Program-made: the position numbers and the translations under genes
NCBI GenBank assembly: GCA_965541585.1
Contig: CBEUCH010000016.1
Span: 22,056-86,055, forward strand
Origin: an uncultured bacterium
GTDB lineage: Bacteria; Zixibacteria; MSB-5A5; UBA10806
Length of the DNA: 64,000 nucleotides
Direction: 5' to 3'
In this document: piece after piece, positions 1-64,000 of the stretch
Position numbering within the stretch: position 1 is the first letter of the stretch
How the letters are laid out: the number at the start of each line of letters is the position of its first letter
Notes under the pieces: generated by a model
What the model was told of the DNA's origin: nothing
Database searches by the model: none
What the model saw: the letters and a program-made list of their open reading frames with translations, nothing else

Positions 1-1002
1 TTCACCTACACCGGCCACCAGAATAGCGGAGATATCCTGAGGAAGTGAGAGGTCGACACTGTTATAATCATTGGCGATGTAAACCTCACAATTGGAGATT
101 TCCTCAAAACGCGCTACTATTGGCGCATGATTGGTCTCAAACCTCGAATGACCATGATTTAATGACACTTCGAAAACCTCCACCCGGCCGTAGGAGGTCT
201 CGCAGATCAACTCGCCTTTGACCTTCCGCACTTTAATGGGCGCGTAACTGGTTCTCAAAACCACCGAACCTTCAGGCGCCTCGATATCTGTGGCGCTTAT
301 TTCTGCGTAACTCGTATAAGCCTCAACCGGGCCTTGAATATCCTCGAGCCTTATCATACCATTGGCGGACCGCAGGAGAGCATACCCCGAGGGTATAATA
401 ATATCGCTGGCCGCAATCTTTCCATTCTGCGTTTCGGCTCTGAGGCTGCCCTTGATCGCATGAAGCTGAATATTGCCGTAGGTGGTGACGATATCAACCG
501 GGCCAAAAATCCTCTCTACGGCGACAGCAGAAAAACCGGATTTCATATCAACGCCCTGAAACGGTCCCCCGATATTCAATTGCATGAAATTGGATTCTCC
601 CTCGATGCTCATTTTCTCGGGAAGTTCCACGAAAATCTCCACCCTGATCTTATGGTCGCTGCCTTCCCAGGGGGCGTGCGAAGGCGATAATATTTTGAAG
701 ATCACTCTATCATCTATTACCCGCAGTTTGAAATCGATAAGATCCAGAAATCGCCTGGACTCCGCCTCGGATGAGGCTCTGGCCCATTTATCGAAGGTGA
801 TATTTACATCACCGATCTGGCGTGACAGAATTCGGATTACACCCGCCAGGTTGGTGCTTCCCCGAATCTCAAATATGGATTGACCGCTGAGTTTCGCCGT
901 CAAATTGCCGGATTCCTTTACAGGATCCCCGGCATTGACCGAAAGGCCGCCTATCCAGAAGGTTATGGCTGTCAAGAAAGCTATCTTTAAGGCCTTTTTC
1001 AT
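1..1002 (-). CDS. DUF4097-like beta-strand-repeat exported protein (3' end runs off window)
   Basis: Absent from the ORF track, presumably because its stop lies outside the window. Manual translation from ATG 1002 gives MKKALKIAFLTAITFWIGGLSVNA (signal peptide), then repeats such as GPVDIVTTYGNIQL and GSLRAETQNGKI, typical of DUF4097/adhesin. Confidence 0.7.
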   Translation of the reverse strand, partial: MKKALKIAFLTAITFWIGGLSVNAGDPVKESGNLTAKLSGQSIFEIRGSTNLAGVIRILSRQIGDVNITFDKWARASSEAESRRFLDLIDFKLRVIDDRVIFKILSPSHAPWEGSDHKIRVEIFVELPEKMSIEGESNFMQLNIGGPFQGVDMKSGFSAVAVERIFGPVDIVTTYGNIQLHAIKGSLRAETQNGKIAASDIIIPSGYALLRSANGMIRLEDIQGPVEAYTSYAEISATDIEAPEGSVVLRTSYAPIKVRKVKGELICETSYGRVEVFEVSLNHGHSRFETNHAPIVARFEEISNCEVYIANDYNSVDLSLPQDISAILVAGVGE

Positions 1003-1053
1003 TCCTGTAATTATCCCTCTTCCATATACGAGATTACCGATTTTTGGTTTCTG

Positions 1054-1968
1054 CTAAAAGCGTTTAATCTTATCCTCGAAGATTGCCGCCACCATTACCT
1101 TACCTACTTTCGCCAGGGATTCCGCGGAACATTTATCCGGAGTATCCTCCTGCGTATGCCAGTATGGATAATCAAAATCAATTATGTCAACTGCTTTTAT
1201 ACCGGCGGACAATAACGAAATATGGTCGTCGCTCACGGTATGCTTGACCGAATCAATAAAAGCATCGGCACCGACATCCCCGGCGATATTCCATATATAA
1301 TCGTTAAGATCACCGGCGTATTGCTGGGAGATTGCTTCTCTATAAATCTGGAGATCGGAATCTCCGACTAAGTCGACCAATATCGCAAGGCGTGGCCTGT
1401 ATCCCTGAAGCGATTCGACGAAATATCTCGATCCCATAAACCAGCCCCCTTGCCAGTCGTCCGTCCCATAATCCTCACCATCGAAAAGCACAATATCAAC
1501 TCCCACCGGCGGCCGATGGTTCTTCAAGAGACGTCCCATTTCGAGAAGGACAGCGGTCCCGGAGGCGCCATCATTGGCCCCCGACACCGGAATATTGAAA
1601 TTACTGCTGTCGGGATCTTCATCCGAGATCGGACGGCTATCCCAGTGAGCACAGAGCATAATTCTTCTCTCGCTCTCGGGATAATAGGATGCAATGATGT
1701 TAAACATGTTCCTCTGTAGCCCGGCGACTGAATCATAGACGGTAAATCTCTGAATCCTGCAGAGGTCCGTGGTCTCTTTGAGACTGTTATAGAGAAATTC
1801 CCCGGCTTTTGCATGAGATTCGGTATTGGCGACCCGAGGGCCGAAGGAGCATTGCTTCAACAGATCGGAATAAGCTCTCTCACCGTTGAACACCGGGCGT
1901 TTATCGCATGACGAGAAAATTACACTCAGCGATAATGCGAAAATAGCCATCAACAATTTTGACGACAT
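1054..1968 (-). CDS. M28 family lipoprotein, glutaminyl-peptide cyclotransferase-like
   Basis: Lipobox-like FSSC; motifs AHWDSRP, GANDGASGTAVLLE, FDGEDYG, SDDH, YWHT; start overlaps the sprA stop (TGATG). Confidence 0.8.
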   Translation of the reverse strand: MSSKLLMAIFALSLSVIFSSCDKRPVFNGERAYSDLLKQCSFGPRVANTESHAKAGEFLYNSLKETTDLCRIQRFTVYDSVAGLQRNMFNIIASYYPESERRIMLCAHWDSRPISDEDPDSSNFNIPVSGANDGASGTAVLLEMGRLLKNHRPPVGVDIVLFDGEDYGTDDWQGGWFMGSRYFVESLQGYRPRLAILVDLVGDSDLQIYREAISQQYAGDLNDYIWNIAGDVGADAFIDSVKHTVSDDHISLLSAGIKAVDIIDFDYPYWHTQEDTPDKCSAESLAKVGKVMVAAIFEDKIKRF

Positions 1969-4900
1969 CAGAACCTGATCTCCGTCCAGATTCCTAACTC
2001 CCTGACATGGTGTTTGCGCTGCTGGATCTTATCATCGGAATCATTCCAGCGCGCCCTCACTCCGCCGGTGATGGCCCGCGAAAACTGGTAGCTCAATTTT
2101 GGTTCAATTGTAATGCTACTCCGATCGGAATCTACCGATTTCCTCCCGCTGGTGACCGATTCAGATTTCGTATTATTGATAGATACATCGAGAGACAAAG
2201 AAAGCTGGCTGTCGAATTTCACTCTTTTCAAGAACGGGAGTTTCAGTCCTTTGGGCGCCGAAAAACTATACGAGACACCTATTTTGATATTACTATCGGA
2301 GCCTTTCACCTCCCTGTCGGACTGACCCTCGCTCCTGAGGTTTTTTGAATGGCTGCTCGACTTATCATAACGGACGGTGCCTCTGATATTATTTGCGAAG
2401 GTGATAGTAAGCCCGAAAATGGGCGAATAGTTTTTCGCCGTATCCCGTTTATACACCTCGCCGGTGTCTTCCCGACCGTTCTCGTCGACCTTTTTCGAAT
2501 ACCCGAATTGGTAGCTAACCGTTCTGGCTATCGATTTAAACAGGGCGATATTCTCCAGGCCGGTTAAATTAGCGGTTATATCCGGGAAGGTTATGGTTTT
2601 CAGTTTGGTGGGATCGGTCGTGCCCCTGGTGACCTGTGTCCGCAGGCTGTAAGAGGTTCTTATATCCAGATTGCGAACAGGCTGCAGTCCACTTTCCAAT
2701 CGATAGGTATCGGTGAGTACCGTATTATCGGTTCTGGCTAATCCACTGGCGGCCTTGGTCTCCGCCCGGGGATGGTCCATCAAGCCAAACATATACAACC
2801 AGTGGGCTCTCTCTAAAAGCCCCTGTCGGGCCAATTTTTTATCTTTCTGATATGTGCCCCGAACGGGTTTCACCGACTTGAAAATCCTCAGAATTCCCCC
2901 GAGAACCCGTTTGGGAGTAACCCTCCCGGGCTCCGATTCCTCGTCGTATTCCTCGTCCTCATCCAGAAACTCATCACCGTTGGTATCTTTCTTTTTCTGC
3001 CTCTGAGGTTTTGACGATCTTCCGCCTCCCCCCGTGGAAAATAGCGAGGGAAGATTAAACGTTAGATCCGCCTTCAGTGAGCCCTGCATATCGGTGGTGC
3101 GGGTAGAATCGATATTGCGCTTGAGATCCGAGTTCTCGTTGTAATTGGATGTGAAGGAAATCTTGTTATCAATTATTCTCAGTATGCGAGGCTGAAAACT
3201 AACATCGAACCTCTGCTGAAACCTCTGCTCGACCCCGAGTTTCAGTTTCGATGGGTTTATGCTAAGCTTGAAACGCCCCGGATCGGTCAGGTCTCGTGAG
3301 GCGGAAACGCCATAATTTGACTTCAAACTAGAGAGCAGACCAAGACTCAGATTACTTGATAGCGAAAGATCTTTCGTTCGTGATTCCGTTAGAATCCCCC
3401 GTTGGTTCAGGTTTGTGGAGTTGTTCCCATTTAACTCGCTGGAGAAATCAAGTTTGGTCGGCAGATAGAAGAATTCGGAGTTATGCAACGATTTTGGCAA
3501 ATACAGGTATTTCATCCAGGAAAACGGCCTGAATGATGGCTTCGATCTTGGCGTAAGGTCGTATGTTGTTCTACCCTGGTACCTGATCTGCTCGCTCTCC
3601 GGCACGGCTGGCGATTTCCCCTGGGTTCTGGAGAAGGTATAATTGGATTTGATCCGGTTTAATGTCAAATTCCAGATCGGATTCTTGGTATTCCTGTTGA
3701 AACCTATGGATACCGTATGGCTTTTCTGCGTGCTTTCAGTTCTTTCAAATCTCCTGGCGTTACCTTGAAGTATTATATCCGAACCCGGCTGGAGGCGCGG
3801 AAGCGAAAGTGAATTCTGCCACGAGTATGAGAACGGCAGGCTCATACCAAGCGATGGCGGGAACAACCGTTCGACTTTCACCCCCAGACGCACTGATCGA
3901 TTGGTCGTGGTCGCTCCCGACGACTGCTTCGCCGATAACGGGAAGAAATCGGCGCCGGTCTTCTGGTAAGAGAGGGTAACATCGGTAAAGTCTGCGAAAT
4001 TAGCGGTCGCCTGCAACCGACCTGCGAAATCCGATTTCCTTCTAACATCGGTCACCAGGAGTTCATCGAGCCAGACCTCGCCGGAATACAACTCTGTTTC
4101 GGTGGATGCGGTATCTATCTCCACTCCCACTATGAAATACTTCACCTGCGCGAGCGACGGGTTACCGTGGATTCTGTAAGGCCCGTCGGTGGTATCGGCC
4201 ACTGCCAGCGATTCGGGGGGCGTCCGTTTCTGAAGCTCGTATTTGAGTTCTGTCATGCGGATGAAATCGATATCAACCCAGTTATTCTCCGACCATCCGG
4301 GCTCGAGGACGGTGCGGTATTCGTAAAAATTGCTGCCGTCCTGGCTCATCCGGAAGAAGAATGAAACAAAGCCGTCGACAGACGGATCACCATGGACAAA
4401 CATCTGAAGGCGCTGGTACAGGGTATAATCCTCGGGCTGATAGAGACTCCAGTAAGCAGCCCCCAGGTGGCCGGGGGGCATATTCTGGTAGGATAAGACG
4501 AGCGATTGCTCTTTTTCCCTGACACCAGTTTCTCGATCAAGCTCGCCGGCGATTCCAGGAGGCGGATAGTAATTCAGATTCTCCTGAGTATTTTTTACAG
4601 TCACGTCGAATTTTTCCCCGGGTCGCAAATAATCCGTGGAATCCATCTCGACCGGCACTTCCTGCCACTTGTTACCGACCAGCAGGAAGGAAGCCATCTG
4701 CAGGTGATAAGGCTCAGTTCCCCCGGAGAACCACAGGCGTGCATAACTAAGTCTCGTAAAATCTGCGGAGCCCGTGTCGCCCCGAACGCTGTAAACCAGG
4801 GAGTCCTGCAACGGTATTCTCAGAAGCTGCCAGCCGGTGGATGTGGAATCGGCCCAGTACTCCGGATCATCTAAATCGATTATGTATTCGAAATAACCGT

Positions 4901-7868
4901 CTTGCCGATCTAATGATCCATTGTTATTGATATCCTCGGTGTCGAAACGGCCCAATCTGTCGGGATCGTTTCTGTTGTCCTCGGTACCGTTGATCTGAGA
5001 ATAGTTATAAGGATCGTCGTTGCTGTAATGCCAGTCATCGCCTTGGGGATCGGGATTCGATACCGGGTCATAATCCGGTTCATTTTCACTGAACAGTCCA
5101 TCCAGCCCGGTATCTTCATCCGGAAGCAGAACGCCATTCAGATCAGCATCCTCTAAATCGTATTGCCCGTCATCATCGAGGTCCTCGGAGATCAGACCGA
5201 GATTGATATGCAACAGGGGAGCCCCGGACTCGACGCTGATATCGGGATGATACCAGAACTCGATAAACTTCGTCAAGCTCTGATCGGCCATTCCGGAATA
5301 AACCGGTCTCATTATGCCCGCCCAGGAGGAATCCGGATATGCCGCCGTGCTGTCCGGGAAGAATTGCAGATTCAAGACGTCGTGCTGGTCATCCTGCGAC
5401 CGCACATCCCGCTCGGGCCAGATTTCTTCTACCCTTACCCGATCAATGGGGTTATACCACCACAGATCTGTTCTATAATCCAAATCGAGCTTTTCGCGCG
5501 ATTCATCCAATGGGAGCGAGCAGGCAGTCCATACTCCCCGCCTGCTGCTCAAATCCGTATAATTCCTGGTGCCCTCGAAATCATCTATGAACGCCTGATT
5601 CTTGGTATTCGGGTTGGGAATGCTTTGCGCCACCTCGCCGGAAATATCCAGAGACGATAAGCCGTCCGCCTCCACAAGCGGGAGAACGTCGACTAAGGTG
5701 GTCATGAAATCCGGTTTGAACTTAAAGGAAAAATTGCCATCCCATACAAAAGCTTTCGTCGGTTCCCTTCCGACCCTTGGCCTGGGATCGGATGCGGTTT
5801 CAGATCTGTACATGGCGGCGAAGGAAGCGAATGAATTTTCGAACAGTTGATACCGGCTCGCCAGTCCGAACAGGGTTTTCTTTTCCGGCGAGAAGAATGG
5901 GGCGTAGTCGAAATCGACCGTGATGTTGGCTGCCGGATTGGTGGCCTCCTGTGAAAGAAAAGTTATTTGCCCGATGTCGTAATTGATATTATAATCGAGG
6001 CCGCGTCGGAGCACGGTGCCGTCCCCAAGCTTGACCACCTCTGAGCCCTCTATGACATTGGCCCTACCTAGAGAGTGGCTTGCCGCCCGCTGGGCAGTTT
6101 TGACATAGAGATAATACTCCGTCGAGTCCCGGGGGATCGGGTTTCCAGATGGGTTCTCGTAGATCTCGAGGACCTTTTCCTCTAAAGCCTCACTGGCGAA
6201 CGGTGTCGGGTGCGGGAACACCAGATGCCCCCTGTGAGCATCAATGACAGTGTTATCAAAATCGAACAGGCAATCCGAACCGGGTGCCCCGGTATTGTTA
6301 TTTCGTTCATCCAGGCCGAGAAGCGTTACGAAACAATCGCCATTCTGATCCTCATAATCATTTATCAATCCCTGCAGGCCGCCGGCTCCTTTGAAAATCC
6401 TTAACTCAAAACCATCGATAGAAATATCCCGCGCTCCAAGATCATAGACGTTACGCCACATTCGATCCCAGGAATCGAAGCTCACGACAGGTTGACGGTG
6501 TTTCAGTAGAATCAGGACCAGCGTCGTATCCTGTGTTATCGTGGTGTCGGGACGATAAGATAAATTCCCGATGGTGAGGGTGTCTACCGAGCCGCCATCA
6601 TACCTTGCATATTTTATATAGGCTGCTAATACGTTTCCATCCCTTAACCTATTATTCAGAACTACACTCCAGATCTCTTCATAGACCTTGAAATCGTCTA
6701 GATCCATCGGTTTAAAGTGAATATATTCATATTCATTCCGCTGTTGTTGTTCAAGCGTGACATTCGGCAGGCTGTCCATTGGCCAGACACAGGCGAGGCC
6801 CTTGGGATCTTCCGTCTGCAACCCGTTGACATACAACTCAACGGAAATTAACGAATCGTTCGGACCGGGATCCCATAACTTGAAATATGTATTGGACAGA
6901 TAATCATAATCCCTGATCTGCCGATCCGTCCCCTTGGCCCCGGCGACGAAGCTGGCCTTCTCGTTGGAGCCCTTATCCTGGCTGGTGATCATGGTGATAT
7001 CCAGGTTCCCTATCTTGGCCGTGGCCTTGATACCGAAAAGCCCCTGGATGTTCTCGGAGTAGCCTATGAACCGCGAATTGGGAAGCGACAACGTGGTGTT
7101 ACCAGCCTCGACGGTCTGGATGATCTCGTCCTCTTCACCTGTATACCGGAGCTTTATAGTGTTGCCCAGTTCGGTAAAGCGTTCCGAATCCTGATCCACT
7201 TCTACCGTGATTTTCGATCCGATGGTGCCGGTGACCTTAAAGCGCGATTTCTGTTCCATGTGGAGGGTGGGAAATTTCGATTGATTGAAGGTGCCGGTAT
7301 TGACGAGGCCCTCCTCCCATTCCGAGCGGCCGGAGAAAGTAATGGATCTCGATCCGGTAACCCTTATATTCGATTTTCCCTCGCCGATGATCCTACCGAT
7401 GACCTTGGGAGGCTCCCATGGTATATCTATCTGTACGGCACCCTTCCCGCCGTCATCTTCAGACTTGCCAAGCTCTTTTCGCAATTCGTCTCGCCAGGTG
7501 TTTTTCAAGGCCATATCCGCCCGGTAGAGAACATAGTTCGGCAATGCGAAGATACGGGTCGACGATAATTCATATTCACCGTAATAATCGCGGAGGGTTA
7601 CATAATATGATCGGCCGGATGTAAAACTGATTTCCCGGCGGTATTTTGGATTGTTAAACTCAAAAAGATATGATGGAGCGTCTTTGTTCAGGCATTTCTT
7701 GCCGGCCGGGGGGCCTTCGGCTTCCCTGACAATAAAAAGGCTCTTGATTCTTAGCGGGATGTCGAATTCCCCGATCTCATCCGCAAGCGCCGGGGAGGCG
7801 ATGAATAAAAGCAAGAGCGCAACGTTTATTTTGCTCGCAAAGGACAACACAGATCCTTCAGGCCGCAA
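1968..7868 (-). CDS. sprA: Cell surface protein SprA / T9SS outer-membrane translocon
   Basis: 1966 aa. SprA-like segments VTGTIGSKITVEVDQDSER, VEAGNTTLSLP...GLFGIK, EGSEVV...DYNINY, FIDDFEG, DTEDINNNG, GEVWLDEL; beta-barrel-type C-terminal Phe. Confidence 0.85.
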   Translation of the reverse strand: MRPEGSVLSFASKINVALLLLFIASPALADEIGEFDIPLRIKSLFIVREAEGPPAGKKCLNKDAPSYLFEFNNPKYRREISFTSGRSYYVTLRDYYGEYELSSTRIFALPNYVLYRADMALKNTWRDELRKELGKSEDDGGKGAVQIDIPWEPPKVIGRIIGEGKSNIRVTGSRSITFSGRSEWEEGLVNTGTFNQSKFPTLHMEQKSRFKVTGTIGSKITVEVDQDSERFTELGNTIKLRYTGEEDEIIQTVEAGNTTLSLPNSRFIGYSENIQGLFGIKATAKIGNLDITMITSQDKGSNEKASFVAGAKGTDRQIRDYDYLSNTYFKLWDPGPNDSLISVELYVNGLQTEDPKGLACVWPMDSLPNVTLEQQQRNEYEYIHFKPMDLDDFKVYEEIWSVVLNNRLRDGNVLAAYIKYARYDGGSVDTLTIGNLSYRPDTTITQDTTLVLILLKHRQPVVSFDSWDRMWRNVYDLGARDISIDGFELRIFKGAGGLQGLINDYEDQNGDCFVTLLGLDERNNNTGAPGSDCLFDFDNTVIDAHRGHLVFPHPTPFASEALEEKVLEIYENPSGNPIPRDSTEYYLYVKTAQRAASHSLGRANVIEGSEVVKLGDGTVLRRGLDYNINYDIGQITFLSQEATNPAANITVDFDYAPFFSPEKKTLFGLASRYQLFENSFASFAAMYRSETASDPRPRVGREPTKAFVWDGNFSFKFKPDFMTTLVDVLPLVEADGLSSLDISGEVAQSIPNPNTKNQAFIDDFEGTRNYTDLSSRRGVWTACSLPLDESREKLDLDYRTDLWWYNPIDRVRVEEIWPERDVRSQDDQHDVLNLQFFPDSTAAYPDSSWAGIMRPVYSGMADQSLTKFIEFWYHPDISVESGAPLLHINLGLISEDLDDDGQYDLEDADLNGVLLPDEDTGLDGLFSENEPDYDPVSNPDPQGDDWHYSNDDPYNYSQINGTEDNRNDPDRLGRFDTEDINNNGSLDRQDGYFEYIIDLDDPEYWADSTSTGWQLLRIPLQDSLVYSVRGDTGSADFTRLSYARLWFSGGTEPYHLQMASFLLVGNKWQEVPVEMDSTDYLRPGEKFDVTVKNTQENLNYYPPPGIAGELDRETGVREKEQSLVLSYQNMPPGHLGAAYWSLYQPEDYTLYQRLQMFVHGDPSVDGFVSFFFRMSQDGSNFYEYRTVLEPGWSENNWVDIDFIRMTELKYELQKRTPPESLAVADTTDGPYRIHGNPSLAQVKYFIVGVEIDTASTETELYSGEVWLDELLVTDVRRKSDFAGRLQATANFADFTDVTLSYQKTGADFFPLSAKQSSGATTTNRSVRLGVKVERLFPPSLGMSLPFSYSWQNSLSLPRLQPGSDIILQGNARRFERTESTQKSHTVSIGFNRNTKNPIWNLTLNRIKSNYTFSRTQGKSPAVPESEQIRYQGRTTYDLTPRSKPSFRPFSWMKYLYLPKSLHNSEFFYLPTKLDFSSELNGNNSTNLNQRGILTESRTKDLSLSSNLSLGLLSSLKSNYGVSASRDLTDPGRFKLSINPSKLKLGVEQRFQQRFDVSFQPRILRIIDNKISFTSNYNENSDLKRNIDSTRTTDMQGSLKADLTFNLPSLFSTGGGGRSSKPQRQKKKDTNGDEFLDEDEEYDEESEPGRVTPKRVLGGILRIFKSVKPVRGTYQKDKKLARQGLLERAHWLYMFGLMDHPRAETKAASGLARTDNTVLTDTYRLESGLQPVRNLDIRTSYSLRTQVTRGTTDPTKLKTITFPDITANLTGLENIALFKSIARTVSYQFGYSKKVDENGREDTGEVYKRDTAKNYSPIFGLTITFANNIRGTVRYDKSSSHSKNLRSEGQSDREVKGSDSNIKIGVSYSFSAPKGLKLPFLKRVKFDSQLSLSLDVSINNTKSESVTSGRKSVDSDRSSITIEPKLSYQFSRAITGGVRARWNDSDDKIQQRKHHVRELGIWTEIRF

Positions 7869-7938
7869 CGGGCCATCTCCTAATTAATAATAATCTTTAG
7901 CGATATTCCTTTAAGCCTCCTTTGTATCTGGTCTCCAA

Positions 7939-8883
7939 TCAGGGATCAATATACATAATTTCCCGCTGCAAGTCTATACTAAATTTCCCCTTCGCTGCAT
8001 CGCCCATCATCTCCACCAACAGTTTTACATCTCTTGATGTTGCATTGCCTCGATTCACCACGATGTTGCAATGTTTTTCAAACACAGCCGCCGCACCCAC
8101 CGCCATTCCTCTTACTCCCGCATCCTCCAATATCTTACCGGCGGGAGTTACATTCGTGGGATCATCGAGCGACCTTAAGTTTTTATACACCGAGCCTGCG
8201 GACCCGAGTCCTACCGGATGATGCTCTTTTCTGAACCGACGCCGCTCATTAACTATTTCGGTTAATTTCGCCTTATCTTCATGGTGCAGTTGAAGTTTTA
8301 CCGACAGAACGGTATCCCCGGATTCAGAGAGGCGTGATTTCCTGTATTCAAATTTGAAATAATCGATATCGACGATCTCAATCTTACCGTCTTCGGTGTA
8401 AATCACGGCGCTTTTCAAAATCTCATTGATGGCATGACCGAATGCGCCGGCGTTACCGTAGACGGCTCCGCCGATAGTACCGCGGATTCCGGCGGCATAT
8501 TCCATCCCTCCCAGACCGGCATCCATCGTGGCATCGACCATCTTATCGACTATAACCCCCGACAGCGCGGAAATAACGTCGCCCTTGAGTCTGAATCTGT
8601 CTGTTTCATCCTTTATTATCAAACCGGTATAGCCGGCATCATCGAAAAGTATATTGGAACCGCCACCCAGGATAAAGAATTTCAATCCCATCTCTCTGGC
8701 CGCCCTGACAGCCCGGACGATATCGGTCGGCGTTCCGGCGACGAAAAAATGACGCGCCTCACCGCCTATGCCGAAGCTGGTGAATGGGGCCAGGATGACA
8801 TCGTTTCGAACGCGGCCATCGAGTATCTCGTTTAATCGTTCGGTTTTTGAGATGTTTCCTACCATAGATATTCCACAGGTCAT
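7939..8883 (-). CDS. murB: UDP-N-acetylenolpyruvoylglucosamine reductase
   Basis: TSFGIGGEA, LGGGSNIL, GTIGGAVYGNAGAFG, FEYRKS, SAGSVYKN, KHCNIVVN. Confidence 0.95.
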   Translation of the reverse strand: MTCGISMVGNISKTERLNEILDGRVRNDVILAPFTSFGIGGEARHFFVAGTPTDIVRAVRAAREMGLKFFILGGGSNILFDDAGYTGLIIKDETDRFRLKGDVISALSGVIVDKMVDATMDAGLGGMEYAAGIRGTIGGAVYGNAGAFGHAINEILKSAVIYTEDGKIEIVDIDYFKFEYRKSRLSESGDTVLSVKLQLHHEDKAKLTEIVNERRRFRKEHHPVGLGSAGSVYKNLRSLDDPTNVTPAGKILEDAGVRGMAVGAAAVFEKHCNIVVNRGNATSRDVKLLVEMMGDAAKGKFSIDLQREIMYIDP

Positions 8884-8899
8884 ACTTGTATTATTATAC

Positions 8900-9124
8900 T
8901 TATTGTACCCACTCGAGGTTCGCGATTTTTGCCGCCGTAGCCACGAATGATACCGTCAGAAGGCCAATAGATATCAGGAGAACTATAAACGCCGGATTGA
9001 GCGTATCGGAAAGAAATTTCGTAACCAAAACAGCAATAGCATACAATACCAAACCGGTTATCATGGCGGCCAGCGTTTTGCCGTAACTCTTGATGAGATT
9101 TTCGCCCAGGAGCCTGGTGGTCAT
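8900..9124 (-). CDS. Small two-helix membrane protein, hypothetical
   Basis: Two hydrophobic stretches; AGGA RBS; fits between co-oriented genes. Confidence 0.6.
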   Translation of the reverse strand: MTTRLLGENLIKSYGKTLAAMITGLVLYAIAVLVTKFLSDTLNPAFIVLLISIGLLTVSFVATAAKIANLEWVQ

Positions 9125-9147
9125 ATCCTGCTATGATCCTGGTATAG

Positions 9148-9534
9148 TTATTCTTTCTGTTCTTCCGAATCGCCCGCGGCTGGTTTTTCGTCCCCCTCCT
9201 CCGTTGGAGCCGGGGACTCTTCTTCTTTCTTATCCGGACCCTTTTTTACCTCTTCGAGATAATTCATGCGAAGTTCATATAGAACATGTTTGAGATATTT
9301 CGTTTCATCCTCGGTGAGTTTCCCTTCTGTTTTCTCCTCGAGCATGGCCAGCATATCTATGGAATGTTTGGCCATCACCAGATTGCGGTCGATCTTGCCC
9401 GTCATAATGCTCTGCACTTTCCCCATCTGCTGCCACGCCGCTGCTTGAAATGACAGGACAAGTTGGGTAAATAAAGCTGCAACGCCGTCCGGATCGACCT
9501 GGTCGCTATTCTTTCTTTCTTCATTTTCGCTCAT
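9148..9534 (-). CDS. DUF1844 domain protein
   Basis: AWQQMGK...AKHSIDMLAMLEEKTEGKLTEDE...LYELRMNY. Confidence 0.85.
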   Translation of the reverse strand: MSENEERKNSDQVDPDGVAALFTQLVLSFQAAAWQQMGKVQSIMTGKIDRNLVMAKHSIDMLAMLEEKTEGKLTEDETKYLKHVLYELRMNYLEEVKKGPDKKEEESPAPTEEGDEKPAAGDSEEQKE

Positions 9535-9536
9535 AA

Positions 9537-9719
9537 CTATTCCTTGTTTGCCGAAAGCTTCACCGCCATCGACAGTTTATGTTGAATATCCAGGAGATCG
9601 GCATCGATCTGCTTGAGCAGCCTCACAAGATCGAGATCCCCGGCATCCGGTATCATACTGCTGACCATGGCCTCCAATTCTCTTGCCTTCAGGAGGGCCC
9701 GTTCCGCCCTATTCGTCAT
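9537..9719 (-). CDS. Small helical hypothetical protein
   Basis: GGAGGA RBS; 60 aa; tight packing with its neighbours. Confidence 0.6.
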   Translation of the reverse strand: MTNRAERALLKARELEAMVSSMIPDAGDLDLVRLLKQIDADLLDIQHKLSMAVKLSANKE

Positions 9720-9758
9720 ATATCCTCCCGGTCGTCACCGGCCCGGAACCTCACGGCA

Positions 9759-11885
9759 TCAGCCAATCTTCGCATAACGAATCTTGCCTCCCATTCTTTG
9801 TTTCAAAACAACTTTTATCCGACTATTTTCCTCCGCTTTCAAACCCGGATCTTCATCGATCATCTCGAACGCCAGATGCCTGGCCAGCGAGACCAGGTTC
9901 GTGTCTGTCAGGCGGGCCACCCGGAGTTCCGGCAATCCGTGCTGCTTTGTGCCAAAAATTTCCCCCGGGCCTCTTATATCGAGATCGATCTCTGCAATCT
10001 TAAAACCATCGCCGGTGACGGTCAAGGCTTCAATCCTGCGTCTGGCGTCCTCCCCGACCTTCTCCCCGGTCAAAAGAAAACAATAAGATTTCATGCTGGA
10101 TCTTCCCACCCTGCCTCGCAGTTGATGCAACTGGGAAAGACCGAACCTCTCAGCATGCTCGATCACCATAATGGTCGCCGACGGGACGTCCAATCCCACT
10201 TCCACGACTGTGGTGGCCGCCAGGATATCGATCTCCCCACTCTTGAATCTTTTCATGATATTAGCCTTCTCGTCGGCCTTCATGCGGCCATGCAACAACC
10301 CCAAACTGCGATCGGGGAATATCTCGGCTTTCAACTTCTCATAGGCTTCCGTTGCCGCTTTCATGTCCGATTTTTCAGTCTCTTCGACAAGGGGATAGAC
10401 TATGAAAGTGGATTCTCGCTGCCCGGCTTTCTCCCTGATGAAATCATACATACCCTGCCGTTTTTCCTCCGGCACGAACTTAGTCGCAATTGGAAGCCTC
10501 CCCGGGGGCATTTCATCGATTATGGAAACATCGAGATCGCCGTATATGGTCATAGCCAGGGTTCTGGGGATCGGCGTGGCGGTCATCACCAGCATATCCG
10601 GAATTCCTCCTTTAGCCTGAAGGCTGCCTCGCTGAACCACCCCAAAGCGGTGCTGCTCGTCGATAACAATCAGCCCCAATTTTGCAAAATCAACTTTTTT
10701 CTGAATGAGCGCGTGGGTACCGACTATCACGGAAGCCTCGCCGGAGGAAATTGCACCCATCGTTTTCACGCGGGCTCCACCCTTAATTGAACCTGTCAAA
10801 AGAACTGTCTTGATACCGAGCGGCTCCAGAAGCTCCATAACCGAATAATAATGCTGTTCTGCGAGAATCTCGGTGGGAGCCATGATGGCAGTCTGGTAGC
10901 CCGATTCGATGGCGCCCAGCACAGCCAGGAGAGCCACTATGGTTTTGCCACTGCCGACATCGCCCTGAATAAGCCGGTTCATTTGATATTTTGCCTTCAT
11001 ATCCGTGTAGATCTCGTTCAAAACCTTAACCTGGGCGGACGTGAGTTTGAAGCCGAGGTTATCAAGCAACCGTCGACCGTTGGCCCTAGGCGGTTCCAGA
11101 CTGATGCCATCGGTTTTGAGCCGACGGTTCTTGTGACGGCCGGCCATGATCAGCTCCAGATAGAAAAGCTCCTCGAAAGCCAGGCGCTGCCGTCCGGAAT
11201 CGGCCTTCTCTAACGTTTCGGGGAAATGAACCTGGCGGATGGCACGTGTCAGACTAACCAGCCCGTATTTCTGGCGCCATTTATCCGGGATCGTCTCACA
11301 CGGGCTTTCAGCCAGCCTGTCGAGGGCCGGCTTGATTATTCTCCTGAACCCTCTCGAGTGAAGGCCGATATTCTTCAATGACGAATTCTCCGGATAGATG
11401 GGAATCAGGCGGCCGGTGTGGATCGTCTCTTCATCCGCCGAACCGACAATCTCGAACTCCGGATGAGGGAGATACACTCGACCGTACAGGCGGGCCGTTC
11501 CGGAGGCACAGACGACATCCCCGACAGCGAACGCCGTCTCCAGGTAGCGGTATCCGGTAAACCAGACCAGCTCAAATTGATCTCGGTCGCTTTCCAGAAT
11601 CACGACGAAGCGGTTTTTCCGGCCACGTGCAATCCCGGCCGCCGCCACGGTTCCCAGAATGGTTACGGTCATACCCTCGGCTATAGCGTCAAGCGGCGTA
11701 ATAAGCGAACGGTCGAGATATTTCCTCGGCACGTAATAAAAAAGATCGAATACGGTCTTGATACCGTTTTTCTTCAGAATATCGCCCTTTTTAGGGCCCA
11801 CGCCTTTGAGATATTGTATATCGGAGAACAAGAATTCGAATCCAGCCGGGCGTCTTGATGATTTGGAATAGTCCCTTGTGGCCAT
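9759..11885 (-). CDS. recG: ATP-dependent DNA helicase RecG
   Basis: QGDVGSGKT, DEQHRFG, MTATPIPRTL, QLHQLRGRVGR. Confidence 0.97.
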   Translation of the reverse strand: MATRDYSKSSRRPAGFEFLFSDIQYLKGVGPKKGDILKKNGIKTVFDLFYYVPRKYLDRSLITPLDAIAEGMTVTILGTVAAAGIARGRKNRFVVILESDRDQFELVWFTGYRYLETAFAVGDVVCASGTARLYGRVYLPHPEFEIVGSADEETIHTGRLIPIYPENSSLKNIGLHSRGFRRIIKPALDRLAESPCETIPDKWRQKYGLVSLTRAIRQVHFPETLEKADSGRQRLAFEELFYLELIMAGRHKNRRLKTDGISLEPPRANGRRLLDNLGFKLTSAQVKVLNEIYTDMKAKYQMNRLIQGDVGSGKTIVALLAVLGAIESGYQTAIMAPTEILAEQHYYSVMELLEPLGIKTVLLTGSIKGGARVKTMGAISSGEASVIVGTHALIQKKVDFAKLGLIVIDEQHRFGVVQRGSLQAKGGIPDMLVMTATPIPRTLAMTIYGDLDVSIIDEMPPGRLPIATKFVPEEKRQGMYDFIREKAGQRESTFIVYPLVEETEKSDMKAATEAYEKLKAEIFPDRSLGLLHGRMKADEKANIMKRFKSGEIDILAATTVVEVGLDVPSATIMVIEHAERFGLSQLHQLRGRVGRSSMKSYCFLLTGEKVGEDARRRIEALTVTGDGFKIAEIDLDIRGPGEIFGTKQHGLPELRVARLTDTNLVSLARHLAFEMIDEDPGLKAEENSRIKVVLKQRMGGKIRYAKIG

Positions 11886-12026
11886 GGAGGTTATCTTAAA
11901 GACGCACTATATCAAAGTCAAGCCACATCGCTACCAAAGGCGCATGAGGTCGGAATTGAAATAGTTGGCTAAAGATCTTGCTATCTTGCCGAAAATATAT
12001 ATATTGCTGCAAATCTGGAGGGTTCG

Positions 12027-12215
12027 ATGGCTCAACGATGTGAAATATGCGGGAAAAAACCGGGCTTTGGCAATACGGTCAGCCATGCACACAATATCAG
12101 CAAACGGCGTTTCAATGTAAACCTAAAGACCGTCAACGCCCGGGTCAACGGCCGGCCCAAAAGGATCAAGGTCTGCACCAGTTGCCTGAAGGCCGGCAAG
12201 GTAATGAAAAGGTAA
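12027..12215 (+). CDS. rpmB: 50S ribosomal protein L28 (Cys-containing form)
   Basis: CEICGK...GNTVSHA...RRFNVNL...VCTSCLK. Confidence 0.97.
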   Translation: MAQRCEICGKKPGFGNTVSHAHNISKRRFNVNLKTVNARVNGRPKRIKVCTSCLKAGKVMKR

Positions 12216-12249
12216 TGAAGTAGTTACCGGCGAAAAGAAAAGCTTGCAC

Positions 12250-12276
12250 ACCCGTCGATGATCCGGCGGGTTTTTT
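12250..12276 (+). terminator. Rho-independent terminator after rpmB
   Basis: ACCCGTCG-ATGATC-CGGCGGGT followed by a T tract. Confidence 0.8.
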
Positions 12277-12351
12277 GTTTACAGATGGTCGATCGTGTCT
12301 GGATTTGCGGCTTAGTCTCGCTTTTCCGAGCCGACGAAGGTTATATTTGTC

Positions 12352-13920
12352 TTATGAAAAACCTACTTTGAATCCCTGTCTAAATCTTGTGAATATAACC
12401 GACTTCAGGGATAACGACTCGCCGATTCTTAATTTTTTCAGATCTTCTAAAGACCATTTATTTGTTTCCCTGTTGTAATTGGGTGTTTCCATAACGAAAT
12501 CAACATCCCTGGCCTTGACATAACCTATATGGTCATAATTTCCACGCGCATCGATAAAATTCAACAACATAGCATCGACCCGGCCATCCAGTGAACGTAT
12601 TACGAATCTCTGATCCAGCCGGTAACGGATCTGGACCTCCTGATAGGCGAGAGAAACGGGTAGTTTCGATGGTCTGCCCAGTTCATCGAACATCCGGTCG
12701 CTAAATTCCCGTCGCGCCTCCGGCGCTTCCATCGCTCTCCATAGCCCTCCGGACGGGTAATTACTGCCGGATTTATACCTTAAGTATACTTCTCCGGAGA
12801 AAAGCACACCCAGGAGAACCAGGGAGGCTGCAAAAAGGGCAGTCCTGGTTCTCCGCCCCGTATTGAGGTTTTCCGATACCGATTTCGCTCCCAGTCCCGA
12901 AAACAAAGTCATGATCGGGATCATAAATATAATATATCTGGAAAGGTGGTGGGCCCCCAATATGCTACTGTAAAGAATGAAAAAAACAGCTACGACGGCA
13001 GCGGGATAGGCGAAGTAGATTAAAGAGGGATCACCTGAACGTCTTCTTGAGAGCAGAATCCGAAAACCTAAGAGCATGCTGATAGTTAAAGGAAAATAAT
13101 ATATCAGGTATTTGGCAAATTTGAGATTTACCGGTAGAAAGCCGATTTGAAATGACTCCTGGCCGCTTATTCCCGACCGGGCCATGCCCGATGTCGGCAA
13201 GAGCTGGCCGGTCTCATAATAAAGCAGACCGAAATATATGGCGCTGGAAAGCAGAAACGGCGCCAGGGCCGTTATTATATTTTTGAGGGAGATGAGCACA
13301 GATCTTTTCGAACCAACAGAGGACCGCAGCGACCGTAGAGCCTTAAAACCGAAAGCAAGTATTGCTACAACGAAACCCTCTGGCCTGATCCAGCATAATA
13401 TTCCCAATAATAGCCCCAGGAATAGATTTCTATTTATATCGCTGTCAGCCGGGGCGAGCCAATCCCATTTGACCGCCAGAAAAAGCCAGAACAAAAACAG
13501 GGCTGCGAAAATACCGTTTTCCATCCCCGTGGTGGCGTTATAAACGGCGCCCGGCATGACGGATATTATCAACGTCACCATCCAGGCCCAGAATTCACTG
13601 CCGATCAGTTTACTCGATAAAACAAATGCCAGATATAACAACAGATACCAGCAGAGGATATTGAGAATTTTAGCAGCCAGCGGGACAATTGACTCAGGGA
13701 GTATCTTGAAGAATAATGTCAGGATAAACATATATCCGGGACTTGTAACGCCGGCCGATTTTTCGCCCGCATTAAACTCGAATAGATGACCTGCAGCGGC
13801 GTTCCCGGCGTAAACCAGGTGAATCTCGGCATCCCCCGAATACATGGAAAAATAGAAAAGGGGATGTACTATCATAATTATGATCAAAATTAATTTCAAA
13901 ATTCCAGCCCGTTTTTTCAT
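12352..13920 (-). CDS. Polytopic membrane protein, probable GT-C fold glycosyltransferase
   Basis: Many TM helices; GDAEIHLVYAGN, FNAGE..G.TSP, GMEN, RPEG, RY motifs typical of GT-C-like transferases. Confidence 0.65.
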   Translation of the reverse strand: MKKRAGILKLILIIIMIVHPLFYFSMYSGDAEIHLVYAGNAAAGHLFEFNAGEKSAGVTSPGYMFILTLFFKILPESIVPLAAKILNILCWYLLLYLAFVLSSKLIGSEFWAWMVTLIISVMPGAVYNATTGMENGIFAALFLFWLFLAVKWDWLAPADSDINRNLFLGLLLGILCWIRPEGFVVAILAFGFKALRSLRSSVGSKRSVLISLKNIITALAPFLLSSAIYFGLLYYETGQLLPTSGMARSGISGQESFQIGFLPVNLKFAKYLIYYFPLTISMLLGFRILLSRRRSGDPSLIYFAYPAAVVAVFFILYSSILGAHHLSRYIIFMIPIMTLFSGLGAKSVSENLNTGRRTRTALFAASLVLLGVLFSGEVYLRYKSGSNYPSGGLWRAMEAPEARREFSDRMFDELGRPSKLPVSLAYQEVQIRYRLDQRFVIRSLDGRVDAMLLNFIDARGNYDHIGYVKARDVDFVMETPNYNRETNKWSLEDLKKLRIGESLSLKSVIFTRFRQGFKVGFS

Positions 13921-13938
13921 TGATACATTTCCGGGACG

Positions 13939-15444
13939 CTATTTAATGGCGGCTTTTTCGAGGTTATTGCATTGATCTTTCTTGAAACTCAAAACGACTC
14001 CTGCCAGAGCCCAGTATGCCAGACCGGACGAACCCGAAAACGGCAAATTGACCAGTCCGCACAGCCAGAAGCCAACCGTCCCGGCTATCATTGCACATCC
14101 GAACAAGCGAGCCATACTACGTCGAGCGCTCCGCAGTCGACGGGCGTCACGAAAAACCGATATAAGCAAGAGTAGAAAAATCACCCCCCCGGCTATCCCG
14201 GTTTCGAGTGTTTTCTGCAGCAGTTCGTTATGGGGTTTCACATAGAGCTCTTTTTCTTTTGACACACCTTGTGCGCGCGAGCCACTGCCGTGCCCGATCC
14301 CGATTCCCATTGGATGCGACCGCACTATATCAAGCGCCGGAGCCCATATATGTTCGGCTCGTTCGCTAACGGAACTTGCTTTAAGAGGATTAGTCAATTC
14401 GGCCAGCCGGATAAATTTCGGTATCTTTGTATCTTTAAGATAAGGACCAGCCGCTGTGAGGGTTGCAAATATGACGACCGCCGTGGCGGCGATCCAGAAA
14501 ACCAACCTTTTCCGATTCCGGCTGCTTCTCAAATAATAGACAATTGCCAGCGAAACCAACGACATCATTATCGGCATCCTCTCCAGCGTTAACAGCAGGA
14601 TGGCAGACCAGAGGATGAAATAGCCCGTCCGTAACTTAAACCATCCTCCGCGGAATACACGGTTGCAGGCAAGGACTAATGAGAATATCAGCGCATTGGT
14701 GAAGGTAAAATCCATATAGCCATAAAAGAGAGAAAATACTCGCAATTCGAGCCCTCTCTCACCTATTGTCAACCAACCCTCGGAACTCTCATTGAATGCG
14801 ACTCCTGACAGCCAGTCTTTCTCCCATGGATAGTATCCGAGAATATGTTGTCCCAGTCCATAGAGGCATGAAACCACCCCGAGAATAAGCATCGCTTTGA
14901 GAATTTTCACAGCATCGGATTCACCGGAGAACACATTCGCCATTAAAAATAATATCATCATATTCGGAAGAATATTCCTTTCAAATCCACCGAAGCCTAC
15001 AAGGACAGAGTTTGTAGGAAAGAATATCGAAAGGAAACCCAGCCCGGCGAATAGTATCATCAGGATCCTCGTCTTATCGGGACAGATTCTCTCTCCCTGT
15101 GTCAGTCGCAAATAGAAATCTGACAGTATTAGCCCGGCGAGAAGTAGAGCCGGAGCAATCCCTAACAAGTCGAAACCCGCTGCCCCGGTTAACCTATAGT
15201 CTATTCCATAAGATATCCTCAGGAAGAAAGGTTTCGTGAAAAAGAAGATCAATGCCAGAATTACGCCGGTTGATCGGTTGTATATCCACGTTGTCAAAAC
15301 GATAAAAGAGATAACGACAGCAATCGATTGATTGAGAGTTATTCCCTTGAAGATGACCAGGCTCGTGATAAACGCCGAAAGTATGGCCAGAATCGAAACA
15401 GGCAACAGGCTGAAATGCATCGACCTGGAGTTTATGCTATCCAT
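13939..15444 (-). CDS. O-antigen ligase/polymerase (Wzy_C) family protein
   Basis: Many TM helices; ER...W...HPMGIGIG and PHNELLQKTLETGIAG. Confidence 0.8.
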   Translation of the reverse strand: MDSINSRSMHFSLLPVSILAILSAFITSLVIFKGITLNQSIAVVISFIVLTTWIYNRSTGVILALIFFFTKPFFLRISYGIDYRLTGAAGFDLLGIAPALLLAGLILSDFYLRLTQGERICPDKTRILMILFAGLGFLSIFFPTNSVLVGFGGFERNILPNMMILFLMANVFSGESDAVKILKAMLILGVVSCLYGLGQHILGYYPWEKDWLSGVAFNESSEGWLTIGERGLELRVFSLFYGYMDFTFTNALIFSLVLACNRVFRGGWFKLRTGYFILWSAILLLTLERMPIMMSLVSLAIVYYLRSSRNRKRLVFWIAATAVVIFATLTAAGPYLKDTKIPKFIRLAELTNPLKASSVSERAEHIWAPALDIVRSHPMGIGIGHGSGSRAQGVSKEKELYVKPHNELLQKTLETGIAGGVIFLLLLISVFRDARRLRSARRSMARLFGCAMIAGTVGFWLCGLVNLPFSGSSGLAYWALAGVVLSFKKDQCNNLEKAAIK

Positions 15445-15449
15445 TTTTT

Positions 15450-16565
15450 CTAGTCTTCGAGGTTCTTATCCGACCTGGAATTCTTCTGCTCGGATACGCA
15501 GGGAATCCCTGCAACACGTTCCACAAGACGCTCTTCCAGCTTGTTCAGCCGGACGCCGGGCGATGTGATTACTCTATCGATGTTCCGTTTGATTTGACGT
15601 TTATAAGAGAGATCGAGCCAGAGGCTGAGTAACACCGAGCAAACAAGCGATCCGAAAAACGCTGCCATGAGAATTACGCTTCGCCGGGGCGATGATTTAA
15701 CCAGGGGCACTGCGCCAGTATCAAGCACCTGTACGATTGGAACATCTCTCGCCGCCTCCAGCCTGGCCAGTTCGTGTTGCTGGTTTAGCGAAATGTACAG
15801 TGCGGCCTTGAGCTCGATATTCCTTTGCAGGCGGGATAAGAGCAGCTGAAGCCCGGGATCGTCGGATCTTAAGTAATTCATATTCTTTTCTCTGAAAGAT
15901 CTAAGCGTGTCCTCTGCCTGCTGAAGCTCACGGCTAACCTCGGCCAATCTTCTTGAAATGAATTTCTCGTTGTCCGCCGCTCTGGATCGGCGATGGTGGA
16001 CATTGTAATAATCGAGCTCTTCGAGGTAGGCACGAACTACGGCCGCCGACAGCTCCGGATATCTTGTAGTTGCAGAGAGCAATACGATCCCGGTCCGCAT
16101 ATCAGTATCGATCTCGATCAGCTCTTTTAGTCCTTGCAAACCATAGTCTATGTTCGCAGCGTCAAGGTATTCCTGCAGACTCATTGATCTGTTCTGATTC
16201 TTATGCATGAATGAAAAATTGCGTTTTAAAATCCTCTCCGATATGAGCCTGCTGGAAAGTATCTTCGGGTAAAGCGCGGATGAATTTTCGGGGGCCTGAG
16301 CCAGGACACCCAGATCCAATTCATCCAACGATCCGGCCGCAAGGTTCTTAAGTTCTGACATTCTATTAGTCTCCCCAGATGGCAAAATAGAAGCCGAGGA
16401 GGTATACATGTTATTTGCTATGACACTGTATACTATCGCTACCAGAACCGAGGAGGCGACTATTACATAAGTCAGCTTCCGATATCTCAAAATCGGCAGT
16501 ACAAACGATCCCCAGAATGGCGGCAGATTTTCGCCGGCAGATTTTTTCAGTTCGATTCGATCCAT
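15450..16565 (-). CDS. Wzz/GNVR polysaccharide co-polymerase (chain-length determinant)
   Basis: N-terminal TM, YTSSASILP, coiled coil, VQVLDTGAVPLVKSSPRR, then a second TM. Confidence 0.85.
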   Translation of the reverse strand: MDRIELKKSAGENLPPFWGSFVLPILRYRKLTYVIVASSVLVAIVYSVIANNMYTSSASILPSGETNRMSELKNLAAGSLDELDLGVLAQAPENSSALYPKILSSRLISERILKRNFSFMHKNQNRSMSLQEYLDAANIDYGLQGLKELIEIDTDMRTGIVLLSATTRYPELSAAVVRAYLEELDYYNVHHRRSRAADNEKFISRRLAEVSRELQQAEDTLRSFREKNMNYLRSDDPGLQLLLSRLQRNIELKAALYISLNQQHELARLEAARDVPIVQVLDTGAVPLVKSSPRRSVILMAAFFGSLVCSVLLSLWLDLSYKRQIKRNIDRVITSPGVRLNKLEERLVERVAGIPCVSEQKNSRSDKNLED

Positions 16566-16596
16566 AGATACATATCCTCCCCGGTATCAACACCAC

Positions 16597-16611
16597 TCAA
16601 AAACTCTGCCA
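16597..16611 (-). promoter_or_regulatory. Possible sigma54 (-24/-12) promoter for the wzz cluster
   Basis: TGGCAGA-GTTT-TTGA; correct spacing but imperfect -12. Confidence 0.35.
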
Positions 16612-16749
16612 TGTCGCGGTTTTGATAACCTGTTGCCACACAACGAGATTTCCTATAGGGCCACAGAGCTAATTGGAAAGCTTTTCCTCGTCCATGGAAC
16701 TTATTGCCATGGCTTTGGAATGAGATCCGGACCAAGGGTAATCCGGAGA

Positions 16750-16769
16750 CTGACATCTACCTGTGTCAG
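16750..16769. promoter_or_regulatory. Inverted repeat, candidate activator-binding site
   Basis: CTGACA-N8-TGTCAG between divergent genes. Confidence 0.4.
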
Positions 16770-16853
16770 CGCTGCCGCACCGATAAGCCGAATGACACAC
16801 TTCGGGCTCCATTGAATTTTCATAATCTATTGAATCATATGGTATTAGCTGAA

Positions 16854-16868
16854 TGGCACGGCCTTTGT
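16854..16868 (+). promoter_or_regulatory. Possible sigma54 (-24/-12) promoter
   Basis: TGGCACG-GCCT-TTGT, close to the TGGCACG-N4-TTGC consensus. Confidence 0.5.
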
Positions 16869-16919
16869 TTTAAGTATTGGCGAGTCTTGAAAACCAAATA
16901 ACTAAACATGGGAGGAGCC

Positions 16920-18017
16920 ATGAGAAATCAAGGATCAATTGTAGCAATCATCGTCGTCTGCGTGGTTGGCTTGGCGGTCGTTCTGGTAGGAAGCCTTGCC
17001 ACCAGGCCGACGATCGTCGAGACACAGGCCATCGCAGGGGATCTGGCCAAGTCCGAGGCGGTGGCAACGCAGGTTTCTGAACTTCCGGCGGAATATCATT
17101 CGGTGGTCAGCACCGTTCTGGTGGACGAGGGCAGGCTTGTAATAGGCGCCGGTGATGGCATCTATATCTGGCCCGGCCTGGACGATGGATTCGAACCGGA
17201 GAAAAGAGAACCGGGAGTCGAGCTTAAGCATCTGAATGCTATCCTGCCTATTGACGATCACCGCTATGTCGCCGGCGACGGTCTCTACCTGCTCGACGAC
17301 AACTATTCCATGCTGCTCGAAGCTTATGATTTCGGCAGCCGGGTGTATGCCCTGATGGAATTCGGCGAGGGAATTCTTATCGGCACCGAACTGGGGCTCT
17401 GGTATCATAGCGATCTTCCAATCGAGGAAGAGAGCGCCCCCGACACGCTTTTGAAGGACGGTATCATTGTTCCAGCGCTGGTGGAGGATCGCGGCGGGCT
17501 CTGGGTCGGTACCCACGGTGATGGGCTCTATCGTTTCGATGGTCAGAACTGGCAGGAGAGATTCTTAAAGCGCGATACGTTGATGTTCGATTTTGTAAAC
17601 GCCCTGGAGTATTCCTACCCGTTTCTCTGGGTCGGCACAGACGAGGCCATCTTCCGCTATGACGGCGGAAAGTGGGCGCAGATGTTCGTCAGCGACTCAT
17701 CGGAGACCTACGACGTAACCTGTATCATGACCACGCCGGCGGCCACTTATATCGGCACCGACGCGGGGTTGTTGAGATACGCGCAGGATGACCTTACCAC
17801 CGATGAGTTCTTCGAGGGTTCGGAGATCGTCGGGCTCTGCAGAAGTGAAAAAGGTGTGATCGTGGCCACGAGGGAGGATGGAATTTTCACCTACCAGGGA
17901 AAGGAGGAGATGGTTTCGCCGGAACAGCTTACTCCGCACATATTTGCTGCGGACAAGAAAAACGAGATCATAGCCGGAACATTACCCGAGGCCATCGCCG
18001 AGGGAACCGATTATTGA
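16920..18017 (+). CDS. Membrane-anchored beta-propeller protein (regulator-propeller-like)
   Basis: N-terminal TM; repeats LWVGTHGDGLYRFDG and LWVGTDEAIFRYDG; start placed at ATG 16920 after GGAGG. Confidence 0.7.
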   Translation: MRNQGSIVAIIVVCVVGLAVVLVGSLATRPTIVETQAIAGDLAKSEAVATQVSELPAEYHSVVSTVLVDEGRLVIGAGDGIYIWPGLDDGFEPEKREPGVELKHLNAILPIDDHRYVAGDGLYLLDDNYSMLLEAYDFGSRVYALMEFGEGILIGTELGLWYHSDLPIEEESAPDTLLKDGIIVPALVEDRGGLWVGTHGDGLYRFDGQNWQERFLKRDTLMFDFVNALEYSYPFLWVGTDEAIFRYDGGKWAQMFVSDSSETYDVTCIMTTPAATYIGTDAGLLRYAQDDLTTDEFFEGSEIVGLCRSEKGVIVATREDGIFTYQGKEEMVSPEQLTPHIFAADKKNEIIAGTLPEAIAEGTDY

Positions 18018-18070
18018 ACCTAAAACGCGGTCGGATCTGAAAATCCGGCTGTCGACTCGCGGCCACCTGT

Positions 18071-18102
18071 AGGGGCGAAGACAATTCGCCCCTCTTTTTT
18101 TT
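18071..18102 (+). terminator. Rho-independent terminator
   Basis: AGGGGCGAA-GACAA-TTCGCCCCT-C-T8. Confidence 0.9.
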
Positions 18103-18121
18103 AGCATACTTGCGAAATATA

Positions 18122-18150
18122 TTGACTATGTGGCGCGGGGTATCTATATT
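18122..18150 (+). promoter_or_regulatory. sigma70-type promoter for the LVIVD gene plus paralog array
   Basis: TTGACT-17 nt-TATATT, with an overlapping TATAAT at 18150. Confidence 0.7.
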
Positions 18151-18209
18151 ATAATTTGGTTTATTAACATCTCTGCTGCGGTGGTATCAGCGGTCTATAG
18201 GAGGCGAAT

Positions 18210-20315
18210 ATGAGAGCCTTAAGAGTTATAATAACTGCACTAACGCTGCTCATGTCGGCGTTGGCGTGGGGCCAGGATGTAGAATATCTGGAATCGACCT
18301 TATGGGCTGGAATCACCGACGTCAAAGTCGTAGATAATTATGCTTACTGCAGCTTTAGAAATGGATTGAAGATAATAGATATCACGGATAGGACGCATCC
18401 GGTCTTGACCAGCAAACTATTTTTCTTAGGAGAAGGACAGACGATCGATATCAAGGGTGATCAGCTCTTCATGGCTGATGGTAGCGGTGGTTTACAAATA
18501 ATAGATATCTCAAATCCTGAGTTTCCTGCACTCATGAGCAATCTTGGTACACCTGATACCTTATATGACGCATTTATCGAAGGAAATTATGCATACCTTG
18601 CTGTAGATGATTCTGGATTATATATCGCTGACATATCCGATCCCCTTAATCCGATTCTCGTGGGGAGTGAAGACTCTCCAATAGATGCCCGGGGTGTTTT
18701 TGTTTCAGGAGACCACGCCTATGTAGCCGATCTTTTTCGCGGCATGAAAATATACAGAATCACAGATCCAGCCAATCCAATATTGGAGGCCGCTTTTGAT
18801 TATCAGTGCTACGTTAAGAATCTAACTGTATCAGGTCATCACGCTTATCTTGCCGCCGGGGCCAGCCTGTTAATAGTTGACATCACGACTCCCCTGGAAC
18901 CTGTTCTTGTATCATCCTTTTCTACTTTACCCAATCATTGCGAAGGGGTTTATGTCAGGGGGAATTATGCCTACCTTGCCGTCAGCAGTTTATTCCAGGT
19001 AATCGACATTTCTGATCCCACCAGCCCGTTCGAGGTAGGCTCATATGAAATGTGGGGACCGGCAATGGACGTTTTCGTCCAGGACGATCAAGCATACGTG
19101 GTTGATCGTGATTATGGTCTTTTGACATTAAATATTGAAGATCCATTCAATCCTATTCAGATCGGATATTACATCACAAAAGGAAAGCCGATTTGCGTTT
19201 TCACTGTTAATGATTACGCCTATGTGGCCGCTGACCGATTCGGTTTGCATATTATAGACATTGCTGATCCGGCTAACCCCTCTTTGCGCGGGTCGCTCCA
19301 AACAGGCCGGTGGTATCATGATATTTTTGTTCTTAATAGCTATTCTTATATTTCCGTGGGAGAATTGTTACAAATAGTGGATGTCTCGGATACTGAAAAT
19401 CCATTTCTTGCAGGGGAATACGAGATAGAAAATTATTTTTATATATCGAGTGTTTTTGTGGCCGGTCAATATGCCTACCTGGCCGTAGATGAGTTTGGAT
19501 TGGAGATTGTCGATATAAGTCACCCGGAATACCCTGATCTCATAGGAAGTTATAATACATGGAGTTTCCCCTACTCCATTTTTGTCAGCGGGAATTATGC
19601 ATACATGGTTGGTGAGTTCGGCCTTGAGATATTCGATGTCTCAGATCCATCTGACCCGTTGTTAGTGGGGAGTAGCAATCTCGGATGGGCAAGTGCTGTC
19701 TTTGTTAGCGGCTCCTATGCCTATATAGGAGGCTCCAATCAGCTGGTAATATTGGATGTCATTGATCCTTTCAACCCTACACTCGTTAGTGCTTGTGATG
19801 CTCGAGGTTTCGTCCTGGACGTTTTCGTGGAAGGCCACTATGCTTATTTGGCAGTTTACGGATTTGGTGTTCAAATCATAGATATCTCAGATCCAGCCGA
19901 TCCTTCTTTGATCGCAAATCATGGTACTCCGGGTAATGCGCCCAAAGCGCATGTTGTTGACAATCATATATACGTGGCCGACGTTTTCTCCATGATTATT
20001 TTGCGTTTCGACCCTCAAACAGGAATTACGGAGGAAGTTTCAGCCGCTTCCAGATCTTTCTCCCTTTCCCAAAACTACCCCAACCCCTTCAATGCCAAGA
20101 CCACAATCAAATATAGCCTGCCGGAAGCGAGGGAGGTTACAATCGAAATTTTCGACATCCTGGGACGGAAGGTTGAGACGCTGGTTCAAGAAAAACAGGC
20201 TGCCGGCTATCATCAGGTGGTCTGGGATGCTGAGAATCAGCCGTCAGGAGTCTATTTCTATTGGATAAAAGCCGGAGAATATAAGGAATCGAGGAGCTGT
20301 TTGCTTCTGAAATAG
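18210..20315 (+). CDS. LVIVD-repeat beta-propeller protein with T9SS-type CTD
   Basis: Signal peptide; many V.GNYAY.A...GL.IIDISDP..P repeats; QNYPNPFN...SCLLLK tail. Confidence 0.9.
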   Translation: MRALRVIITALTLLMSALAWGQDVEYLESTLWAGITDVKVVDNYAYCSFRNGLKIIDITDRTHPVLTSKLFFLGEGQTIDIKGDQLFMADGSGGLQIIDISNPEFPALMSNLGTPDTLYDAFIEGNYAYLAVDDSGLYIADISDPLNPILVGSEDSPIDARGVFVSGDHAYVADLFRGMKIYRITDPANPILEAAFDYQCYVKNLTVSGHHAYLAAGASLLIVDITTPLEPVLVSSFSTLPNHCEGVYVRGNYAYLAVSSLFQVIDISDPTSPFEVGSYEMWGPAMDVFVQDDQAYVVDRDYGLLTLNIEDPFNPIQIGYYITKGKPICVFTVNDYAYVAADRFGLHIIDIADPANPSLRGSLQTGRWYHDIFVLNSYSYISVGELLQIVDVSDTENPFLAGEYEIENYFYISSVFVAGQYAYLAVDEFGLEIVDISHPEYPDLIGSYNTWSFPYSIFVSGNYAYMVGEFGLEIFDVSDPSDPLLVGSSNLGWASAVFVSGSYAYIGGSNQLVILDVIDPFNPTLVSACDARGFVLDVFVEGHYAYLAVYGFGVQIIDISDPADPSLIANHGTPGNAPKAHVVDNHIYVADVFSMIILRFDPQTGITEEVSAASRSFSLSQNYPNPFNAKTTIKYSLPEAREVTIEIFDILGRKVETLVQEKQAAGYHQVVWDAENQPSGVYFYWIKAGEYKESRSCLLLK

Positions 20316-20333
20316 AAGCTCAAGGGAGAAAAT

Positions 20334-21242
20334 ATGAAGAAGTTATCACTGGCAACATTAATCGTGATTTTCGTCGTAGCTATAGCCTCCGCCCAATCAA
20401 ACAAAATCGTCTTCGGGCCGCTGGTGGGGGATGATGCCGGAGTTCTAACCGTACACAAAAGCCAGGCCATCGGAGTTGAACTCTGGGTACGGACGAACCC
20501 GGATAATCCGGCTGACATTGTCGGAATGTCTCACGGCCTGATTTCCGAGGATTTTATCATTGCCGAGCGAAACGGCATGGATCCCGAGCCTGATTACGAT
20601 TCACCCCCCTGGGAAAATGTCTTTGTGGACGGGCCGTATGTATATGATCCGGAGGATAACTTTCCTATTCCGGTGGGTTGGACTTGCGAAATGCAGGGCG
20701 CTTTGTGTATTATTTTTAATCCGGTGCAGTGTGCTATTTTAGATACGCAAGGAGAGTGGGATCTCTACGGCACCTGGCTGATGACCACCAACACCGAAAT
20801 ACCGACAGAGCAAACTTATTTCCCATTCCAGGAGGGCTGGTACCCCCATACCCAGGGCCGGGAAAGCACCATTTGGGCATTCGACATTGGTGGTGGTGTC
20901 ACTCCGGAGCAGTCTTACTGCGGGTTGTATTTTGAATCTAACATCTGCTCCTATCTCTCAGGCGACTGCGACCATAACGGCTTTCCAATCGAACTCACTG
21001 ATGTTTTAGCCATGATCGGCTTTTACAGGGGAACGATGGAACCATATTTATGTGAATGCAGCGAAGATCCGACAGTCTACAACTTCGCCGCCACCGCCGA
21101 CCCCAACGGCAACTGCGCACCCAACGAACTCCTGGACGTGGTTACTGAGATAGCCGCCTACCGGGGAACCATGACAGCCTCCGGCTGCCCCGACTGCCCC
21201 GGCTCTGAGGGGCTGGTAACAGGCGAGAACGAAGGTCAATAA
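20334..21242 (+). CDS. Array gene 1: V domain + Cys-rich dockerin-like tail
   Basis: Signal peptide; tail GDCDHNGFPIELTDV...ADPNGNCAPNELLDV (two EF-hand-like loop-helix repeats). Confidence 0.85.
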   Translation: MKKLSLATLIVIFVVAIASAQSNKIVFGPLVGDDAGVLTVHKSQAIGVELWVRTNPDNPADIVGMSHGLISEDFIIAERNGMDPEPDYDSPPWENVFVDGPYVYDPEDNFPIPVGWTCEMQGALCIIFNPVQCAILDTQGEWDLYGTWLMTTNTEIPTEQTYFPFQEGWYPHTQGRESTIWAFDIGGGVTPEQSYCGLYFESNICSYLSGDCDHNGFPIELTDVLAMIGFYRGTMEPYLCECSEDPTVYNFAATADPNGNCAPNELLDVVTEIAAYRGTMTASGCPDCPGSEGLVTGENEGQ

Positions 21243-21252
21243 GGGAGAAAAT

Positions 21253-22173
21253 ATGAAAACGCTGCTCTCAATATTATTGGCGATAATGTTCATGCAATCA
21301 GCGGCTCTCTCGCAGGACCTGAACAAGATCGTCTTCGGCCCGCTGGAGGGAGATGATGCCGGAGTTCTGACCGTGCATAACGGCCAGGCCATCGGAGTTG
21401 AACTCTGGGTGCGGACAGATCCGGGCAATCCTGCTCCTGTTGTTGGTGTAGCTCACGGACTCATGTCTGAAGATGTCATCATAGCCGAGCGAAATGGCTT
21501 GGATCCTGAGCCCCTGTACGATTGGTGTATGTATTTTGTCGACGGCCCATACGCTTATGATGACCCGTATGAATATGAATTTCCCATCCCTCCGGGCTGG
21601 ACATGTGAAATGCAGTGGGCTGTCCCCTGCGATTGGCCGCCCTGTGGTGACGGCGAACCCGGCGGCGGTCCCATGGACACTCAGGGCGAATGGGACCTCT
21701 ACGGTAGCTGGCTGATGATCACTAACATCGAAATACCGGCAGAGCAAACTTATTTCCCATTCCAGGAGGGCTGGTACCCCCATAACGGCGAGGGAACAAA
21801 ATGGGAATTCGAGGGTGGTGGAGGCGTCGTGCCGGAGCAGTCCTACTGCGGCCTGTATTTTGAATCTAATATCTGCTCCTATCTCCTCGGCGATTGCGAC
21901 CATAACGGCTTTCCGATAGAACTCACCGATGTTTTAGCCATGATCGGCTTTTACAGGGGGGGAATAGAGCCAGATTATCTATGCGAATGCGGCGAAGATC
22001 CGACAGTTTACAGCTTCGCCGCCACAGCCGACCCCAACGGCAACTGCGCACCCAACGAGCTTAGCGACGTGGTTACCGAGATCGGCGCCTACCGGGGAAC
22101 CATGACGGCCTCCGGCTGCCCCGACTGCCCCGGTACGGAGGGGATAGTGATTCGAGAAAATGAAGGTCAATAA
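21253..22173 (+). CDS. Array gene 2: V domain + dockerin-like tail
   Basis: Same architecture as gene 1. Confidence 0.85.
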   Translation: MKTLLSILLAIMFMQSAALSQDLNKIVFGPLEGDDAGVLTVHNGQAIGVELWVRTDPGNPAPVVGVAHGLMSEDVIIAERNGLDPEPLYDWCMYFVDGPYAYDDPYEYEFPIPPGWTCEMQWAVPCDWPPCGDGEPGGGPMDTQGEWDLYGSWLMITNIEIPAEQTYFPFQEGWYPHNGEGTKWEFEGGGGVVPEQSYCGLYFESNICSYLLGDCDHNGFPIELTDVLAMIGFYRGGIEPDYLCECGEDPTVYSFAATADPNGNCAPNELSDVVTEIGAYRGTMTASGCPDCPGTEGIVIRENEGQ

Positions 22174-22183
22174 GGGCGGAAAT

Positions 22184-23068
22184 ATGAAAACGCTACTCTC
22201 AATAATATTGGCTATATTGTTCATGCAATCACCGGCCTCCGCCCAATCGAACAAGATCGTCATCGGCCCACTGGAGGGGGATGACGCCGGTGTTTTGACA
22301 GTGCACAATGGCGAAGCCATAGAGGTTGAGATATGGGTGCGAACCGATCCGGATAATCCGGCGGTGGTTATAGGCGTGAGCCACGGATTATTGTCAGAGG
22401 ATATCATCATAGCGGAGCGAAATGGCATGGATGTTGAGCCCCCGTACGACGAATGGCTTCAATATTTTGTAGATGGGCCCTTTACAGATGCCGACGGGGG
22501 TGCTTACCCTTATCCTGCCGGCTTTATCGGCGAGATGCAGGGTGCAATCTGGTGTGGCTTTTTGCCGCCTTGCCCCGACCAACCCATAGACACTCAGGGC
22601 GAATGGGACCTTTACGGCACATGGCTGATGGATGTTAATATCGGAATACCGACAGAGCAAACTTATTTCCCATTCCAGGAAGGATGGTACCCCCATAGCG
22701 GGTATGGCACCCTATGGGCATTCGACGGTGGTGGCATGGTCACTCCCGAGCAGTCTTACTGCGGCCTTTATTTTGAGCCATATCCTTGTTCATATATCCC
22801 CGGCGACTGCGACCATAACGGTTTTCCAATAGAACTCACCGATGTCCTGGCCATGATAGGTTTTTACAGGGGAACGATGAGACCAGATTTATGCGAATGC
22901 GGCGATGATCCCTTAATGCTCTATTTTGCTGCCACCGCCGACCCCAACGGCAACTGCGCGCCCAACGAGCTTCTGGACGTGGTTACCGAGATAGCCGCCT
23001 ACCGGGGAACCATGACAGCCTCCGGCTGCCCAGATTGCCCCGGTACGGAGGGTTTGTTGCGAAAATAA
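22184..23068 (+). CDS. Array gene 3: V domain + dockerin-like tail
   Basis: Start moved to ATG 22184 (MKTLLSI) by homology with paralogs. Confidence 0.85.
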   Translation: MKTLLSIILAILFMQSPASAQSNKIVIGPLEGDDAGVLTVHNGEAIEVEIWVRTDPDNPAVVIGVSHGLLSEDIIIAERNGMDVEPPYDEWLQYFVDGPFTDADGGAYPYPAGFIGEMQGAIWCGFLPPCPDQPIDTQGEWDLYGTWLMDVNIGIPTEQTYFPFQEGWYPHSGYGTLWAFDGGGMVTPEQSYCGLYFEPYPCSYIPGDCDHNGFPIELTDVLAMIGFYRGTMRPDLCECGDDPLMLYFAATADPNGNCAPNELLDVVTEIAAYRGTMTASGCPDCPGTEGLLRK

Positions 23069-23077
23069 GGCGGTAAT

Positions 23078-23983
23078 ATGAAGAATCTATTCAAAACATT
23101 ATTGGTAACCTCTTTAATAACAGCGTCAGCTTCCGCCCAATCCAATAAGATCGTCGTCGGCCCGCTGGTGGGGGATGATGCCGGAGTCCTGACCGTGCAC
23201 AATGCTGAGGCTATAGAAGTTGAACTCTGGGTGCGGACCGACCCGGCTAATCCAACTTCCATTATCGGCGTGGCGCATGGTTTATCCTCAGATAATGTTA
23301 TTATTGCTGAGCGAAATGGAGTTGTTATAGAACCTGAATACGACGAGCCCTATTGGTGCACAGTCTGGGTCGACGGGCCTTTTATCCATAATCCAGCTGA
23401 CGATTTCCCCATTCCGGAAGGTTTGACATGCGAGATCTCGGTCGGATTATATACATGGTGGCCCGACTGCATCGGCTGGCCGCTCAATACTCAGGGCGAA
23501 TGGGACCTCTACGGCACCTGGCTGATGGTTGTTAATACCGGAATACCAACAGAGCAAACTTATTTCCCATTGGAAGAGGGCTGGTATCCCCACAACGGAG
23601 AGGGCACAAACTGGGCATTCGACCGTGGTGGAGGCGTCACTCCGCAACAGTCTTACTGCGGCCTGTATTTTGAATCTAACATCTGCTCCTATATCCCCGG
23701 CGACTGCGACCATAACGGCTTTCCAATAGAACTCACCGATGTTCTGGCCATGATAGGCTTTTACAGAGGGGGAATAGAGCCAGATTATCTATGCGAATGC
23801 GGGGAAAACCCGACAGTATACAACTTCGCGGCCACAGCCGACCCCAACGGCAACTGCGCGCCCAACGAGCTTCTGGACGTGGTTACCGAGATAGCCGCCT
23901 ACCGGGGGACGATGACCGCCTCCGGCTGCCCCGACTGCCCCGGTACGGAGGGGATTGTGATTCGAGAAAATGAGGATCAATAA
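23078..23983 (+). CDS. Array gene 4: V domain + dockerin-like tail
   Basis: Same architecture. Confidence 0.85.
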   Translation: MKNLFKTLLVTSLITASASAQSNKIVVGPLVGDDAGVLTVHNAEAIEVELWVRTDPANPTSIIGVAHGLSSDNVIIAERNGVVIEPEYDEPYWCTVWVDGPFIHNPADDFPIPEGLTCEISVGLYTWWPDCIGWPLNTQGEWDLYGTWLMVVNTGIPTEQTYFPLEEGWYPHNGEGTNWAFDRGGGVTPQQSYCGLYFESNICSYIPGDCDHNGFPIELTDVLAMIGFYRGGIEPDYLCECGENPTVYNFAATADPNGNCAPNELLDVVTEIAAYRGTMTASGCPDCPGTEGIVIRENEDQ

Positions 23984-23992
23984 GGGGGAAAT

Positions 23993-25447
23993 ATGAAGAG
24001 GCTCTTCTGGCTATTACTGATTATATCTTTTATTTCATCATCAGCTTTCGGACAGGGCCTGAATAAGATCGTCTTCGGCCCGCTGGAGGGAGATGAAGCC
24101 GGGGTTCTAACCGTGCATAACGGTGAAGATATCGAGATCGAAATGTGGGTTCGAACAGACCCTAATAATCCAGGGCCTGTTGATAACATATTTCATGCTC
24201 TACTCTCTGAAGATATTATTATCGCCGAACGAAATGGTATTGTTATTGAACCTCCGTATGACAATGCCAACTGGGGGGGCTTTGTGGGTGTAGACGGTCC
24301 TTACGTTCATAATCCAAACGATAATTACCCTATTCCTGAGGGTTATACATGTGAAATCCAGTATGCTCTTCATTGCGACCCTTTTCCCTGCGATACCGAC
24401 GAAATGGACACACAGGGCGAGTGGGATCTTTACGGGACCTGGATGATGGTTGTCAATATGGACATCCCCGTGGATCAGACATATTTTCCTTTCATGGAAG
24501 GCTGGTACCCCGGTACGGGAAACGGTACTGAATGGTCGTTCGACGGTGGTGGCGGCGTCACTCCGGAGCAGTCTTACTGCGGTCTTTATTTCCCGATGCC
24601 CCAAACCAATAAGATCGTCTTCGGCCCGCTGGTGGGAGATGAGGCTGGAGTCTTGACGGTGCATAACAACCAGGCCATCGGAGTTGAACTCTGGGTTCGT
24701 ACCGATCCGGATAATCCGGCGGTGGTTACAGGCGTGCAACACGGGTTATTGTCAGAGGATATCATTATCTTAGAGCGAAACGGAATGGATATCGAGCCTC
24801 AATATGAATCTAATTACTGGCAAACATTTGTCGACGGCCCATACTCTTATGATGACCCGTATGAATATGAATTTCCCATCCCTCCGGGCTGGACCTGTGA
24901 AATGCAGTGGGCTCTCCGCTGCGATTTGCCGCCCTGCGACGGCGAACCCATGGACACTCAGGGCGAATGGGACCTCTACGGTACCTGGCTGATGATCACC
25001 AACATCGAAATACCGACAGAGGAAACTTATTTCCCATTCCAGGAGGGATGGTATCCACATAGCGGGGAAGGCACCCACTGGTCATTCGAAGGTGGTGGAG
25101 GCGTATACCCTGAGGAAGATTACTGCGGTTTGTATTTCGAACAGTATATCTGCGAATATATTCCCGGCGACTGCGACCATAACGGCTTTCCGATAGAACT
25201 CACCGATGTCCTGGCCATGATAGGTTTTTACAGGGGAACGATGAGACCAGATTTATGCGAATGCGGCGATGATCCCTTAATGCTCTATTTTGCTGCCACC
25301 GCCGACCCCAACGGCAACTGCGCGCCCAACGAGCTTCTGGACGTGGTTACCGAGATAGCCGCCTACCGGGGAACCATGACAGCCTCCGGCTGCCCAGACT
25401 GCCCCGGCTCGGAGGGGCTCGTAATTCGAGAAAATAAAGGGCATTAG
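23993..25447 (+). CDS. Array gene 5: two tandem V domains + dockerin-like tail
   Basis: The junction YCGLYF-PMPQT-NKIVFGPL joins two full V domains. Confidence 0.85.
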   Translation: MKRLFWLLLIISFISSSAFGQGLNKIVFGPLEGDEAGVLTVHNGEDIEIEMWVRTDPNNPGPVDNIFHALLSEDIIIAERNGIVIEPPYDNANWGGFVGVDGPYVHNPNDNYPIPEGYTCEIQYALHCDPFPCDTDEMDTQGEWDLYGTWMMVVNMDIPVDQTYFPFMEGWYPGTGNGTEWSFDGGGGVTPEQSYCGLYFPMPQTNKIVFGPLVGDEAGVLTVHNNQAIGVELWVRTDPDNPAVVTGVQHGLLSEDIIILERNGMDIEPQYESNYWQTFVDGPYSYDDPYEYEFPIPPGWTCEMQWALRCDLPPCDGEPMDTQGEWDLYGTWLMITNIEIPTEETYFPFQEGWYPHSGEGTHWSFEGGGGVYPEEDYCGLYFEQYICEYIPGDCDHNGFPIELTDVLAMIGFYRGTMRPDLCECGDDPLMLYFAATADPNGNCAPNELLDVVTEIAAYRGTMTASGCPDCPGSEGLVIRENKGH

Positions 25448-25456
25448 GGAGGATAT

Positions 25457-26413
25457 ATGAAAACGTTACTCTCAATAATATTGGCGATATCGATCATGCC
25501 GTCAGCGGCCCTTTCGCAGGACCTGAACAAAATCGTCTTCGGGCCTCTTGTGGGCGACAGTGCCGGAATACTGACTGTCCGCAACGGGGAGGAAATTGCC
25601 ATTGAAATGTGGATACACGCTGATCCCGAAAATCCATCATGTATTATAGGTCTATCTCATGGACTCATAACCGACGACGCTATCATTGCTGAAAGAAACG
25701 GCGTTGTCATCGATCCGTATTATGATGAACCCTACTGGGAGTCAGTCTGGGTTGATGGCCCATTTGACCACAACCCGGAAGATCCCTTTCCGATCCCGGA
25801 AGGACATACCGGTGAAAACCAGGTTGCCCTGGGATCCCTATTTGGTGGTTGTGATAGCATTCTTCATATACTCCCGGATACGGGATGGGTTTATTACGGG
25901 TCGTTTTTAATGGTATGTAACGATAACGTACCGCTGGGCGAAATATATTATCCATTTTCCATAGGCTGGTATCCGCATAGCGGTCAGGGAACCAGCTGGT
26001 CGTTTGATAACCCTCCGGGCGGCAGTGTTGAACCGGAGCAGGATTACTGCGGACTTTATTTCGTGCCGGAATGCGATTATGTTCCCGGCGATTGCGACCA
26101 CGACGGGACTCCGTGGAGGCTTACCGATGTAGTCTCCATGATCGCCTTCTACAGAGGCTTTGCGGAACCTCCCTATACGTGCTACTGCCCGCCTCATGAT
26201 GACGATTACCCTCCCGGCGCCGATCCCGACGGCAGTTGTGTTCCGTATGAGCTCTCCGACGTGGTCATCATGATCACCATGTTCCGGGGTCCTGGATGGC
26301 CGCCTTCCGGCTGCCTCGATTGCCGAACTTTCGGCAGGGTGGATTCGAGAAATGGCGATAATGAGAACCTCGTGCCAACCCTGAAATCAAAGGCTAAGAT
26401 CGAGAAAGAATGA
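25457..26413 (+). CDS. Array gene 6: V domain + divergent dockerin-like tail
   Basis: Tail PGDCDHDGTPWRLTDVVSMIAFY...GADPDGSCVPYELSDVVIMI. Confidence 0.85.
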   Translation: MKTLLSIILAISIMPSAALSQDLNKIVFGPLVGDSAGILTVRNGEEIAIEMWIHADPENPSCIIGLSHGLITDDAIIAERNGVVIDPYYDEPYWESVWVDGPFDHNPEDPFPIPEGHTGENQVALGSLFGGCDSILHILPDTGWVYYGSFLMVCNDNVPLGEIYYPFSIGWYPHSGQGTSWSFDNPPGGSVEPEQDYCGLYFVPECDYVPGDCDHDGTPWRLTDVVSMIAFYRGFAEPPYTCYCPPHDDDYPPGADPDGSCVPYELSDVVIMITMFRGPGWPPSGCLDCRTFGRVDSRNGDNENLVPTLKSKAKIEKE

Positions 26414-26423
26414 ATGGATTAAT

Positions 26424-28658
26424 ATGAAAAAGCTACCGCTTGCATTGTTGATTATTCTCTCAGGCACAGCTCTCGCTTCGGCGCAGGATTTAAACAAAAT
26501 CGTCTTCGGGCCGCTGGAGGGAGATGAGGCGGGAGTTTTGACCGTGCATAATGGCGAAGATATTGAGATTGAGATGTGGGTCCGGACCGATATCAATAAT
26601 CCTGAACCCGTTTTTGCCGTAAGCCACGCTTTAATGTCAGAAGATGAGATCATAGCTGAGCGTAACGGCGCCCAGCTTGATCCGGATTATGACATGCCGA
26701 ACTGGGAGCAAGTCTTCGTTGATGGGCCATTTAATCATAATCCCAATGATCCCTTCCCAATACTTGAAGGCCACACCTGCGAGATGCTGGGTGCTCTTTA
26801 TATTGTTTTCCAAGACCCCTACCCGGGTAGCCATCCCCTTGATACTCAGGGAGAATGGGATTATTATGGTGCTTTCCTGATGTCCTGTAATGCTGATATC
26901 CCGATCGATAATACTTATTATCCGTTTTCAGCGGGTTGGTATCCTCATAACGGATTAGGTTTCCGATGGACATTCGAGGTAGGCGAATACGTCATACCGG
27001 AGCAGGATTATTGCGGGCTTTACGTAACCACAAATGCAGACCCGGAGTTCACGATCTGTCCTCAAGATACGCAGCATGTTGCTCCCCGGCAGCCGATCTG
27101 CCTCGATGTCGCCGGCGTGGACGCAGATACGCTCGATGATCTACATATCTCCCTGATCTCCGGACCCGGTACATATTCCGAGGAAATTGGCGGGCCCGGA
27201 GGCTTTACCTCGGGTATCTGGTGCTGGGATAATCCTGCGCCAGGCGCCCACACCGTCCTGCTCGAGCTCAACGACAATGCCGGCGGAGTCGTCTATTGCG
27301 AATTTATCCTCGATGTTGAGGACATCGCCCTGGAGATCGAGTCTGTCGCGGGGTTCCCTGGTGCTACGGTCGTGGTTCCCATTCGCTTGCACACCTGGCT
27401 TTTGAGGACCGGCGGTGTGGAGCTCCTCATAACCTGGGATCCGGCGGATCTGAAACTTACGGAAGTCGTACCTAAGTCACGCATGGACTTCGGCAATGAA
27501 TACTTCAACCACGATGTAGACAATCCCTGTGATCCGCCCTGCGACCCGGGTGGCGCCGTCAGGATTTCCTGGATATCGGATATTGACGACGGCATTCCCC
27601 ATGCCCCGGCCGGCGCCGGCAGCGACCCGATCTTAGAGTTGATTTTCGATGTCTACCCCGGCCTGCCATGGGATATGAATATTCCCATCTCCTTCTTCAC
27701 CCAGCACGATACGGATAACATCGTTGCCGATTCATCCGGTAATGTCTGGTTCACTCCCGAATTAATCGACGGATGTATCGGAGTGCAGGATCCCTTTACA
27801 TTCAGGAAGGGCGACCCAAATATGAATGGCCATTTCTTTGAAATAGGCGATGTATTGCTGGTTATTCGTCGTTTGATTGAGGGCTATGTCGTCTGGTCTG
27901 AGAACGGCACTAATGACGACGACCTGCAAGAATACGCCGCTGACTTGAATAGAAACGGATTTGTGGATTTTTCAGATCTAATGACGTTCATCAACATTTT
28001 CAACGGTATTGTCGATCCCCCGTATAAGTTCCGGCCAGGCTCCGGGGTGGCACGTATCAGCATGACCGAAAATATCGGAGACAATGTGGTTGTATCTATC
28101 GATGCGGATGTTGATATTGGCGGGGTCCTTGTCAGAATCTCTCATCCGGGCATTGAGCTTGATGCTCCTTATGTCGAAAACAGCATGGAGATTCGCCACC
28201 ACGATTCCGATGGCCTCATGAGCGCTGTCGTATATTCGCTGGAGGCAAATACCATACCGGCCGGCAATTCGCATCTTTTCACCATACCTGTTCTCCCTAA
28301 CGAGGATGGTTGCCTGCGCTTCACCGAGGTTTCCTCCGCCGACTCTTATGGTCGTCTGATGGAGACTGTGGCTTCTCTGGAGACTCCTCTGCCAACTACC
28401 TTTGCCGTCGAGCAAAACTACCCCAACCCATTCAATGCCTCCACAACCATCCGATACAGCCTGCCGGAGGCCAGCGAGGTCACAATCGAAATCTTCAACA
28501 TCCTGGGGCGGAAGGTTGAGACGCTGGTTCAGGAAAAACAGGCTGCCGGCTATAATCAGGTGGTCTGGGATGCTGAGAATCAGCCGTCGGGAGTCTATTT
28601 CTATTGGATAAAAGCCGGAGAATATAAGGAATCGAGGAGCTGTTTGCTTCTGAAATAG
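26424..28658 (+). CDS. Array gene 7: scaffoldin-like protein (V + Ig-like + cohesin + dockerin + beta-sandwich + CTD)
   Basis: Cohesin signature LEIESVAGFPGATVVVPIRL...GGVELLITWDPADL; dockerin pair KGDPNMNG..FEIGDV / AADLNRNGFVDFSDL; QNYPNPFN CTD. Confidence 0.8.
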   Translation: MKKLPLALLIILSGTALASAQDLNKIVFGPLEGDEAGVLTVHNGEDIEIEMWVRTDINNPEPVFAVSHALMSEDEIIAERNGAQLDPDYDMPNWEQVFVDGPFNHNPNDPFPILEGHTCEMLGALYIVFQDPYPGSHPLDTQGEWDYYGAFLMSCNADIPIDNTYYPFSAGWYPHNGLGFRWTFEVGEYVIPEQDYCGLYVTTNADPEFTICPQDTQHVAPRQPICLDVAGVDADTLDDLHISLISGPGTYSEEIGGPGGFTSGIWCWDNPAPGAHTVLLELNDNAGGVVYCEFILDVEDIALEIESVAGFPGATVVVPIRLHTWLLRTGGVELLITWDPADLKLTEVVPKSRMDFGNEYFNHDVDNPCDPPCDPGGAVRISWISDIDDGIPHAPAGAGSDPILELIFDVYPGLPWDMNIPISFFTQHDTDNIVADSSGNVWFTPELIDGCIGVQDPFTFRKGDPNMNGHFFEIGDVLLVIRRLIEGYVVWSENGTNDDDLQEYAADLNRNGFVDFSDLMTFINIFNGIVDPPYKFRPGSGVARISMTENIGDNVVVSIDADVDIGGVLVRISHPGIELDAPYVENSMEIRHHDSDGLMSAVVYSLEANTIPAGNSHLFTIPVLPNEDGCLRFTEVSSADSYGRLMETVASLETPLPTTFAVEQNYPNPFNASTTIRYSLPEASEVTIEIFNILGRKVETLVQEKQAAGYNQVVWDAENQPSGVYFYWIKAGEYKESRSCLLLK

Positions 28659-28676
28659 AGGCTCAAGGGGGAAAAT

Positions 28677-29567
28677 ATGAAGAAGTTAGCAGCGGCGACA
28701 TTAATCGTGATTTTCAGCTTATCTATAGCCTCCGCCCAATCCAACAAGATCGTCTTCGGCCCGCTGGAGGGAGATGATGCCGGGGTTTTGACGGTGCATA
28801 ATGGTGAGGCTATTGAGATTGAGATGTGGGTACGGACAGATCCGGATAATCCTGCCCCTATTATCGGCGTATCGCATTGCCTGATGTCTGCGGATACTAT
28901 TATCGCCAGCCGCAACGGTGCCACATTTGATTCCGACTATGGCTATCCGTGTTGGGATACCTTCGTCAGCCCCCCATTCGGACACCCGTATGATCCGAAC
29001 ATTCCCGAAGGACATACGATACAAGTTGCAGCCGCTATCTATACGATATTCGATCCTCCCTGCCACCCAATGGATACGAACGGCGAATGGGACTATTACG
29101 GGGCTTTTTTGATGACATGCAATACCGGCCTGCCTGTCGACAGCACATATTACCCGTTTTTAGCTGGCTGGTTTCCGCACAGCGGGCAGGGAACCAGTTG
29201 GTCTTTTGAAGCTCCGCCGGGCGGAAGCGTGGAGCCAGAACAGGATTACTGCGGGCTCTTTTTTCAACCCGAAACCCGTATCGGCCAGAATGAAGGATTG
29301 CCTGAAGAGTTTTCCCTTTTCCAAAACCACCCTAATCCGTTCAACACCAAGACCACAATCCGATATAGCCTGCCGGAAGAGAGCGACGTCACCATCGAAA
29401 TCTACAATATCCTGGGACGAAAGATTGAGACGCTGGTATCGGGAATACAGCCAGCCGGATGGCATTCGATGGTATGGGATGCTGAAAATCGGCCGTCAGG
29501 AGTCTATTTCTATTGGATAAAAGCCGGAGAATATAAGGAATCGAGGAGCTGTTTGCTTCTGAAATAG
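28677..29567 (+). CDS. Array gene 8: V domain + T9SS-type CTD
   Basis: QNHPNPFN...SCLLLK. Confidence 0.85.
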   Translation: MKKLAAATLIVIFSLSIASAQSNKIVFGPLEGDDAGVLTVHNGEAIEIEMWVRTDPDNPAPIIGVSHCLMSADTIIASRNGATFDSDYGYPCWDTFVSPPFGHPYDPNIPEGHTIQVAAAIYTIFDPPCHPMDTNGEWDYYGAFLMTCNTGLPVDSTYYPFLAGWFPHSGQGTSWSFEAPPGGSVEPEQDYCGLFFQPETRIGQNEGLPEEFSLFQNHPNPFNTKTTIRYSLPEESDVTIEIYNILGRKIETLVSGIQPAGWHSMVWDAENRPSGVYFYWIKAGEYKESRSCLLLK

Positions 29568-29585
29568 AAGGTCAAGGGGGAAAAT

Positions 29586-30494
29586 ATGAAAAGATTACTG
29601 ATGCCATTATTAATCGTGATTTTCGGCTTAGCTACAGCCTCCGCCCAATCCAACAAGATCGTCTTCGGGCCGCTGGAGGGGGATGAAGCCGGGGTTCTAA
29701 CCGTTCACAATAGTGAGGCTATCGGAATTGAGATGTGGGTGCGAACAGACCCGGATAATCCTACGCCCATTATCGCCACAGCGCATGGTCTGATGTCTGA
29801 AAATGTGATCATAGTGGAACGAAATCGAATGGATCCTGAGCCGGAATATAACTCACTGCCTTGGGCACAGTTCTTTATAGACGGGCCTTATGTATATGAT
29901 CCCCAATATGACTTTCCTATACCTGAAGGCTGGACATGCGAAATGCAAGGTGCATTATGTTGTGACCTCCCAGGTGACCCTGGGCCGCGTCTTGACACCC
30001 AGGGCGAATGGGATCTTTACGGTACCTGGCTGATGGTCACTAATACCGAAATAGCGACAGAGCAAACTTACTTCCCATTCGTAGAAGGCTGGTATCCGCA
30101 TAGTGGCTTTGGTACTTCCTGGGTGTTCGAGTGGGGTGATGATTGGGTTGAACCTGACAAGTCTTACTGCGGGTTGTATTTCGAATCTAATATCTGCGTC
30201 TATCTCCCCGGCGACTGCGACCATAACGGCTTTCCGATAGAACTCACTGATGTCCTGGCCATGATCGGTTTTTATAGAGGGGGAATAGAGCCAGATTATC
30301 TATGCGAATGCAGCGAAGATCCGACAGTTTACAACTTCGCCGCCACAGCCGACCCCAACGGCAACTGCGCCCCCAACGAGCTTCTGGACGTGGTTACCGA
30401 GATAGCCGCTTACCGTGGAACCATGACAGCCTCCGGCTGCCCCGACTGCCCCGGCTCCGAAGGAATAGTGAATCGAGAAAATGAAGGGCGATAG
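29586..30494 (+). CDS. Array gene 9: V domain + dockerin-like tail
   Basis: Same tail as genes 1-5. Confidence 0.85.
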   Translation: MKRLLMPLLIVIFGLATASAQSNKIVFGPLEGDEAGVLTVHNSEAIGIEMWVRTDPDNPTPIIATAHGLMSENVIIVERNRMDPEPEYNSLPWAQFFIDGPYVYDPQYDFPIPEGWTCEMQGALCCDLPGDPGPRLDTQGEWDLYGTWLMVTNTEIATEQTYFPFVEGWYPHSGFGTSWVFEWGDDWVEPDKSYCGLYFESNICVYLPGDCDHNGFPIELTDVLAMIGFYRGGIEPDYLCECSEDPTVYNFAATADPNGNCAPNELLDVVTEIAAYRGTMTASGCPDCPGSEGIVNRENEGR

Positions 30495-30503
30495 GAGGCC
30501 ATT

Positions 30504-31397
30504 ATGAGGACCCTGGGATTTATATTGTTTGCATTCATATCTTTAGGGATGTCTGAGACCTCCGCGCAATCCAACAAAATCGTCTTCGGCCCGCTGGAGG
30601 GGGATGAGGCTGGAATCCTGACAGTGCATAACGGAGAGGCCATCGGAGTTGAACTCTGGGTACGGACAGATCCGGATAATCCCACCGGCATCTGTGGCAT
30701 GGCCCATGGCCTATCATCAGATGATCTTATAATAGGGAGTCGAAACGGAATCGATATTGAACCTGAGTATGACATGCCGAATTGGGAAGCCACCTGGGTT
30801 GATGGACCTTTTACGCATAATCCCGATGATCCTTTCCCAATTCCACAAGGATTTACGTGCGAAGTTCAAATTGGTTATAGTCTGTGGTGTTCACCGTTTA
30901 TGGATACGAACGGCGAGTGGGATCTCTATGGCACCTGGCTGATGGTTACCAATACTGGAGTACCGATAGAGCAGCTCTATTACCCATTTGCAATGGGCTG
31001 GTATCCTCATAGCGGACAGGGAACCAGTTGGTCTTTTGAAGCTCCGCCGGGCGGCTCGGTCGTTCCCGAGCAGGATTACTGCGGGCTCTATTTTGAAACC
31101 GAAACCCGTATAGACGAGAATAAAAGATTGCCCCAGGAGTTTTCATTGGCTCAAAACTATCCCAATCCCTTCAATGCCAAGACCACAATCCGATACAGCC
31201 TGCCGGAAAAGAGCGATGTCACCATAGAAATCTTCGATATCCTGGGGCGGAAGGTTGAGACGCTGGTTCAAGAAAGACTGGCTGCCGGCTATCATCAGGT
31301 GGTCTGGGACGCTGAGAATCAACCATCAGGAAATTATATGTACTGGATAAAAGCCGGAAAATATAAGGAATCGAGGAGCTGTTTGCTTCTGAAATAG
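30504..31397 (+). CDS. Array gene 10: V domain + CTD
   Basis: QNYPNPFN...SCLLLK. Confidence 0.85.
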   Translation: MRTLGFILFAFISLGMSETSAQSNKIVFGPLEGDEAGILTVHNGEAIGVELWVRTDPDNPTGICGMAHGLSSDDLIIGSRNGIDIEPEYDMPNWEATWVDGPFTHNPDDPFPIPQGFTCEVQIGYSLWCSPFMDTNGEWDLYGTWLMVTNTGVPIEQLYYPFAMGWYPHSGQGTSWSFEAPPGGSVVPEQDYCGLYFETETRIDENKRLPQEFSLAQNYPNPFNAKTTIRYSLPEKSDVTIEIFDILGRKVETLVQERLAAGYHQVVWDAENQPSGNYMYWIKAGKYKESRSCLLLK

Positions 31398-31415
31398 AAG
31401 CTCAAGGGGGAGAAT

Positions 31416-32309
31416 ATGAAGAAGCTATTACTGGCGACATTAATCGTGATTTTCAGCTTATCTATTGCCTCCGCCCAATCCAACAAGATCGTCTTCGGGC
31501 CGCTGGAGGGGGATGATGCCGGGGTTTTGACGGTGCACAATGCGGAGAGTATCGAAGTTGAACTCTGGGTGCGGACCGATCCGGATAATCCTGACTGGAT
31601 CATAGCTGTTTCCCACGGTTTGCTTTCTGAAGATGCCATTATCGCAGAGCGGAACGGCATGGATCCGGAGCCCGAATACAACATGCCTAACTGGGAAAGT
31701 TTCTTTGTCGACGGGCCTTTTGTACATGATCCAGACTATGCTTATCCCATTCCGATAGGGTGGACATGCGAGATGCAGGTCGCACTATGCGTCTGGAATC
31801 CGGGTTGTAGTTTGGATACCCAGGGCGAATGGGATCTTTATGGCACCTGGCTGATGGTTACGAATACCGAAATACCGGTTGAACAGACCTATTACCCTTT
31901 TGAAATGGGCTGGTACCCTCACAGTGGTCAGGGAACATCATGGGCTTTTGAAGTACCACCGGGCGGCATCATTGAGCCGGAGCAGTCTTACTGCGGGCTC
32001 TTTTTTGAACCCGAAACAAGTATCGACGAGAATGAAAGCCTGCCTGAAGAGTTTTTCCTTTTCCAAAACTACCCCAACCCGTTCAACACCAAGACCACAA
32101 TCCAATACAGCCTGCCGGAAGAGAGCAATGTCACAATCGAAATATACAATATCCTTGGCCGCAGGATCGAGACGCTAATATCCGGGATTCAGCCACCCGG
32201 TTCGCATTCGGTGGTATGGGATGCTGAAAATCAACCGTCAGGAGTCTATTTCTATTGGATAAAAGCCGGAAAATATAAGGAATCGAGGAGCTGTCTGCTT
32301 CTGAAATAG
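31416..32309 (+). CDS. Array gene 11: V domain + CTD
   Basis: QNYPNPFN...SCLLLK. Confidence 0.85.
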   Translation: MKKLLLATLIVIFSLSIASAQSNKIVFGPLEGDDAGVLTVHNAESIEVELWVRTDPDNPDWIIAVSHGLLSEDAIIAERNGMDPEPEYNMPNWESFFVDGPFVHDPDYAYPIPIGWTCEMQVALCVWNPGCSLDTQGEWDLYGTWLMVTNTEIPVEQTYYPFEMGWYPHSGQGTSWAFEVPPGGIIEPEQSYCGLFFEPETSIDENESLPEEFFLFQNYPNPFNTKTTIQYSLPEESNVTIEIYNILGRRIETLISGIQPPGSHSVVWDAENQPSGVYFYWIKAGKYKESRSCLLLK

Positions 32310-32327
32310 AAGGTCAATGGGGAAAAT

Positions 32328-33221
32328 ATGAAGAAGTTAGCAGCGGCGACATTAATCGTGATTTTCAGCTTATCTATAGCCTCCGCCCAATCCAACAAGA
32401 TCGTCTTCGGCCCGCTGGAGGGAGATGATGCCGGGGTTTTGACGGTGCATAATGGTGAGGCTATTGAGATTGAGATGTGGGTACGGACAGATCCGGATAA
32501 TCCTGCCCCTATTATTGGCATATCGCATTGTCTGATGTCTGCGGATACTATTATCGCCAGCCGTAACGGTGCCACATTTGATCCAGACTACAGCTATCCG
32601 TGTTGGAATACCTTCGTCAGCCCCCCATTCGGACACCCGGATTATCCGGACCTTCCCGAAGGACATACGATACAAGCTGCAGGCGCTATGCATACGGTAT
32701 TCGATCCTCCCTGCGATTCAATAGATACGAACGGCGAATGGGATTATTACGGGGCTTTTTTGATGACATGCAACACCGGCCTGCCAACAGATGAAACCTA
32801 TTATCCGTTTTCTATGGGTTGGTATCCTCACAGCGGCGAGGGAACAAAATGGGCATTCGCGGGAGGTGGCGGCATCGAGCCGGAACAGTCTTACTGTGGG
32901 CTGTATTTTGAGCCATATCCTTGTTTGTACATTCCCGGCGACTGCGACCATAACAGCTTTCCAATAGAACTCACTGACGTCCTGGCCATGATAGGCTTTT
33001 ACAGGGGGAATATAGAGCCAGATTATCTATGCGGCTGCGGAGAAGACCCCATAATACACGATTTCGCTGCCACCGCCGATCCCAACGGCAACTGCGCCCC
33101 CAACGAGCTTCTGGACGTGGTTACCGAGATAGCCGCCTACCGTGGAACCATGACAGCCTCCGGTTGCCCCGACTGCCCCGGCTCCGAGGGTCTGGTAAAG
33201 CGAGAAGATGAAGGTCAATAA
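32328..33221 (+). CDS. Array gene 12: V domain + dockerin-like tail
   Basis: V closely resembles genes 8 and 15 but carries the dockerin-like tail. Confidence 0.85.
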   Translation: MKKLAAATLIVIFSLSIASAQSNKIVFGPLEGDDAGVLTVHNGEAIEIEMWVRTDPDNPAPIIGISHCLMSADTIIASRNGATFDPDYSYPCWNTFVSPPFGHPDYPDLPEGHTIQAAGAMHTVFDPPCDSIDTNGEWDYYGAFLMTCNTGLPTDETYYPFSMGWYPHSGEGTKWAFAGGGGIEPEQSYCGLYFEPYPCLYIPGDCDHNSFPIELTDVLAMIGFYRGNIEPDYLCGCGEDPIIHDFAATADPNGNCAPNELLDVVTEIAAYRGTMTASGCPDCPGSEGLVKREDEGQ

Positions 33222-33230
33222 GGGGCGAAT

Positions 33231-34130
33231 ATGAAAACGCTGCTCTCAATATTCTTGGTGATATCGATCATGCCGTCAGCGGCCGTTTCGCAGGACCTGA
33301 ACAAGATCGTCATCGGCCCGCTGGTGGGAGATGATGCTGGCATTTTGACTGTGCATAACGGCGAAGATATTGAGATTGAGGTATGGGTGCGGACCGACCC
33401 GGGTAACCCGGTTTATATAGTCTTTGTTGCTCATGGTCTGTTGTCTGAAAACGCAATCATAGCGGAGCGAAATGGAATGGACCCTGAGCCTGTATATGAC
33501 ATGCCACCTTGGGAGTCATTCTGGGTCGATGGACCTTTTGTCCATAATCCGGAAGACAACTTTCCAATCCCCTCAGGGTGGACCTGCGAAATGCAGGCTG
33601 CATGGCTCGGCTGGACCGATCCACCACCACCTCTCGATACACAGGGAGAATGGGACCTCTACGGCACCTGGCTTATGGTTACGAATACCGAGATACCGAT
33701 AAACCAGACCTATTACCCACTTGCAATGGGCTGGTATCCGCACAGCGAGCAGGGGACCTTCTGGGGTTTTCCAGTGCCTCCCGGTGGCTCGGTGGAACCC
33801 GAGCAGTCTTACTGCGGGCTCTATTTTGAACCCGAAACAAATATCGACCAGAATGAAAGATTGCCGCAGGAGTTTTCTCTGGCTCAAAACTACCCCAATC
33901 CCTTCAATGCCAAGACCACAATCAAATATGGCCTGCCGGAAGCGAGGGAGGTTACAATCGAAATCTACAATACCCTGGGACGGAGGGTTGAGACGCTGGT
34001 TCAAGAAAAACAGGCTGCCGGCTATCATCAGGTGGTCTGGGATGCTGAGAATCAGCCGTCAGGAGTCTATTTCTATTGGATAAAAGCCGGAGAATATAAG
34101 GAATCGAGGAGCTGTTTGCTTCTGAAATAG
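33231..34130 (+). CDS. Array gene 13: V domain + CTD
   Basis: QNYPNPFN...SCLLLK. Confidence 0.85.
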   Translation: MKTLLSIFLVISIMPSAAVSQDLNKIVIGPLVGDDAGILTVHNGEDIEIEVWVRTDPGNPVYIVFVAHGLLSENAIIAERNGMDPEPVYDMPPWESFWVDGPFVHNPEDNFPIPSGWTCEMQAAWLGWTDPPPPLDTQGEWDLYGTWLMVTNTEIPINQTYYPLAMGWYPHSEQGTFWGFPVPPGGSVEPEQSYCGLYFEPETNIDQNERLPQEFSLAQNYPNPFNAKTTIKYGLPEAREVTIEIYNTLGRRVETLVQEKQAAGYHQVVWDAENQPSGVYFYWIKAGEYKESRSCLLLK

Positions 34131-34148
34131 AAGGTCAAGGGGGAAAAT

Positions 34149-35048
34149 ATGAAGAAGTTATCAGCGGCGACATTAATAGTGCTTTTCGGCTTAGCTATAG
34201 CCTCCGCCCAATCCAACAAAATCGTCTTCGGCCCGCTGGAGGGAGATGAGGCTGGGGTCTTGACGGTGCATAATGGTGAGGCTATTGAGATTGAGGTATG
34301 GGTCAGGACGGATCCATTGAATCCCGCTCCCGTCGTGGGATTTGCCACCGGATTATTGTCAAATGATAGCTTCATAGCCGAAAGAAACTGTGCCATTTTT
34401 AATCCCGAATACCATTGGGAAAGTATGGGCTGCGACGGCCCGTTTCGACACGATCCGGATGATCCTTTCCCTATCCCGGAAGGTCATACATCGGAATTCA
34501 TATGGGCCATCTGTCCGCTTTTTCCCCCTCCCTACTGTGATACTCTTGATACCGGTGGCGAATGGGATTATTTAGCCTCCTTCCTGATGGTCTGCAATAC
34601 CGGCGTGCCAACAGATGAAACCTATTATCCGTTTTCTATTGGCTGGTATCCTCACAGCGGCGAGGGAACAAAATGGGCATTCGCGGGTGGTGGTGGCATC
34701 ACCCCGGAGCAAGACTATTGCGGATTGTATTTTGATGAAATTATCGTTTGCGATTACATCCCCGGAGATTGCGATCATAACGGCTTTCCAATAGAACTCA
34801 CCGATGTTCTGGCCATGATAGGATTTTACAGGGGGAATATAGAGCCAGATTATCTATGCGAATGCGGCGAAGATCCTACAGTCTACAACTTCGCCGCCAC
34901 CGCCGACCCCAACGGGAACTGCGCCCCCAACGAGCTTCTGGACGTGGTTACGGAGATAGCCGCCTACCGGGGAACCATGACAGCCTCCGGTTGCCCCGAC
35001 TGTCCCGGCTCGGAGGGGCTGGTGATTCGAGAAAATGAAGATCAATAA
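34149..35048 (+). CDS. Array gene 14: V domain + dockerin-like tail
   Basis: Same tail as genes 1-5. Confidence 0.85.
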   Translation: MKKLSAATLIVLFGLAIASAQSNKIVFGPLEGDEAGVLTVHNGEAIEIEVWVRTDPLNPAPVVGFATGLLSNDSFIAERNCAIFNPEYHWESMGCDGPFRHDPDDPFPIPEGHTSEFIWAICPLFPPPYCDTLDTGGEWDYLASFLMVCNTGVPTDETYYPFSIGWYPHSGEGTKWAFAGGGGITPEQDYCGLYFDEIIVCDYIPGDCDHNGFPIELTDVLAMIGFYRGNIEPDYLCECGEDPTVYNFAATADPNGNCAPNELLDVVTEIAAYRGTMTASGCPDCPGSEGLVIRENEDQ

Positions 35049-35057
35049 GGGAGAAAT

Positions 35058-35951
35058 ATGAAAACGCTGCTATCAATATTATTGGCGATATCGATCATGC
35101 CGTCAGTGACAGTTTCGCAGAACCTGAATAAGATCGTTTTCGGGCCGCTGGAGGGGGATGATGCCGGGGTTTTGACCGTGCACAACGGCCAGGCTATTGA
35201 GATTGAGATGTGGATTAGAACGGATCCGAATAATCCTGCGCCTATTATCGGCGTATCGCATTGCCTGATGTCTGCGGATACCATTATCGCCAGCCGCAGT
35301 GGTGCCACATTTGATCCCGACTATAGCTATCCCTGTTGGGATACCTTCGTTAGCCCCCCATACGGACACCCGGATGATCCGAACATTCCCGAAGGATATA
35401 CGATACAAGCTGCAGGCGCTATCTATACGGTATTCGATCCTCCCTGCCACCCAATGGATACGAACGGCGAATGGGACTATTACGGGGCTTTTTTGACGAC
35501 ATGTAATACCGGCGTGCCAATAGATGAAACCTATTATCCATTTTCCAGTGGCTGGTATCCCCACAGCGGGCAGGGAACCAGTTGGTCTTTTGAAGCTCCT
35601 CCGGGCGGAAGCGTTGATCCAGAACAGGATTACTGCGGGCTCTATTTTGAGCCGGAGATCACTATCGATCCTATTCCTGAGATTCCCTCTGAGTTTTCAT
35701 TGGCTCAAAACTACCCCAATCCGTTCAACACCAGGACCACAATCCAATATAGCCTGCCGGAGGAGAGCGGGGTCACAATCGAAATCTACAATATCCTGGG
35801 GCGGAAGGTTGAGACGCTGATTCGAGAAAAACAGACAGCCGGCTATCATCAGGTGGTCTGGGATGCTGAAAATCAACCGTCAGGAAACTATTTGTACAGA
35901 ATTAAGGTTGCGGAGTATGTGGAAACGAGGAGTTGCCTGCTTTTGAAATAA
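35058..35951 (+). CDS. Array gene 15: V domain + CTD
   Basis: QNYPNPFN...SCLLLK. Confidence 0.85.
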   Translation: MKTLLSILLAISIMPSVTVSQNLNKIVFGPLEGDDAGVLTVHNGQAIEIEMWIRTDPNNPAPIIGVSHCLMSADTIIASRSGATFDPDYSYPCWDTFVSPPYGHPDDPNIPEGYTIQAAGAIYTVFDPPCHPMDTNGEWDYYGAFLTTCNTGVPIDETYYPFSSGWYPHSGQGTSWSFEAPPGGSVDPEQDYCGLYFEPEITIDPIPEIPSEFSLAQNYPNPFNTRTTIQYSLPEESGVTIEIYNILGRKVETLIREKQTAGYHQVVWDAENQPSGNYLYRIKVAEYVETRSCLLLK

Positions 35952-36175
35952 AGCCGGGACTATGCAAACGGCTTTCCAGAATATGCAGGCAAATCGCAAT
36001 GAACGGATTTTTCGAAAAGAGGACTTGTAAATCTGGTGTCTTAATCGGTGATTCTCAGGATCTGGCGTCAGCCTTTTCCTGGTATGTGAAAATCAACCGA
36101 TTAATGGATAAGGAGCCACCCATTTGCCTGCTCAAAAAAAAGGCAAATAAGCTCCACAATTTTTGCAAAAAAGTC

Positions 36176-36203
36176 TTGACATGGTTGGAAAATGCAATAT
36201 ATT
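36176..36203 (+). promoter_or_regulatory. Strong sigma70-type promoter for array gene 16
   Basis: TTGACA-16 nt-TATATT, with an A/T-rich upstream palindrome TTTTTGCAAAAA. Confidence 0.7.
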
Positions 36204-36340
36204 GTTGACATCAAGGATGAGTCGGTTTTGGCCTCTCTGTTATGGTCATTTGCTGTTGAGGTAAGATCGGGCGATTTAAGGGGTTGGCAAGCAAGAGTGT
36301 TAATAAATAAACAGTTTTACCTGATCAAAAGGAGTAAAAC

Positions 36341-37240
36341 ATGAGGAAATTGTTGTTGTTGGGTTTGGCCATTGTTTTCGCATTCAGCTTGGCATCGGCC
36401 GAATCAAACAGGCTGGTCTATGGACCATTGGTTGGCGACGACGCGGGTGATATCTTAGTCGAGTTTGCCGGCGATCCCGTTGAGGTCGAAATGTGGGTCC
36501 GCACCGATCCGGAAAATCCGGCCGCATTCGTGGGAGTGAACCATTCACTGATGACCGAGGATGCAGTTGTTGCCACGCGCAATGGCGTAACTATCGATCC
36601 CGCTTACGCGCCGCCGATGTGGGAGACAATCTGGCTCGACGGCCCATACATCCACGATGATGCTGATGATTTTCCTATACCGGTGGGCCACACCAGCGAG
36701 TCGGCGGTTGCCTTATACTTTGTATTCGGCGAACCTGAAGGTGATCCTCTGGATACGCAGGGAGATTGGGATTTATACGGATCCTATAGCGTGGTCACCA
36801 ATGAAGAGGCTCTTGAAGGCGAATACCATCCGTTCTCGACGGGCTGGTATCCCCACAGCGGGCAGGGCACCAGTTGGTCATATGAAACGCCTCCGGGCGG
36901 AAGCGCTGATCCCGAACAGGATTACGCTACATTGAATATCGGCCTGCTGGCCGCTGACGATGACGACATCCTGCCCATTGAATTCTCTCTGGCCCAGAAC
37001 TACCCCAATCCATTCAACGCCTCCACCACCATCGAATTCAGCCTGCCGCAGGCCAGCGAAGTTACGATCCATATTTATGATATCCTGGGTCGTAGCATCG
37101 AAACGCTGAATACAGGCACGCAGACTGCCGGTAATCATTCCGTTGTCTGGCATGCCGATAACCAGCCATCGGGCGTCTATTTCTACAGAATCCAGGCCGG
37201 GAATTTCAGCGATCAGAAGAGCTGCCTTCTTCTGAAATAA
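36341..37240 (+). CDS. Array gene 16: stand-alone divergent V domain + CTD
   Basis: NRLVYGPLVGDDAG...GWYPHSGQGTSW; has its own promoter, AGGAG RBS and terminator. Confidence 0.85.
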   Translation: MRKLLLLGLAIVFAFSLASAESNRLVYGPLVGDDAGDILVEFAGDPVEVEMWVRTDPENPAAFVGVNHSLMTEDAVVATRNGVTIDPAYAPPMWETIWLDGPYIHDDADDFPIPVGHTSESAVALYFVFGEPEGDPLDTQGDWDLYGSYSVVTNEEALEGEYHPFSTGWYPHSGQGTSWSYETPPGGSADPEQDYATLNIGLLAADDDDILPIEFSLAQNYPNPFNASTTIEFSLPQASEVTIHIYDILGRSIETLNTGTQTAGNHSVVWHADNQPSGVYFYRIQAGNFSDQKSCLLLK

Positions 37241-37265
37241 CAGAAAGTCAATACGGCTCGAATAT

Positions 37266-37295
37266 GGGCGGTCCTTTTGGGCCGCCTTTTTATTT
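37266..37295 (+). terminator. Rho-independent terminator
   Basis: GGGCGGTCC-TTTT-GGGCCGCCT followed by a T tract. Confidence 0.85.
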
Positions 37296-37503
37296 GTGCA
37301 ATGGCATCATCTATATCCAGCCGCAAAAGAAAATACAAGCATCGACCATTACTATCTTTAATGTTTAAAATCCTGCCTTCTGCGATGACAGCATCATTTT
37401 CCAGTAAATAGAAACTTTTCCATATAGACAGCAGTATCCTAAATGTGGTTCAATTAAGCACGATTGGCTTGGTTGTATTCCTGCAATTCGTAAGGAGATT
37501 CAG

Positions 37504-39396
37504 ATGAAAAAATTCGGGCTTTCGGTTACGATGACCTTGATCTTAACGGGGCTTTTGCTTATCGGCAAGGCAGCTTCCTCCTACGGGGAGGTTAAGAAAA
37601 TCCCCCAGAGATCGGAGATCGACGATAGATACAAATGGAAACTGGAGCACATATATCCCGATACTCTGGCCTGGCTGGCCGATTATGAGTGGCTTAAATC
37701 CCGGATGGGCGAGCTTGAGAGCTTCAAGGGGAAACTAGGTGAATCGGCAGATATTCTTTACAGCTGTCTGCAAATCCAGGATAGCCTGAATATCGTACTG
37801 GGCAAGCTTTACGTCTATGCCTACATGAAACAGGATGAGGATACCCGTATCCCGGAATACCAGCAGATCGGCGGCAAGGTTGCTTCCATCAATTCCCAGT
37901 TCGGAGCCATGGAATCGTTTATCAATCCCGAAATACTGGAGATACCGGATGATAAGCTGAAGGGTTTTCTGGAGTCCCACGATGGTCTAAAGACATATAA
38001 ATTCTATCTTGAAAATCTGATTCGTTCCAAAGAGCATATCCTTTCACCGGAGGAGGAGAATATCCTGGCTCTGGCCGGAAATGCCACCGGCGGCACGAAG
38101 GATATCTTTCGAATGTTGTACTATGCCGATGTTAAATTCCCCACGGTTACAGATGAGAACGGTGATGAGATTGAATTAACGCGGGAACGATACCGTGAAA
38201 TCCTGGAATCGCCGGATCGTGAAGTAAGAAAAAACGCCAGTAAGGCCTATAACGAGGCGTATCAAAAATATTTCAACACGCTGGGCGCCGCACTGGCGAC
38301 GACCGCTAAGAATAACTGGTTTTACGCGCAGGCCAGGAATTACAACAGCTGTCTCGAACATTCCCTCGATGATGATAACATACCGACATCGGTGGTTACC
38401 GGCTTGGTAGAGGCCGTCAACGCCAACCTCGAGCCACTCCATAAGTGGATGTCGATTCGCAAGAGGGTGCTGGGTATCGATGAACTACACGGCTATGACA
38501 GGTCGGTTCCACTTGTTCCCGAGGCCAAGGAGATGATTCCCTACGACCAGGCCAACGAGATTCTGATAGAGGGCCTCAAGCCCATGGGCATATCTTATAT
38601 GTCCGATCTAAAAAAGGGACTCAAGGCCGGTTGGATAGACGTCTACGAGACCGAAGGCAAAAGAAGCGGCGGCTATCATTGGGGATCTTATGCCACTCAA
38701 CCATATATTCTGATGAATTACAATGACAATATCGATGGTTTGTTTACGCTGGCTCACGAGATGGGCCATGCCATGCACAGCTTTTACTCAAAAGGAAATC
38801 AGCCCTACAGAGATTCACACTATGCAACATTCGTGGCCGAAGTGGCTTCGACAACCAACCAGACGATCCTGATCAAAGATCTGATCAAAAACACCAAAGA
38901 CAAAAAGAAGAAAATGTATCTTCTGAATCACTTCGTCGAGGAGATTATCGGAGTATTTTACGTGCAGACGATGTTTACGGAGTTCGAGCTGGCCGTGCAT
39001 GAGACCATCGAGAAAGGCGAGGCTCTTTCCGCCGAGGGTTTGAAACAGATGTATAGCGATCTATCCCGGAAATACTGGGGCCCCGAATACGTTATCGATG
39101 AATGGGGCGGCTGGGGAGGCATACGGATACCACATTATTTTACTCATAGGCCATACTATGTTTTCCAGTACGCCACCAGCTTTGCCGCAGCGCTGGCAGT
39201 TTCTCAGAAGATCCTCGATGGTGACTCCGACGCAAGAGAGCGTTATATCGAGTTTTTGGCCTGGGGCGGCAACGATTATCCGGTGGCTCAACTTCAAAAG
39301 ATCGGAATCGATATGACCACGCCGGAGCCCGTCAATGATGCTATCGCACTGTTCTCGGAGCTGGTGGATGAGATGGAAAAGCTCCTCAATGAATGA
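37504..39396 (+). CDS. pepF: Oligoendopeptidase F (M3B) with N-terminal signal peptide
   Basis: RSEIDDRYKWKLEHIY, GWIDVYETEGKRSGGY, TLAHEMGHAMHS, FVAEVAST, RIPH, YYVFQYAT. Confidence 0.92.
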   Translation: MKKFGLSVTMTLILTGLLLIGKAASSYGEVKKIPQRSEIDDRYKWKLEHIYPDTLAWLADYEWLKSRMGELESFKGKLGESADILYSCLQIQDSLNIVLGKLYVYAYMKQDEDTRIPEYQQIGGKVASINSQFGAMESFINPEILEIPDDKLKGFLESHDGLKTYKFYLENLIRSKEHILSPEEENILALAGNATGGTKDIFRMLYYADVKFPTVTDENGDEIELTRERYREILESPDREVRKNASKAYNEAYQKYFNTLGAALATTAKNNWFYAQARNYNSCLEHSLDDDNIPTSVVTGLVEAVNANLEPLHKWMSIRKRVLGIDELHGYDRSVPLVPEAKEMIPYDQANEILIEGLKPMGISYMSDLKKGLKAGWIDVYETEGKRSGGYHWGSYATQPYILMNYNDNIDGLFTLAHEMGHAMHSFYSKGNQPYRDSHYATFVAEVASTTNQTILIKDLIKNTKDKKKKMYLLNHFVEEIIGVFYVQTMFTEFELAVHETIEKGEALSAEGLKQMYSDLSRKYWGPEYVIDEWGGWGGIRIPHYFTHRPYYVFQYATSFAAALAVSQKILDGDSDARERYIEFLAWGGNDYPVAQLQKIGIDMTTPEPVNDAIALFSELVDEMEKLLNE

Positions 39397-39539
39397 AGGA
39401 TAATCGAGGACAATTCTCTCCCCCGGGGCGAGGCAGACAGCTCGATTTTTAGCCTATCGCCTCGCCTCTCATATTACAGGTTTTCCATGCAGGAAATATT
39501 GGAGATTTGACCGGATTTTTATTATAATCGGAGAGACAT

Positions 39540-42179
39540 ATGGGAAAAAGAAGTAAAGCAACCGATCCTGTCTGCGGTATGACGGTTGAGCCCGAAACCG
39601 CTAAATACGAGACTTCATATAAAGGCCAGGATTACTATTTCTGTGCTGCCTCATGTCTGGAGAATTTCAAAAAAGATCCGGAAAGGTATATTAATGGGAA
39701 AAAATCCACTGTTGCTACGCCTGAACCTCTACATCCAGCACGCGGCAAGACCGCTTTAGAAGCCGAAATCACCATGCCCGTCGCCGGGATGCACTGCGCC
39801 TCCTGCGTGACCAAGGTCGAGAAATCGATTCGCGATCTCGATGGCGTGGCCGAGGTATCGGTCAATCTCGCCACCGAAAAGGTGTCTGTGAAATATGATT
39901 CGACAAAAACCGGTCCCGGCAGATTCGTCGACGCCGTCAAATCGTTGGGATACGATATACCCTTGCAGACGACCGAACTCGCGATCTCAGGGATGAGCTG
40001 CGCCTCCTGCGTTGCCAAGATCGAGGATGGGCTCCGCCGAACCACGGGAGTGCTGGAGGCATCGGTTAACCTGGGGACCGAGAGAGCTTTCGTCACCCAC
40101 GTTCCCGGAATAGGCTTCGGCGATCTTAAAAGGGCTATCGAATCAACCGGATATAATGTCCTCGATATCCCCTCTGAGGCTGCCGAGGATATCGAGCAAC
40201 AACTGCGGGAGAGGGAATATCATAATCTGAAGACCAGGTTCACGGTTTCGGCGGTGCTTACGGCCCTGCTGCTTATTCTGGCCATGTCGAAGCTTTTTAC
40301 ACCATCCGTCAATCATTTTTCGCAGCTTTTTATTACGATACCTGTTGTTTTATGGTGCGGATCGAGATTTTATATAGGCTTCTGGAAATCTCTCAGGCAT
40401 AAGACAGCTGATATGAACACGCTGGTTGCGGTGGGCACGGCGGCCGCATTCATCTATAGTCTAATCGCAACCGTAAATCCCGGGATATTAGCATCGGCGG
40501 GCCGCCAGGCTGATGTTTATTTCGATACGGCGGCGGTTATCATCACCTTGATTCTACTGGGAAGACTGCTCGAATCGCGAGCCAAGGGAAAAACATCGGA
40601 AGCCATCAAAAAACTTATGGGCTTACAGGCCAAGACCGCCAGGGTGCAGCGGGACGGCCGCGAGATCGATATCGATATCAATGAAGTTATCACCGGAGAT
40701 ACGGTAATAGTCCGCCCCGGAGAAAAGATACCGACCGATGGTTTTATTCTCGATGGCTATTCCAGTATCGATGAATCGATGCTGACCGGTGAGAGCATAC
40801 CGGTGGAAAAGAAAGCCGGCGATGAGGTAATCGGGTCGACCATCAACGGCACAGGAAGCTTTCGATTCAGGGCCACCAAGGTTGGCAAGGATACTGTCCT
40901 GTCACAAATCATCAAGATGGTGCAGCAGGCCCAGGGTTCCAAGGCCCCCATCCAGAGGCTGGCCGATAGAATTGCAGGAGTCTTCGTCCCCATAGTAATC
41001 GGGATTGCGGTTTTAACATTCATAATATGGTACCTCTGGGGGCCCGCTCCGGCGTTGACCATCGCTCTTTTGAACTTCGTGGCGGTATTGATAATTGCAT
41101 GTCCCTGCGCGCTTGGGCTGGCTACACCCACGGCCATCATGGTGGGAACAGGTGTCGGCGCCGAAAACGGTATCCTGATAAAGGGCGGAGAAAGTCTCGA
41201 GGGCGCTCATCGGGTTAATACCGTGCTATTCGATAAAACCGGCACCCTGACCAGGGGCAAGCCGGAAGTAACAGATGTAATTGCAACCAATGGATTTTCA
41301 AAAAAAGAGATCTTGTATCATGCGGCCTCGCTGGAGAGAAGATCCGAGCATCCACTGGGGGAGGCTATCGTCAAGGCGGTCGATAACGAAAAGGTATCTC
41401 TTGCAGAACCGGAGGACTTTTATTCCATACCGGGACAGGGAATCGCCGGACAGGTCGATGATCATAAAATACTTCTGGGCAACTCGAAGCTGATGGATGA
41501 AAAAGAAATCGATATCTCTCCCCTCGATTCCGATCTAAAAAGACTCCGCGGAGAGGGTAAAACCACTATGATTCTGTCGGTGGACAAAAAGCCCGCGGGC
41601 CTTATAGCCGTGGCCGATACATTGAAGCCGGATGCCAAAAAAGTTATCGACATGCTTCATAAGGCAGGGATAAAGACCGCCATGATAACCGGGGATAATG
41701 AAAACACGGCGGCGGCGGTAGCATCCCGGATAGGTATGGATGATGTCATAGCCGAGGTCCAGCCCCAGGATAAAGCCCAACGAGTCAAGCAGCTTCAGGA
41801 TGAAGGCCGAGTGGTGGCCATGGTTGGCGATGGTATCAATGACGCCGTGGCGCTGGCCCAGGCGGATCTGGGAATAGCTATCGGCTCCGGCACCGATATC
41901 GCAATGGAGGCATCGGATATCACGCTGCTTTCCGATGATCTCTCCGGCGTTGTCCGGTCTATCGAGCTTTCCAAAAAGACCCTGCGAACTATCAGGTGGA
42001 ATCTCTTCTGGGCATTTATATATAACATTATCGGAGTTCCCATAGCCGCCGGCGTTCTATATCCATTTGTGGGAACGGCCGGCTTTCTCAACCCCATGAT
42101 AGCCTCGGCGGCCATGGCTTTTTCATCGGTTTTTGTGGTGACTAATTCATTGAGGCTGAAGAGAGTAAGCTTGCAATAG
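39540..42179 (+). CDS. copA: Cu(I)-translocating P1B-ATPase with YHS and two HMA domains
   Basis: DPVCGM (YHS), GMHCASC, GMSCASC, TGES, CPCALG, DKTGT, SEHP, GDGIND, YN, MAFSS. Confidence 0.95.
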
Positions 42180-42325
42180 AACGTATCTGACCAATAGCAA
42201 TCACCTCGTCCAACAGTAAGAAATTTCTTGACTTCTAAGTAGAATTGGTTATCCATATAATTAGAGGTAGTTCGGTTTTTCACATACAAACTGCCAGCTA
42301 AAAAATGCCTCGCTGGGAGGATATA

Positions 42326-43999
42326 ATGAGAGGGACTTTAGCTTTCACGTCGGTTTTCGTTGCTATTGGCCTTATATCAGCTTCGGCGACGATAATAAAC
42401 ATTCCAGATGACTATCTCACTATACAAGAAGGCATTGACGCCAGCACAAATGGCGACACTGTCCTGGTTCAGCCGGGCACATATGTCGAGAACATCAATT
42501 TCAACGGGCATAATATTGTGCTGGGATCGTTGTTTTTGACTACGGGAGATACGGCTTACATAGGCCAAACTATCATCGATGGTGACGAGTCAGGTACGGT
42601 TGTGACTTTTGAAAGCGGGGAGGACAGCACCGCTATTCTCACCGGATTTACGATACAGAATGGTTACGGGGGTATTAATTGCGTTGACTCCAGGCCAACA
42701 ATCAGCAATAACATTGTCACCCATAATTTATCTGTTGGGATTTATTGCCGCACTTCGTCCAATTCCACGATCATCAACAATACAATCACTCAGAATTCAG
42801 CGGACGGAATTTATTGCTCGCATTCTAATCCTACGATCAGCAACAACACTATCAGCGAAAATTCAGGAGGTGTTGGCGGCGGGATTACTTGCCGTAATTC
42901 CAGTCGTCCCACAATCACCAACAACACTATTACCGGAAATTCGGCAAGGTCGGGTGGAGGGATTCATTGCCACCAATCCAGTCCCACGATCAGCGATAAT
43001 ATAATTGCCGAAAACTCGGCATGGGATGGCGGCGGCGGGGTCTGGTGTGCCCTCTATTCCAACCCTACCATCACTAACAACATCATTAATGGCAATTCAT
43101 CCGAGGCCGGTGGGATTTATTGCTCCGAGTCCAGTCCCACTATTACCAACAACACCATCACCGGGAATTCAGCGTATGTTTCCGGCGGCGGTATTTATTG
43201 CGAGCTAGTTTCCAATCCTATAATCAGCAATAATGTCATCAGCGCAAATTCAGCAAGTGTTCTCGGCGGTGGGATTTATTGCTCCCAGTCCAGTCCCACT
43301 ATTACCAACAACACCATCACCGGAAATTCATCGTATGTTTCCGGCGGTGGGATTTATTGCAAGCTGGTTTCCAATCCTGTGATAACCAATACCATATTCT
43401 GGGCCGATAGCGCATCATTTAGTCATGAGATTGATTTCGATGATTCATCATCACCCTATTTTACTTATTGCGACATACAGGGCGGATGGGGTGGCGAGGG
43501 AAATATCGATACCGATCCCCTCTTCCGTGATCCCGAAAACGGCGATTTTCATTTGATGGCCGACTCCTGCGGAGATGTATATAACTCACCCTGCATCGAT
43601 GCCGGTGATCCTGCGATTTTCGACAGTATGCTTGGTTGCGATTGGGGATTGGGCGAATTAAGAAGTGATATGGGCACCTACGGCGGCACGCGAATCCCCA
43701 CAGATGTTGACGAAGAGCAGATCCCGGAAATACCGATTCAATTTCTCTTATCCCAGAACTACCCGAATCCGTTTAACGCATCGACTAATATTCTATATAC
43801 CTTGCCAAATGCTTCCCATGTTACTATCGACATCTACGACATCCTCGGGCGCAAGGTAGAAGCGCTGATTTCAGCTACACAACCCGCCGGGACGCATTCT
43901 ATTGTCTGGGATGCCGGCAATTTATCTTCGGGGATATATTTCTATAGAATCAAGGCAGGGGAATATTATAGCACCAAGAGCTGTATAATATTGAAATAG
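42326..43999 (+). CDS. Right-handed parallel beta-helix protein with T9SS-type CTD
   Basis: IPDDYLTIQEGIDA, repeated GGGIYC..S.PTI.NN.I..N, SPCIDAG, QNYPNPFN; start at ATG 42326 after GGAGG. Confidence 0.85.
   Translation: MRGTLAFTSVFVAIGLISASATIINIPDDYLTIQEGIDASTNGDTVLVQPGTYVENINFNGHNIVLGSLFLTTGDTAYIGQTIIDGDESGTVVTFESGEDSTAILTGFTIQNGYGGINCVDSRPTISNNIVTHNLSVGIYCRTSSNSTIINNTITQNSADGIYCSHSNPTISNNTISENSGGVGGGITCRNSSRPTITNNTITGNSARSGGGIHCHQSSPTISDNIIAENSAWDGGGGVWCALYSNPTITNNIINGNSSEAGGIYCSESSPTITNNTITGNSAYVSGGGIYCELVSNPIISNNVISANSASVLGGGIYCSQSSPTITNNTITGNSSYVSGGGIYCKLVSNPVITNTIFWADSASFSHEIDFDDSSSPYFTYCDIQGGWGGEGNIDTDPLFRDPENGDFHLMADSCGDVYNSPCIDAGDPAIFDSMLGCDWGLGELRSDMGTYGGTRIPTDVDEEQIPEIPIQFLLSQNYPNPFNASTNILYTLPNASHVTIDIYDILGRKVEALISATQPAGTHSIVWDAGNLSSGIYFYRIKAGEYYSTKSCIILK
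43109..43378 (+). repeat. Intragenic direct repeat, 159-bp period (two beta-helix coils)
   Basis: 43109-43219 and 43268-43378 are near-identical at DNA level. Confidence 0.85.
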
Positions 44000-44010
44000 G
44001 AGATGAAATC

Positions 44011-46167
44011 ATGCGGCGGATCGCAATTTCCGTTATCGCGGTTCTGACTCTTTCCCTGACAAGCTTGCTTAGAGGACAAAATCTCGAATACGTGGGATCG
44101 ACACTCTGGACAAACGTGCGTGATGTTACTGTCGTCGGCAACTACGCCTATTGCGCCTTTGTCCACGGTCTTGTCATTCTGGACATTACAGATCCAACCC
44201 AGCCCCTTTTCATCAGCCAGTCATTCTTGCCGGGGGACGCCGAGGCTGTATGCGTTTCAGGAGATTATGCTTTCATAGCCGACAGCCAATTCGGCCTTCA
44301 GATCATAAATGTTTCCGATCCCTCGAATCCCCTGCTCATCGCAGGCCTCGCTCCGGAGCTTGAAGCTCGTGGGATAGCTGTTCAGGACAACCTTGTCTTT
44401 ATGGCTGAGCGGGGCAATGAATTGAATACCTGCCTGGAAATCATCGATATTGCCGACCCGGCTAATCCCGTTCTGCTGGCAAGCTATTCATCGTATTGTT
44501 ATGCGGAAGACATCTTCGTTGAGGGCAACTACGTTTATCTTGCCAAGGGTTGCGGCGATACCGGCCTATTTGAAATTGTCGATGTCACCCTACCTGTGTT
44601 TCCAATCCAGGCTGGGGAAACCAATGTCGCATTTGGGAATGGTTCAGGCGTACATGTTTCCGGCGATTACGCCTTCGTTTCATTCTCCGGCTATCCTTCC
44701 GGAGGTTTCGAGATTTACGATGTTTCCGATCCTGCAAACCCAACCTCGGTCCGTATTCAATACGTAGGGACTGCGAGCGGGAGCGATATTTCTATCGTGG
44801 ACGATTTCGCTTTTTTGGCCTATGGAACAGACTTGAGAATATTTGATATTTCCAATCCCTTGTCTCCAGTTTTTCTTGGGGGATGCGAAACGCCCGATTT
44901 TGCCGCCCGTTTATTTGTACGTAATAATTACGCGTATATCGCTGATTACATTTCGGGAGTATTTGTTATCGATGTCTCCGTCCCGTCCTCGCCGTTAATC
45001 TCAGGAAGTTACGAGACGTCGCAAATTACGAAAGATGTCTGTGTGCAGGGTAATTATGCATACGTAGCGCAGGGATTTTCCGGCGGCAACCTGCAAATAG
45101 TGAATATTTCAAATCCGGAAATGCCCCATCTATCAGGAACTTACGATTTTTACGGGCGCGCAACATCCGCTTACGCCTATGGAGACTATGCGTATCTTGG
45201 AGTAACGGACGTCGGCCTTGCCATAATTGATATGTCGGACCCGGAATTTCCAACCCTTGCAGGCGTTTATGAAGATCGTACTTTCATACAAGATGTTCAG
45301 GTAATTGGAAACTACGCTTACATTTTCGACCGGTATGCGGGTCTGCAGATTATCGACGTGACCGATCCCGGCAACCCATCGTTCATCGGCGGTTGTGACA
45401 CGCCGGGATTCGTTTGGGGAGGCCATGTGAATGAGGAATACGCCTACATTGCCTCCGGCTATGAGGGAATTTATATAATCGATATCTCATCCCTGGATAA
45501 TCCCGTTATAGTGGGCTTCTATGATGGCCAGGAATACGTCTCCGCCCGGGGCGTCTTTGCCCGAGAAAATTACGTATACGCCGCTTACCGGCAAAGGGGG
45601 CTTATAATCCTCGACGTTGGCGATCCTTCTAACCCGATACTCGTCAGCCGATACGATACGCCCGGATCGGCTTATGATGTTGTCATTACCGGTGATATCG
45701 CGCTGGTAGCCGATAGTTATGCAGGCGTTCTTTCTATTGATGTTTCCGATCCAACGGCACCCGAGCTAATCAGTCAATTCCAAACTCCCGGCAATGCTAA
45801 AAGGCTCTATTTCTACGACTATCTCTATGTAGCGGATGAAAATGCATTGTTAATATTAGATTGCAGCCAAACCGATATTCCGGACTTAAGAGAAGAATTG
45901 CCGCACTATTTCTCCATCTCGCAAAACTACCCTAACCCATTTAATGCATCAACAACCATCCGTTATAGTTTACCTTCAGCTTCCGATGTAACAATCGACA
46001 TCTATGACATTATCGGCAGGATGGTTGAAACGCTGGTCAATTCAAACCAGGAAGCAGGATATCATCAGGTGATCTGGAATGCTGATAGCTTTTCATCCGG
46101 CATGTATTTTTATAAGATCCGGGCAGGAGATTATTCTGAGGCGAGGAAGATGGTTTTATTAAAATAG
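44011..46167 (+). CDS. LVIVD-repeat protein with T9SS-type CTD
   Basis: Paralog of 18210-20315 (EYVGSTLW...YAYCAF); QNYPNPFN...KMVLLK. Confidence 0.9.
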   Translation: MRRIAISVIAVLTLSLTSLLRGQNLEYVGSTLWTNVRDVTVVGNYAYCAFVHGLVILDITDPTQPLFISQSFLPGDAEAVCVSGDYAFIADSQFGLQIINVSDPSNPLLIAGLAPELEARGIAVQDNLVFMAERGNELNTCLEIIDIADPANPVLLASYSSYCYAEDIFVEGNYVYLAKGCGDTGLFEIVDVTLPVFPIQAGETNVAFGNGSGVHVSGDYAFVSFSGYPSGGFEIYDVSDPANPTSVRIQYVGTASGSDISIVDDFAFLAYGTDLRIFDISNPLSPVFLGGCETPDFAARLFVRNNYAYIADYISGVFVIDVSVPSSPLISGSYETSQITKDVCVQGNYAYVAQGFSGGNLQIVNISNPEMPHLSGTYDFYGRATSAYAYGDYAYLGVTDVGLAIIDMSDPEFPTLAGVYEDRTFIQDVQVIGNYAYIFDRYAGLQIIDVTDPGNPSFIGGCDTPGFVWGGHVNEEYAYIASGYEGIYIIDISSLDNPVIVGFYDGQEYVSARGVFARENYVYAAYRQRGLIILDVGDPSNPILVSRYDTPGSAYDVVITGDIALVADSYAGVLSIDVSDPTAPELISQFQTPGNAKRLYFYDYLYVADENALLILDCSQTDIPDLREELPHYFSISQNYPNPFNASTTIRYSLPSASDVTIDIYDIIGRMVETLVNSNQEAGYHQVIWNADSFSSGMYFYKIRAGDYSEARKMVLLK

Positions 46168-46224
46168 GGGCAAACTTGCGTAGGATTATTTCTCCAGGGA
46201 TATTATGCCATCATCAAATGGAAA

Positions 46225-46252
46225 TTGACATATTGCCTAAAAGCTTTATCTT
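46225..46252 (+). promoter_or_regulatory. sigma70-type promoter
   Basis: TTGACA-16 nt-TATCTT. Confidence 0.55.
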
Positions 46253-46320
46253 AATAAGGCGCCATTCGATGAGAATTGAAATAAAAAAGCTTCTAAATAG
46301 ATCAACAAACGAGGCGGAAA

Positions 46321-47112
46321 ATGAATAAAACAACATTCGTGTTATCCATGGCAATGTTATTTGCATTAGTATCAATCGCCATAAGCATGCCCACCTATGT
46401 AGGCTATTCCGGGGCTCCCGGCTCAAACGGCGCCTGCGCATCGTCATGTCACGGGTCGCGGGGTGGGACAATCAAGATAACCGGTTTCCCCGAGGAATAT
46501 ATTTCCGGGCAAACATATACCATAACTATATCTCATGACGGCGGTAACACCATCAAACAGTTTAACGGAAGCTGCCGGATGGCGGACGGAGTCCAGAATG
46601 CGGGAGTGATTTCTGCCGGCTCCGATACGGAAACTTATAACGCTTACAATGAAACAAATGGGATTCATTTTTTATCTACCGATCGGGACTCCGGCACATT
46701 TTATTGGCAAGCGCCTCCCGGAGGCACCGGAGAAGTCAGGCTATATATTGCCGGGCATCAAGGCATCCGTAGCGGCCCTAACAGCACAATTGTACTGGCA
46801 TCTACGGAACAGACCACTGCTATTGAGGATGAGATCTTTTCAATGCCGGATCGATATTATATATCTCAGAATTATCCCAATCCATTCAATGCCGCCACTA
46901 CAATCAAATATGGCATACCGGAACGGTCACACGTCACAATCAGGATCTACGATATCCTCGGCCGCAAGCTTGATACGCTGGTGGATGAGGAAAGACCGGC
47001 CGGACAGCATCAAATCGTCTGGCGCGCCGATAATCAGCCATCGGGCATTTATTTCTACCATATACAGGCCGGAGAATATAAAAGCTCCGATAAGATGGTG
47101 CTGTTGAAATAA
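46321..47112 (+). CDS. Reeler/choice-of-anchor-V-like domain protein with CTD
   Basis: SGAPG...CASSCH, YISGQTYTITI, FYWQAPPGGTGEVRLYIAG; CTD. Confidence 0.75.
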   Translation: MNKTTFVLSMAMLFALVSIAISMPTYVGYSGAPGSNGACASSCHGSRGGTIKITGFPEEYISGQTYTITISHDGGNTIKQFNGSCRMADGVQNAGVISAGSDTETYNAYNETNGIHFLSTDRDSGTFYWQAPPGGTGEVRLYIAGHQGIRSGPNSTIVLASTEQTTAIEDEIFSMPDRYYISQNYPNPFNAATTIKYGIPERSHVTIRIYDILGRKLDTLVDEERPAGQHQIVWRADNQPSGIYFYHIQAGEYKSSDKMVLLK

Positions 47113-47266
47113 ATTGAAACTTGCTTTAGCCGGCAGTTTGTTATTAATTTGGCATTATAGAGAAGAACCGGACAGAATTCTACAGGTCGATGAATTGCTT
47201 TTCAATCCGATTGTCCGGGATTGCGAGATAGTTCTATATTAACAGAACTTTGTTATGGAGGTGGCG

Positions 47267-49543
47267 ATGATAGGATTTCTATGGTTGTTGAGTAGAAGGG
47301 GCATTTGGGTTTTGGCTGCTATCGGTCTGCTTTTCTCGTCAACAGATTTGAAGGCGGAAAGTATTACGCACAGATTCGAGATCGGCGCTTACAGGATTAT
47401 CGATGACCCTGCCGGGCAGCGAATCGAACTTAATGACTCCGGGCAACTGGCGGAGCCGGGCAAACCTTTGCTTCCGGCGAAGAATATTCTGATCGCGTTG
47501 CCGCCCGGAGCCAGGGTGCAATCAGTGGACATAAAAGGTCTCGGCTTCAGCCGGCTGCCTGGCACTTATCGAATCGCGCCATCGCCACCCGTGCTTCCGT
47601 TAGTGGATCCTGATATCTACCCGGAATATATCGATAAAATAAACCAGCAATGGCAGCTATCCTATGAATCGGCCTACTCGTCGGATCAGGCCTATCCCGT
47701 GGAAAGGGGCAGGCTGACCGGCGCCGGCGCCTTGAGGAAATACGCCTACGCCTCGGTGTCGTTTTATCCGTTCAGTTATTATCCTCAATCGGGCAGATTG
47801 GAATATTACAACCGGGCCGAAATTACAGTCAATTATGATCTGCCGATCCCCGGCAGTATAGACGCTCAAAAAGTCGAGGCGTTGAAATGGGATGACGCCG
47901 CCGACTTAAGAGCCGCGGAGCTTTTTGTCAATTACGACCGGATCAAACCGCTTTATCAGGTCGATGGCTCTCGCTCCGAGGAGCCGCTGAATATTTTCGA
48001 TTATGTAATTATCACTCATGAGAATCTTTTATACACGGTAAATTCGTCGGATTTCTTAGACTGGAAGGCCTCTCTTGGCTGTAATATCAGGGTAGTCACC
48101 ACGGCCGATCCCGAGATAGCGGATCAACCGGGTGTGGATCTGGCCGCGCGGATTCGAAATTTTCTTAAGGATTACTATGCTACCTGGGGGATAGAGTATG
48201 TCCTTCTGGTGGGCGATTATAACGCCGTTCCCATGCGTTACTGCTATCCCGATCCGAACAACCATTCCAATGGGGCTGGCGATCCATCGAACTGGCCCTG
48301 GGCCGGCGACGTGCCTACCGATTTTTATTACGCCGATTTATCGAGCGCGGATAATCAATCGTGGGATTCCGACGGCGATGGTTTCTGTGGTGAGTACGGA
48401 CAGGATAATCCGGATCTTTTAGCCGAGGTTTATGTCGGCCGGATTCCAACCAACATCCCCTACAGGATAACTTACACTCTCAATAAGCTGGTCACGTTCG
48501 AGCAGGATACGGGGGACTGGAAAGACAACGTACTGCATGCCGGGGCGATCGCTTATTTTGAAAACGACGATCATAGCGGCCGCGAACTGATGGATGGGGC
48601 CGTGCTCTTAAATCAAATGGAATATGAGCTAATGCCTGGCATGCCTATAAGCCACTATAGCGAGCAGGACGGTCTTGCGCCATCGAGGTGTCAGTGGCCC
48701 GGTTTGAGCGAGGCGTCATTTATCGGAGATTGGCGCAACGGCCAATACGGAATCGTAAACTGGTATGCTCACGGCTGGTCGAGCTATGTGGCCCGCAAGG
48801 TCTGGTCCTGGGACGATGGCGACGGTGTGCCTGAATCGCACGAGATGTGGTGGCCCAGCTTCATAGGGATCAATTCAAACCTCGATGATGATTACCCGTC
48901 GATTGTATTCGCGCTGTCCTGTGTGGTGGGTTATCCGGAGCCAAACGCATGGGGAAATCTCGGTATCGATCTTCTGACCAAACCGTCATACGGGGCCGCC
49001 GCTGGGATCGTCAGCGGAACGAGAGTTGTCTGGGTCTCCACAGGCGGCGGCGAATTGCACAGCTATGAGTTCAGCCATCATCTGATAAACAGACCTAATG
49101 AGCCCAAAAAGGTGGGGGAGGCTCTCTACGATTCTAAATTCTATTTGAGTCAGAACTATTACTGGAATCACTACGCCGAATACTGGGATATGTTCACGTT
49201 CAATCTATATGGCGATCCGGCGCTGGAGCGTAACGGGGTCGTCATGACCGGTATCGATGATCCGCCGTTATCGACTCCGAATCAATTCGCGCTCGAGCAA
49301 AATTATCCTAATCCCTTCAATGCCGCGACCACAATAGAGTACGCTTTACCTGAAGCATCTTACGTCATAATCGAGATATACGACATCCTCGGCCGCAAGA
49401 TTGAGACGCTGGTGCAGGGGAAACAACAGGCAGGTTATCATCAGGTTGTCTGGGATGCAGAGGACCAATCTTCCGGCATGTATTTCTACAGGATACAGGC
49501 CGGGGAGTATGCTGAGGCGAGGAAGATGGTGCTGCTGAGGTAG
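47267..49543 (+). CDS. C25 (gingipain-family) cysteine peptidase with propeptide and CTD
   Basis: PGKPLLP propeptide, YVLLVGD, PTDFYYADL, VYVGRIP, catalytic AHG and LSC, NLYGDPAL. Confidence 0.92.
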   Translation: MIGFLWLLSRRGIWVLAAIGLLFSSTDLKAESITHRFEIGAYRIIDDPAGQRIELNDSGQLAEPGKPLLPAKNILIALPPGARVQSVDIKGLGFSRLPGTYRIAPSPPVLPLVDPDIYPEYIDKINQQWQLSYESAYSSDQAYPVERGRLTGAGALRKYAYASVSFYPFSYYPQSGRLEYYNRAEITVNYDLPIPGSIDAQKVEALKWDDAADLRAAELFVNYDRIKPLYQVDGSRSEEPLNIFDYVIITHENLLYTVNSSDFLDWKASLGCNIRVVTTADPEIADQPGVDLAARIRNFLKDYYATWGIEYVLLVGDYNAVPMRYCYPDPNNHSNGAGDPSNWPWAGDVPTDFYYADLSSADNQSWDSDGDGFCGEYGQDNPDLLAEVYVGRIPTNIPYRITYTLNKLVTFEQDTGDWKDNVLHAGAIAYFENDDHSGRELMDGAVLLNQMEYELMPGMPISHYSEQDGLAPSRCQWPGLSEASFIGDWRNGQYGIVNWYAHGWSSYVARKVWSWDDGDGVPESHEMWWPSFIGINSNLDDDYPSIVFALSCVVGYPEPNAWGNLGIDLLTKPSYGAAAGIVSGTRVVWVSTGGGELHSYEFSHHLINRPNEPKKVGEALYDSKFYLSQNYYWNHYAEYWDMFTFNLYGDPALERNGVVMTGIDDPPLSTPNQFALEQNYPNPFNAATTIEYALPEASYVIIEIYDILGRKIETLVQGKQQAGYHQVVWDAEDQSSGMYFYRIQAGEYAEARKMVLLR

Positions 49544-49565
49544 GGACAAATCATTTAGATAATTG

Positions 49566-49592
49566 AGGGGCTACTACTTGGTAGCCCCTTTT
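49566..49592 (+). terminator. Rho-independent terminator
   Basis: AGGGGCTAC-TACTTG-GTAGCCCCT-TTT. Confidence 0.85.
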
Positions 49593-49642
49593 CATTTGCA
49601 ATCAATATGGTTACCATAAACCCTTGCAAACACCGAAAACGC

Positions 49643-49670
49643 TTGACAAACCCGAAGAATGCCCTATTAT
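49643..49670 (+). promoter_or_regulatory. sigma70-type promoter
   Basis: TTGACA-16 nt-TATTAT. Confidence 0.6.
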
Positions 49671-49701
49671 TTTCATAGGCTCCATTGAACGGGAGGACTG
49701 T

Positions 49702-52700
49702 GTGAAAAGGGTATACATTTTCGCTAATGTGTTAGTTGTCTTTGCCTATTTGCGAGTTTCGGCTACCATCATCAACATTCCAGATGATTATCCCACTATC
49801 CAGCAGGGCATAGACGCCTCCACCGACGGCGACACCGTGCTGGTTCAGCCGGGAACCTATGTGGAGAACATCAATTTCAACGGGCATAATATTGTGCTGG
49901 GGTCCCTGTTTCTCACTACGGGGGATATGACGTATATCCTGGAGACGGTGATTGATGGAAACGACGCATCGGGTCCCCTCATGACCTTCGAAAGCGGGGA
50001 GGATAGCACCGCGGTACTCAGTGGTTTTACCATAAGAAATGCCGAAAGTTCTTATGATGGCGGAGGAATTCGCATAAATGGGTCATCTCCAGCCATTTAT
50101 TACAACGTGATAGTAGAAAATTGGGTTTCTGGTTTTGACGGTGATGGATGCGGTGGAGGCATTTACTGTAATAATGGTAATCCCATAATTGAGAATAATA
50201 TCATCGCAAGGAATTCTGCCACGGCTGGCGGTCATGGTAATCCCCACTCACGCGGTGCTGGTATTTACTTCAAAAACTCAGATGGACTAATTATAAATAA
50301 TATTGTTTGCGGAAATACTTCTTATAACGGATACGGCGGCGCTTTATATATAGAGAATGTAAATACTGTTATTTCTAATAATGTCTTTTGGGCGAATACT
50401 TCATCGTATGGCTTTCAAATATCAGGCGATTCTGCGATTATAAGCTATTGTAATGTCCAAAATGGTTATCCCGGTGAAGGGAATATCGACAACCTACCGC
50501 TTTTTATAAACGCACACCAAAATGATTATAATATATGCTCTCAATCTCCTTGTATTGACGCAGGTGATCCAGACATTATGGACCCTGACGGAACGCGCTC
50601 GGACATCGGGATCTATTTCCCAGAACACCCGGAATGCTTCGTAGGAGACAAATGGCATATTTCTCCGGAAGGAAACGATTCAACGGGCGACGGCACGATA
50701 CAGAATCCTTTTAGAACCATTCAGCACGGAATTGACATTTGCATACCGGGTGATTCCGTTATAGTGGAAAACGGGATGTATATGGAAAACCTTATCTTCT
50801 ATCTGAAAGAAATCGGCGTATTTTCCAGATATGTATATACCAACGATTCCGAAGATATTTATGGTACAATTATCGACGGTAATGCCGAAGCTTCAGTCGC
50901 TACAGTCCAAGGTTGCGATACCTTAACTGCAATAAGCGGCTTCACCATAACAAATGGCCTCGCAGGCGATGGAGGGGGCCTGAGCGTACGGGATTCAAGA
51001 CTGAGAATCAGCAACAACTATATTACCGAAAATGCCACTACCTACAATTACGGGCACGGTGGTGGCATTTACTGTGTCAATTCAGATTGCACAATAATCA
51101 ACAATATCATATGCCGCAATTTCGCATACAGTCAGGGTGGCGGAATCACCTGCTTCGGATCAAACGCCGTAATAATGAATAACACAATCAGTCATAACGG
51201 CAGATCATCAGGAGGTATAGAATCCCGTGGATCAGACCCATTGATCATAAATAATATCGTGTGGGGCAACGCAATGCCCCAACTTGACTTAGATTACCCT
51301 TTTCCGACGGTTTTCTACTGCGATATCCAGGGCGGCTGGCAAGGTGAGGGCAATATCGACGTGGTTCCCCTGTTTGTGGATCCTCAATCCGGTGATTACA
51401 ATCTGTGTGCTCAATCTTTGTGTATTGACGCCGGCGATCCGCAGCTTTACGATCCTGATGGAACCCGTTCAGATATAGGCGTCTTTTTCCCTGAGCACCC
51501 ACAATGTCTCCAGGGCAACATATGGTATGTGTCGGTCACCGGTGATGACGAGACAGGTGATGGTTCAAGAAATAATCCCTGGCGGACAATTCAGCACGGA
51601 ATCGAAATGTCCATCCCAGGCGATACAGTAATTGCAGAAAACGGGATCTATGAGGAAAACATCTATATGTTCAGTAAAGCGATAACCCTCGCCTCAAATT
51701 TCATATACTCTGGTGACTCTCTCGACATCATCAACACTATGATCGACGGAGACTCGCTTGCACCTGCTGTTACATTAGAATATTGCGATGACCGCACGCT
51801 ATTATTCGGCTTTACCGTAAGCAGGGGTCTACCGTGCGGCGTCTATGCTTATGAGGCTGAAGCCAGGATTGGGTTCAACAACATTGAAGGTAACTTCGGC
51901 AGCGGTATATCTTGTTCCGTAAGCAGCCCCAGGATATTTGGTAATATCGTTTCTGGTAATTCGAGTGGACTGGGTGGCGGTATAAGTTGTTATGCCTCAC
52001 GTCCGCTCATATTGAACAATTTCATTGTCGGTAACGAGGCGGTTTATGGTGGCGGAATACATTGCCGGAACGTATCCGTTCCATTCATTTGGAATAATGT
52101 CATATGTAGGAACATCGCTGAAGCTGGCGGTGGCATATACAACAGCCAATCCTTTTACAATATTTGGGTTCGAAATACAATAATGAGGGATAACGTGCCC
52201 ACTCAGATCATGAATGTTAACTACGGAGAGATTTATGTTGAATATTCCAACATCCAGGGCGGCTGGGAGGGCCCGGGCAACATCGACGTCGATCCCCTCT
52301 TTCGCGATCCCGATAACGGCGATTTCCATCTCATGTCTACCGCCTGCGGCGACCCGTATGATTCTCCATGCATTGACGCTGGCAGCCCAGACATCATAGA
52401 CAGCTTGCTTGATTGCTCATGGGGATTGGGGGGATTGAGAAGTGATATGGGCGCTTACGGCGGCGGTGATTCGGCAATGGTGGGAATCGACGATTACTCA
52501 GATTTGATTCCGAAACGATTCGCATTGATTCAGAATTACCCCAATCCGTTTAATGCAATTACCGTTATCCAATATAATCTGCCTTTAAAATCTGATGTAA
52601 CCATCGAAATCTACGATATCCTCGGGCGCAAGGTTGAAACGCTGATTCAGGGAGAACAGCCAGCCGGACAGCATCAGGCTATCTGGAAGGCCGAAGACCA

Positions 52701-52776
52701 ATCCTCAGGAATATATTTTTACAGGATTCAAGCGGGGGAGTATGCTGAGACGAGGAAGATGGTGCTTTTGAAATAA
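49702..52776 (+). CDS. Triple-module beta-helix (DUF1565-like) protein with CTD
   Basis: GTG start after GGAGG; three beta-helix modules, two opening with G.D..GDG...NP.RTIQHGI; CTD. Confidence 0.85.
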   Translation: MKRVYIFANVLVVFAYLRVSATIINIPDDYPTIQQGIDASTDGDTVLVQPGTYVENINFNGHNIVLGSLFLTTGDMTYILETVIDGNDASGPLMTFESGEDSTAVLSGFTIRNAESSYDGGGIRINGSSPAIYYNVIVENWVSGFDGDGCGGGIYCNNGNPIIENNIIARNSATAGGHGNPHSRGAGIYFKNSDGLIINNIVCGNTSYNGYGGALYIENVNTVISNNVFWANTSSYGFQISGDSAIISYCNVQNGYPGEGNIDNLPLFINAHQNDYNICSQSPCIDAGDPDIMDPDGTRSDIGIYFPEHPECFVGDKWHISPEGNDSTGDGTIQNPFRTIQHGIDICIPGDSVIVENGMYMENLIFYLKEIGVFSRYVYTNDSEDIYGTIIDGNAEASVATVQGCDTLTAISGFTITNGLAGDGGGLSVRDSRLRISNNYITENATTYNYGHGGGIYCVNSDCTIINNIICRNFAYSQGGGITCFGSNAVIMNNTISHNGRSSGGIESRGSDPLIINNIVWGNAMPQLDLDYPFPTVFYCDIQGGWQGEGNIDVVPLFVDPQSGDYNLCAQSLCIDAGDPQLYDPDGTRSDIGVFFPEHPQCLQGNIWYVSVTGDDETGDGSRNNPWRTIQHGIEMSIPGDTVIAENGIYEENIYMFSKAITLASNFIYSGDSLDIINTMIDGDSLAPAVTLEYCDDRTLLFGFTVSRGLPCGVYAYEAEARIGFNNIEGNFGSGISCSVSSPRIFGNIVSGNSSGLGGGISCYASRPLILNNFIVGNEAVYGGGIHCRNVSVPFIWNNVICRNIAEAGGGIYNSQSFYNIWVRNTIMRDNVPTQIMNVNYGEIYVEYSNIQGGWEGPGNIDVDPLFRDPDNGDFHLMSTACGDPYDSPCIDAGSPDIIDSLLDCSWGLGGLRSDMGAYGGGDSAMVGIDDYSDLIPKRFALIQNYPNPFNAITVIQYNLPLKSDVTIEIYDILGRKVETLIQGEQPAGQHQAIWKAEDQSSGIYFYRIQAGEYAETRKMVLLK

Positions 52777-52885
52777 AGATCCCCTGATCCCCTCAAAGAG
52801 CTAATGCCCATCATTCCGGTTGCATAATTATTGCCCAGCGTTTATCATATTAGTGATTTAGGCCCGGCACGAAGGGAGGGGAACA

Positions 52886-55183
52886 ATCGCTACCGGCAAT
52901 CCGAAACTGAGACCCGATCTCGTAATCTCGAGACAGACCGAAAACGAGATCGTCTATTATATAATTAAAGATCCCCGCACCGGGCGGTTCTTTCGCTTCA
53001 AGGAAAACGAACACACCATCGCGAACCTCTTCGACGGCACCCGCGCTGTCGAGGACGTGGTCTCAGAGTTTTCCCGCGTATCCGGCGTCAGGCCGCCGAT
53101 AGAGGCCATAGCGAAGTTCCGCGACAGGCTGGAATCGCTGGGGCTTCTGGAAAGCGCCGATGAGACGGAGATCGCAAAACCGACCGATCCCGGTCTCTGG
53201 AAAAAACGTGCTCTCCTGCAGAAAATCCTGTTTCTTAAACTTAAAGCCCTCGATCCGGAGAGATTCTTAACGGAATTATCCCGCATCACCGATATATTCT
53301 ATTCACGCCTGATGATACCGGTCTATTTCGGGCTCGTCCTCATAGGCGTGGCAATTTTTCTATCGAACGGCTTAGAACTAGCGCAGCAGCTGAAGCGATC
53401 CTTAGTTCCCGAGACGATAGTCTACGTCTGGCTGACCACAATCTATCTCACCCTGCTGCATGAGCTTTCTCATGCTCTTACATGCAAAAGGCACGGCGGG
53501 CGTGTTTCGGAATTCGGCGTACTGCTGTTATACCTGCAAATATGTTTCTATGTTAACGTATCGGACGCTTATCTTTTTGATGATAAGAAGAAACGGATTA
53601 AGGTCACTCTCGCCGGAGCGAAAAGCCAGATAGTCATCTGGGCTCTTGCCGTAATGGTCTGGAGGATAACGGCGGTGGGCAATTTCATCAATCAGGCGGC
53701 CTTTCTCGTAATCGCGCTCACCTTTATCATGATTGCCTTCAATGTCAATCCCCTTTTAAAGCTCGACGGTTATTATTACCTGGTGGATAAATGGAACATC
53801 CCCAACCTGCGTGCCAGGGCCTTCGGCTACTGGAAGACGATTATTCTAAAATCTCTATTCAAAATCAAACCCGACACGGAACCGTCTGTGCGTGAAGGAC
53901 GCATCTTCAGATGGTATGGACTGGCCTCTATAGCCTATTCCGCAGGGCTTTTCGGATTCATTCTCTACAAAGTCTCCGGTCTTTTCTTTTCAATGCTGGG
54001 CATTTTCGGTCTGGCGGTTCTATATGGTTTCGTCTTATATTTGATCCTGGAGGCATTGAAGAAGTCGGGGATATTGAAAATAGCCATGAGTGAAAGAGGA
54101 GCCATACTTCGCCCGCGCAACTGGATCATCCTGGGGGTAGTGGCGGCGGCGCTGGTTATGCTGTCGTTTATCGTCAAGCTGGAACTGAAGATCTCGCAAG
54201 ATTGTCTGATATATCCCATAGAATCGCTGGCGCTGAAATCCTCCGATCCCGGTTTCGTGGAGCTGGTGCTCGATCGCGGTTCCGGCGAGAAGAGCAGCCA
54301 GAGATTCAGCCTGGCCGGAGATGATCTGCGAGTGCTTTCCATAACTCCTGCAGTAAAGGAGGGGGATTTAGTACGGGCCGGAGAGATGATTGCGAGGATA
54401 AGTTCATCGGAGCTGGCGGCAGACCTGGCGGAATCACGCGCCGGTCTCGACCGGGCAGAATCACAGCTTCAACTTCTCAAAAAAGGGCCGCGGCCGGAGG
54501 AGATCTCGCAGGTCGAGGATCTCATTGAACAGATCCGATTGAAGCTTAAGAAATCCGATGCCGATTTATCCCGCTCGGAGGAGCTGGCATCGAAGGGAGT
54601 GATACCGGCAGAAAAGCTCGAGGAGGCCAGGACCTCCAACGAGGTGCTGAAATCGGAGCTTGAATTTTACAAAAAACAAAAAAAGCTCTTAAAGCAGGGC
54701 GCCCGCCCGGAGGAGATCGATATCGCCGAGGCTGAAATTAGAGGCATACAGGCCAAAATCGACCGGCTGGAAACTCACCTGGCCGCAGAAAATATAACCT
54801 CGCCTATAGACGGCATAGTAACATCGGTTAAGACCGGCTCGGAGATCCTCCACGTAGCGCGGATAGACACCATGCGGGTCAGAATCCCGGTTCCGGAAAA
54901 AGAGATCAGCCCCGTCGTTCCGGGCAAATCGGTGAGATTCCGAACTCGCAGTTACCCGGGAATCACATTCGATGGCGAGGTAACAACTGTGGCGGAGGAG
55001 ACGGAGGAAGGCCAGCTGCAGCCGATATTCGTGGTCACCGCTGTTGCACCGAATCCCGATGGGCTTTTAAAACCGGGCATGACCGGGCATGCCAAAATCT
55101 ATTGCGGTAAACGTCCCGCCTACAAGATCCTGTTATGGCGGCTTGTCCGATGGTTCCGGGTGGAGTTCTGGGGCTGGTATTAA
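52886..55183 (+). CDS. PqqD-like + site-2 protease (M50) + HlyD/RND adaptor fusion
   Basis: HELSH and NPLLKLDG M50 motifs; coiled coil and barrel-sandwich (ITSPIDGIV, LLKPGMTGHAKI); reading frame extends 57 codons upstream of GTG 53057 to ATC 52886. Confidence 0.8.
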   Translation: MATGNPKLRPDLVISRQTENEIVYYIIKDPRTGRFFRFKENEHTIANLFDGTRAVEDVVSEFSRVSGVRPPIEAIAKFRDRLESLGLLESADETEIAKPTDPGLWKKRALLQKILFLKLKALDPERFLTELSRITDIFYSRLMIPVYFGLVLIGVAIFLSNGLELAQQLKRSLVPETIVYVWLTTIYLTLLHELSHALTCKRHGGRVSEFGVLLLYLQICFYVNVSDAYLFDDKKKRIKVTLAGAKSQIVIWALAVMVWRITAVGNFINQAAFLVIALTFIMIAFNVNPLLKLDGYYYLVDKWNIPNLRARAFGYWKTIILKSLFKIKPDTEPSVREGRIFRWYGLASIAYSAGLFGFILYKVSGLFFSMLGIFGLAVLYGFVLYLILEALKKSGILKIAMSERGAILRPRNWIILGVVAAALVMLSFIVKLELKISQDCLIYPIESLALKSSDPGFVELVLDRGSGEKSSQRFSLAGDDLRVLSITPAVKEGDLVRAGEMIARISSSELAADLAESRAGLDRAESQLQLLKKGPRPEEISQVEDLIEQIRLKLKKSDADLSRSEELASKGVIPAEKLEEARTSNEVLKSELEFYKKQKKLLKQGARPEEIDIAEAEIRGIQAKIDRLETHLAAENITSPIDGIVTSVKTGSEILHVARIDTMRVRIPVPEKEISPVVPGKSVRFRTRSYPGITFDGEVTTVAEETEEGQLQPIFVVTAVAPNPDGLLKPGMTGHAKIYCGKRPAYKILLWRLVRWFRVEFWGWY

Positions 55184-55191
55184 GAATATGC

Positions 55192-55206
55192 GGGGAGACG
55201 CTCCCC
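55192..55206. terminator. Short hairpin between convergent genes
   Basis: GGGGAG-ACG-CTCCCC. Confidence 0.4.
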
Positions 55207-55217
55207 AGCTACAGGCT

Positions 55218-57248
55218 CTATTTTAAATATAGTACTTTCCCGCTTAACGATCTATCCCCGAAACTGATCCTGTAGAAATATATTCCGGATTTCACGTCTT
55301 CCACTTCCTGATCCGATATACTCCAGTTCACAATCACCTCGCCCCTCTGAACGTTTCCTCTGAAAATATCTTTTACCTCGCGTCCCAGAATATCGTATAT
55401 CGTCACTTCCGCGTAACCTGCCGAGGGAACGAAAAACCTGATCCTGGTTCCGGAGTTAAACGGATTCGGATAATTGCCTATGATCTCGAGTTCGACCGGA
55501 TATTGAACATCGGGGTTATCAACTACATTTGTTCCGGGATTGACCAGCGAATCGACTATCGATTGCATCGCCACAGGATCATACTCCGTATTGAAATAGG
55601 CCACATCACCATTTCTGTTGACTATATAATCGAGAGGGAAAGGCGATTGCCCACCGGGCTGCCTGTACTCGGCATACTGTGGGCCGTCGAGAAGCAGCGG
55701 AAAAGTCACCCCGAACTGCTGGCCGAAGCTCCTTACCGTCTGTTCGCTTTCATAATAGTTCAATCCCAGAACCATTAGCTGATCGTTCTCATATGCCTGC
55801 CAGAACGTTGTCTCGATGTCCGAAAACTCCGGACCGCATACCGGTCACCAGGAGGCAAAAAAGGCCAGGAGCACCACCCGGCCGTAATAATCTGACAGCG
55901 TATATTGCTGCCCGTCAATGCCCATCAGGGTAAAATCCGGAGCCCGATCTCCGATGTTCAGGCGCGGGGCCCCGTTTGCAAAAGCTCTAAAGGCCTTCGT
56001 TGGTTCGTCGGGGTCGTCCGAATGAATAAATATCACAGTGGATCTGTATTCGGAATCGACTGCCTCGAACGTCAGCAGGAAGTCATACGATGAGTCCTCA
56101 GGGATGAAAGCGTTTGTGGGTGTAACAGAGAAACCATGATCCTGCCCCACAATATTATTTATGGTTAGAGCAGATCCGCCGGTGTTAGATACGGTAAATA
56201 TCGTGTCGGCAACCTCGCCCGGGGCTACATCGCCCATATCCATGAGTGAAAAATCGATATGGATATCGGCCTGACTACTTTCTCCGAACCTATAAATCTC
56301 CACGTTCGCCCAGTCCGCCACGAAAATTACCGAATCGTTAACGGTCAGGCCCATAGCGCGGCTGCGAGTATCTTCCCAACCTGCAAGGAAAAGATTGTGA
56401 GGATCCGAAATGTCTATAACTTCGACTCCTTCCCAGCGGGCAACATAGGCCAGCCCGTTTTCCACCGAGAGATTAAATGCAGAACCCTCTCCTGCTATAT
56501 TCGATCCGAATTGCGGATTGGCAGGATTGGAGAAATCGATAACATCAACGCCGAGCCCTCCTACCGCAACTGCAGCATAATCTCCATACATATCGATATC
56601 CTGGGCCGCACCGGTGGTATTTATCTGAGAAAGAAGAATAGGTGCATCGGGATCAGCGATATTTAAAACCGAAATCCCCCCGACGCCGTCGGCCACAAAT
56701 GCAAGTGTGTCTTCGATTGCCAGGGCGGTTGCGTTTGACAACTGCCCGTTTACTGAATTGAGTAGATCCAAAGCCCCCCCATCCCCGAGCTCGAAGATAT
56801 ACAGGCCGCGACTATGCGCCGTCACGTATAGAAGATCATCCTGTATATGACCGTCCTCGAAAGCTATCCCGTGGCTCTCATACACGTCTATTCTTATCGG
56901 ATTCCCCGGCTCGCCGAAATCTATAATGGAAATACCGTCATCACGGCCGAATCCGTATGCATATCCGTTGCCCACAGCGATATGATAGAATCTCTCATAG
57001 GGATGCCCTGGCGGCGTATATCTCCCCAGCAAGATCGGGTTGTTGAAATCAGAGACATCGACCATTGAGAACCCGCTTACGCCGGCGACGAATAATGTAT
57101 CGTTTCTGTATTCGCAATCCAGAAGCTCGGCGAACATGTTGGGATACCATCTGCCTATCCAGTCCACGTTATCTGTCGCATATCCACTATTCGGATAAGT
57201 GGAGACAGCAATCACAAAGACCGCTGAAAATATTTTGATTTTTTTCAT
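55218..57248 (-). CDS. Probable selenoprotein: LVIVD repeats + Ig-like (choice-of-anchor D) + TlpA/AhpC-TSA redoxin (UxxC) + T9SS-type CTD
   Basis: ORFs 55845-57377 and 55218-55775 are in the same frame. Read-through of TGA 55845-55847 gives APDFTL...VVLLAFFASW-U-PVCGPEF...PFPLDYIVNRNG, a complete redoxin. Start at ATG 57248 (signal peptide MKKIKIF). Confidence 0.88.
55818..55834 (-). promoter_or_regulatory. Candidate bacterial SECIS element
   Basis: GUCCG-GAGUUUU-CGGAC at +11..+27 after the UGA, with G at the start of the loop. Confidence 0.65.
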
Positions 57249-57265
57249 AATTCCAGTTTCGCCGC

Positions 57266-58639
57266 TTATCTCAGGAGCGTCATTTTTGCAAAACTCGACC
57301 GGTACAGCGTGGAACTCAGCCGATAGAAATATACCCCCGATGCGACCGGTGAACCGCCTGCAGCAGTGCCATTCCATATTATTCGGCCGCCGGGTTGCTC
57401 GATCTCAATGCGGGATACCAACCTTCCGTTTATATCGAATATCTCGATTGCTGCCGCCCAGAGATCGATAACGGGTGTTTCGATATCGACTGAAATCACG
57501 GTCTGCGCATTGAAGGGATTCGGATAGTTGCTCAATGTTATGAACTGCCGCGGCGTTAAGGCCGGATCATCGCTCTCTACGGATGTTGTTTGACCGAACC
57601 AATCGAAGGATCTGGATACGATCTCCGCTCTGATATCCGATTCGGTTACGGCCTCTACTCCAAATGCAAAAAAGACCGACCTGTAACCGTCACCCTCGAA
57701 ACGGATAGCGGAACCCTGGCCGGACGAATATTCGAATGCAGTTGTACCGCCGTTGGTTTCAATAACGTCCGGCTCGACCTGATTATCAGCGCCGCCGTTG
57801 CCGGATATCGTAAAATGCAACCCGGCCCCTATGGGGTCTCCGTCAACACCGTCAACCTCCATCTGTCCATCATACGTTGCGGAGAATCTAACTCCAAGCA
57901 TACCCTCGAGAAAACTACCGCCATCCAGAGAGGATGCCAACCCCTGCCCCGTCATGAACAGGTTGCCTCCGGCAATCAGATAGCCTTCCAGGGCGGCTGT
58001 CTCCTCCGGAATAAATATCTCCGCTAAATTATCGCCTGAAAAAATCAAAAGGTTTTCGAAATATTGCAGGTCGACATCCAGAAATGTCGAGAAACTGCCG
58101 TCCCAGTAGTTATGATCGATACCCGACGATAACAGGGCATCCTCGTAATAGGATCTGTATCTCTCTTCGATGCTATTCTCGCTAATCAATAAGGTTTGAT
58201 ATCCGGTAACTACCCTGAAGGTCAGTTCTTTGACATCATCGGGATTGTTATGGGATCTAACTCGCATGACTACCTCTCCGTCTCCGGGGATCTGGATGGG
58301 GAATATCTCCGGCTTGATTAACGAGTATCCTCCCGGCTCCAGCGTAACTCCCCCGGAATCCCAGAGGCAAAGAGAATCAATACAGAATGCAGAAAACCAG
58401 CCGTCCGGCAGGTTGTCATGCTTGGTTATACTATAGGTATCAGTCTGGTCGCCGGTGTTGAACAGATCCGCGTAGAAAAAAGCGCCACTATCGGCAGGAA
58501 TAGCCTGCATGATTCGATCACAGGTGAAGGTGAAGGAGTTATCGGCGAACGATAGACTGTCAAATGAAAATATCAACAAAATAACAGATAACACAATTAT
58601 GACTTTTCGACGTTGCGGCTTCATCATCTTGATTTTCAT
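57266..58639 (-). CDS. Secreted protein with Ig-like and alpha/beta domain and CTD
   Basis: Signal peptide; NTGDQTDTYSI...LPDGWFSAFCIDSLC; YLIAGGNLFMTGQ; SNYPNPFN...KMTLLR. Confidence 0.8.
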   Translation of the reverse strand: MKIKMMKPQRRKVIIVLSVILLIFSFDSLSFADNSFTFTCDRIMQAIPADSGAFFYADLFNTGDQTDTYSITKHDNLPDGWFSAFCIDSLCLWDSGGVTLEPGGYSLIKPEIFPIQIPGDGEVVMRVRSHNNPDDVKELTFRVVTGYQTLLISENSIEERYRSYYEDALLSSGIDHNYWDGSFSTFLDVDLQYFENLLIFSGDNLAEIFIPEETAALEGYLIAGGNLFMTGQGLASSLDGGSFLEGMLGVRFSATYDGQMEVDGVDGDPIGAGLHFTISGNGGADNQVEPDVIETNGGTTAFEYSSGQGSAIRFEGDGYRSVFFAFGVEAVTESDIRAEIVSRSFDWFGQTTSVESDDPALTPRQFITLSNYPNPFNAQTVISVDIETPVIDLWAAAIEIFDINGRLVSRIEIEQPGGRIIWNGTAAGGSPVASGVYFYRLSSTLYRSSFAKMTLLR

Positions 58640-58865
58640 AACGCTAAAGATAATTCCAGAGTTCCCATAAGGTTAATAACTTCCACTATATAAGATAATC
58701 ATGGATGCAGAGATCAGGTAAGAATAGTCTACTTACCAGATTAGCTAAACATCTTTATTCCCTCTCCCTTTTCCGCTTGCTCGCTGGTAGTGATTTGCTT
58801 ATATTAGATTGGCTACGGGGAAAGACTTCATAATCGTATCGCTGTTGCCGTTGTCTATCTGATCG

Positions 58866-59669
58866 ATGGAGAATCTTATGGATGGTAAGGCTACTTTAAT
58901 GAAAGATCATTTTGATCGAATCGCATCAGGCTACAGAGAACTTCGCAAAACAGACTGCGAGCCGGTGGAATACCTGGCAAATTTAATAGTCGATGGCGAT
59001 GACGATACTCGTCTTCTGGATTTGGGCTGCGGCACCGGTCGATATACCGAAGCTCTTCTGGATTGTCTGTCCATACCGCTCAATCTTTATTGCGTGGACA
59101 CAAGCGAAGAGATGTTAAGGCTTTGCCGGGATAAACTATGGAATCACCGCAGCGCGAAATCATGCTTCCTCCTGCAGGCAAAGGCGGATAAGATTCCTTT
59201 CGATAAAGGATTACTCGATTTCATGGTGACTTTTAACGCCATTCATCATTTTGATATTGCGAAATTCTTCGACGAGGCAGCCAGGGTATTGAAACCGGGT
59301 GGATTTTTGGGGATCTACACCCGCTCACGGGCCCAGAATAAAAAAACCATCTGGGGGCGTTATTTCCCGCGATTCGTCGAGAGGGAAAACCGCCTGCTTT
59401 CCATCGAAGAGTTTGAGAGAATTATATCCCGGCGAAGGGACTTGCGCGTGGAGGAAATCAAAACTTATAATTTCAAACGTGTCATATCGATTGACTGGCT
59501 GATGCAGTTAGTCTCCGGCCACCATTACTCGACTTTTAAATTTTACACGCCTGAAGAATTGAAAAAAGCAACCGCCATATTCGAGAGACGTTTGAAGACC
59601 AGATTCGATGATCTGGAAAATATCCCTCACGATAGCAACTATACGTTGCTTCTGGTGAGGAAAAGATAG
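58866..59669 (+). CDS. Class I SAM-dependent methyltransferase
   Basis: LLDLGCGTGRY, VDTSEEML, ARVLKPGG. Confidence 0.9.
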   Translation: MENLMDGKATLMKDHFDRIASGYRELRKTDCEPVEYLANLIVDGDDDTRLLDLGCGTGRYTEALLDCLSIPLNLYCVDTSEEMLRLCRDKLWNHRSAKSCFLLQAKADKIPFDKGLLDFMVTFNAIHHFDIAKFFDEAARVLKPGGFLGIYTRSRAQNKKTIWGRYFPRFVERENRLLSIEEFERIISRRRDLRVEEIKTYNFKRVISIDWLMQLVSGHHYSTFKFYTPEELKKATAIFERRLKTRFDDLENIPHDSNYTLLLVRKR

Positions 59670-59717
59670 AAATAAATAGACATGGGTGTCAGGTCGGGCA
59701 AGCCGACACAATGAGAA

Positions 59718-60929
59718 CTACACACTTTCCCCAAACGGCCATGCCGGCAGGCTGCATCGGCGTGGCTTATCCTTGCGAAATCCAAAGGCGTAATCGGCCT
59801 GCATGAGCTTTTGAATTTCCCGTGTTCCCTCGTATATGGACGCCCCTTTGGAATTGCGATAGAACCTCTCCACAGGATATTCGTCGGAGAAACCGTAGGC
59901 TCCGTGCACCTGGACGGCATCGGCAGCCGCGCTTTCGGCCTCCCGGCATGCAATCCACTTGGCCATAGCGGTCTCACGGGTGGAGCGAATTCCCTGGTTT
60001 CTCATCCAGCCGGTTTTCAACCACAGCAGGCGTGAGTAATCATACCCCGCCGCCATGTTGGCGATCATCTCCTTGACCAGTTGATGTTCTGCGATCGGCA
60101 CAGTGAACGTCTTGCGAGTCTTGGAATATTCGACACAAGCGTCGATACAGGCCTTTATGAGGCCGGTCGATCCGGCCGCCACCGTATATCGTCCCTGCTC
60201 CAAGCTGAACATGGCAATGTTAAATCCCTCGCCCTCATTCCCGATAAGATTCTCCGCCGGAACTTCAACGTCCTGCATCGATATCCAGCCGGTGTTGCCG
60301 GCCCGCACTCCCAGCTTGCCATGGATGGTGCCGGTGGTCAACCCGGGGAATGACCGCTCCAGGAAAAATGCAGAGATGCCCCTGTGATCGCGATTTTTCT
60401 TCTTCTCCAGATCGGTCCAGGCAAATACCAGAAAATAATCGGCCACGTCGGCCAGGCTGATCCACATCTTCTCTCCATTTAAGATATATTTCTCACCTTT
60501 TTTTACCGCGGTGCTCTGAATGCCGACAACATCCGATCCGGCGTCGGGCTCAGTCAAGCCAAAGGTACCGGACTTCTCTCCCCTGGCCAGCGGAACGAGG
60601 TATTTCTCTTTCTGGAAATCATTCCCCCAGGCGAGCAGACTGAGACTGTTGAGGCCTATATGAACCGAGAGCACCACGCGCGCGGATGTATCGGCGTATT
60701 CCAGTTCCTCGCATGCCAGGCCAAGCGATATATAGTCCATTCCAGCGCCGCCATATTTCTCCGGCAGGCAAAGCCCCAACAGATCGGCCTTCGCCATCCT
60801 GCCCAAAAGCGCAGGATCAAATTTCTGCTGGCGGTCGTTTTCCTGAATACTCGGGCTGATATTCTTGGATGCAAAATCGCGGCAAAGCTTCTGCACCGAA
60901 AGATGGTCATCGGTGAATTCAAAATTCAT
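59718..60929 (-). CDS. Acyl-CoA dehydrogenase
   Basis: FGLTEPDAGSD, LNGEKMWIS, AVQVHGAYG, IYEGTREIQ. Confidence 0.95.
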   Translation of the reverse strand: MNFEFTDDHLSVQKLCRDFASKNISPSIQENDRQQKFDPALLGRMAKADLLGLCLPEKYGGAGMDYISLGLACEELEYADTSARVVLSVHIGLNSLSLLAWGNDFQKEKYLVPLARGEKSGTFGLTEPDAGSDVVGIQSTAVKKGEKYILNGEKMWISLADVADYFLVFAWTDLEKKKNRDHRGISAFFLERSFPGLTTGTIHGKLGVRAGNTGWISMQDVEVPAENLIGNEGEGFNIAMFSLEQGRYTVAAGSTGLIKACIDACVEYSKTRKTFTVPIAEHQLVKEMIANMAAGYDYSRLLWLKTGWMRNQGIRSTRETAMAKWIACREAESAAADAVQVHGAYGFSDEYPVERFYRNSKGASIYEGTREIQKLMQADYAFGFRKDKPRRCSLPAWPFGESV

Positions 60930-61021
60930 CTTAATCCCCTAACCTGAAAGCCATATTCATCACGAAATCCTTTCCAGCCGTCCGAACAACATAATCAGGA
61001 CAGATGGCTGATTGGCACGGC

Positions 61022-61051
61022 ATGATAATCAATGGTAATCGGGATTACAAT
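61022..61051 (-). promoter_or_regulatory. Promoter with overlapping palindromic operator candidate
   Basis: TTGTAA-17 nt-TATCAT; the inverted repeat ATTGTAATC-CC-GATTACCAT overlaps the -35 and spacer. Confidence 0.5.
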
Positions 61052-61126
61052 CCAAAATTGAAAGACGGATGTGGATGCTTTGTAAAGTTTCGTTTAGAGG
61101 ACTGCGATCCCGCTTTTCGGGTGGTT

Positions 61127-61164
61127 AAAAAAATAAACCGCGATATCTGTTCGATATCGCGGCT
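61127..61164 (-). terminator. Rho-independent terminator after the DUF1573 gene
   Basis: CCGCGATATC-GAACA-GATATCGCGG followed by TTTATTTTTTT. Confidence 0.85.
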
Positions 61165-61181
61165 CAATGACATTTAAGATC

Positions 61182-61940
61182 CTAATTTCTGCCGATGGTG
61201 GGCTTGGGAGGTTTGGCTTTGAGCTTTTTCCTTTGAGGCGTTCTCGGCGGCGTAGGATCTGTCCCCTTTACAATGAACGGGACCGAAAACCTCGCTGATT
61301 TAGAGCCAGTCACATGGAAGGTTGACGAACGCTCAAAATTCTCTTTTTCGAATTCCCCGGTCCATTCGAATTTGATCTTGGTTTTTTTACCCGGCTCCAA
61401 TGAATCCTTATCCAATTTCACGGAGAGACCAGCATAAGAATCGCCTATCTGTGATAGACGTAACTTCTGATCGCCGGTATTGGTTATGATCAACTCAGAT
61501 TTTTTTCCCTCCTGAGTGAATTCCAGCCTTTCCGGCGAAAAGGTAAACGGCAGCGTCGAATCGGGAGCAGGATCTACCTGCGCGCTGACTGTGATTTTGA
61601 CCTGCGATTTGGTTAGATCATTAGAGTAAATAGTCGCGGCCTTACTTAGCTTGGATTTGTAGGTTCTGGTTTTAAACGTTAGTTCCACGACCGTGGAATC
61701 TCCCGGCGCCAGTTCTTTGTTCTTCACCGGCGCGGTGGTGCAGCCTCACCCCGGTTTGACTCTTATTATTTTCAGAGTATCCGTGCCTATATTCTTTATC
61801 CAGTAGTCGTGCGTTAGAACACTGTTTTGCGGCACGTGTCCGAAATCCCAGGATTTCTCGGGAACAAGTATCTTGGGGGCGGCAAATGAGCCGCTGTTTA
61901 TCCCCATGATTAAGGCTATTGTCAAGATCCAATTTTTCAT
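61182..61940 (-). CDS. Probable selenoprotein: DUF1573 (Ig-like) exported protein with GUGC motif
   Basis: ORFs 61746-61955 and 61182-61727 are in frame. Read-through of TGA 61746-61748 gives WDFGHV...IKNIGTDTLKIIRVKPG-U-GCTT...LAPGDST, matching the DUF1573 SCGCT motif. Start at ATG 61940 after GAGGA. Confidence 0.85.
61706..61733 (-). promoter_or_regulatory. Candidate bacterial SECIS element
   Basis: GCGCCGGU-GAAGAACAAAGA-ACUGGCGC, an 8-bp stem at +13..+40 after the UGA; loop begins with G. Confidence 0.55.
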
Positions 61941-62011
61941 AACTCGGTTCCTCATTTCAAGTATCGGCAGAAGTACTTCCTTATTTCAATATATACGGAA
62001 AATCTCTTACG

Positions 62012-62926
62012 TCAACCCAATTTCGATCTCTTCGCCAGATAGCCAAACAACGCCCGATCAAAGGGGATTGAAGTGTCCAGAAGGTGATAATCTATCTGCG
62101 AATCCCTGCAGGCGCGAGAGATCCTGTCGAGATATTCTTCCAGTTTCGCCGCATAATCTTTCCTTATCTGCCAGGGATCTGTCAAAAGTTCTCGATCCGT
62201 TTCCATATCCTTGAATCTGGCCTCGGCCCCGTAAGCGAAATTGCGCTCGTAAGGATCGAGGATCTGAAAGACTATGACCTCATGCTGGCGATGACGAAAA
62301 TGTTTCAGCCCCAGAAGAAATTTCTCCGGATCGTCCAGCAGGTCGGAGATGACTATTATCAGCCCTCGACGCCTGATCCTGTCGGCCAGTTCATGAAACG
62401 CTACTGCGGCGTCGGTCTTATTGGACGGCTCCGTTTCGCTCAGCCGTTTCAGGATGGGGGTGATATGCGATCGCGCTCCGCGGGGCGGAATATAAGACCG
62501 GATTTTTTCGTCGTAAACTAAAAGCCCGGGAGCATCCTGCTGCCGAAGCATGAGGTAGGCCAGCGATGCCGCCAGGTAGGAGCCGTACTCCAGCTTGGAG
62601 ATGCCATCGGATTTGTAATCCATGGATTTCGAGGCGTCCAACAGTATGTAGGCCTTGAGGTTGGTCTCCTCCTCGAACTGCTTGATATAGAACCGGTCCG
62701 ATTTACCGTATACTTTCCAGTCGATATGCCTGAAATCATCGCCTGGCATATACTGCCGGTGCTCGGCGAATTCCACCGAAAATCCGTGATAGGGGGAGCG
62801 GTGAAGCCCCACGATGAAACCCTCGACCACCAGCCTGGCCTTAAGCTCAATGGATGCCAGCTTGCTGACGACCGCCGGGTCTAAGTATTTACGGTAATCC
62901 GGTTGATTTTTAGCGTCTTCCGGCAT
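62012..62926 (-). CDS. DUF58 (vWA, MoxR-associated) protein
   Basis: GLHRSPYHGFSVEFAEHRQYMPGDD.RHIDWK, LLDASKSM, VISDL. Confidence 0.93.
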   Translation of the reverse strand: MPEDAKNQPDYRKYLDPAVVSKLASIELKARLVVEGFIVGLHRSPYHGFSVEFAEHRQYMPGDDFRHIDWKVYGKSDRFYIKQFEEETNLKAYILLDASKSMDYKSDGISKLEYGSYLAASLAYLMLRQQDAPGLLVYDEKIRSYIPPRGARSHITPILKRLSETEPSNKTDAAVAFHELADRIRRRGLIIVISDLLDDPEKFLLGLKHFRHRQHEVIVFQILDPYERNFAYGAEARFKDMETDRELLTDPWQIRKDYAAKLEEYLDRISRACRDSQIDYHLLDTSIPFDRALFGYLAKRSKLG

Positions 62927-63007
62927 GCCGTATTATACGCATTTATTCCGGAAATGGGGCAGATTTTTCACCTAAAAAATATGATAGCGAATAGCGCCGA
63001 CCTGCGA

Positions 63008-64000
63008 CTACTTCAGCAGGAGGAGTTTCTTCGAACTCTTTGCATCGCCAGCGGTTAGTCGGGCGAAATAGATGCCGCTGGAGTGATCGGCTGCATCCCA
63101 GATGATCCTATGTTCTCCGGCTTGCTTTATGCTTTCAACCAGGGTCGCAACTTGCCGGCCCAGGATATTGTATATGGTGATGCTTACAAAACCGGATTCA
63201 TCCAGACGATAATTCAGAGTTGTAGTGGCATTGAACGGATTGGGGTAGTTCTGGGAAATACCAGAGCTTCCGGGCAAATAAGTTTCGGGAGAATTATCTA
63301 CATCTGTTGTGTTTGAAAGATTTATCAATATTGAAATATCATCAGATCCACGATTCGCAACCGCCAGGTCATTATCGCCATCGCCATCGAGGTCAACCGC
63401 GAAAACTGAACAAGAATAATCCCCGGCCCCGTAATTAACCGCCGTCTGAAATGCACCGTCACCGTTATTCAGGAGGATTGAGACGTTGTAGGATTCACTA
63501 TTAACCACGGCCAAATCATTGTCGCCGTCGCCATCGAGGTCAACCGCGAAAACTGAAGCAGGAAACCACCCGGCCCCGTAATTAACCGCCTGTTGGAACA
63601 CCCCGTCACCGTTATTCAGAAGGACCGAGACATCGTAGGACCAATGATTGGCCACCGCCAGGTCATTGTCGCCATCGCCATCGAGGTCAACCGCGAAAAC
63701 TGAAACAGGAAGCCACCCGGCCCCATAATTAACCCCCTCCTGAAATGTCCCGTCACCGTTATTCGGAAGGACTGAAACATTGTAGGTGCCAACATTAACC
63801 ACGGCCAGGTCATTGTCGCCGTCGCCATCGAGGTCAACGGCGAAAATCGAGCAAGGATTAATCCCGGCCCCGTAATTAACCGCCTCCTGAAATGTCCCGT
63901 CACCGTTATTCAGAAGAACTGAGACATTGTCGGACCAATAATTAGCCACGGCCAGGTCATTGTCGCCGTCGCCATCGAGGTCAACGGCGAAAATCGAGCA
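63008..64000 (-). CDS. FG-GAP/VCBS-repeat protein with T9SS-type CTD (5' end off window)
   Basis: 49-aa repeats SVFAVDLDGDGDNDLAV.N...VSVLLNNGDG.FQ.AVNYGAG; QNYPNPFN tail; frame open to the window edge. Confidence 0.9.
   Translation of the reverse strand, partial: CSIFAVDLDGDGDNDLAVANYWSDNVSVLLNNGDGTFQEAVNYGAGINPCSIFAVDLDGDGDNDLAVVNVGTYNVSVLPNNGDGTFQEGVNYGAGWLPVSVFAVDLDGDGDNDLAVANHWSYDVSVLLNNGDGVFQQAVNYGAGWFPASVFAVDLDGDGDNDLAVVNSESYNVSILLNNGDGAFQTAVNYGAGDYSCSVFAVDLDGDGDNDLAVANRGSDDISILINLSNTTDVDNSPETYLPGSSGISQNYPNPFNATTTLNYRLDESGFVSITIYNILGRQVATLVESIKQAGEHRIIWDAADHSSGIYFARLTAGDAKSSKKLLLLK
63340..64000 (-). repeat. 147-bp tandem intragenic repeats (at least 5 copies, the last partial)
   Basis: Equivalent TCATT(G/A)TCGCC positions at 63369, 63516, 63663, 63810, 63957. 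Confidence 0.9.

Follow-up and report, generated by a model that had tools for sequence, protein, structure and literature searches.

Unequal crossover and gene conversion probably shaped a tandem array of predicted cohesin-fold genes with two kinds of tail

Introduction

In Ruminococcus flavefaciens, the scaffoldin ScaC combines a cohesin with a dockerin and acts as an adaptor, while ScaE is a cohesin held at the cell surface (PMC5934362). A cellulosome-like system has also been proposed in silico for the Cloacimonadota 'Ca. Stygibacter', with a tandem-cohesin scaffoldin that carries a T9SS C-terminal domain (CTD) and with dockerin-tagged peptidases and glycosidases (PMC8542988). Here we describe an array of 15 paralogues from an uncultured bacterium, probably a member of the Zixibacteria, located in a window (the whole stretch of DNA analyzed) of 64,000 nucleotides. 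Each paralogue encodes a Sec signal peptide and a predicted cohesin-fold domain of about 175 residues, and ends in a dockerin-like module rich in cysteine or in a type A T9SS CTD.

Tandem arrays of paralogues are subject to concerted evolution by unequal crossover and gene conversion, and Neisseria pilE/pilS and Borrelia vlsE are gene-conversion cassette systems of surface variation. We consider it likely that the present array, a set of 15 paralogous genes for predicted cohesin-fold sockets with two tail types, was shaped by unequal crossover and gene conversion.

Results

Genes g1 to g16 probably form a 17.7-kb operon, as suggested by their spacers of 9 to 18 nt (Table 1). The left edge of the array is marked by the CTD of g1 (its final ~250 nt), which is part of the repeated unit; in self-BLAST, the homology of g1 to the V-CTD genes begins at g1 nt ~1852 to 1861. 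At the right edge, the final ~70 nt of the g16 CTD are unlike the inner CTDs. A gap of 389 nt, which holds a separate promoter-like site (36176-36203), precedes the paralogue g17, and a terminator-like hairpin is found near it (37266-37287), both of these being consensus matches only. The repeated domain, called V in an earlier note on this DNA, is conserved in its N- and C-terminal strands and divergent in its core. Nine more V domains occur elsewhere in the genome, beyond the array, and the family is narrow (36 clusters at E ≤ 1e-3 among 1.84 billion representatives).

Table 1. Coordinates of the array and its features (nt of the window unless residues are given)
Feature	Position	Strand	Description or evidence
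Terminator-like hairpin after g0	18071-18093	+	consensus match only
Promoter-like site upstream of g1	18122-18150	+	consensus match only
g1	18210..20315	+	LVIVD beta-propeller protein with T9SS CTD; Pfam LVIVD E 1.4e-104, Por_Secre_tail E 1.5e-10
g2-g7	20334..26413	+	six dockerin-tailed cohesin-fold genes; V HMM and dockerin-like tail HMM matches
g2	20334-21242	+	dockerin tail
g3	21253-22173	+	dockerin tail
g4	22184-23068	+	dockerin tail
g5	23078-23983	+	dockerin tail
g6	23993-25447	+	dockerin tail; two fused V domains, junction YCGLYF-PMPQT-NKIVFGPL
g7	25457-26413	+	divergent dockerin, extension ..LVPTLKSKAKIEKE
g8	26424..28658	+	744-aa multi-module scaffoldin; AF2 mean pLDDT 82.5
g8 Ig-like domain	residues 204-300
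g8 canonical cohesin	residues 299-456 = nt 27318-27791
g8 dockerin	residues 474-526 = nt 27843-28001
g8 beta-sandwich	residues 541-653
g9-g16	28677..35951	+	eight cohesin-fold genes, tails mixed; ORFs, alignments, g13 AF2 model with cohesin fold
g9	28677-29567	+	CTD tail
g10	29586-30494	+	dockerin tail
g11	30504-31397	+	CTD tail
g12	31416-32309	+	CTD tail
g13	32328-33221	+	dockerin tail
g14	33231-34130	+	CTD tail
g15	34149-35048	+	dockerin tail
g16	35058-35951	+	CTD tail; right edge of array
g17	36341..37240	+	diverged V-CTD paralogue outside array; ORF, alignment
Six 18-nt post-CTD spacers	20316-20333, 28659-28676, 29568-29585, 31398-31415, 32310-32327, 34131-34148	+
Nine 9-10-nt post-dockerin spacers	21243-21252, 22174-22183, 23069-23077, 23984-23992, 25448-25456, 26414-26423, 30495-30503, 33222-33230, 35049-35057	+
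197-bp exact repeat	28668..28864 = 32319-32515	+	last 9 spacer nt and signal peptide, first 188 nt of g9/g13
99-bp exact repeat	29492..29590 = 34055-34153	+	last 75 CTD nt, 18-nt spacer and ATGAA; straddles gene border

The V domain is predicted to adopt a cohesin fold on the basis of an AF2 model of g13 (63 homologues in the input, mean pLDDT 82.2), which matches the nine-stranded jelly-roll beta-sandwich topology of cohesins. Residues 22 to 196 of the model aligned with 4uyq_A over 142 of 143 residues (VIA-align, Z 14.8, rmsd 2.3 Å). Cohesin modules made up the top 46 of the 50 rows of the structural alignment and most of the 38 Foldseek matches listed (best E 1.4e-6), among which the ScaC cohesin 5lxv ranked first. 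At the sequence level, V had no Pfam match at E ≤ 0.01 in g2, g6, g7, or g9, a genome search with PF00963 gave five places and none in the array, and hhalign detected no similarity between the V profile and the canonical g8 cohesin (0.5% probability). The g8 protein is organized as signal peptide, V cohesin-fold domain, Ig-like domain, canonical cohesin, dockerin, beta-sandwich, and T9SS CTD. Its model superposed on 5nrm_A through residues 299 to 455 (VIA-align, Z 18.9, rmsd 1.7 Å, 139 of 141 residues), a precomputed PF00963 match was present in 2 of 40 homologues, the internal dockerin matched Pfam Dockerin_1 with 24.0 bits in the genome search and 19.5 bits in hmmscan, and the CTD matched Por_Secre_tail with E 1.2e-10.

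Profile comparison indicates that the cysteine-rich tail is dockerin-like. The nine tails aligned with a profile of the seven Pfam-positive dockerins of the genome (hhalign 94.2%, E 1.1e-7, 59 columns) across both loop-helix repeats, with a duplicated loop plus helix and predicted calcium loops; in the g13 model, helices at residues 215-225 and 261-271 follow the GDCDHNG and ADPNGNC loops. Pfam Dockerin_1 (PF00404) had no match in these tails; its nine places in the genome included, within the array, only the internal module of g8. Among PDB sequences, a profile search gave a capsid protein (E 0.14) as its sole match. An HMM of the tail found 45 ORFs in the genome, and 15 of the 20 scanned had Pfam heads, including FG-GAP, LVIVD, beta-helix, C25, and M28. 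Dockerin-only proteins lack any outer-membrane export signal. The other tail is a type A T9SS CTD, a C-terminal Por_Secre_tail of ~80 residues in proteins with a Sec signal: all four proteins scanned (g1, g8, g9, and g17) matched PF18962/TIGR04183 with E values from 4.2e-8 to 7.1e-11, and the tails of g11, g12, g14, and g16 align over their full length to these four CTDs. An ORF Pfam scan also found SprA_N in the window (E 4.1e-27), along with a CTD-bearing C25 peptidase.

Thus read through the models, the array would encode the multi-module scaffoldin g8 and a set of proteins that each join a single cohesin to a T9SS anchor or to a dockerin-like plug; the cohesin fold and the profile match of the tail to dockerins are additions to the earlier note. 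An unlikely but serious alternative is that V uses its cohesin fold as an adhesin or to bind a ligand and has no affinity for dockerins, and that the tail, as a calcium-loop module, has another role or partner, a reading that the same evolutionary mechanism fits. It draws on the lack of sequence similarity of V to cohesins, the failure of Dockerin_1 to match the tails, the existence of cohesin-like folds outside cellulosomes, and the separate canonical cohesin and dockerin of g8, by which the organism keeps a more orthodox pair. However, the fold match covers a whole cohesin, the tail aligns with real dockerins over both repeats, and both kinds of module, cohesin-fold and dockerin-like, coexist within a single protein family as well as within the genome, where 45 ORFs bear the tail.

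The gene junctions fall into two types. As the earlier note had described, every CTD gene inside the run (six of six) is followed by exactly 18 nt and then by a signal peptide of the MK(K/R)L..LIV(I/L)F type. In the order of the preceding stops (20315, 28658, 29567, 31397, 32309, and 34130), the spacers read aagctcaagggagaaaat, aggctcaagggggaaaat, aaggtcaagggggaaaat, aagctcaagggggagaat, aaggtcaatggggaaaat, and again aaggtcaagggggaaaat, and the signal peptides are, as listed, MKKLSLATLIVIF, MKKLAAATLIVIF, MKRLLMPLLIVIF, MKKLLLATLIVIF, MKKLAAATLIVIF, and MKKLSAATLIVLF. The purine-rich, GGGGGAAAAT-like end of each spacer, just before the ATG, may serve as a ribosome-binding site. The spacer of 9 to 10 nt noted after dockerin genes was found for all nine of them (g2 to g7, g10, g13, and g15), where the g3-g4 length requires that g4 start at ATG 22184 and not at the upstream ATG 22160, and an MKTLLSI signal follows in five of the nine (on g3, g4, g7, g14, and g16). 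The two spacer types are related to each other: the post-dockerin spacers are homologous to the final 9 to 10 nt of the 18-nt spacer, and the last eight coding nucleotides of the dockerin gene without the stop (AAGGTCAA) plus the 10-nt spacer of g3/g4 match the 18-nt spacer at 15 to 16 of 18 positions.

The tail of the previous gene was associated with the LIVIF-type signal (Fisher p = 2.0e-4), whereas a gene's own tail was not associated with its signal type (p = 1.0), in both cases over junctions that were copied from each other and are not 15 independent trials. At CTD junctions only, the conserved block continues unbroken over the gene border, with mean pairwise identity of at least 80% from −273 to +160 (except one 30-nt window near −160, at 72 to 77%) and a maximum of 95 to 99% at −78 to −33. 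At dockerin junctions (g7-g8 excluded from the set), identity drops to 55 to 74% between −49 and +53. The LIVIF type, said never to follow a dockerin gene, was indeed absent from all nine such junctions here, but this does not stand as a general rule, since it follows a dockerin plus 8 to 9 nt at two of six such junctions in sister genomes. The breakage of the rule in two sister species points to shared descent, specific to this lineage, and not to functional coupling.

The size of the array at the syntenic locus varies among relatives, with 1, 3, 6, and 15 genes. The one-gene locus has an LVIVD-CTD gene, 17 nt, and then MKKSLLAALIVVF..V-CTD, and three of four dispersed CTD-to-V junctions in the genome have an 18-nt post-CTD spacer. 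An orthologue of g17 was kept in all syntenic loci examined (clade SH-aLRT 98). In the tree, orthologous V types occur in more than one species, which implies slow turnover.

The array genes are mosaics. The alignable unit straddles gene borders, as had been proposed: 11 of the 12 longest self-BLAST matches cross them. These begin near nt 400-440 of a gene, take in its tail, the spacer, and the following signal peptide, and end near nt 110-215 of the downstream gene. Separate trees for the segments were incongruent, also as anticipated (lnL −7415.4 for a shared topology versus −7196.4 for separate ones, a gain of 219). AU tests rejected all 12 cross-segment trees (p ≤ 1.3e-4), and the PHI test gave p ≤ 0.001, with 0 of 1,000 permutations as low. 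Tail type requires nine changes on the V tree, at least four of them forced by well-supported branches. One V type (g9, g13, and g16) carries both tails and both signals, in line with the suggestion that any V can be paired with either anchoring mode. The truly divergent core covers only about codons 60 to 137, which is less than the whole V domain.

Crossovers had been placed at the NKIVFGPL and YCGLYF codons. The border between signal peptide and NKIVFGPL was recovered, but breakpoints also fell at about codon 60 and at columns 168 to 186, and YCGLYF is not the main site. A home-made GARD-like scan, with 6-codon resolution, no breakpoint placeable past column 196, a likelihood gain that includes rate differences among segments, and an alignment that is uncertain in the divergent core, gave columns 24, 60, and 168 (then 186), or alternatively 24, 60, 126, 150, and 180. 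The tract common to g6b and g3 starts within V at about codon 100, and within the g9/g13/g16 triplet the closest pairing changes near codons 64, 166, and 184. The PPGGS indel just before YCGLYF is present in all six CTD-tailed single-domain genes (g9, g11, g12, g14, g16, and g17, the last lying just outside the run) and missing from eight of nine dockerin genes, the exception being g7; the stretch immediately before YCGLYF thus co-segregates with the tail. Exact repeats of 206, 197, 148, and 99 bp join units whose cores are ~50% identical. The 197-bp repeat of g9 and g13, genes with 100% identical SP and Ncons segments and tails of different kinds, marks the latest exchange across a start codon, and the 148-bp match links the CTD ends of g1 and g14. 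Synonymous difference (pS) was 0.40 to 0.41 in the tails, 0.61 in Ncons, and 0.77 in the core, and the flanks are younger than the cores. The closest pairs showed no sign of diversifying selection in the core (dN/dS 0.24 to 0.54).

An assembly artifact behind some of the mosaicism, the order of the array, or its copy number, caused by short-read graphs crossing exact repeats or by merged strains, is very unlikely. The genome is a 40-contig assembly, repeats of 148 to 206 bp exceed usual assembly k-mers and could permit wrong joins, and the single read run found holds 0.05 of the sampled words; yet the long exact repeats all join like to like, so that a wrong join could not yield the junction rule, independent assemblies show similar arrays, junction lengths, and V-V fusions, and the incongruence involves all 16 sequences, beyond the pairs with long repeats.

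Highly improbable is plain duplication and divergence without recombination, in which a two-gene unit (LIVIF-V-dockerin, MKTLLSI-V-CTD) was copied whole and purifying selection keeps the blocks. The pairs g13-g14 and g15-g16 do resemble a duplicate (86% identity over 616 nt), and all flanks are under purifying selection (pN/pS 0.19 to 0.38), but selection on the protein does not explain a tail pS about half that of the core. The array contains all four pairings of signal type with tail, the AU and PHI results stand against this reading, and exact runs of 197 to 206 bp connect genes with differing cores.

The least probable account, an antigenic-variation or shufflon-type system that re-pairs V and linker cassettes over a population's lifetime and so varies the surface, could cite the divergent core between conserved blocks and the recent exchange suggested by exact repeats of 99 to 206 bp, but all 15 array genes have an ATG, a purine-rich, ribosome-binding-like upstream stretch, and a signal peptide, which leaves neither silent cassettes nor a single expression site, breakpoints lie at five or more positions and not at one site, and the orthology of V types implies slow turnover. 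Pfam scans of window ORFs of at least 150 aa outside the array found no recombinase, invertase, or reverse transcriptase, and no inverted repeat longer than 23 nt was found. A silent-cassette system with truncated or promoterless donors was rejected, as all 15 genes carry these signals, and no sign was found of a site-specific shufflon or invertible cassette (no recombinase in those ORFs, longest inverted repeat 23 nt) or of a diversity-generating retroelement target (no reverse transcriptase in them). Nothing indicates a dedicated shuffling mechanism: with no recombinase or reverse transcriptase among the ORFs scanned and no long inverted repeats found, the mode is probably ordinary unequal crossover and gene conversion and not programmed shuffling.

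Discussion

Under unequal crossover and gene conversion, the array would grow, shrink, and homogenize through exchange between conserved stretches: the C-terminal cohesin half, tail, short spacer, signal peptide, and first ~60 codons of the next gene. These form one near-continuous homology block of ~430 to 690 bp, broken only by the ~230-bp divergent core. Since the block spans the border between genes, exchanges would begin and end within genes, and the intergenic junction of 9 to 18 nt would never be parted from its flanks. The junction of CTD, 17 to 18 nt, and LIVIF-type signal is probably ancestral: the contig of one relative already has it, between the LVIVD gene and a lone V-CTD gene. 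Recombination between the CTD direct repeats on either side probably multiplied it.

By analogy with ScaE or OlpA, the CTD forms may be exported by the T9SS and held at the cell surface as anchoring sockets. The dockerin forms may act in the manner of ScaC, as adaptors that dock onto a further cohesin, with a V domain or the canonical g8 cohesin as candidates, and their own cohesin faces may receive some of the ~45 dockerin-tagged secreted proteins. A distinctly doubtful extension would make the array a recombining adaptor library, in which divergent cohesin faces pick subsets of the ~45 tagged proteins, exchange of flanks swaps CTD and dockerin forms, and dockerin-only proteins might leave the periplasm piggy-back via the T9SS on CTD-bearing cohesin partners. 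If true, recombination would rewire which enzymes sit on the cell surface, directly (CTD) or by relay (dockerin), and piggy-back export would be a route not described for the T9SS.

Like ScaC and ScaE, the array joins a single predicted cohesin-fold module to a dockerin-like module or a surface anchor, and its sequence predicts the same scheme, in which a switch of specificity lets cargo be passed on to the surface. It differs in that the anchor is a T9SS CTD in a diderm and not a sortase signal or SLH module, in having 15 such genes in one tandem array and nine V domains elsewhere, in a V without sequence similarity to known cohesins, and in a cysteine-rich tail whose two loops are separated by an insert. 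A scan of 20 tail-bearing proteins showed no carbohydrate-active enzymes. With 'Ca. Stygibacter', an uncultured relative in the FCB group, the locus shares the combination of predicted cohesin and dockerin-like modules with a T9SS CTD anchor, and the dockerin-tagged cargo of the genome includes a C25 peptidase. However, instead of one giant scaffoldin with Pfam-recognizable cohesins, there are many single-cohesin genes of a narrow family, which are mosaic and alternate between two tails.

As in pilE/pilS and vlsE, divergent cassettes lie between conserved stretches that are the substrates of recombination, but the array genes are not silent donors, having full expression signals throughout and no single expression site. 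Concerted evolution is a parallel in its homogenized flanks, old and divergent cores, copy number that varies among relatives, and tracts that ignore gene borders. Unlike in its usual form, the homogenized block here holds alternative anchoring modules, and exchange within it alters how a given socket is attached.

Array layout and junctions between genes

The array consists of 16 genes separated by gaps of only 9 to 18 nt. The first gene, g1, encodes an LVIVD beta-propeller protein with a type IX secretion system (T9SS) C-terminal domain (CTD) identified by Pfam, and the remaining 15 (g2 to g16) are paralogues of about 300 codons that are built from a signal peptide, a V domain of about 175 residues (NKIVFGPL through YCGLYF), and a tail that is either a CTD or a cysteine-rich, dockerin-like module. 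Two of these paralogues are longer: g6, in which two V domains (g6a and g6b) are joined directly at the junction YCGLYF-PMPQT-NKIVFGPL, and g8, with 744 residues. A diverged paralogue, g17, lies 389 nt beyond the array. The minus strand of the array held only unsupported ORFs, with six antisense ORFs (145 to 201 amino acids) lacking a Pfam match, and no Rfam family reached its gathering score between positions 17500 and 37600. Just upstream of the array is a gene for a membrane protein with a weak match to Reg_prop (two-component regulator propeller); the syntenic loci L013 and L032 carry it at the same position, and it may regulate the array.

Coordinates of features in the window and of fused V-domain genes elsewhere in the genome
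Feature	Location	Strand	Remark
1966-aa ORF	window 1968-7868	-	SprA_N match (T9SS translocon); many CTD cargo genes in window too
522-aa ORF	window 12352-13920	-	no Pfam match; adjoins Wzy-like and Wzz-like genes
Reg_prop-like membrane protein	window 16908-18017		
Array, g1 to g16	window 18210-35951	+	
g6, fused V domains	window 23993-25447	+	
g7 end, C-terminal extension	window 26330-26410	+	
LVIVD/Ig/AhpC-like ORF	window 55218-57377	-	followed directly by short ORF with CTD
Fused V-domain gene	contig C2, 116266-117963	-	
Fused V-domain gene	contig C29, 18604-19752	+	

According to the earlier note, each kind of tail is followed by its own kind of spacer and signal peptide, and within the array this held at every junction. 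After each of the six inner CTD-ending genes come exactly 18 nt of one consensus and then a MK(K/R)L..LIV(I/L)F signal peptide (the LIVIF type), and after each of the nine dockerin-ending genes come 9 to 10 nt and a signal peptide of another type, which is MKTLLSI in five cases. Signal type is perfectly associated with the tail of the preceding gene (Fisher p = 2.0e-4, a value that overstates independence, since the junctions are copies of each other), and it is unassociated with the tail of the gene itself (Fisher p = 1.0). When the dockerin stop codon is removed, AAGGTCAA plus the short spacer matches the 18-nt spacer at 15 to 16 of 18 positions (g3 and g4), and by this alignment the two spacer types are homologous. 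An 18-nt spacer also follows the CTD at three of the four dispersed CTD-to-V junctions elsewhere in this genome. Relatives have post-CTD spacers of 17 and 19 nt and post-dockerin spacers of 8 to 10 nt at five of six junctions and of 24 nt at one. The part of the rule that bars a LIVIF-type signal after a dockerin breaks down there, as such a signal was found at two of six such junctions.

Homology blocks crossing gene borders

When the array was compared with itself by BLAST, 11 of the 12 longest matches (519 to 693 nt, 81 to 94% identity) straddled a gene border, running from about nt 400 to 440 of one gene through its tail, the spacer, and the next signal peptide to about nt 110 to 215 of the following gene, while the core (about codons 60 to 137) was just 40 to 72% identical in most pairs. 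At the six CTD junctions, mean pairwise identity was at least 80% from -273 to +160 of the downstream ATG, except for one 30-nt window near -160 (72 to 77%), and it peaked at 95 to 99% over the final 60 nt of the CTD. At eight dockerin junctions, identity was 88 to 95% over much of the dockerin and dropped to 55 to 74% at -49 to +53. Thus, the proposal that tail, spacer, and signal peptide travel together is clearly borne out for the CTD type and only partially for the dockerin type. Synonymous differences were 0.40 to 0.41 in the tails, 0.61 in the conserved N-terminal segment (Ncons), and 0.77 in the core, by which measure the flanks are younger than the cores. The core was also considered as a target of positive selection, and dN/dS values of 0.24 to 0.54 in the closest pairs fail to show it.

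Recombination and breakpoint positions

For the whole head alignment, with 341 informative sites, the PHI test was significant, none of 1000 permutations giving a value as low, and it was significant too for codons 25 to 214 and for the core alone (p = 0.002). Separate topologies for the four segments of the head (signal peptide, Ncons, core, and C-terminal end, Cend) gave an lnL of -7196.4, compared with -7415.4 for a shared topology with free branch lengths. Separate segment phylogenies, a kind of check proposed earlier, proved incongruent for these four segments, with AU tests rejecting every segment tree on the data of the other segments (12 of 12). The mosaic structure can be read directly in the triplet g9, g13, and g16: g9 matches g13 over codons 1 to 63, all three are alike over codons 66 to 165, g13 matches g16 over codons 169 to 182, and g9 matches g16 from codon 186 into the tail. 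Units with different cores are joined by exact repeats of 206, 197, 148, and 99 bp, and those of 197 and 99 bp cross a start or stop codon.

Breakpoints were located with a home-made GARD-like scan (IQ-TREE on all intervals, 6-codon resolution, minimum segment of 18 codons), which placed three breakpoints at columns 24, 60, and 168, added 186 as a fourth, and reached its best AICc with columns 24, 60, 126, 150, and 180. The expectation of crossovers at NKIVFGPL agrees with column 24, the border between signal peptide and NKIVFGPL. No placement was possible after column 196, so that YCGLYF, the other predicted site, was judged by other evidence. All six CTD-tailed single-domain genes (g9, g11, g12, g14, g16, and g17) carry a PPGGS indel about 15 codons upstream of YCGLYF, and this indel is missing in eight of nine dockerin genes, with g7 as the exception; similarly, all CTD genes group with g7 and g8 in the Cend tree. 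These results place the usual 3' boundary 30 to 45 codons upstream of YCGLYF, which is therefore not the main breakpoint, and exchanges at YCGLYF itself are rare. The common tract of g6b and g3 starts within the V domain, near codon 100.

V domains fused head to tail in single proteins occur as V-V-V-dockerin, V-V-dockerin, and g6. Without exception, their V-V junctions read YxGLxF, 4 to 5 residues, and N(K/R)(I/V)(V/I)FGP, as though tail, spacer, and signal peptide had been cut out precisely.

Array history and mechanism

The syntenic locus runs from a homologue of g0, the gene upstream of g1, to a g17 homologue, an M3 peptidase, and a copper ATPase. The number of V genes in it is one in metagenome contig L032, three in contig L027, six in a sister genome, G002, and 15 here. 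Contig L032 is arranged as LVIVD-CTD, 17 nt, and MKKSLLAALIVVF..V-CTD, which is a single unit between two CTD direct repeats that already has the CTD/spacer/LIVIF-type junction. A single unit flanked by direct repeats is a classical substrate for tandem amplification. In a tree built from 61 V domains, copies from this genome are interspersed among those from other assemblies, and one clade of seven dockerin-tailed domains (g2, g3, g4, g5, g6a, g6b, and g10) is specific to this genome. Tail type requires nine changes on the V tree (47 genes counted, 14 rows set aside), with at least four changes forced by well-supported branches, and shuffled labels averaged 14.5 changes.

The best reading is ordinary homologous recombination within a tandem family, in the form of unequal crossover and gene conversion, where the conserved stretches of the family happen to adjoin one another over the intergenic gaps of 9 to 18 nt; concerted evolution of this kind is a textbook mechanism. 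The order of the array could be affected by an assembly artefact, and a search of sequencing runs matched a single DNA run, with 0.05 of the sampled words; such an artefact is unable to create the junction rule, because all long exact repeats join like with like. A programmed shuffling system is unlikely, given that all copies carry full expression signals, that the window ORFs of at least 150 amino acids yielded no recombinase or reverse transcriptase, and that no inverted repeats longer than 23 nt were found. Among such systems, a diversity-generating retroelement was dropped for want of a reverse transcriptase (same ORFs) or repeats, and a shufflon for want of a recombinase (same ORFs) or long inverted repeats.

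Module identities

The AlphaFold model of g13 (63 homologues used) had a mean pLDDT of 82.2. Most of the 38 Foldseek matches shown for it were cohesin modules, with the Ruminococcus flavefaciens ScaC cohesin at the top, and VIA-align of the g13 V domain with 4uyq_A gave a Z of 14.8 and an rmsd of 2.3 Å with 142 of 143 residues covered. The V domain thus has a predicted cohesin fold. The variable positions fall in the strands at residues 62 to 72 and 113 to 122 of g13 and in its 123 to 131 loop. By sequence, V cannot be recognised as a cohesin: it had no Pfam match, and hhalign against the canonical cohesin of g8 gave 0.5%. Pfam Dockerin_1 misses the cysteine-rich tail, and the sole match of the tail profile among PDB sequences was a capsid protein (E 0.14). 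Against a profile of seven Pfam-positive dockerins from the same genome, hhalign gave a probability of 94.2% with both loop-helix repeats aligned, which marks the tail as dockerin-like. The second tail is a standard type A CTD (Pfam).

The g8 model shows, in order, V, an Ig-like domain, a canonical cohesin, a dockerin, a further beta-sandwich, and a CTD, with the domain ranges taken from VIA and the whole-model Foldseek matches being mostly multi-Ig proteins. Its canonical cohesin (model residues 299 to 455) aligned with a Z of 18.9 and an rmsd of 1.7 Å, and no hhalign similarity of the fifth domain to this cohesin or to V was found. On this model, g8 is a predicted multi-module scaffoldin; its family is conserved at about 740 residues, with one member labelled Candidatus Zixiibacteriota by its source. 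At the end of g7, a conserved ..P(S/T)LK(S/A)K.K.. extension follows the dockerin-like module. It is also present in about 15 other tail-bearing ORFs of the genome and absent from array-type dockerins, and it may act as an additional motif for C-terminal sorting or anchoring.

Distribution in the genome and in relatives

The genome (3.52 Mb, 40 contigs) contains 26 V domains, of which 17 lie in the window and nine at five other places; among the nine are V-V and V-V-V fusions and a paralogue of g8. Dockerin-like tails were found on 45 ORFs and T9SS tails numbered more than 100. The tail-bearing ORFs without V numbered 33, and 15 of the 20 that were scanned had Pfam heads, among them FG-GAP and LVIVD propellers, beta-helix, and C25 and M28 peptidases. 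LVIVD propeller, beta-helix/DUF1565, C25 peptidase, and FG-GAP heads occur in the genome with either a T9SS CTD or a dockerin-like tail (positions 42305 to 52776 of the window compared with loci L044, L047, L056, L041, and L050), so tail alternation extends beyond the array.

The V family is narrow, with 36 clusters at an E of ≤1e-3 among 1.84 billion representatives searched. Of 40 relatives searched, only the two other genomes of the genus had close copies (10 matches each), and two genomes of another genus had matches about 33% identical. Small arrays of these more distant relatives (L015 on G007:C29 and L017 on G010:C1) have spacers of 8 and 12 nt and a third kind of tail, ending in ..(A)EPCEYC.PP.., in place of the dockerin-like module.

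Significance and comparison with known systems

Through this analysis, an array of anonymous "V domain" genes becomes a system open to testing, with 26 predicted cohesin-fold sockets, 45 dockerin-like plugs, and over 100 T9SS tails in a single genome, from a phylum without a cultured model. The system is also a clear example from nature of how a surface protein can exchange its mode of attachment through recombination blocks that disregard gene borders, and it raises the question of how dockerin-only proteins cross the outer membrane. If the sockets differ in specificity, the family would supply orthogonal cohesin-dockerin pairs for surface display in Gram-negative hosts. Literature searches found no paper joining Zixibacteria with cohesin or dockerin and none joining cohesin, dockerin, scaffoldin, and gene conversion.

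Cohesin/dockerin systems anchored by T9SS tails have already been proposed in print for Cloacimonadota (PMC8542988). What is new here is the narrow, Pfam-invisible family with a predicted cohesin fold, its arrangement as 15 single-socket genes in tandem that end in either of two tails, and the demonstration of a recombining block that crosses gene borders. Because of the folds and by analogy to that proposal and to ScaC/ScaE (PMC5934362), we infer that the CTD forms would serve as anchored sockets, the dockerin forms as adaptors, and the 45 tagged proteins as cargo, with ScaC and ScaE as the analogues for the adaptor and anchored socket roles.

Follow-up and report, generated by a model that had tools for sequence, protein, structure and literature searches.

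ScaC of Ruminococcus flavefaciens is a monovalent adaptor scaffoldin that acts as a specificity converter, combining one cohesin with one dockerin. It is among the described systems closest to the locus reported here, as is the clostridial cellulosome, with its type I cohesin-dockerin pairs (PDB 4uyp, 5nrk, 1ohz, 2ccl) and its SLH or sortase anchors. A further point of comparison is T9SS cargo with a type A CTD (Pfam PF18962 / TIGR04183), whose usual passenger is an enzyme or an adhesin. For Ca. Stygibacter (Cloacimonadota), Williams et al. (2021) predicted in silico a cellulosome-like complex anchored by a T9SS CTD (PMC8542988). In that complex, dockerins tag peptidases, including C25, and other enzymes, and a single cohesin scaffoldin of 3,755 aa, with Pfam-recognisable tandem cohesins and CBMs, carries a T9SS CTD for surface attachment (PMC8542988).

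How does the present locus compare? Positions 20334-37240 of the window, the 64,000-nt stretch of DNA that was analysed, which comes from an uncultured bacterium, probably a member of the Zixibacteria, hold 16 co-oriented plus-strand genes (g1 to g16), identified from the ORF listing and its translations. All 16 have a signal-peptide-like N-terminus as read from the sequence (M-K/R, a hydrophobic stretch, A-x-A-Q), followed by a domain of 172-180 aa, here called V, that runs from N-K-I-V to Y-C-G-L-Y-F. There are 17 copies of V, two of them in g5, with a mean column identity of 67% in the alignment. Nine genes (g1-g6, g9, g12 and g14) end in an alignable Cys-rich tail; g8, g10, g11, g13, g15 and g16 end in a T9SS type A CTD, as does g7, the lone long gene at the centre, and all seven CTDs exceed the Pfam PF18962 cut-off. 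The features are as follows.

1968..7868, minus strand: SprA-like T9SS translocon gene (1966 aa; Pfam SprA_N PF14349, E 4.1e-27, 95.7 bits, cut-off 27)
18122..18150, plus strand: promoter-like site upstream of the LVIVD gene (10/12 consensus positions match)
18210..20315, plus strand: LVIVD beta-propeller + T9SS CTD gene (Pfam LVIVD E 1.4e-104; Por_Secre_tail 41.7 bits)
20334..21242, plus strand: g1, signal peptide, V 20400-20933, Cys-dockerin tail 20934-21239
21253..22173, plus strand: g2, signal peptide, V 21322-21861, Cys-dockerin tail 21862-22170
22181..23068 (likely start), plus strand: g3, signal peptide, V 22250-22774, Cys-dockerin tail 22775-23065
23078..23983, plus strand: g4, signal peptide, V 23144-23671, Cys-dockerin tail 23672-23980 (protein modelled)
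23993..25447, plus strand: g5, signal peptide, V 24062-24592, V 24608-25138, Cys-dockerin tail 25139-25444
25457..26413, plus strand: g6, signal peptide, V 25526-26062, divergent Cys-dockerin tail 26063-26410
26424..28658, plus strand: g7, long form of 744 aa, signal peptide, V 26493-27026, then the five domains that follow
about 27033-27323, plus strand: g7 Ig-like domain (VIA Ig-like matches, Z about 10-11)
about 27315-27794, plus strand: g7 canonical cohesin (VIA 5nrk_A, Z 18.8, rmsd 2.1, 142/143 aligned)
about 27801-28028, plus strand: g7 canonical dockerin (VIA 4fl4_A, Z 10.6, rmsd 1.8, 68/68)
about 28047-28382, plus strand: g7 beta-sandwich (fold unassigned)
28419-28631, plus strand: g7 T9SS CTD (Pfam Por_Secre_tail, 42 bits)
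28677..29567, plus strand: g8, signal peptide, V 28743-29264, T9SS CTD tail 29265-29564
29586..30494, plus strand: g9, signal peptide, V 29652-30182, Cys-dockerin tail 30183-30491
30504..31397, plus strand: g10, signal peptide, V 30573-31094, T9SS CTD tail 31095-31394
31416..32309, plus strand: g11, signal peptide, V 31482-32006, T9SS CTD tail 32007-32306
32328..33221, plus strand: g12 (recombinant), signal peptide, V 32394-32909, Cys-dockerin tail 32910-33218
33231..34130, plus strand: g13, signal peptide, V 33300-33827, T9SS CTD tail 33828-34127
34149..35048, plus strand: g14, signal peptide, V 34215-34733, Cys-dockerin tail 34734-35045
35058..35951, plus strand: g15, signal peptide, V 35127-35648, T9SS CTD tail 35649-35948
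36341..37240, plus strand: g16, signal peptide, V 36407-36940, T9SS CTD tail 36941-37237

The sequence-only reading of this DNA had listed 16 secreted genes with 17 V domains, nine Cys-rich tails, six CTDs and one central gene, and the ORF listing, the alignments and Pfam confirm that inventory. Its statement that no catalytic domain is recognisable also holds: no catalytic family was assigned by Pfam (scanned for g1, g5, g6, g7, g8 and g16) or NCBIfam (g1, g6, g7 and g8), and the remaining ten array genes align over their full length with the scanned ones. The g3 ORF is open from 22160, a start that is less likely than the second ATG at 22181, 7 bp past the g2 stop. The LVIVD gene ends 18 bp before g1, with the same spacer that stands behind the other CTD genes, and it is probably the first gene of an operon shared with g1. 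Upstream, a terminator-like hairpin (18071-18093) precedes the promoter-like site at 18122-18150, a candidate start for the array's transcription unit; because promoter-like sites are no more numerous in this region than in shuffled sequence, the site is at most consistent with a promoter. A 389-bp gap containing a promoter-like site (36176-36203) lies before g16, and a terminator-like hairpin (37266-37287) lies downstream of it.

V has no match in Pfam, including Pfam Cohesin, in NCBIfam or among PDB sequences (0 at E<=10 in a PDB profile search), and hhalign gives a probability of only 0.2-0.6% against g7's own cohesin. Because a link between V and cohesins is absent at the sequence level, the assignment of V rests on a predicted model and fold comparison. 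The AlphaFold model of g4 has a pLDDT of 82.8 overall and about 94 in the V part. In a Foldseek search of the PDB, cohesins occupy 33 of the 34 listed rows at E<=0.001, the best match being the R. flavefaciens ScaC cohesin (5lxv_A, E 1.6e-6). When the V model was compared by VIA with 48,161 chains, ranks 1-19 were all cohesin-titled (Z 14.4 to 10.3), led by 4uyp_A (rmsd 2.4, 142/144 residues); non-cohesin titles (pilins) first appear at Z<=10.0. The modelled fold is the nine-strand beta-sandwich of clostridial type I cohesins, with an identity to solved cohesins of about 6-12% and without profile-level similarity. These comparisons suggest that V is a very diverged cohesin-fold “socket”, as had been proposed from its strand order, and the strands then assigned agree with DSSP of the model. 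A shared fold alone demonstrates no function for V.

The Cys-rich tail (~100 aa) contains two D-x-D/N-x-N-G loop-helix repeats. It differs from clostridial dockerins in having six conserved cysteines, which probably form three disulfides, and a one-residue insertion in each of the two Ca loops, both of which are retained. Its predicted structure nevertheless takes the same two-helix, two-loop form: residues 183-261 of the model match dockerin 2ccl_B by VIA with Z 8.0 (rmsd 1.9 Å, 62/62 residues) and 4fl4_A with Z 7.9 (65/68). Some distant V proteins have tails that score over the Pfam Dockerin_1 cut-off of 22.9 (P0024, 26.0 bits; P0018, 27.5 bits), and the tail can be aligned with these column by column; its profile matches g7's dockerin with an hhalign probability of 76.5% (E 2.2e-5). 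Both the modelled fold and this homology bear out the earlier proposal, and the tail would be a diverged dockerin “plug”. In g7, the model (pLDDT 87.8) and VIA give the order V, Ig-like, canonical cohesin, canonical dockerin, beta-sandwich, CTD. The cohesin, dockerin and CTD that had been read into g7 are thus recovered by predicted structure and by the Pfam CTD match, although Dockerin_1 reaches 19.5 bits by hmmscan, under the cut-off, and 24 bits in the genome search.

Identity to the g1 tail is 82-92% in eight of the nine tails and 49% in that of g6. Entropy within V is highest in strands 3, 5 and 6 (1.25-1.49), which, mapped by topology, we take to correspond to the dockerin-binding face of cohesins, and is 0.67-0.85 in strands 1, 2 and 9. 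Socket diversity therefore exceeds plug diversity. Close V paralogs differ in whether they carry a T9SS CTD or a Cys-dockerin. In the V tree, g8, g12 and g15 group together (support 100/99), and g16 is outermost and most divergent among the window V domains. DNA comparison identifies g12 as a recombinant, with a g8-like 5' part (100% identity to g8 over nt 1-177, 84-93% over nt 178-465) and a g14-like 3' part (97% identity to g14 over nt 466-525, 93-97% in most later windows, 636-855). Tails have been swapped between array genes by recombination. The array evolves by tandem duplication and by recombination that exchanges a cassette made up of V's two final strands, the tail and the spacer.

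The whole genome contains 26 V domains. The Cys tail occurs in 45 of 21,352 ORFs at E<1e-8, always at the C-terminus or no more than about 30 residues from it, and 33 of these 45 proteins lack V. Dockerin-tagged cargo had been predicted, and a genome-wide count finds it in these 33, 29 of which have a signal-peptide-like start by a crude rule. Pfam assigns families to 18 of them: LVIVD, FG-GAP, beta-helix/DUF1565, Peptidase_C25, Peptidase_M28 (two), InhA-like MAM, Sortilin-Vps10, plastocyanin-like and others. These are peptidases, propellers and beta-helices, with no recognisable glycoside hydrolase family among the 18. The window has V proteins of the 1V+dockerin and 2V+dockerin types; elsewhere there are 3V+dockerin (contig C2), 2V+dockerin (C29), 1V+dockerin (C6) and V-CTD (C8, C6) loci, and a second long form (C13). 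Beyond the window there are five V loci, four of which have a tail-bearing cargo gene within 3 kb; random placement gave at least four such linkages in 3 of 20,000 trials. The genome also has about 8-10 canonical cohesins and nine Pfam dockerin matches at E<=0.01, seven of them over the cut-off (a g7-type profile finds four). Two socket classes and two plug classes fit two orthogonal pairs. PorU (687 bits), at least 150 T9SS CTD matches and three secretin genes are present, and SprA, which the sequence-only reading had invoked for export, is encoded inside the window (Pfam SprA_N). A narrow V profile finds V in 13 of 41 related genomes; the tail is in 25 of 41. In the same order, all 23 genomes searched have both the tail and strong long-form matches.

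Compared with clostridial cellulosomes, the host is a diderm, T9SS anchors take the place of SLH or sortase anchors, and no glycoside hydrolase family is recognisable in the 18 Pfam-assigned cargo proteins. The array's 1V+dockerin genes share the one-cohesin, one-dockerin plan of ScaC; they differ in that a single array holds nine dockerin-tailed genes, their dockerins nearly identical, and in that close V paralogs bear a T9SS CTD instead. Seven array genes share the type A CTD over curated cut-offs in a genome with SprA and PorU, but their passenger is a putative socket for other proteins. The likeness to Ca. Stygibacter includes an FCB-group diderm host, dockerin-tagged peptidases (C25 among them) and a CTD scaffoldin, and both systems are known in silico only (PMC8542988). 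Here, by contrast, the sockets are spread over many small proteins, one to three on each, and belong to a cohesin family missed by domain models; Cys-rich dockerins and a recombining tandem array go with them. The earlier interpretation is partly supported. Its fold assignments for V and the tail stand in predicted structure; the near-identity of eight of the nine window tails weakens its combinatorial scaffold, and its claim that no such system had been described was too strong because the Ca. Stygibacter complex was already predicted (PMC8542988).

What would such an array do? We favor, with a probability of about 0.5, the reading that it encodes the non-catalytic parts of a T9SS-anchored, non-cellulolytic, cellulosome-like scaffold in a diderm with a T9SS. 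V-CTD proteins and g7 would leave the cell through SprA, and the PorU sortase would attach them by their CTD to the cell surface, making them anchors; that CTDs anchor proteins to the surface outside Bacteroidota is assumed. V-dockerin proteins would bind by their tail to a V socket, either on an anchor or on a further V-dockerin protein, and would act as adaptors or extenders with one or two binding sites. Polyvalent scaffoldins would be represented by the 2V and 3V proteins from other loci of the genome, and cargo by the 33 non-V tail proteins. All of these binding steps, their Ca dependence, the surface anchoring and the socket-plug pairing are inferred. Some observations run against a socket role: V is distributed between CTD and Cys tail like the cargo families and could itself be cargo, canonical cohesins could serve all Cys tails, socket diversity exceeds plug diversity, the narrow profile finds V in fewer related genomes than have the tail, and tail proteins without a CTD have no evident outer-membrane route.

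There is evidence in support of V being a displayed binding head of cohesin fold for external ligands (polymers, particles or other cells), although we consider this unlikely. V would then be one more cargo family, shown via a CTD or via a Cys-dockerin held in g7-type canonical cohesins, and multi-V proteins would be multivalent adhesins. V switches between CTD and Cys tail in the same way as LVIVD, beta-helix, FG-GAP and C25 proteins, all of them families with both versions in this genome. Its most variable part is the face that binds dockerins in true cohesins, while the tails are nearly invariant; canonical cohesins occur on conserved CTD anchors in all 23 same-order genomes that have the tail; and hhalign finds no V-cohesin homology in sequence. 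Against this, the nearest solved folds are type I cohesins (Z 13-14.4), with pilin and adhesin domains at Z<=10. That the long form joins V and a canonical cohesin in one protein is more simply explained if the two are sockets, each for its own plug class, and one protein, L043, carries both plug classes (canonical dockerin and Cys tail).

Less probable still is that the tail works chiefly in sorting or export, as a signal that replaces the CTD and is read by the export or attachment machinery, with V proteins as surface-coat subunits. Tail and CTD do interchange at the same C-terminal position in several families, tail proteins lack another evident route across the outer membrane, and three proteins (L057-L059) consist of a signal peptide and a tail and nothing else. 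However, a dockerin fold is predicted over the whole tail, which also has homologues among Pfam-positive dockerins, and the three secretin genes make a type II-like export route possible. No export signal with a dockerin fold is known to us. It seems very improbable that the array is a surface-coat or decoy family diversified under phage or predator pressure, with a fold likeness that is convergent or a relic and no cohesin-dockerin function. The large tandem array, with a diverged central region between homogenised ends, and its fast change in copy number (16 genes here, but 7 at the syntenic position in another genome of the genus) are what such pressure might produce, but no signature of positive selection is seen (median dN/dS 0.15-0.21; raw pN/pS <=0.44 in the central part), and the 33 tail-sharing cargo proteins would be left unaccounted for. 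If the scaffold reading is correct, the system probably hangs proteases and adhesin-like proteins on the cell surface.

The array is laid out largely as the sequence-only reading had described it. ORF listing and translation confirm 16 co-oriented signal-peptide genes (g1 to g16) with 17 copies of the repeated V domain, and the gene calls stand as a whole, except that g3 probably starts at 22181. The parts of the window discussed here are the following:

20334-37240, + strand: the array, genes g1 to g16
37504-42179: M3 oligopeptidase and copper-translocating P-type ATPase (YHS and two HMA domains), directly 3' of the array, without an evident link to it
42305-52776 and 63008-63949: further proteins with a type IX secretion (T9SS) C-terminal domain, or CTD (beta-helix, LVIVD, a 263-aa protein without other family, C25 peptidase, DUF1565 beta-helix and FG-GAP)

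Each of the 16 genes has a signal-peptide-like N-terminus, as read from sequence alone. V spans 172-180 residues, with a mean column identity of 67% (alignment A1), and occurs once per gene except in g5, which has two copies. Nine genes (g1-g6, g9, g12 and g14) end in a Cys-rich tail of ~100 residues that contains two D-x-D/N-x-N-G loop-helix repeats (alignment A2), and six genes (g8, g10, g11, g13, g15 and g16), together with the long form g7, end in a T9SS type A CTD. In the genome search, every one of the seven array CTDs exceeds the Pfam cut-off. For example, PF18962 scores 42 bits in g7, 33.8 in g8 and 42.7 in g16 (cut-off 27), and TIGR04183 scores 38.9 and 34.2 bits on array CTDs (cut-off 23). 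No catalytic family was found among the array genes scanned with Pfam and NCBIfam. Most families of the further CTD proteins in the window recur elsewhere in the genome with a Cys tail replacing the CTD. The array genes are separated by 7-18 bp, each spacer having a G-rich, ribosome-binding-like stretch, except for a 389-bp gap ahead of g16. A terminator-like hairpin and a promoter-like site lie upstream of the LVIVD-CTD gene that precedes the array, and a further hairpin lies 3' of g16; promoter and terminator site counts are not above those of shuffled sequences, so that the operon boundaries are no more than consistent with the scan.

What kind of domain is V? Sequence comparison finds no relative: V has no match in Pfam, NCBIfam or PDB sequences, a profile search of the PDB returned none, and the Cohesin family (PF00963) is absent at E<=0.1 from six array proteins searched with hmmscan. 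None of the five PF00963 matches in the genome falls within a V domain, and hhalign gives V a probability of 0.2-0.6% against g7's own cohesin, i.e., no profile similarity. The answer from structure prediction is different. A model of g4 (V plus tail), built from 27 aligned paralogs and distant relatives, has a pLDDT of 82.8 overall and ~94 across V. In a Foldseek search of the PDB with V, cohesins make up 33 of the 34 matches listed at E<=0.001, the exception being YcnI, and the best match is the ScaC cohesin of R. flavefaciens (5lxv_A, E 1.6e-6). An independent search with VIA of 48,161 chains places cohesin-titled entries at ranks 1-19 (Z 14.4 to 10.3), led by 4uyp_A (Z 14.4, rmsd 2.4, 142/144 residues), with pilin domains coming next at Z<=10.0. 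An ESM Atlas look-up of one V domain gave scores of at most 0.85, which are leads only, and the cluster at rank 11 has 13% Cohesin members. Thus, V is predicted to have the nine-strand jelly-roll fold of cohesins, as had been proposed from sequence, and the proposed strand order agrees with DSSP of the model; the cohesin label is a structural one.

The Cys tail presents a similar picture. None of the nine window tails matches Dockerin_1 (PF00404) even at E<=10, and neither Pfam nor NCBIfam returns anything for the tail. A lone PDB profile match, to a capsid, has an E-value of 0.14 and was set aside as chance. On the g4 model, the tail (residues 183-261) superimposes on 2ccl_B (Z 8.0, rmsd 1.9, 62/62) and on 4fl4_A (Z 7.9, rmsd 2.0, 65/68). 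Hence, the duplicated loop-helix (F-hand) fold of dockerins, which had been suspected for the tail, is recovered on a predicted model whose tail pLDDT is only 50-78. Alignments point the same way. The window tails align column by column with tails of two distant V-protein relatives that pass Dockerin_1 (P0024, 26.0 bits; P0018, 27.5 bits), and hhalign pairs a 44-tail profile with g7's dockerin at a probability of 76.5%. The residues D, D/N, N, E and D are kept at the places equivalent to EF-hand positions 1, 3, 5, 9 and 12, with a one-residue insertion after position 7 of the calcium loop in both repeats, and six Cys are invariant or nearly so among the 44 tails. Two tail subtypes are visible across the genome, and these may represent two specificities. 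Subtype A (G-D-C-D-H-N-G type) is found in all V proteins, in propeller cargo and in most beta-helix cargo, cargo being used here for tail-bearing proteins that lack V. Subtype B (G-D-S-D-E-N-G with A-R-E-L-T-D) is found in 13 of the 33 cargo proteins, including those with C25, both M28 peptidases, the InhA-like MAM protein and the plastocyanin-like protein. V and the tail therefore share the predicted folds of the cohesin and dockerin families, but neither is matched by the family profile in sequence.

The long form, g7 (744 aa), carries modules of the canonical kind. A model based on 38 homologs (pLDDT 87.8) places V, an Ig-like domain, a canonical cohesin, a canonical dockerin, a beta-sandwich and the CTD in that order. 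The middle domain is predicted to have a type-I-like cohesin fold (5nrk_A: Z 18.8, rmsd 2.1, 142/143 residues, 16% identity), with no PF00963 match in g7 itself at E<=0.1, and the dockerin resembles 4fl4_A (Z 10.6, rmsd 1.8, 68/68). In profile comparison, the beta-sandwich that follows resembles neither g7's cohesin nor V. Among 5.8 billion clusters, 53 long-form homologs were found, most of them CTD-bearing and 720-750 aa long; three have a precomputed PF00963 match, and one is named as coming from a Candidatus Zixiibacteriota MAG.

The claim that the C-terminal tails are swappable is supported by the V tree, by the mosaic structure of g12, and by V strands and spacers that vary with the tail. 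On the V tree, proteins with the same type of tail do not form a single clade. For example, g8 (CTD), g12 (tail) and g15 (CTD) form one clade with support of 100/99, and two V proteins of contig C6, C6a (CTD) and C6b (tail), form another with support of 100/97. The g12 gene matches g8 at 100% identity over nt 1-177 and at 84%-93% over nt 178-465; it then matches g14 at 97% over nt 466-525 and, in most comparison windows across nt 636-855, at 93%-97%, or g9 at up to 98%. The switch occurs near a conserved G-W-Y-P-H-S-G motif. The perfect identity, between 32328-32504 in g12 and 28677-28853 in g8, covers 177 nt in two genes that nonetheless have different tails, and it suggests that gene conversion took place very recently at the 5' end. 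Tail type is also reflected in the last two V strands, which have a P-P-G-G-S form in all six V-CTD genes and in g6. The spacers (20316-36340) vary with it too: Cys-tail genes are followed by 7-10 bp in all nine cases, and CTD genes, including g7 and the unrelated LVIVD gene, by 18 bp of conserved sequence, except for the 389 bp after g15, the last of them. The final codons of the tail genes are similar to the opening bases of the 18-bp spacer, a likeness suggestive of a common junction at which cassettes are exchanged.

Is the repertoire diversified by selection? Median pS is 0.39 for tails versus 0.66 for V in tail genes, and 0.48 versus 0.72 in CTD genes. Median dN/dS is 0.15-0.21 for V and tails alike; in central V, synonymous differences are saturated (pS ~0.8) and pN/pS is at most 0.44. 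These ratios give no sign of positive selection in V or tails. The “diversified” repertoire is one of old, diverged cores between homogenised ends. A syntenic locus in a genome of the same genus has seven V genes and lacks both the LVIVD gene and the long form; its flanks are those of the window (RecG-like helicase, three minus-strand genes, M3 peptidase and copper ATPase). The array has either roughly doubled in the window's genome or shrunk in the other.

The modules extend well beyond the array. The genome (G000) encodes 26 V domains in 22 proteins, and 17 of the domains lie within the window. Those outside it comprise V-CTD proteins on contigs C8 and C6, a V-tail protein on C6, proteins with two and three V domains and a tail on C29 and C2, respectively, and a second long form on C13. 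Searching 21,352 ORFs with an HMM of the tail gives 45 with a match at E<1e-8, in each case at the C-terminus or close to it. The sequence-only reading had looked to the rest of the genome for dockerin-tagged cargo, and 33 of the 45 carry the tail without V. A signal-peptide-like start was found in 29 of the 33 by a crude rule. Fifteen have no Pfam family. The other 18 include LVIVD and FG-GAP propellers, beta-helix/DUF1565, CarboxypepD_reg, Sortilin-Vps10 and DUF7948 proteins, a Peptidase_C25, two Peptidase_M28, an InhA-like MAM protein and a plastocyanin-like protein (cupredoxin). No recognisable glycoside hydrolase family occurs among these 18, and, judged on these, the cargo appears to lack the dockerin-tagged glycoside hydrolases by which a cellulosome is recognised. 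Of the five V loci outside the window, four have a tail-bearing cargo gene within 3 kb, which random placement matched in 3 of 20,000 trials; this is modest support, because secretome genes cluster anyway. T9SS components are present, with SprA in the window, PorU at 687 bits and at least 150 CTD matches in the genome. Several further loci bear on these modules or on export:

G000:C14:50039-51172: L043, a secreted protein of 378 aa with a dockerin on the N-terminal side (Pfam-positive, 24.4 bits) and a Cys tail at the C-terminus; the middle domain (~150 aa) looks cohesin-like when its sequence is inspected by eye and recurs in one other ORF, L039, cut by a contig end
G000:C3:21135-21494, C6:206744-207094 and C6:207926-208273: L057, L058 and L059, ORFs of 116-120 aa with only a signal peptide and a Cys tail
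G000:C13:43711-82674: second cohesin-dockerin cluster, with a divergent tail protein, the second long form, three small canonical-cohesin proteins, a 7588-aa ORF with a Pfam dockerin and a 1412-aa tail-bearing protein
G000:C20:42517-43011, C8:116627-117085 and C1:279447-279911: three secretin genes, one of them close to a weak T2SSL-like match

How might these parts work together? We propose that the array encodes a scaffold that resembles a cellulosome, is anchored through the T9SS and takes non-glycosidase cargo. The surface sockets would be V-CTD proteins and long forms, V-tail proteins adaptors or extenders, multi-V proteins scaffoldins, and the 33 tail-bearing proteins without V the cargo. 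We infer each of the binding steps, and we put the probability of this reading at about 0.5; as a function for the array it is plausible. The inventory holds two socket classes, ~8-10 canonical cohesins versus 26 V domains, and two plug classes, nine Pfam dockerin matches (seven above the cut-off) versus 45 Cys tails. Together with L043, which has both plugs, these counts fit two orthogonal pairs. The middle domain of L043 may be a third socket class that bridges both plug classes, and the stand-alone tails of L057-L059 could cap sockets or compete for them. A complex prediction run without controls for V (A3 residues 1-180), a tail (A5 residues 1-96) and two calcium ions scored 0.20 and 0.16, with the mark at 0.32, and weighs neither for nor against binding between V and the tail.

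The main rival, which we regard as possible if somewhat unlikely, is that V itself is the binding head put on display, with the Cys tails plugging into canonical cohesins. Like the cargo families, V occurs now with a CTD and now with a tail. The strands we take to be equivalent to the dockerin-binding face of cohesins, matched by topology, are the most variable part of V, and the window tails are nearly identical. If V is a socket, how would partners that lack a CTD leave the cell? One idea, which we consider improbable, is that cohesin-dockerin pairs form in the periplasm and that V-CTD or long-form carriers take CTD-less cargo through SprA and hold it on the surface. The six-Cys tails could be oxidised in the periplasm, and the tail would act as an indirect T9SS ticket. 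Such piggyback export would explain why CTD and tail are swapped so freely in so many families of the lineage. The three secretin genes point to an export route of the type II secretion or type IV pilus kind, which could serve CTD-less proteins.

The V profile has 34 matches among 1.84 billion representative proteins, and a word-based search returned 68 clusters of close short forms, no cluster bearing a name that indicates function. Across 41 related genomes, which are non-independent samples, this narrow profile, built from one genome, detects V in 13; without the window's own genome, V is detected in 9 of 13 genomes of its family, in 3 of 10 of the sister family and in 0 of 17 from other families. 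The tail is found in 25 of the 41 (13 of 13, 10 of 10 and 1 of 17, respectively), and the middle part of g7 in 36, with strong matches in 23 of 23 genomes of the order. The nearest published system is an in-silico cellulosome-like complex in Ca. Stygibacter (Cloacimonadota; PMC8542988), with dockerin-tagged peptidases that include C25 and a CTD-bearing scaffoldin. A full-text search, largely of non-subscription journals, returned no relevant paper on a dockerin or cohesin in Zixibacteria.

What would the proposed scaffold mean? It raises the concrete question of how CTD-less partners exit a cell that relies on type IX secretion. It may also offer new orthogonal plug-and-socket pairs for protein engineering, possibly stabilised by disulfides. 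If the reading is correct, present domain libraries miss whole module families; 45 proteins in this genome would carry an unannotated tag and 26 domains would be an unannotated socket, and the secretomes of such genomes would have to be read differently. If V works as a socket, cohesin-dockerin assembly would not be limited to Gram-positive cellulose degraders and a few annotated cases. Indeed, it would be a general means of ordering proteases, propellers and adhesin-like proteins on the surface of an uncultured diderm phylum.

Follow-up and report, generated by a model that had tools for sequence, protein, structure and literature searches.

The window (the whole stretch of 64,000 nucleotides that was analysed, from an uncultured bacterium of the Zixibacteria) carries on its minus strand a reading frame that ORF calling with translation table 11 cuts in two at a TGA, giving 55845..57377 and 55218..55775. 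When it is translated with TGA as selenocysteine (U), the frame runs on to its stop and contains only this one in-frame TGA, codon 468, in the context ...VVLLAFFASW-U-PVCGPEFSD..., and the 676-residue frame that the original prediction had taken for a hidden selenoprotein was recovered in full. The product would have, in order, a signal peptide, an LVIVD propeller, an Ig-like domain, a redoxin domain with the selenocysteine and a type A sorting domain of the T9SS (type IX secretion system) (Table 1). We hold it to be about 85% probable that this is a single intact gene and that its product is an exported selenoenzyme. That UGA468 is selenocysteine is almost certain, judging from the sequence comparisons that follow.

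Table 1. Features of the gene with the in-frame TGA and its immediate surroundings (positions in the window).
Feature	Position	Strand	Remarks
Complete coding sequence, probable selenoprotein	55218..57248	-	676 codons and TAG stop; ATG at 57246-57248; translated with TGA=U
N-terminal Sec-type signal peptide (predicted)	57177..57248	-	residues ~1-24 (MKKIKIFSAVFVIAVSTYPNSGYA); read from the sequence, cleavage site inferred
LVIVD-repeat region, presumed beta-propeller	56274..57173	-	residues ~26-325; PF08309 E=1.7e-19, 69.3 bits vs cut-off 20.2
Ig-like domain (HYDIN/VesB/CFA65-like, "choice-of-anchor D"-like)	56004..56264	-	residues 329-415; PF22544 E=6.1e-8, 33.3 bits vs cut-off 25.5
ResA/TlpA-like thioredoxin-fold redoxin domain	55572..55955	-	residues 432-559; active site W467-U468-P-V-C471
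UGA codon 468, almost certainly selenocysteine	55845..55847	-	same codon TGA in 38/38 distinct family sequences
SECIS-like hairpin	55818..55834	-	GUCCGG-AGUUU-UCGGAC; 10-nt spacer after UGA; codons G472-D477
T9SS type A C-terminal sorting domain	55233..55472	-	residues 593-672; TIGR04183 2.7e-11, 43.3 bits vs cut-off 23
Terminator-like hairpin	55191..55207	-	directly past the stop codon, between convergent genes; consensus scan only
Upstream gene, 457-aa hypothetical protein with a possible T9SS C-terminal domain	57266..58639	-	17 nt from the start codon

The architecture that had been proposed (propeller, Ig-like domain, redoxin and sorting domain) is borne out by Pfam and TIGR04183 matches above their cut-offs. 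The N-terminus opens with a stretch rich in K/R that leads into a hydrophobic one, and a signal-peptide-like hydrophobic segment was present in 26 of 28 family members in a crude Kyte-Doolittle window test. Of the models for LVIVD-repeat or choice-of-anchor B surface proteins, TIGR04312 reached 29.1 bits against a cut-off of 100, as compared with the PF08309 match, and a search of the propeller and the Ig-like domain against PDB sequences gave no matches. Within the LVIVD region E131, D187 and W313 are invariant, and together with a WEDTxxRAMG motif they may line a pocket of the propeller. The Ig-like domain ends in an SDDPDE motif, where S410, D412, P413, D414 and E415 are invariant in the alignment and D411 nearly so. 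The sorting domain lies at the extreme C-terminus (residues 593-672 of 676) and is also recognised by Por_Secre_tail (PF18962, residues 593-671, 31.2 bits vs a cut-off of 27).

Two redoxin models run straight across the TGA, AhpC-TSA over residues 432-551 (65.5 bits vs a cut-off of 26, 5.5e-18) and Redoxin over residues 433-559 (59.9 bits vs 26.6, 3.1e-16). Among PDB sequences the domain matches 2ls5_A (3.3e-19) and the ResA chain 3c71_A (3.1e-15; ResA chains together E=3e-15 to 1e-11), and in the alignment U falls on the first Cys of the ResA CxxC, which agrees with the earlier placing of the TGA on the first Cys of a TlpA-type WCxxC. All of the 28 sequences compared keep W467, U468, C471, E474 and P538.

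Further evidence comes from the relatives. The same codon is TGA in all of 38 distinct family sequences (43 loci from several phyla) whose protein identity to that of the window is between 26 and 59%, and this conserved position is far beyond chance expectation. Every one of the 21 propeller-bearing loci on genome contigs has the TGA in the same column, as has every one of 21 loci on metagenome contigs that were retrieved by propeller-only patterns, and it is present also in a paralog, L023, with 30% identity. The ortholog alignments span residues 8-676, each with exactly one TGA. Protein databases give a consistent picture of the truncated form: the 11 nearest proteins all terminate at ...W467, an exhaustive phmmer search gave 13 single-stretch matches (447-483 aa), each ending at query residue 467, and none of the best 150 phmmer matches crossed residue 468. 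The gene callers' models could be taken literally, either as two separate genes or as a 467-aa truncated protein that is the real product, with the downstream frame separate or unexpressed. They do give proteins of 464-477 aa (P0002-P0012) and a 376-aa fragment with the same terminal W (P0006), and a 184-aa C-terminal piece (P0191) is annotated separately. We regard this as very unlikely, since one redoxin domain spans the TGA, no in-frame ATG follows it before codon 492, which lies beyond the active site, a tail translated by itself would carry the sorting domain without any signal peptide, and frame, TGA and hairpin are kept in 38 of 38 distinct sequences.

The genome is well equipped for selenocysteine insertion. 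It encodes a tRNA-Sec (75.6 bits), and selD, selA and selB are contiguous on one contig (C11), so that all parts of the machinery for which a search had been proposed were found, the tRNA and the three proteins each above curated cut-offs. The selD gene itself carries one in-frame TGA, and in the class sample 40 of 41 genomes have a selA match above the cut-off. The code is not reassigned, just as first claimed: TGA is the ordinary stop codon of sprA (1971-7883), pepF (37408-39393), murB and recG in the same window. Apart from the in-frame stop itself nothing speaks for a pseudogene, a sequencing error or an altered code in which TGA would mean Trp, Gly or Cys, and we consider these explanations effectively refuted. 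The same TGA occurs in 43 family loci that were assembled independently; it is covered by DNA contigs of the sequencing runs X1 and X4, with no difference at 55845-55847 among the 40 rows listed (97 further); and an altered code is contradicted both by the terminating TGA codons and by the complete machinery.

A bacterial SECIS element is a stem-loop shortly downstream of the UGA with a G in its apical loop, and the G-loop hairpin that had been noted at this place was confirmed. It extends from G14 to C30 (U of UGA = 1), begins at the 11th nucleotide past the UGA and has the loop A-G-U-U-U. Selection on it is visible at synonymous sites, where the codons GGT (34/34), CCG (37/37), GAG (38/38), TCG (38/38) and GAC (37/38) are fixed, whereas the codons that flank these five, 11-27 nt after the UGA, vary freely. 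In a set of 22 sequences codon entropy was zero in 5 of 6 hairpin codons as compared with 1 of 106 control columns. RNAalifold recovered a 4-bp core, and 87% of the hairpin alignment cells were paired, against 12-66% in slid controls. The fold is not unusually stable for its composition, with z-scores from -1.83 to +0.55 in six folds (-0.94 for 61 nt; -0.40, -0.95, -0.97, -1.83 and +0.55 for five 45-nt stretches), and Rfam, searched with a lax threshold, yielded nothing relevant. Within the main group no pair was altered on both sides, because the stem is invariant and covariation can therefore not be seen, and here it is solely codon-level conservation that would mark the hairpin as a SECIS element. 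The loci L060 and L023 have a hairpin at the equivalent place with a GGUC loop, and by eye one of them has A-U at pair 20-25 and the other C-G. Apical loops in the other selenoprotein genes of this genome are GGUC, GUC or GUU. Genes of this kind could be located and corrected by means of the invariant hairpin, which offers a simple nucleotide signature.

At UGA468 the ribosome would meet SelB with Sec-tRNA(Sec), tethered by the hairpin 11-27 nt downstream. Selenocysteine would enter as the attacking, N-terminal member of a U-x-x-C motif of the ResA/TlpA type, and translation would then go on to complete the thioredoxin fold and to add the sorting domain. The pair U468/C471 would then cycle between selenol/thiol and selenenylsulfide. 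By homology, the redoxin would be a thiol-disulfide oxidoreductase, with its substrate recruited by the LVIVD propeller and the Ig-like module.

A close likeness is to ResA of Bacillus subtilis and the TlpA/CcmG/DsbE group, which share the thioredoxin fold, a W-C-x-x-C that aligns with W-U-x-x-C, a Glu three residues past the second Cys (aligned with E474) and a cis-Pro loop (aligned with P538). ResA is a Cys-based, single membrane-anchored domain that is re-reduced by CcdA, while the protein of the window would use selenocysteine and is fused to a propeller, an Ig-like domain and a T9SS sorting domain. It is not ResA proper, as the NCBIfam model NF002854 scored 70.9 bits against a cut-off of 170. 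It could be argued that the domain is instead a selenol peroxidase of the Prx or GPx kind that detoxifies extracellular peroxides, for the top Pfam match is AhpC/TSA, there is a weak GSHPx match (E=5.5e-4), and catalogues label such UxxC proteins "Prx-like". This seems improbable to us in view of the W-U-P-V-C motif, the ResA-type Glu and the cis-Pro loop, and the closest solved chains by sequence are the uncharacterised 2ls5, followed by ResA and TlpA/DsbE-type proteins. Membership of the peroxiredoxins was rejected: PrxQ scored 23.8 bits vs 260, PrxU 17.2 vs 270 and PRK13189 18.7 vs 211, and the motif reads FFASWUPVC where the peroxidatic motif of peroxiredoxins is PxxxTxxC.

An oxidoreductase of this build would presumably work outside the cell. 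The signal peptide would carry it across the inner membrane via the Sec translocon, and the type A domain would pass it to the type IX secretion system, with SprA as translocon and PorU as sortase, which from the domains and the machinery would place it on or beyond the outer membrane. The genome has SprA (723.7 bits vs a cut-off of 200) and PorU (687.3 vs 420), and matches to PorV were below the curated cut-off (87.2 vs 250 bits). Export, activity and substrate are putative.

When selenium is lacking, translation would stop at UGA468 and leave a periplasmic fragment of 467 residues from which the sorting domain and the greater part of the redoxin fold are missing. The first analysis had made export selenium-dependent, and of this the geometry stands: the sorting domain lies downstream of the Sec codon and would be lost on termination. 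Such a loss is a logical consequence and does not in itself speak for regulation by selenium. One could go further and propose a selected device, in which the supply of selenium switches surface display on or off and the truncated fragment in the periplasm serves a function of its own. In line with such a switch, the sorting domain and most of the redoxin fold come after the UGA, Cys is never used in 38 of 38 distinct sequences, and in all of these the UGA is followed by C, UGA-C being a leaky termination context according to work on E. coli. We find it hard to favour, because the signal of any T9SS cargo is C-terminal, so that a UGA before the sorting domain is unavoidable for a Sec codon in such a protein, and because a fragment that goes no further than strand beta-1 of the thioredoxin fold is unlikely to be a product that folds and functions. 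The UGA is moreover kept in forms with other or no sorting domains (L060, L023 and the Gemmatimonadota forms); the C-terminal domain of the Gemmatimonadota type is CARDB-like at 0.83-0.87 in the ESM Atlas, a weak lead.

Redoxins with a UxxC motif, Prx-like or TlpA-like, have been a catalogued kind of selenoprotein since 2004-2008 (PMC2398784, PMC13188914). The Global Ocean Sampling (GOS) study lists 225 Sec and 2,740 Cys sequences of Prx-like 1 (Table 2 of PMC2398784), and the table of a 2026 review includes selenoproteins named "Redoxin family protein" and "thiol-disulfide isomerase-like protein" (PMC13188914). These Prx-like thiol:disulfide oxidoreductases (PF00578) share with the window's protein their Pfam domain and the position of U-x-x-C, and a SECIS-like hairpin likewise follows a short way downstream; as far as these sources were available to us, they are catalogued as the redoxin domain only, and a propeller-Ig front, a T9SS domain or export is not discussed (PMC13188914, PMC2398784). 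Cys members far outnumber Sec members in the broad Prx-like family, while for the propeller-Ig-redoxin architecture we found no Cys member. In the "#Prx-like 1" block of the GOS Dataset S1, the 2008 read JCVI_READ_1309069 has by eye the same Sec-flanking motif and cis-Pro loop and a PNPFN-type tail whose last seven residues are identical to those of the window's protein, and it looks like a member of the family.

A thioredoxin-like T9SS cargo is known as well. HBP35 of Porphyromonas gingivalis has a thioredoxin-like motif and a C-terminal domain that is removed, it reaches the cell surface through PorSS (T9SS), and the recombinant protein is reported to have thioredoxin activity (PMC2907840, PMC3120885). 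Compared by description, both proteins are thioredoxin-like with a T9SS domain, but HBP35 works with Cys, is a hemin binder and lacks the propeller. Selenoproteins outside the cytoplasmic membrane are likewise described, namely the SaoC and SaoB/SaoX lipoproteins with signal peptides (bioRxiv 10.1101/2022.07.06.499078) and the DUF1573 "UGC" proteins in the review table (PMC13188914); in what we saw of these sources they have different folds and motifs, and none is described with a T9SS sorting domain. The main text of the review, in the portion available, mentions neither secretion, periplasm, surface nor propeller, and a link between selenoproteins and T9SS appears neither there nor in the open-access literature searched. 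The novelty first claimed for this protein is consequently narrower: UxxC redoxins are catalogued, the GOS read exists and HBP35 is known, and the sources consulted do not describe the architecture as a whole, its link to T9SS or what appears to be an obligate use of selenocysteine.

It had been asked whether homologs with Cys at the site exist, and they do so at domain level, in ResA, in 2ls5 and in the small TlpA-like loci L061-L067 and L069-L071, where the aligned codon is TGC or TGT. Whole-database protein searches found no Cys form of the full architecture, and within the family a Cys codon was never seen. The 150 other genomes of the phylum sample gave no match at E<=1e-60, with 7 candidates scored per genome. 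No switch to Cys seems ever to have happened in the family. This is unusual among bacterial selenoproteins and would make the family a useful test case for why selenocysteine is retained; in this architecture its use is apparently obligate. Every database copy that we saw ends at the Sec codon, which holds for all 11 of the nearest clusters and for 13 clusters formed at 50% identity. One of them is named only "redoxin domain-containing protein". Protein catalogues therefore lack the whole family's active site and its sorting signal. Here a selenocysteine active site would be carried by T9SS cargo. More tentatively, and with rather more doubt than belief, we suggest that the propeller-Ig-redoxin proteins are an obligately selenium-dependent class at the cell surface or outside the cell, with Sec in every member over several phyla, and the first T9SS-delivered selenoproteins. 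If that were true, selenocysteine may have been kept since no reductase outside the cell rescues an over-oxidised or slow Cys, as we propose, and in anoxic sediments selenol chemistry could act on external substrates, for instance disulfides, polysulfides or metal(loid)s; the 17-nt hairpin, identical across phyla, would then be among the most conserved bacterial recoding signals.

The gene of the 457-aa protein lies directly upstream also at L020/L039, L040, L021/L044 and L049, with 45-53% identity by tblastn, and is likely an operon partner in genomes of the Zixibacteria type. Matches to its C-terminal domain are weak and under the Pfam cut-off, and the ESM Atlas puts it in a cluster of hypothetical T9SS cargo at 0.95, a weak lead. 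No electron donor such as CcdA or DsbD, nor any other partner, was found conserved beside the selenoprotein gene across phyla, where the neighbours vary (chorismate mutase/prephenate dehydrogenase, a CCG-domain protein, radical SAM, DUF3179, Omp85 and others). An array of Cys-rich secreted proteins is present in the window. The speculation that the redoxin services them found no support; in the tblastn comparison, which covered the direct neighbours, only the upstream 457-aa gene is conserved adjacent. Kinase CxxU selenoprotein candidates were rejected, having no Sec/Cys pair and a segment that is missing from stop-free homologs. Another selenocysteine gene of the window, for a DUF1573 protein, lies 4 kb from the propeller-redoxin gene.

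Read with TGA as selenocysteine (Sec, U), the gene translates into 676 residues and a TAG stop, and standard ORF calling splits the frame at its sole in-frame TGA, codon 468, in ...VVLLAFFASW-U-PVCGPEFSD.... It is almost certainly a genuine selenoprotein gene. The original prediction had described an in-frame TGA, a redoxin fold, LVIVD repeats, an Ig domain and a C-terminal sorting domain (CTD) of a type IX secretion system (T9SS), and translation, Pfam and NCBIfam found each in its predicted place. A ResA-like NCBIfam match reaches 1.2e-19, yet stays below its equivalog cut-off, and the NCBIfam peroxiredoxin models score far below theirs. The PDB chain nearest to the redoxin domain by sequence is 2ls5 (3.3e-19), with B. 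subtilis ResA at 3.1e-15; U468 aligns on the first Cys of the ResA CxxC, and E474 and P538 on its Glu and cis-Pro. Each of 28 full-length family sequences has W467, U468, P469, C471, E474, S476, D477 and P538 unchanged. The coding sequence itself contains, 16 nt ahead of the UGA, a terminator-like G+C hairpin and after it TTTTTT; this is probably fortuitous, because the Phe codons forming its T-run differ among relatives.

Features of the window (w), the studied protein (residues) and other contigs of the same genome (C)
Feature	Location	Strand	Evidence
Studied gene	w 55218-57248	-	translation
UGA codon 468	w 55845-55847	-	
Terminator-like hairpin	w 55863-55883	-	
Region matched by X3, X4 contigs	w 55810-55864		
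LVIVD repeats	N-terminal to redoxin		Pfam E=1.7e-19
Ig-like domain	residues 329-415, N-terminal to redoxin		Pfam
AhpC-TSA	residues 432-551, across TGA		Pfam E=5.5e-18
Redoxin	residues 433-559, across TGA		Pfam E=3.1e-16
Por_Secre_tail	residues 593-671, C-terminal to redoxin		Pfam
T9SS type A sorting domain TIGR04183	C-terminal		NCBIfam 43.3 bits, cut-off 23
SprA, T9SS translocon	within window		723.7 bits
PorU, T9SS sortase	same genome		687.3 bits
868-aa frame (L100, L103, L107)	C11:31639-34158		three PorV-model matches
tRNA-Sec	C11:66866-66957		aragorn anticodon tca; Rfam RF01852, 75.6 bits
selD	C11:72796-73734		349 bits; one in-frame TGA
selA	C11		459.9 bits
selB	C11		341.6 bits, full length
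DUF1573 gene	w 61185-61940	-	TGA at 61746-61748
Kinase-TPR genes L076/L079	C25:23911-26562; C9:95927-98617	-; +	in-frame TGA
Candidate L074	C8:14117-15337		
Candidate L075	C19:15850-17097		
Candidate L077	C19:264-803		
Candidate L078	C12:5353-6420		
Candidates L080, L081	C4		
Tandem array	w 20316-37237	+	
CopA-type P-type ATPase	w 39528-42176	+	stop-free Cys form

The Sec machinery that such a gene calls for was looked for in the genome (3.52 Mb, 40 contigs, 98% complete), and selA, selB, selD and tRNA-Sec are all present, with selD-selA-selB contiguous 6 kb beyond the tRNA. In the class, selA is above its cut-off in 40 of 41 sampled genomes, and the remaining one has it in two pieces. The original prediction held that the code is not reassigned, and sprA, murB, recG, pepF and others in the window bear this out: they end with TGA, which therefore serves as a normal stop. 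When the genome was scanned for in-frame TGAs flanked on either side by apparent coding sequence and the finds were run against Pfam, a rich selenoproteome emerged, with likely genes for two HdrA-like proteins (DCSI-U), an AhpD-like CxxU protein, a DUF3179 protein (W-U-P-L-C) with a Cys paralog, the DUF1573 protein encoded inside the window, and signal-peptide thioredoxin-like proteins with W-U-G-S-C and G-U-E-Y-C. SelD also contains Sec. Among the five PF00578 matches in the genome, only the studied gene has a TGA inside.

Full-length orthologs were found in three of 40 related genomes, G011 (60% identity), G023 (53%) and G033 (57%, over two contigs), and a paralog in a further one, G001 (30%); each has exactly one TGA, in the same column. 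A scan of genome contigs, with one genome per species, returned 35 loci, and all 21 fronted by the propeller have TGA at the site. Ten small TlpA-like genes without propeller (L061-L067, L069-L071) have TGC or TGT there, two loci (L068, L072) are without the motif, one contig piece (L049) stops short of the site, and one spurious match (L073) was rejected. In the metagenome scan both search patterns lie within the propeller, and it is therefore blind to the Sec site; its 21 loci all have TGA. Pooling gave 43 loci and 38 distinct sequences, 26-59% identical to the studied protein, and TGA is conserved in 38 of 38. Cys at the site, for which the original prediction suggested searching among homologs, is found in the small propeller-less genes, but no full-length Cys form was found. 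The best 11 proteins of a search of 5.8 billion (35-91% identity) all stop exactly at the W preceding the Sec codon, and phmmer against 1.84 billion representatives gave 13 single-stretch matches of 447-483 aa, all stopping at query residue 467, and one 184-aa protein that is the tail, its start placed at an internal Met. Residue 468 is crossed by none of the best 150 phmmer matches. A full-length Cys form would outscore these truncated matches, and we therefore conclude that these two libraries hold none. The family is mis-split in every database copy examined.

Downstream of the UGA a hairpin had been predicted to begin after 11 nt, and the stem does start at the 11th nucleotide. Counted from the U of UGA as 1, the stem joins GUCCGG (14-19) to UCGGAC (25-30) and closes a loop of A-G-U-U-U. 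Fold stability does not set it apart (z=-0.94 over 61 nt, -0.40 to -1.83 in four orthologs, +0.55 in the paralog L023), and no pair has changed on both sides, because the stem never varies in the main group. At the hairpin 87% of cells are paired, against 12-66% in slid controls, and RNAalifold recovered its 4-bp core independently. The strong evidence is the constraint on codons. Among the 38 distinct sequences, G-P-E-F-S-D is written with Gly GGT (34/34), Pro CCG (37/37), Glu GAG (38/38), Ser TCG (38/38) and Asp GAC (37/38, the lone GAT retaining a G-U pair), and the only variable position reported is the last base of the Phe codon, in the loop (Phe in 32/38; TTT 29, TTC 3). Neighbouring conserved residues, unlike these, use all their codons: Pro+1 CCG 21, CCT 11, CCC 5 and CCA 1, Cys+3 TGC 25 and TGT 13, Glu+11 GAA 19 and GAG 14. 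Over 106 other conserved-residue columns of the first 22-sequence set, mean normalised codon entropy is 0.88, with zero in only one. The two most divergent members, L060 and L023, also have a hairpin there, its 5' arm off by one base and its loop GGUC; by eye, the loop-adjacent pair reads A-U in one member, C-G in the second. Other selenoprotein genes of the genome have apical loops of GGUC, GUC or GUU. We read the hairpin as a probable SECIS. The spacing and loop rules for this comparison come from the literature on E. coli fdhF and bSECISearch. In X3 and X4, runs of other sediment metagenomes, short contigs agree with the window over no more than about 35-50 nt at the UGA and hairpin, and their flanks are unlike it on either side; this would be expected were this nucleotide island all that other family members have in common.

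The N-terminus (MKKIKIFSAVFVIAVS...) resembles a Sec signal peptide, and a crude hydrophobicity test finds such a segment in 26 of 28 family members. With this, the CTD, and SprA and PorU in the genome, we infer on good grounds that the protein is exported by T9SS. A further 50 or so frames of the genome hit that part of the PorU model which covers the CTD; PorV-like matches in a profile search of the genome were all below cut-off. Beside porU, an 868-aa frame has three separate PorV-model matches, each below cut-off; it could be PorV-like, interrupted by insertions. We propose that SelB would insert Sec at position 468, that the protein would pass the Sec translocon and be handed to T9SS with removal of its CTD, and that U468 and C471 could run a selenenylsulfide cycle on a substrate that the propeller-Ig module would hold. 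From the gene layout, lack of selenium would give termination and a 467-residue fragment without sorting domain. Of the proposed selenium-dependent export this much stands, the CTD being downstream of the UGA and lost on termination, but there is no sign of a regulatory device. What can be shown from sequence is one gene with a conserved UGA and a constrained hairpin, its domain order, a Sec-competent genome and secretion machinery.

Going by record titles, members come from Zixibacteria, Gemmatimonadota, Glassbacteria, Eisenbacteria, Calditrichia and Neomarinimicrobiota. A quick tree has clades that match these labels (support 97-100) and a median end branch of 0.42, which argues that the shared hairpin does not go back to a transfer in recent times. 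Occurrence is scattered: three of 40 close relatives have the gene and a further one has the paralog, while a sample of 150 genomes of the phylum, with just 7 candidates scored per genome, gave none. Most members end in a T9SS CTD, two (L116, L124) have an additional Ig-like insert, and Gemmatimonadota and Glassbacteria forms (L042, L045, L046, L043, L058, L053) have in place of the CTD a Cys-containing domain of about 100 residues, ending ..TDxCCFSW.. and unmatched in Pfam. A single MAG label covers as many as three paralogs (L042, L045 and L046 under one, L043 and L058 under another). L023 ends in a borderline IPTL-CTERM match and L060 has no C-terminal domain; such a variable C-terminus would fit a surface protein of the "choice of anchor" kind. 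Every Zixibacteria-type genome has directly upstream a hypothetical T9SS protein of 457 aa (45-53% identity), 17 nt from the start codon in the window, and the neighbourhood comparison found no neighbour conserved across phyla. In some genomes smaller signal-peptide/redoxin genes adjoin the big gene, with a T9SS CTD-type tail in L054, L055, L048 and L056. They make up a true Sec/Cys pair set, with Sec forms in L054 (3-821), L055 (TGA at 2645) and L116 (TGA at 4543) and Cys forms in L048, L056, L113 and L114. The Sec forms have a hairpin with a GCU or GGA loop 13-14 nt past the UGA, and the L054 protein aligns to the redoxin-CTD half of the studied protein, U on U (E=2e-23).

The kind of selenoprotein is itself known; new would be the propeller-Ig-redoxin-CTD architecture, the inferred export route and the apparently obligate Sec. 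Table 2 of the GOS survey gives 225 Sec and 2,740 Cys sequences for Prx-like 1 (PMC2398784), and one read in that block of Dataset S1 has, by eye, the Sec-flanking motif, cis-Pro loop and T9SS-type tail of our family; the file has 22 occurrences of the string PNPFN. The family's Sec site was therefore already catalogued in 2008, in a catalogue that, in the parts consulted, is silent on architecture and secretion. Among characterised T9SS cargoes, HBP35 of P. gingivalis carries a thioredoxin motif, shows thioredoxin activity in vitro and depends for its surface localisation on the organism's T9SS, PorSS (PMC2907840, PMC3120885, in part), and SAO lipoproteins are described as extracytoplasmic selenoproteins in the portion consulted of bioRxiv 10.1101/2022.07.06.499078. 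Open-access full texts, with few of their supplements, gave no related work linking selenoproteins or selenocysteine to type IX secretion, in the portions consulted, or selenoproteins to LVIVD, and "secret", "periplasm", "surface" and "propeller" do not occur in the main text of a 2026 selenoprotein review (PMC13188914).

The DUF1573 gene, 4 kb from the studied gene, is probably a second exported selenoprotein gene. Its product has a signal peptide and a DUF1573/Ig-like domain spanning the TGA (...RVKPG-U-GCTT); the best 13 matches, from 13 different genomes among the 20 searched, have one TGA each, stop-free paralogs exist, and in G011, too, some 3 kb separate it from the studied gene's ortholog. 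The passages searched of the same review (PMC13188914) list DUF1573 (UGC) and DUF3179 among their families, along with "Redoxin family protein" and "thiol-disulfide isomerase-like protein". A pair of paralogous Ser/Thr kinase-TPR proteins each carry an in-frame TGA some 70 residues short of the end, within a C-x-x-U motif, with a GGUC-loop hairpin after it. They form no Sec/Cys pair, the segment being absent from stop-free homologs, and no kinase family was found in those passages; this is possibly a new selenoprotein type. The N-terminal metal-binding domains of the CopA-type ATPase match the "UxxU metal-binding (seleno)protein" model at 1e-19, below its cut-off. The window also encodes, arrayed in tandem, some 16 secreted paralogs, most of them near 300 aa, with a common N-terminus and C-termini that alternate between a T9SS-type tail (...SCLLLK) and a Cys-rich tail (...GTMTASGCPDCPG...), the proteins with the latter having 3-4% Cys.
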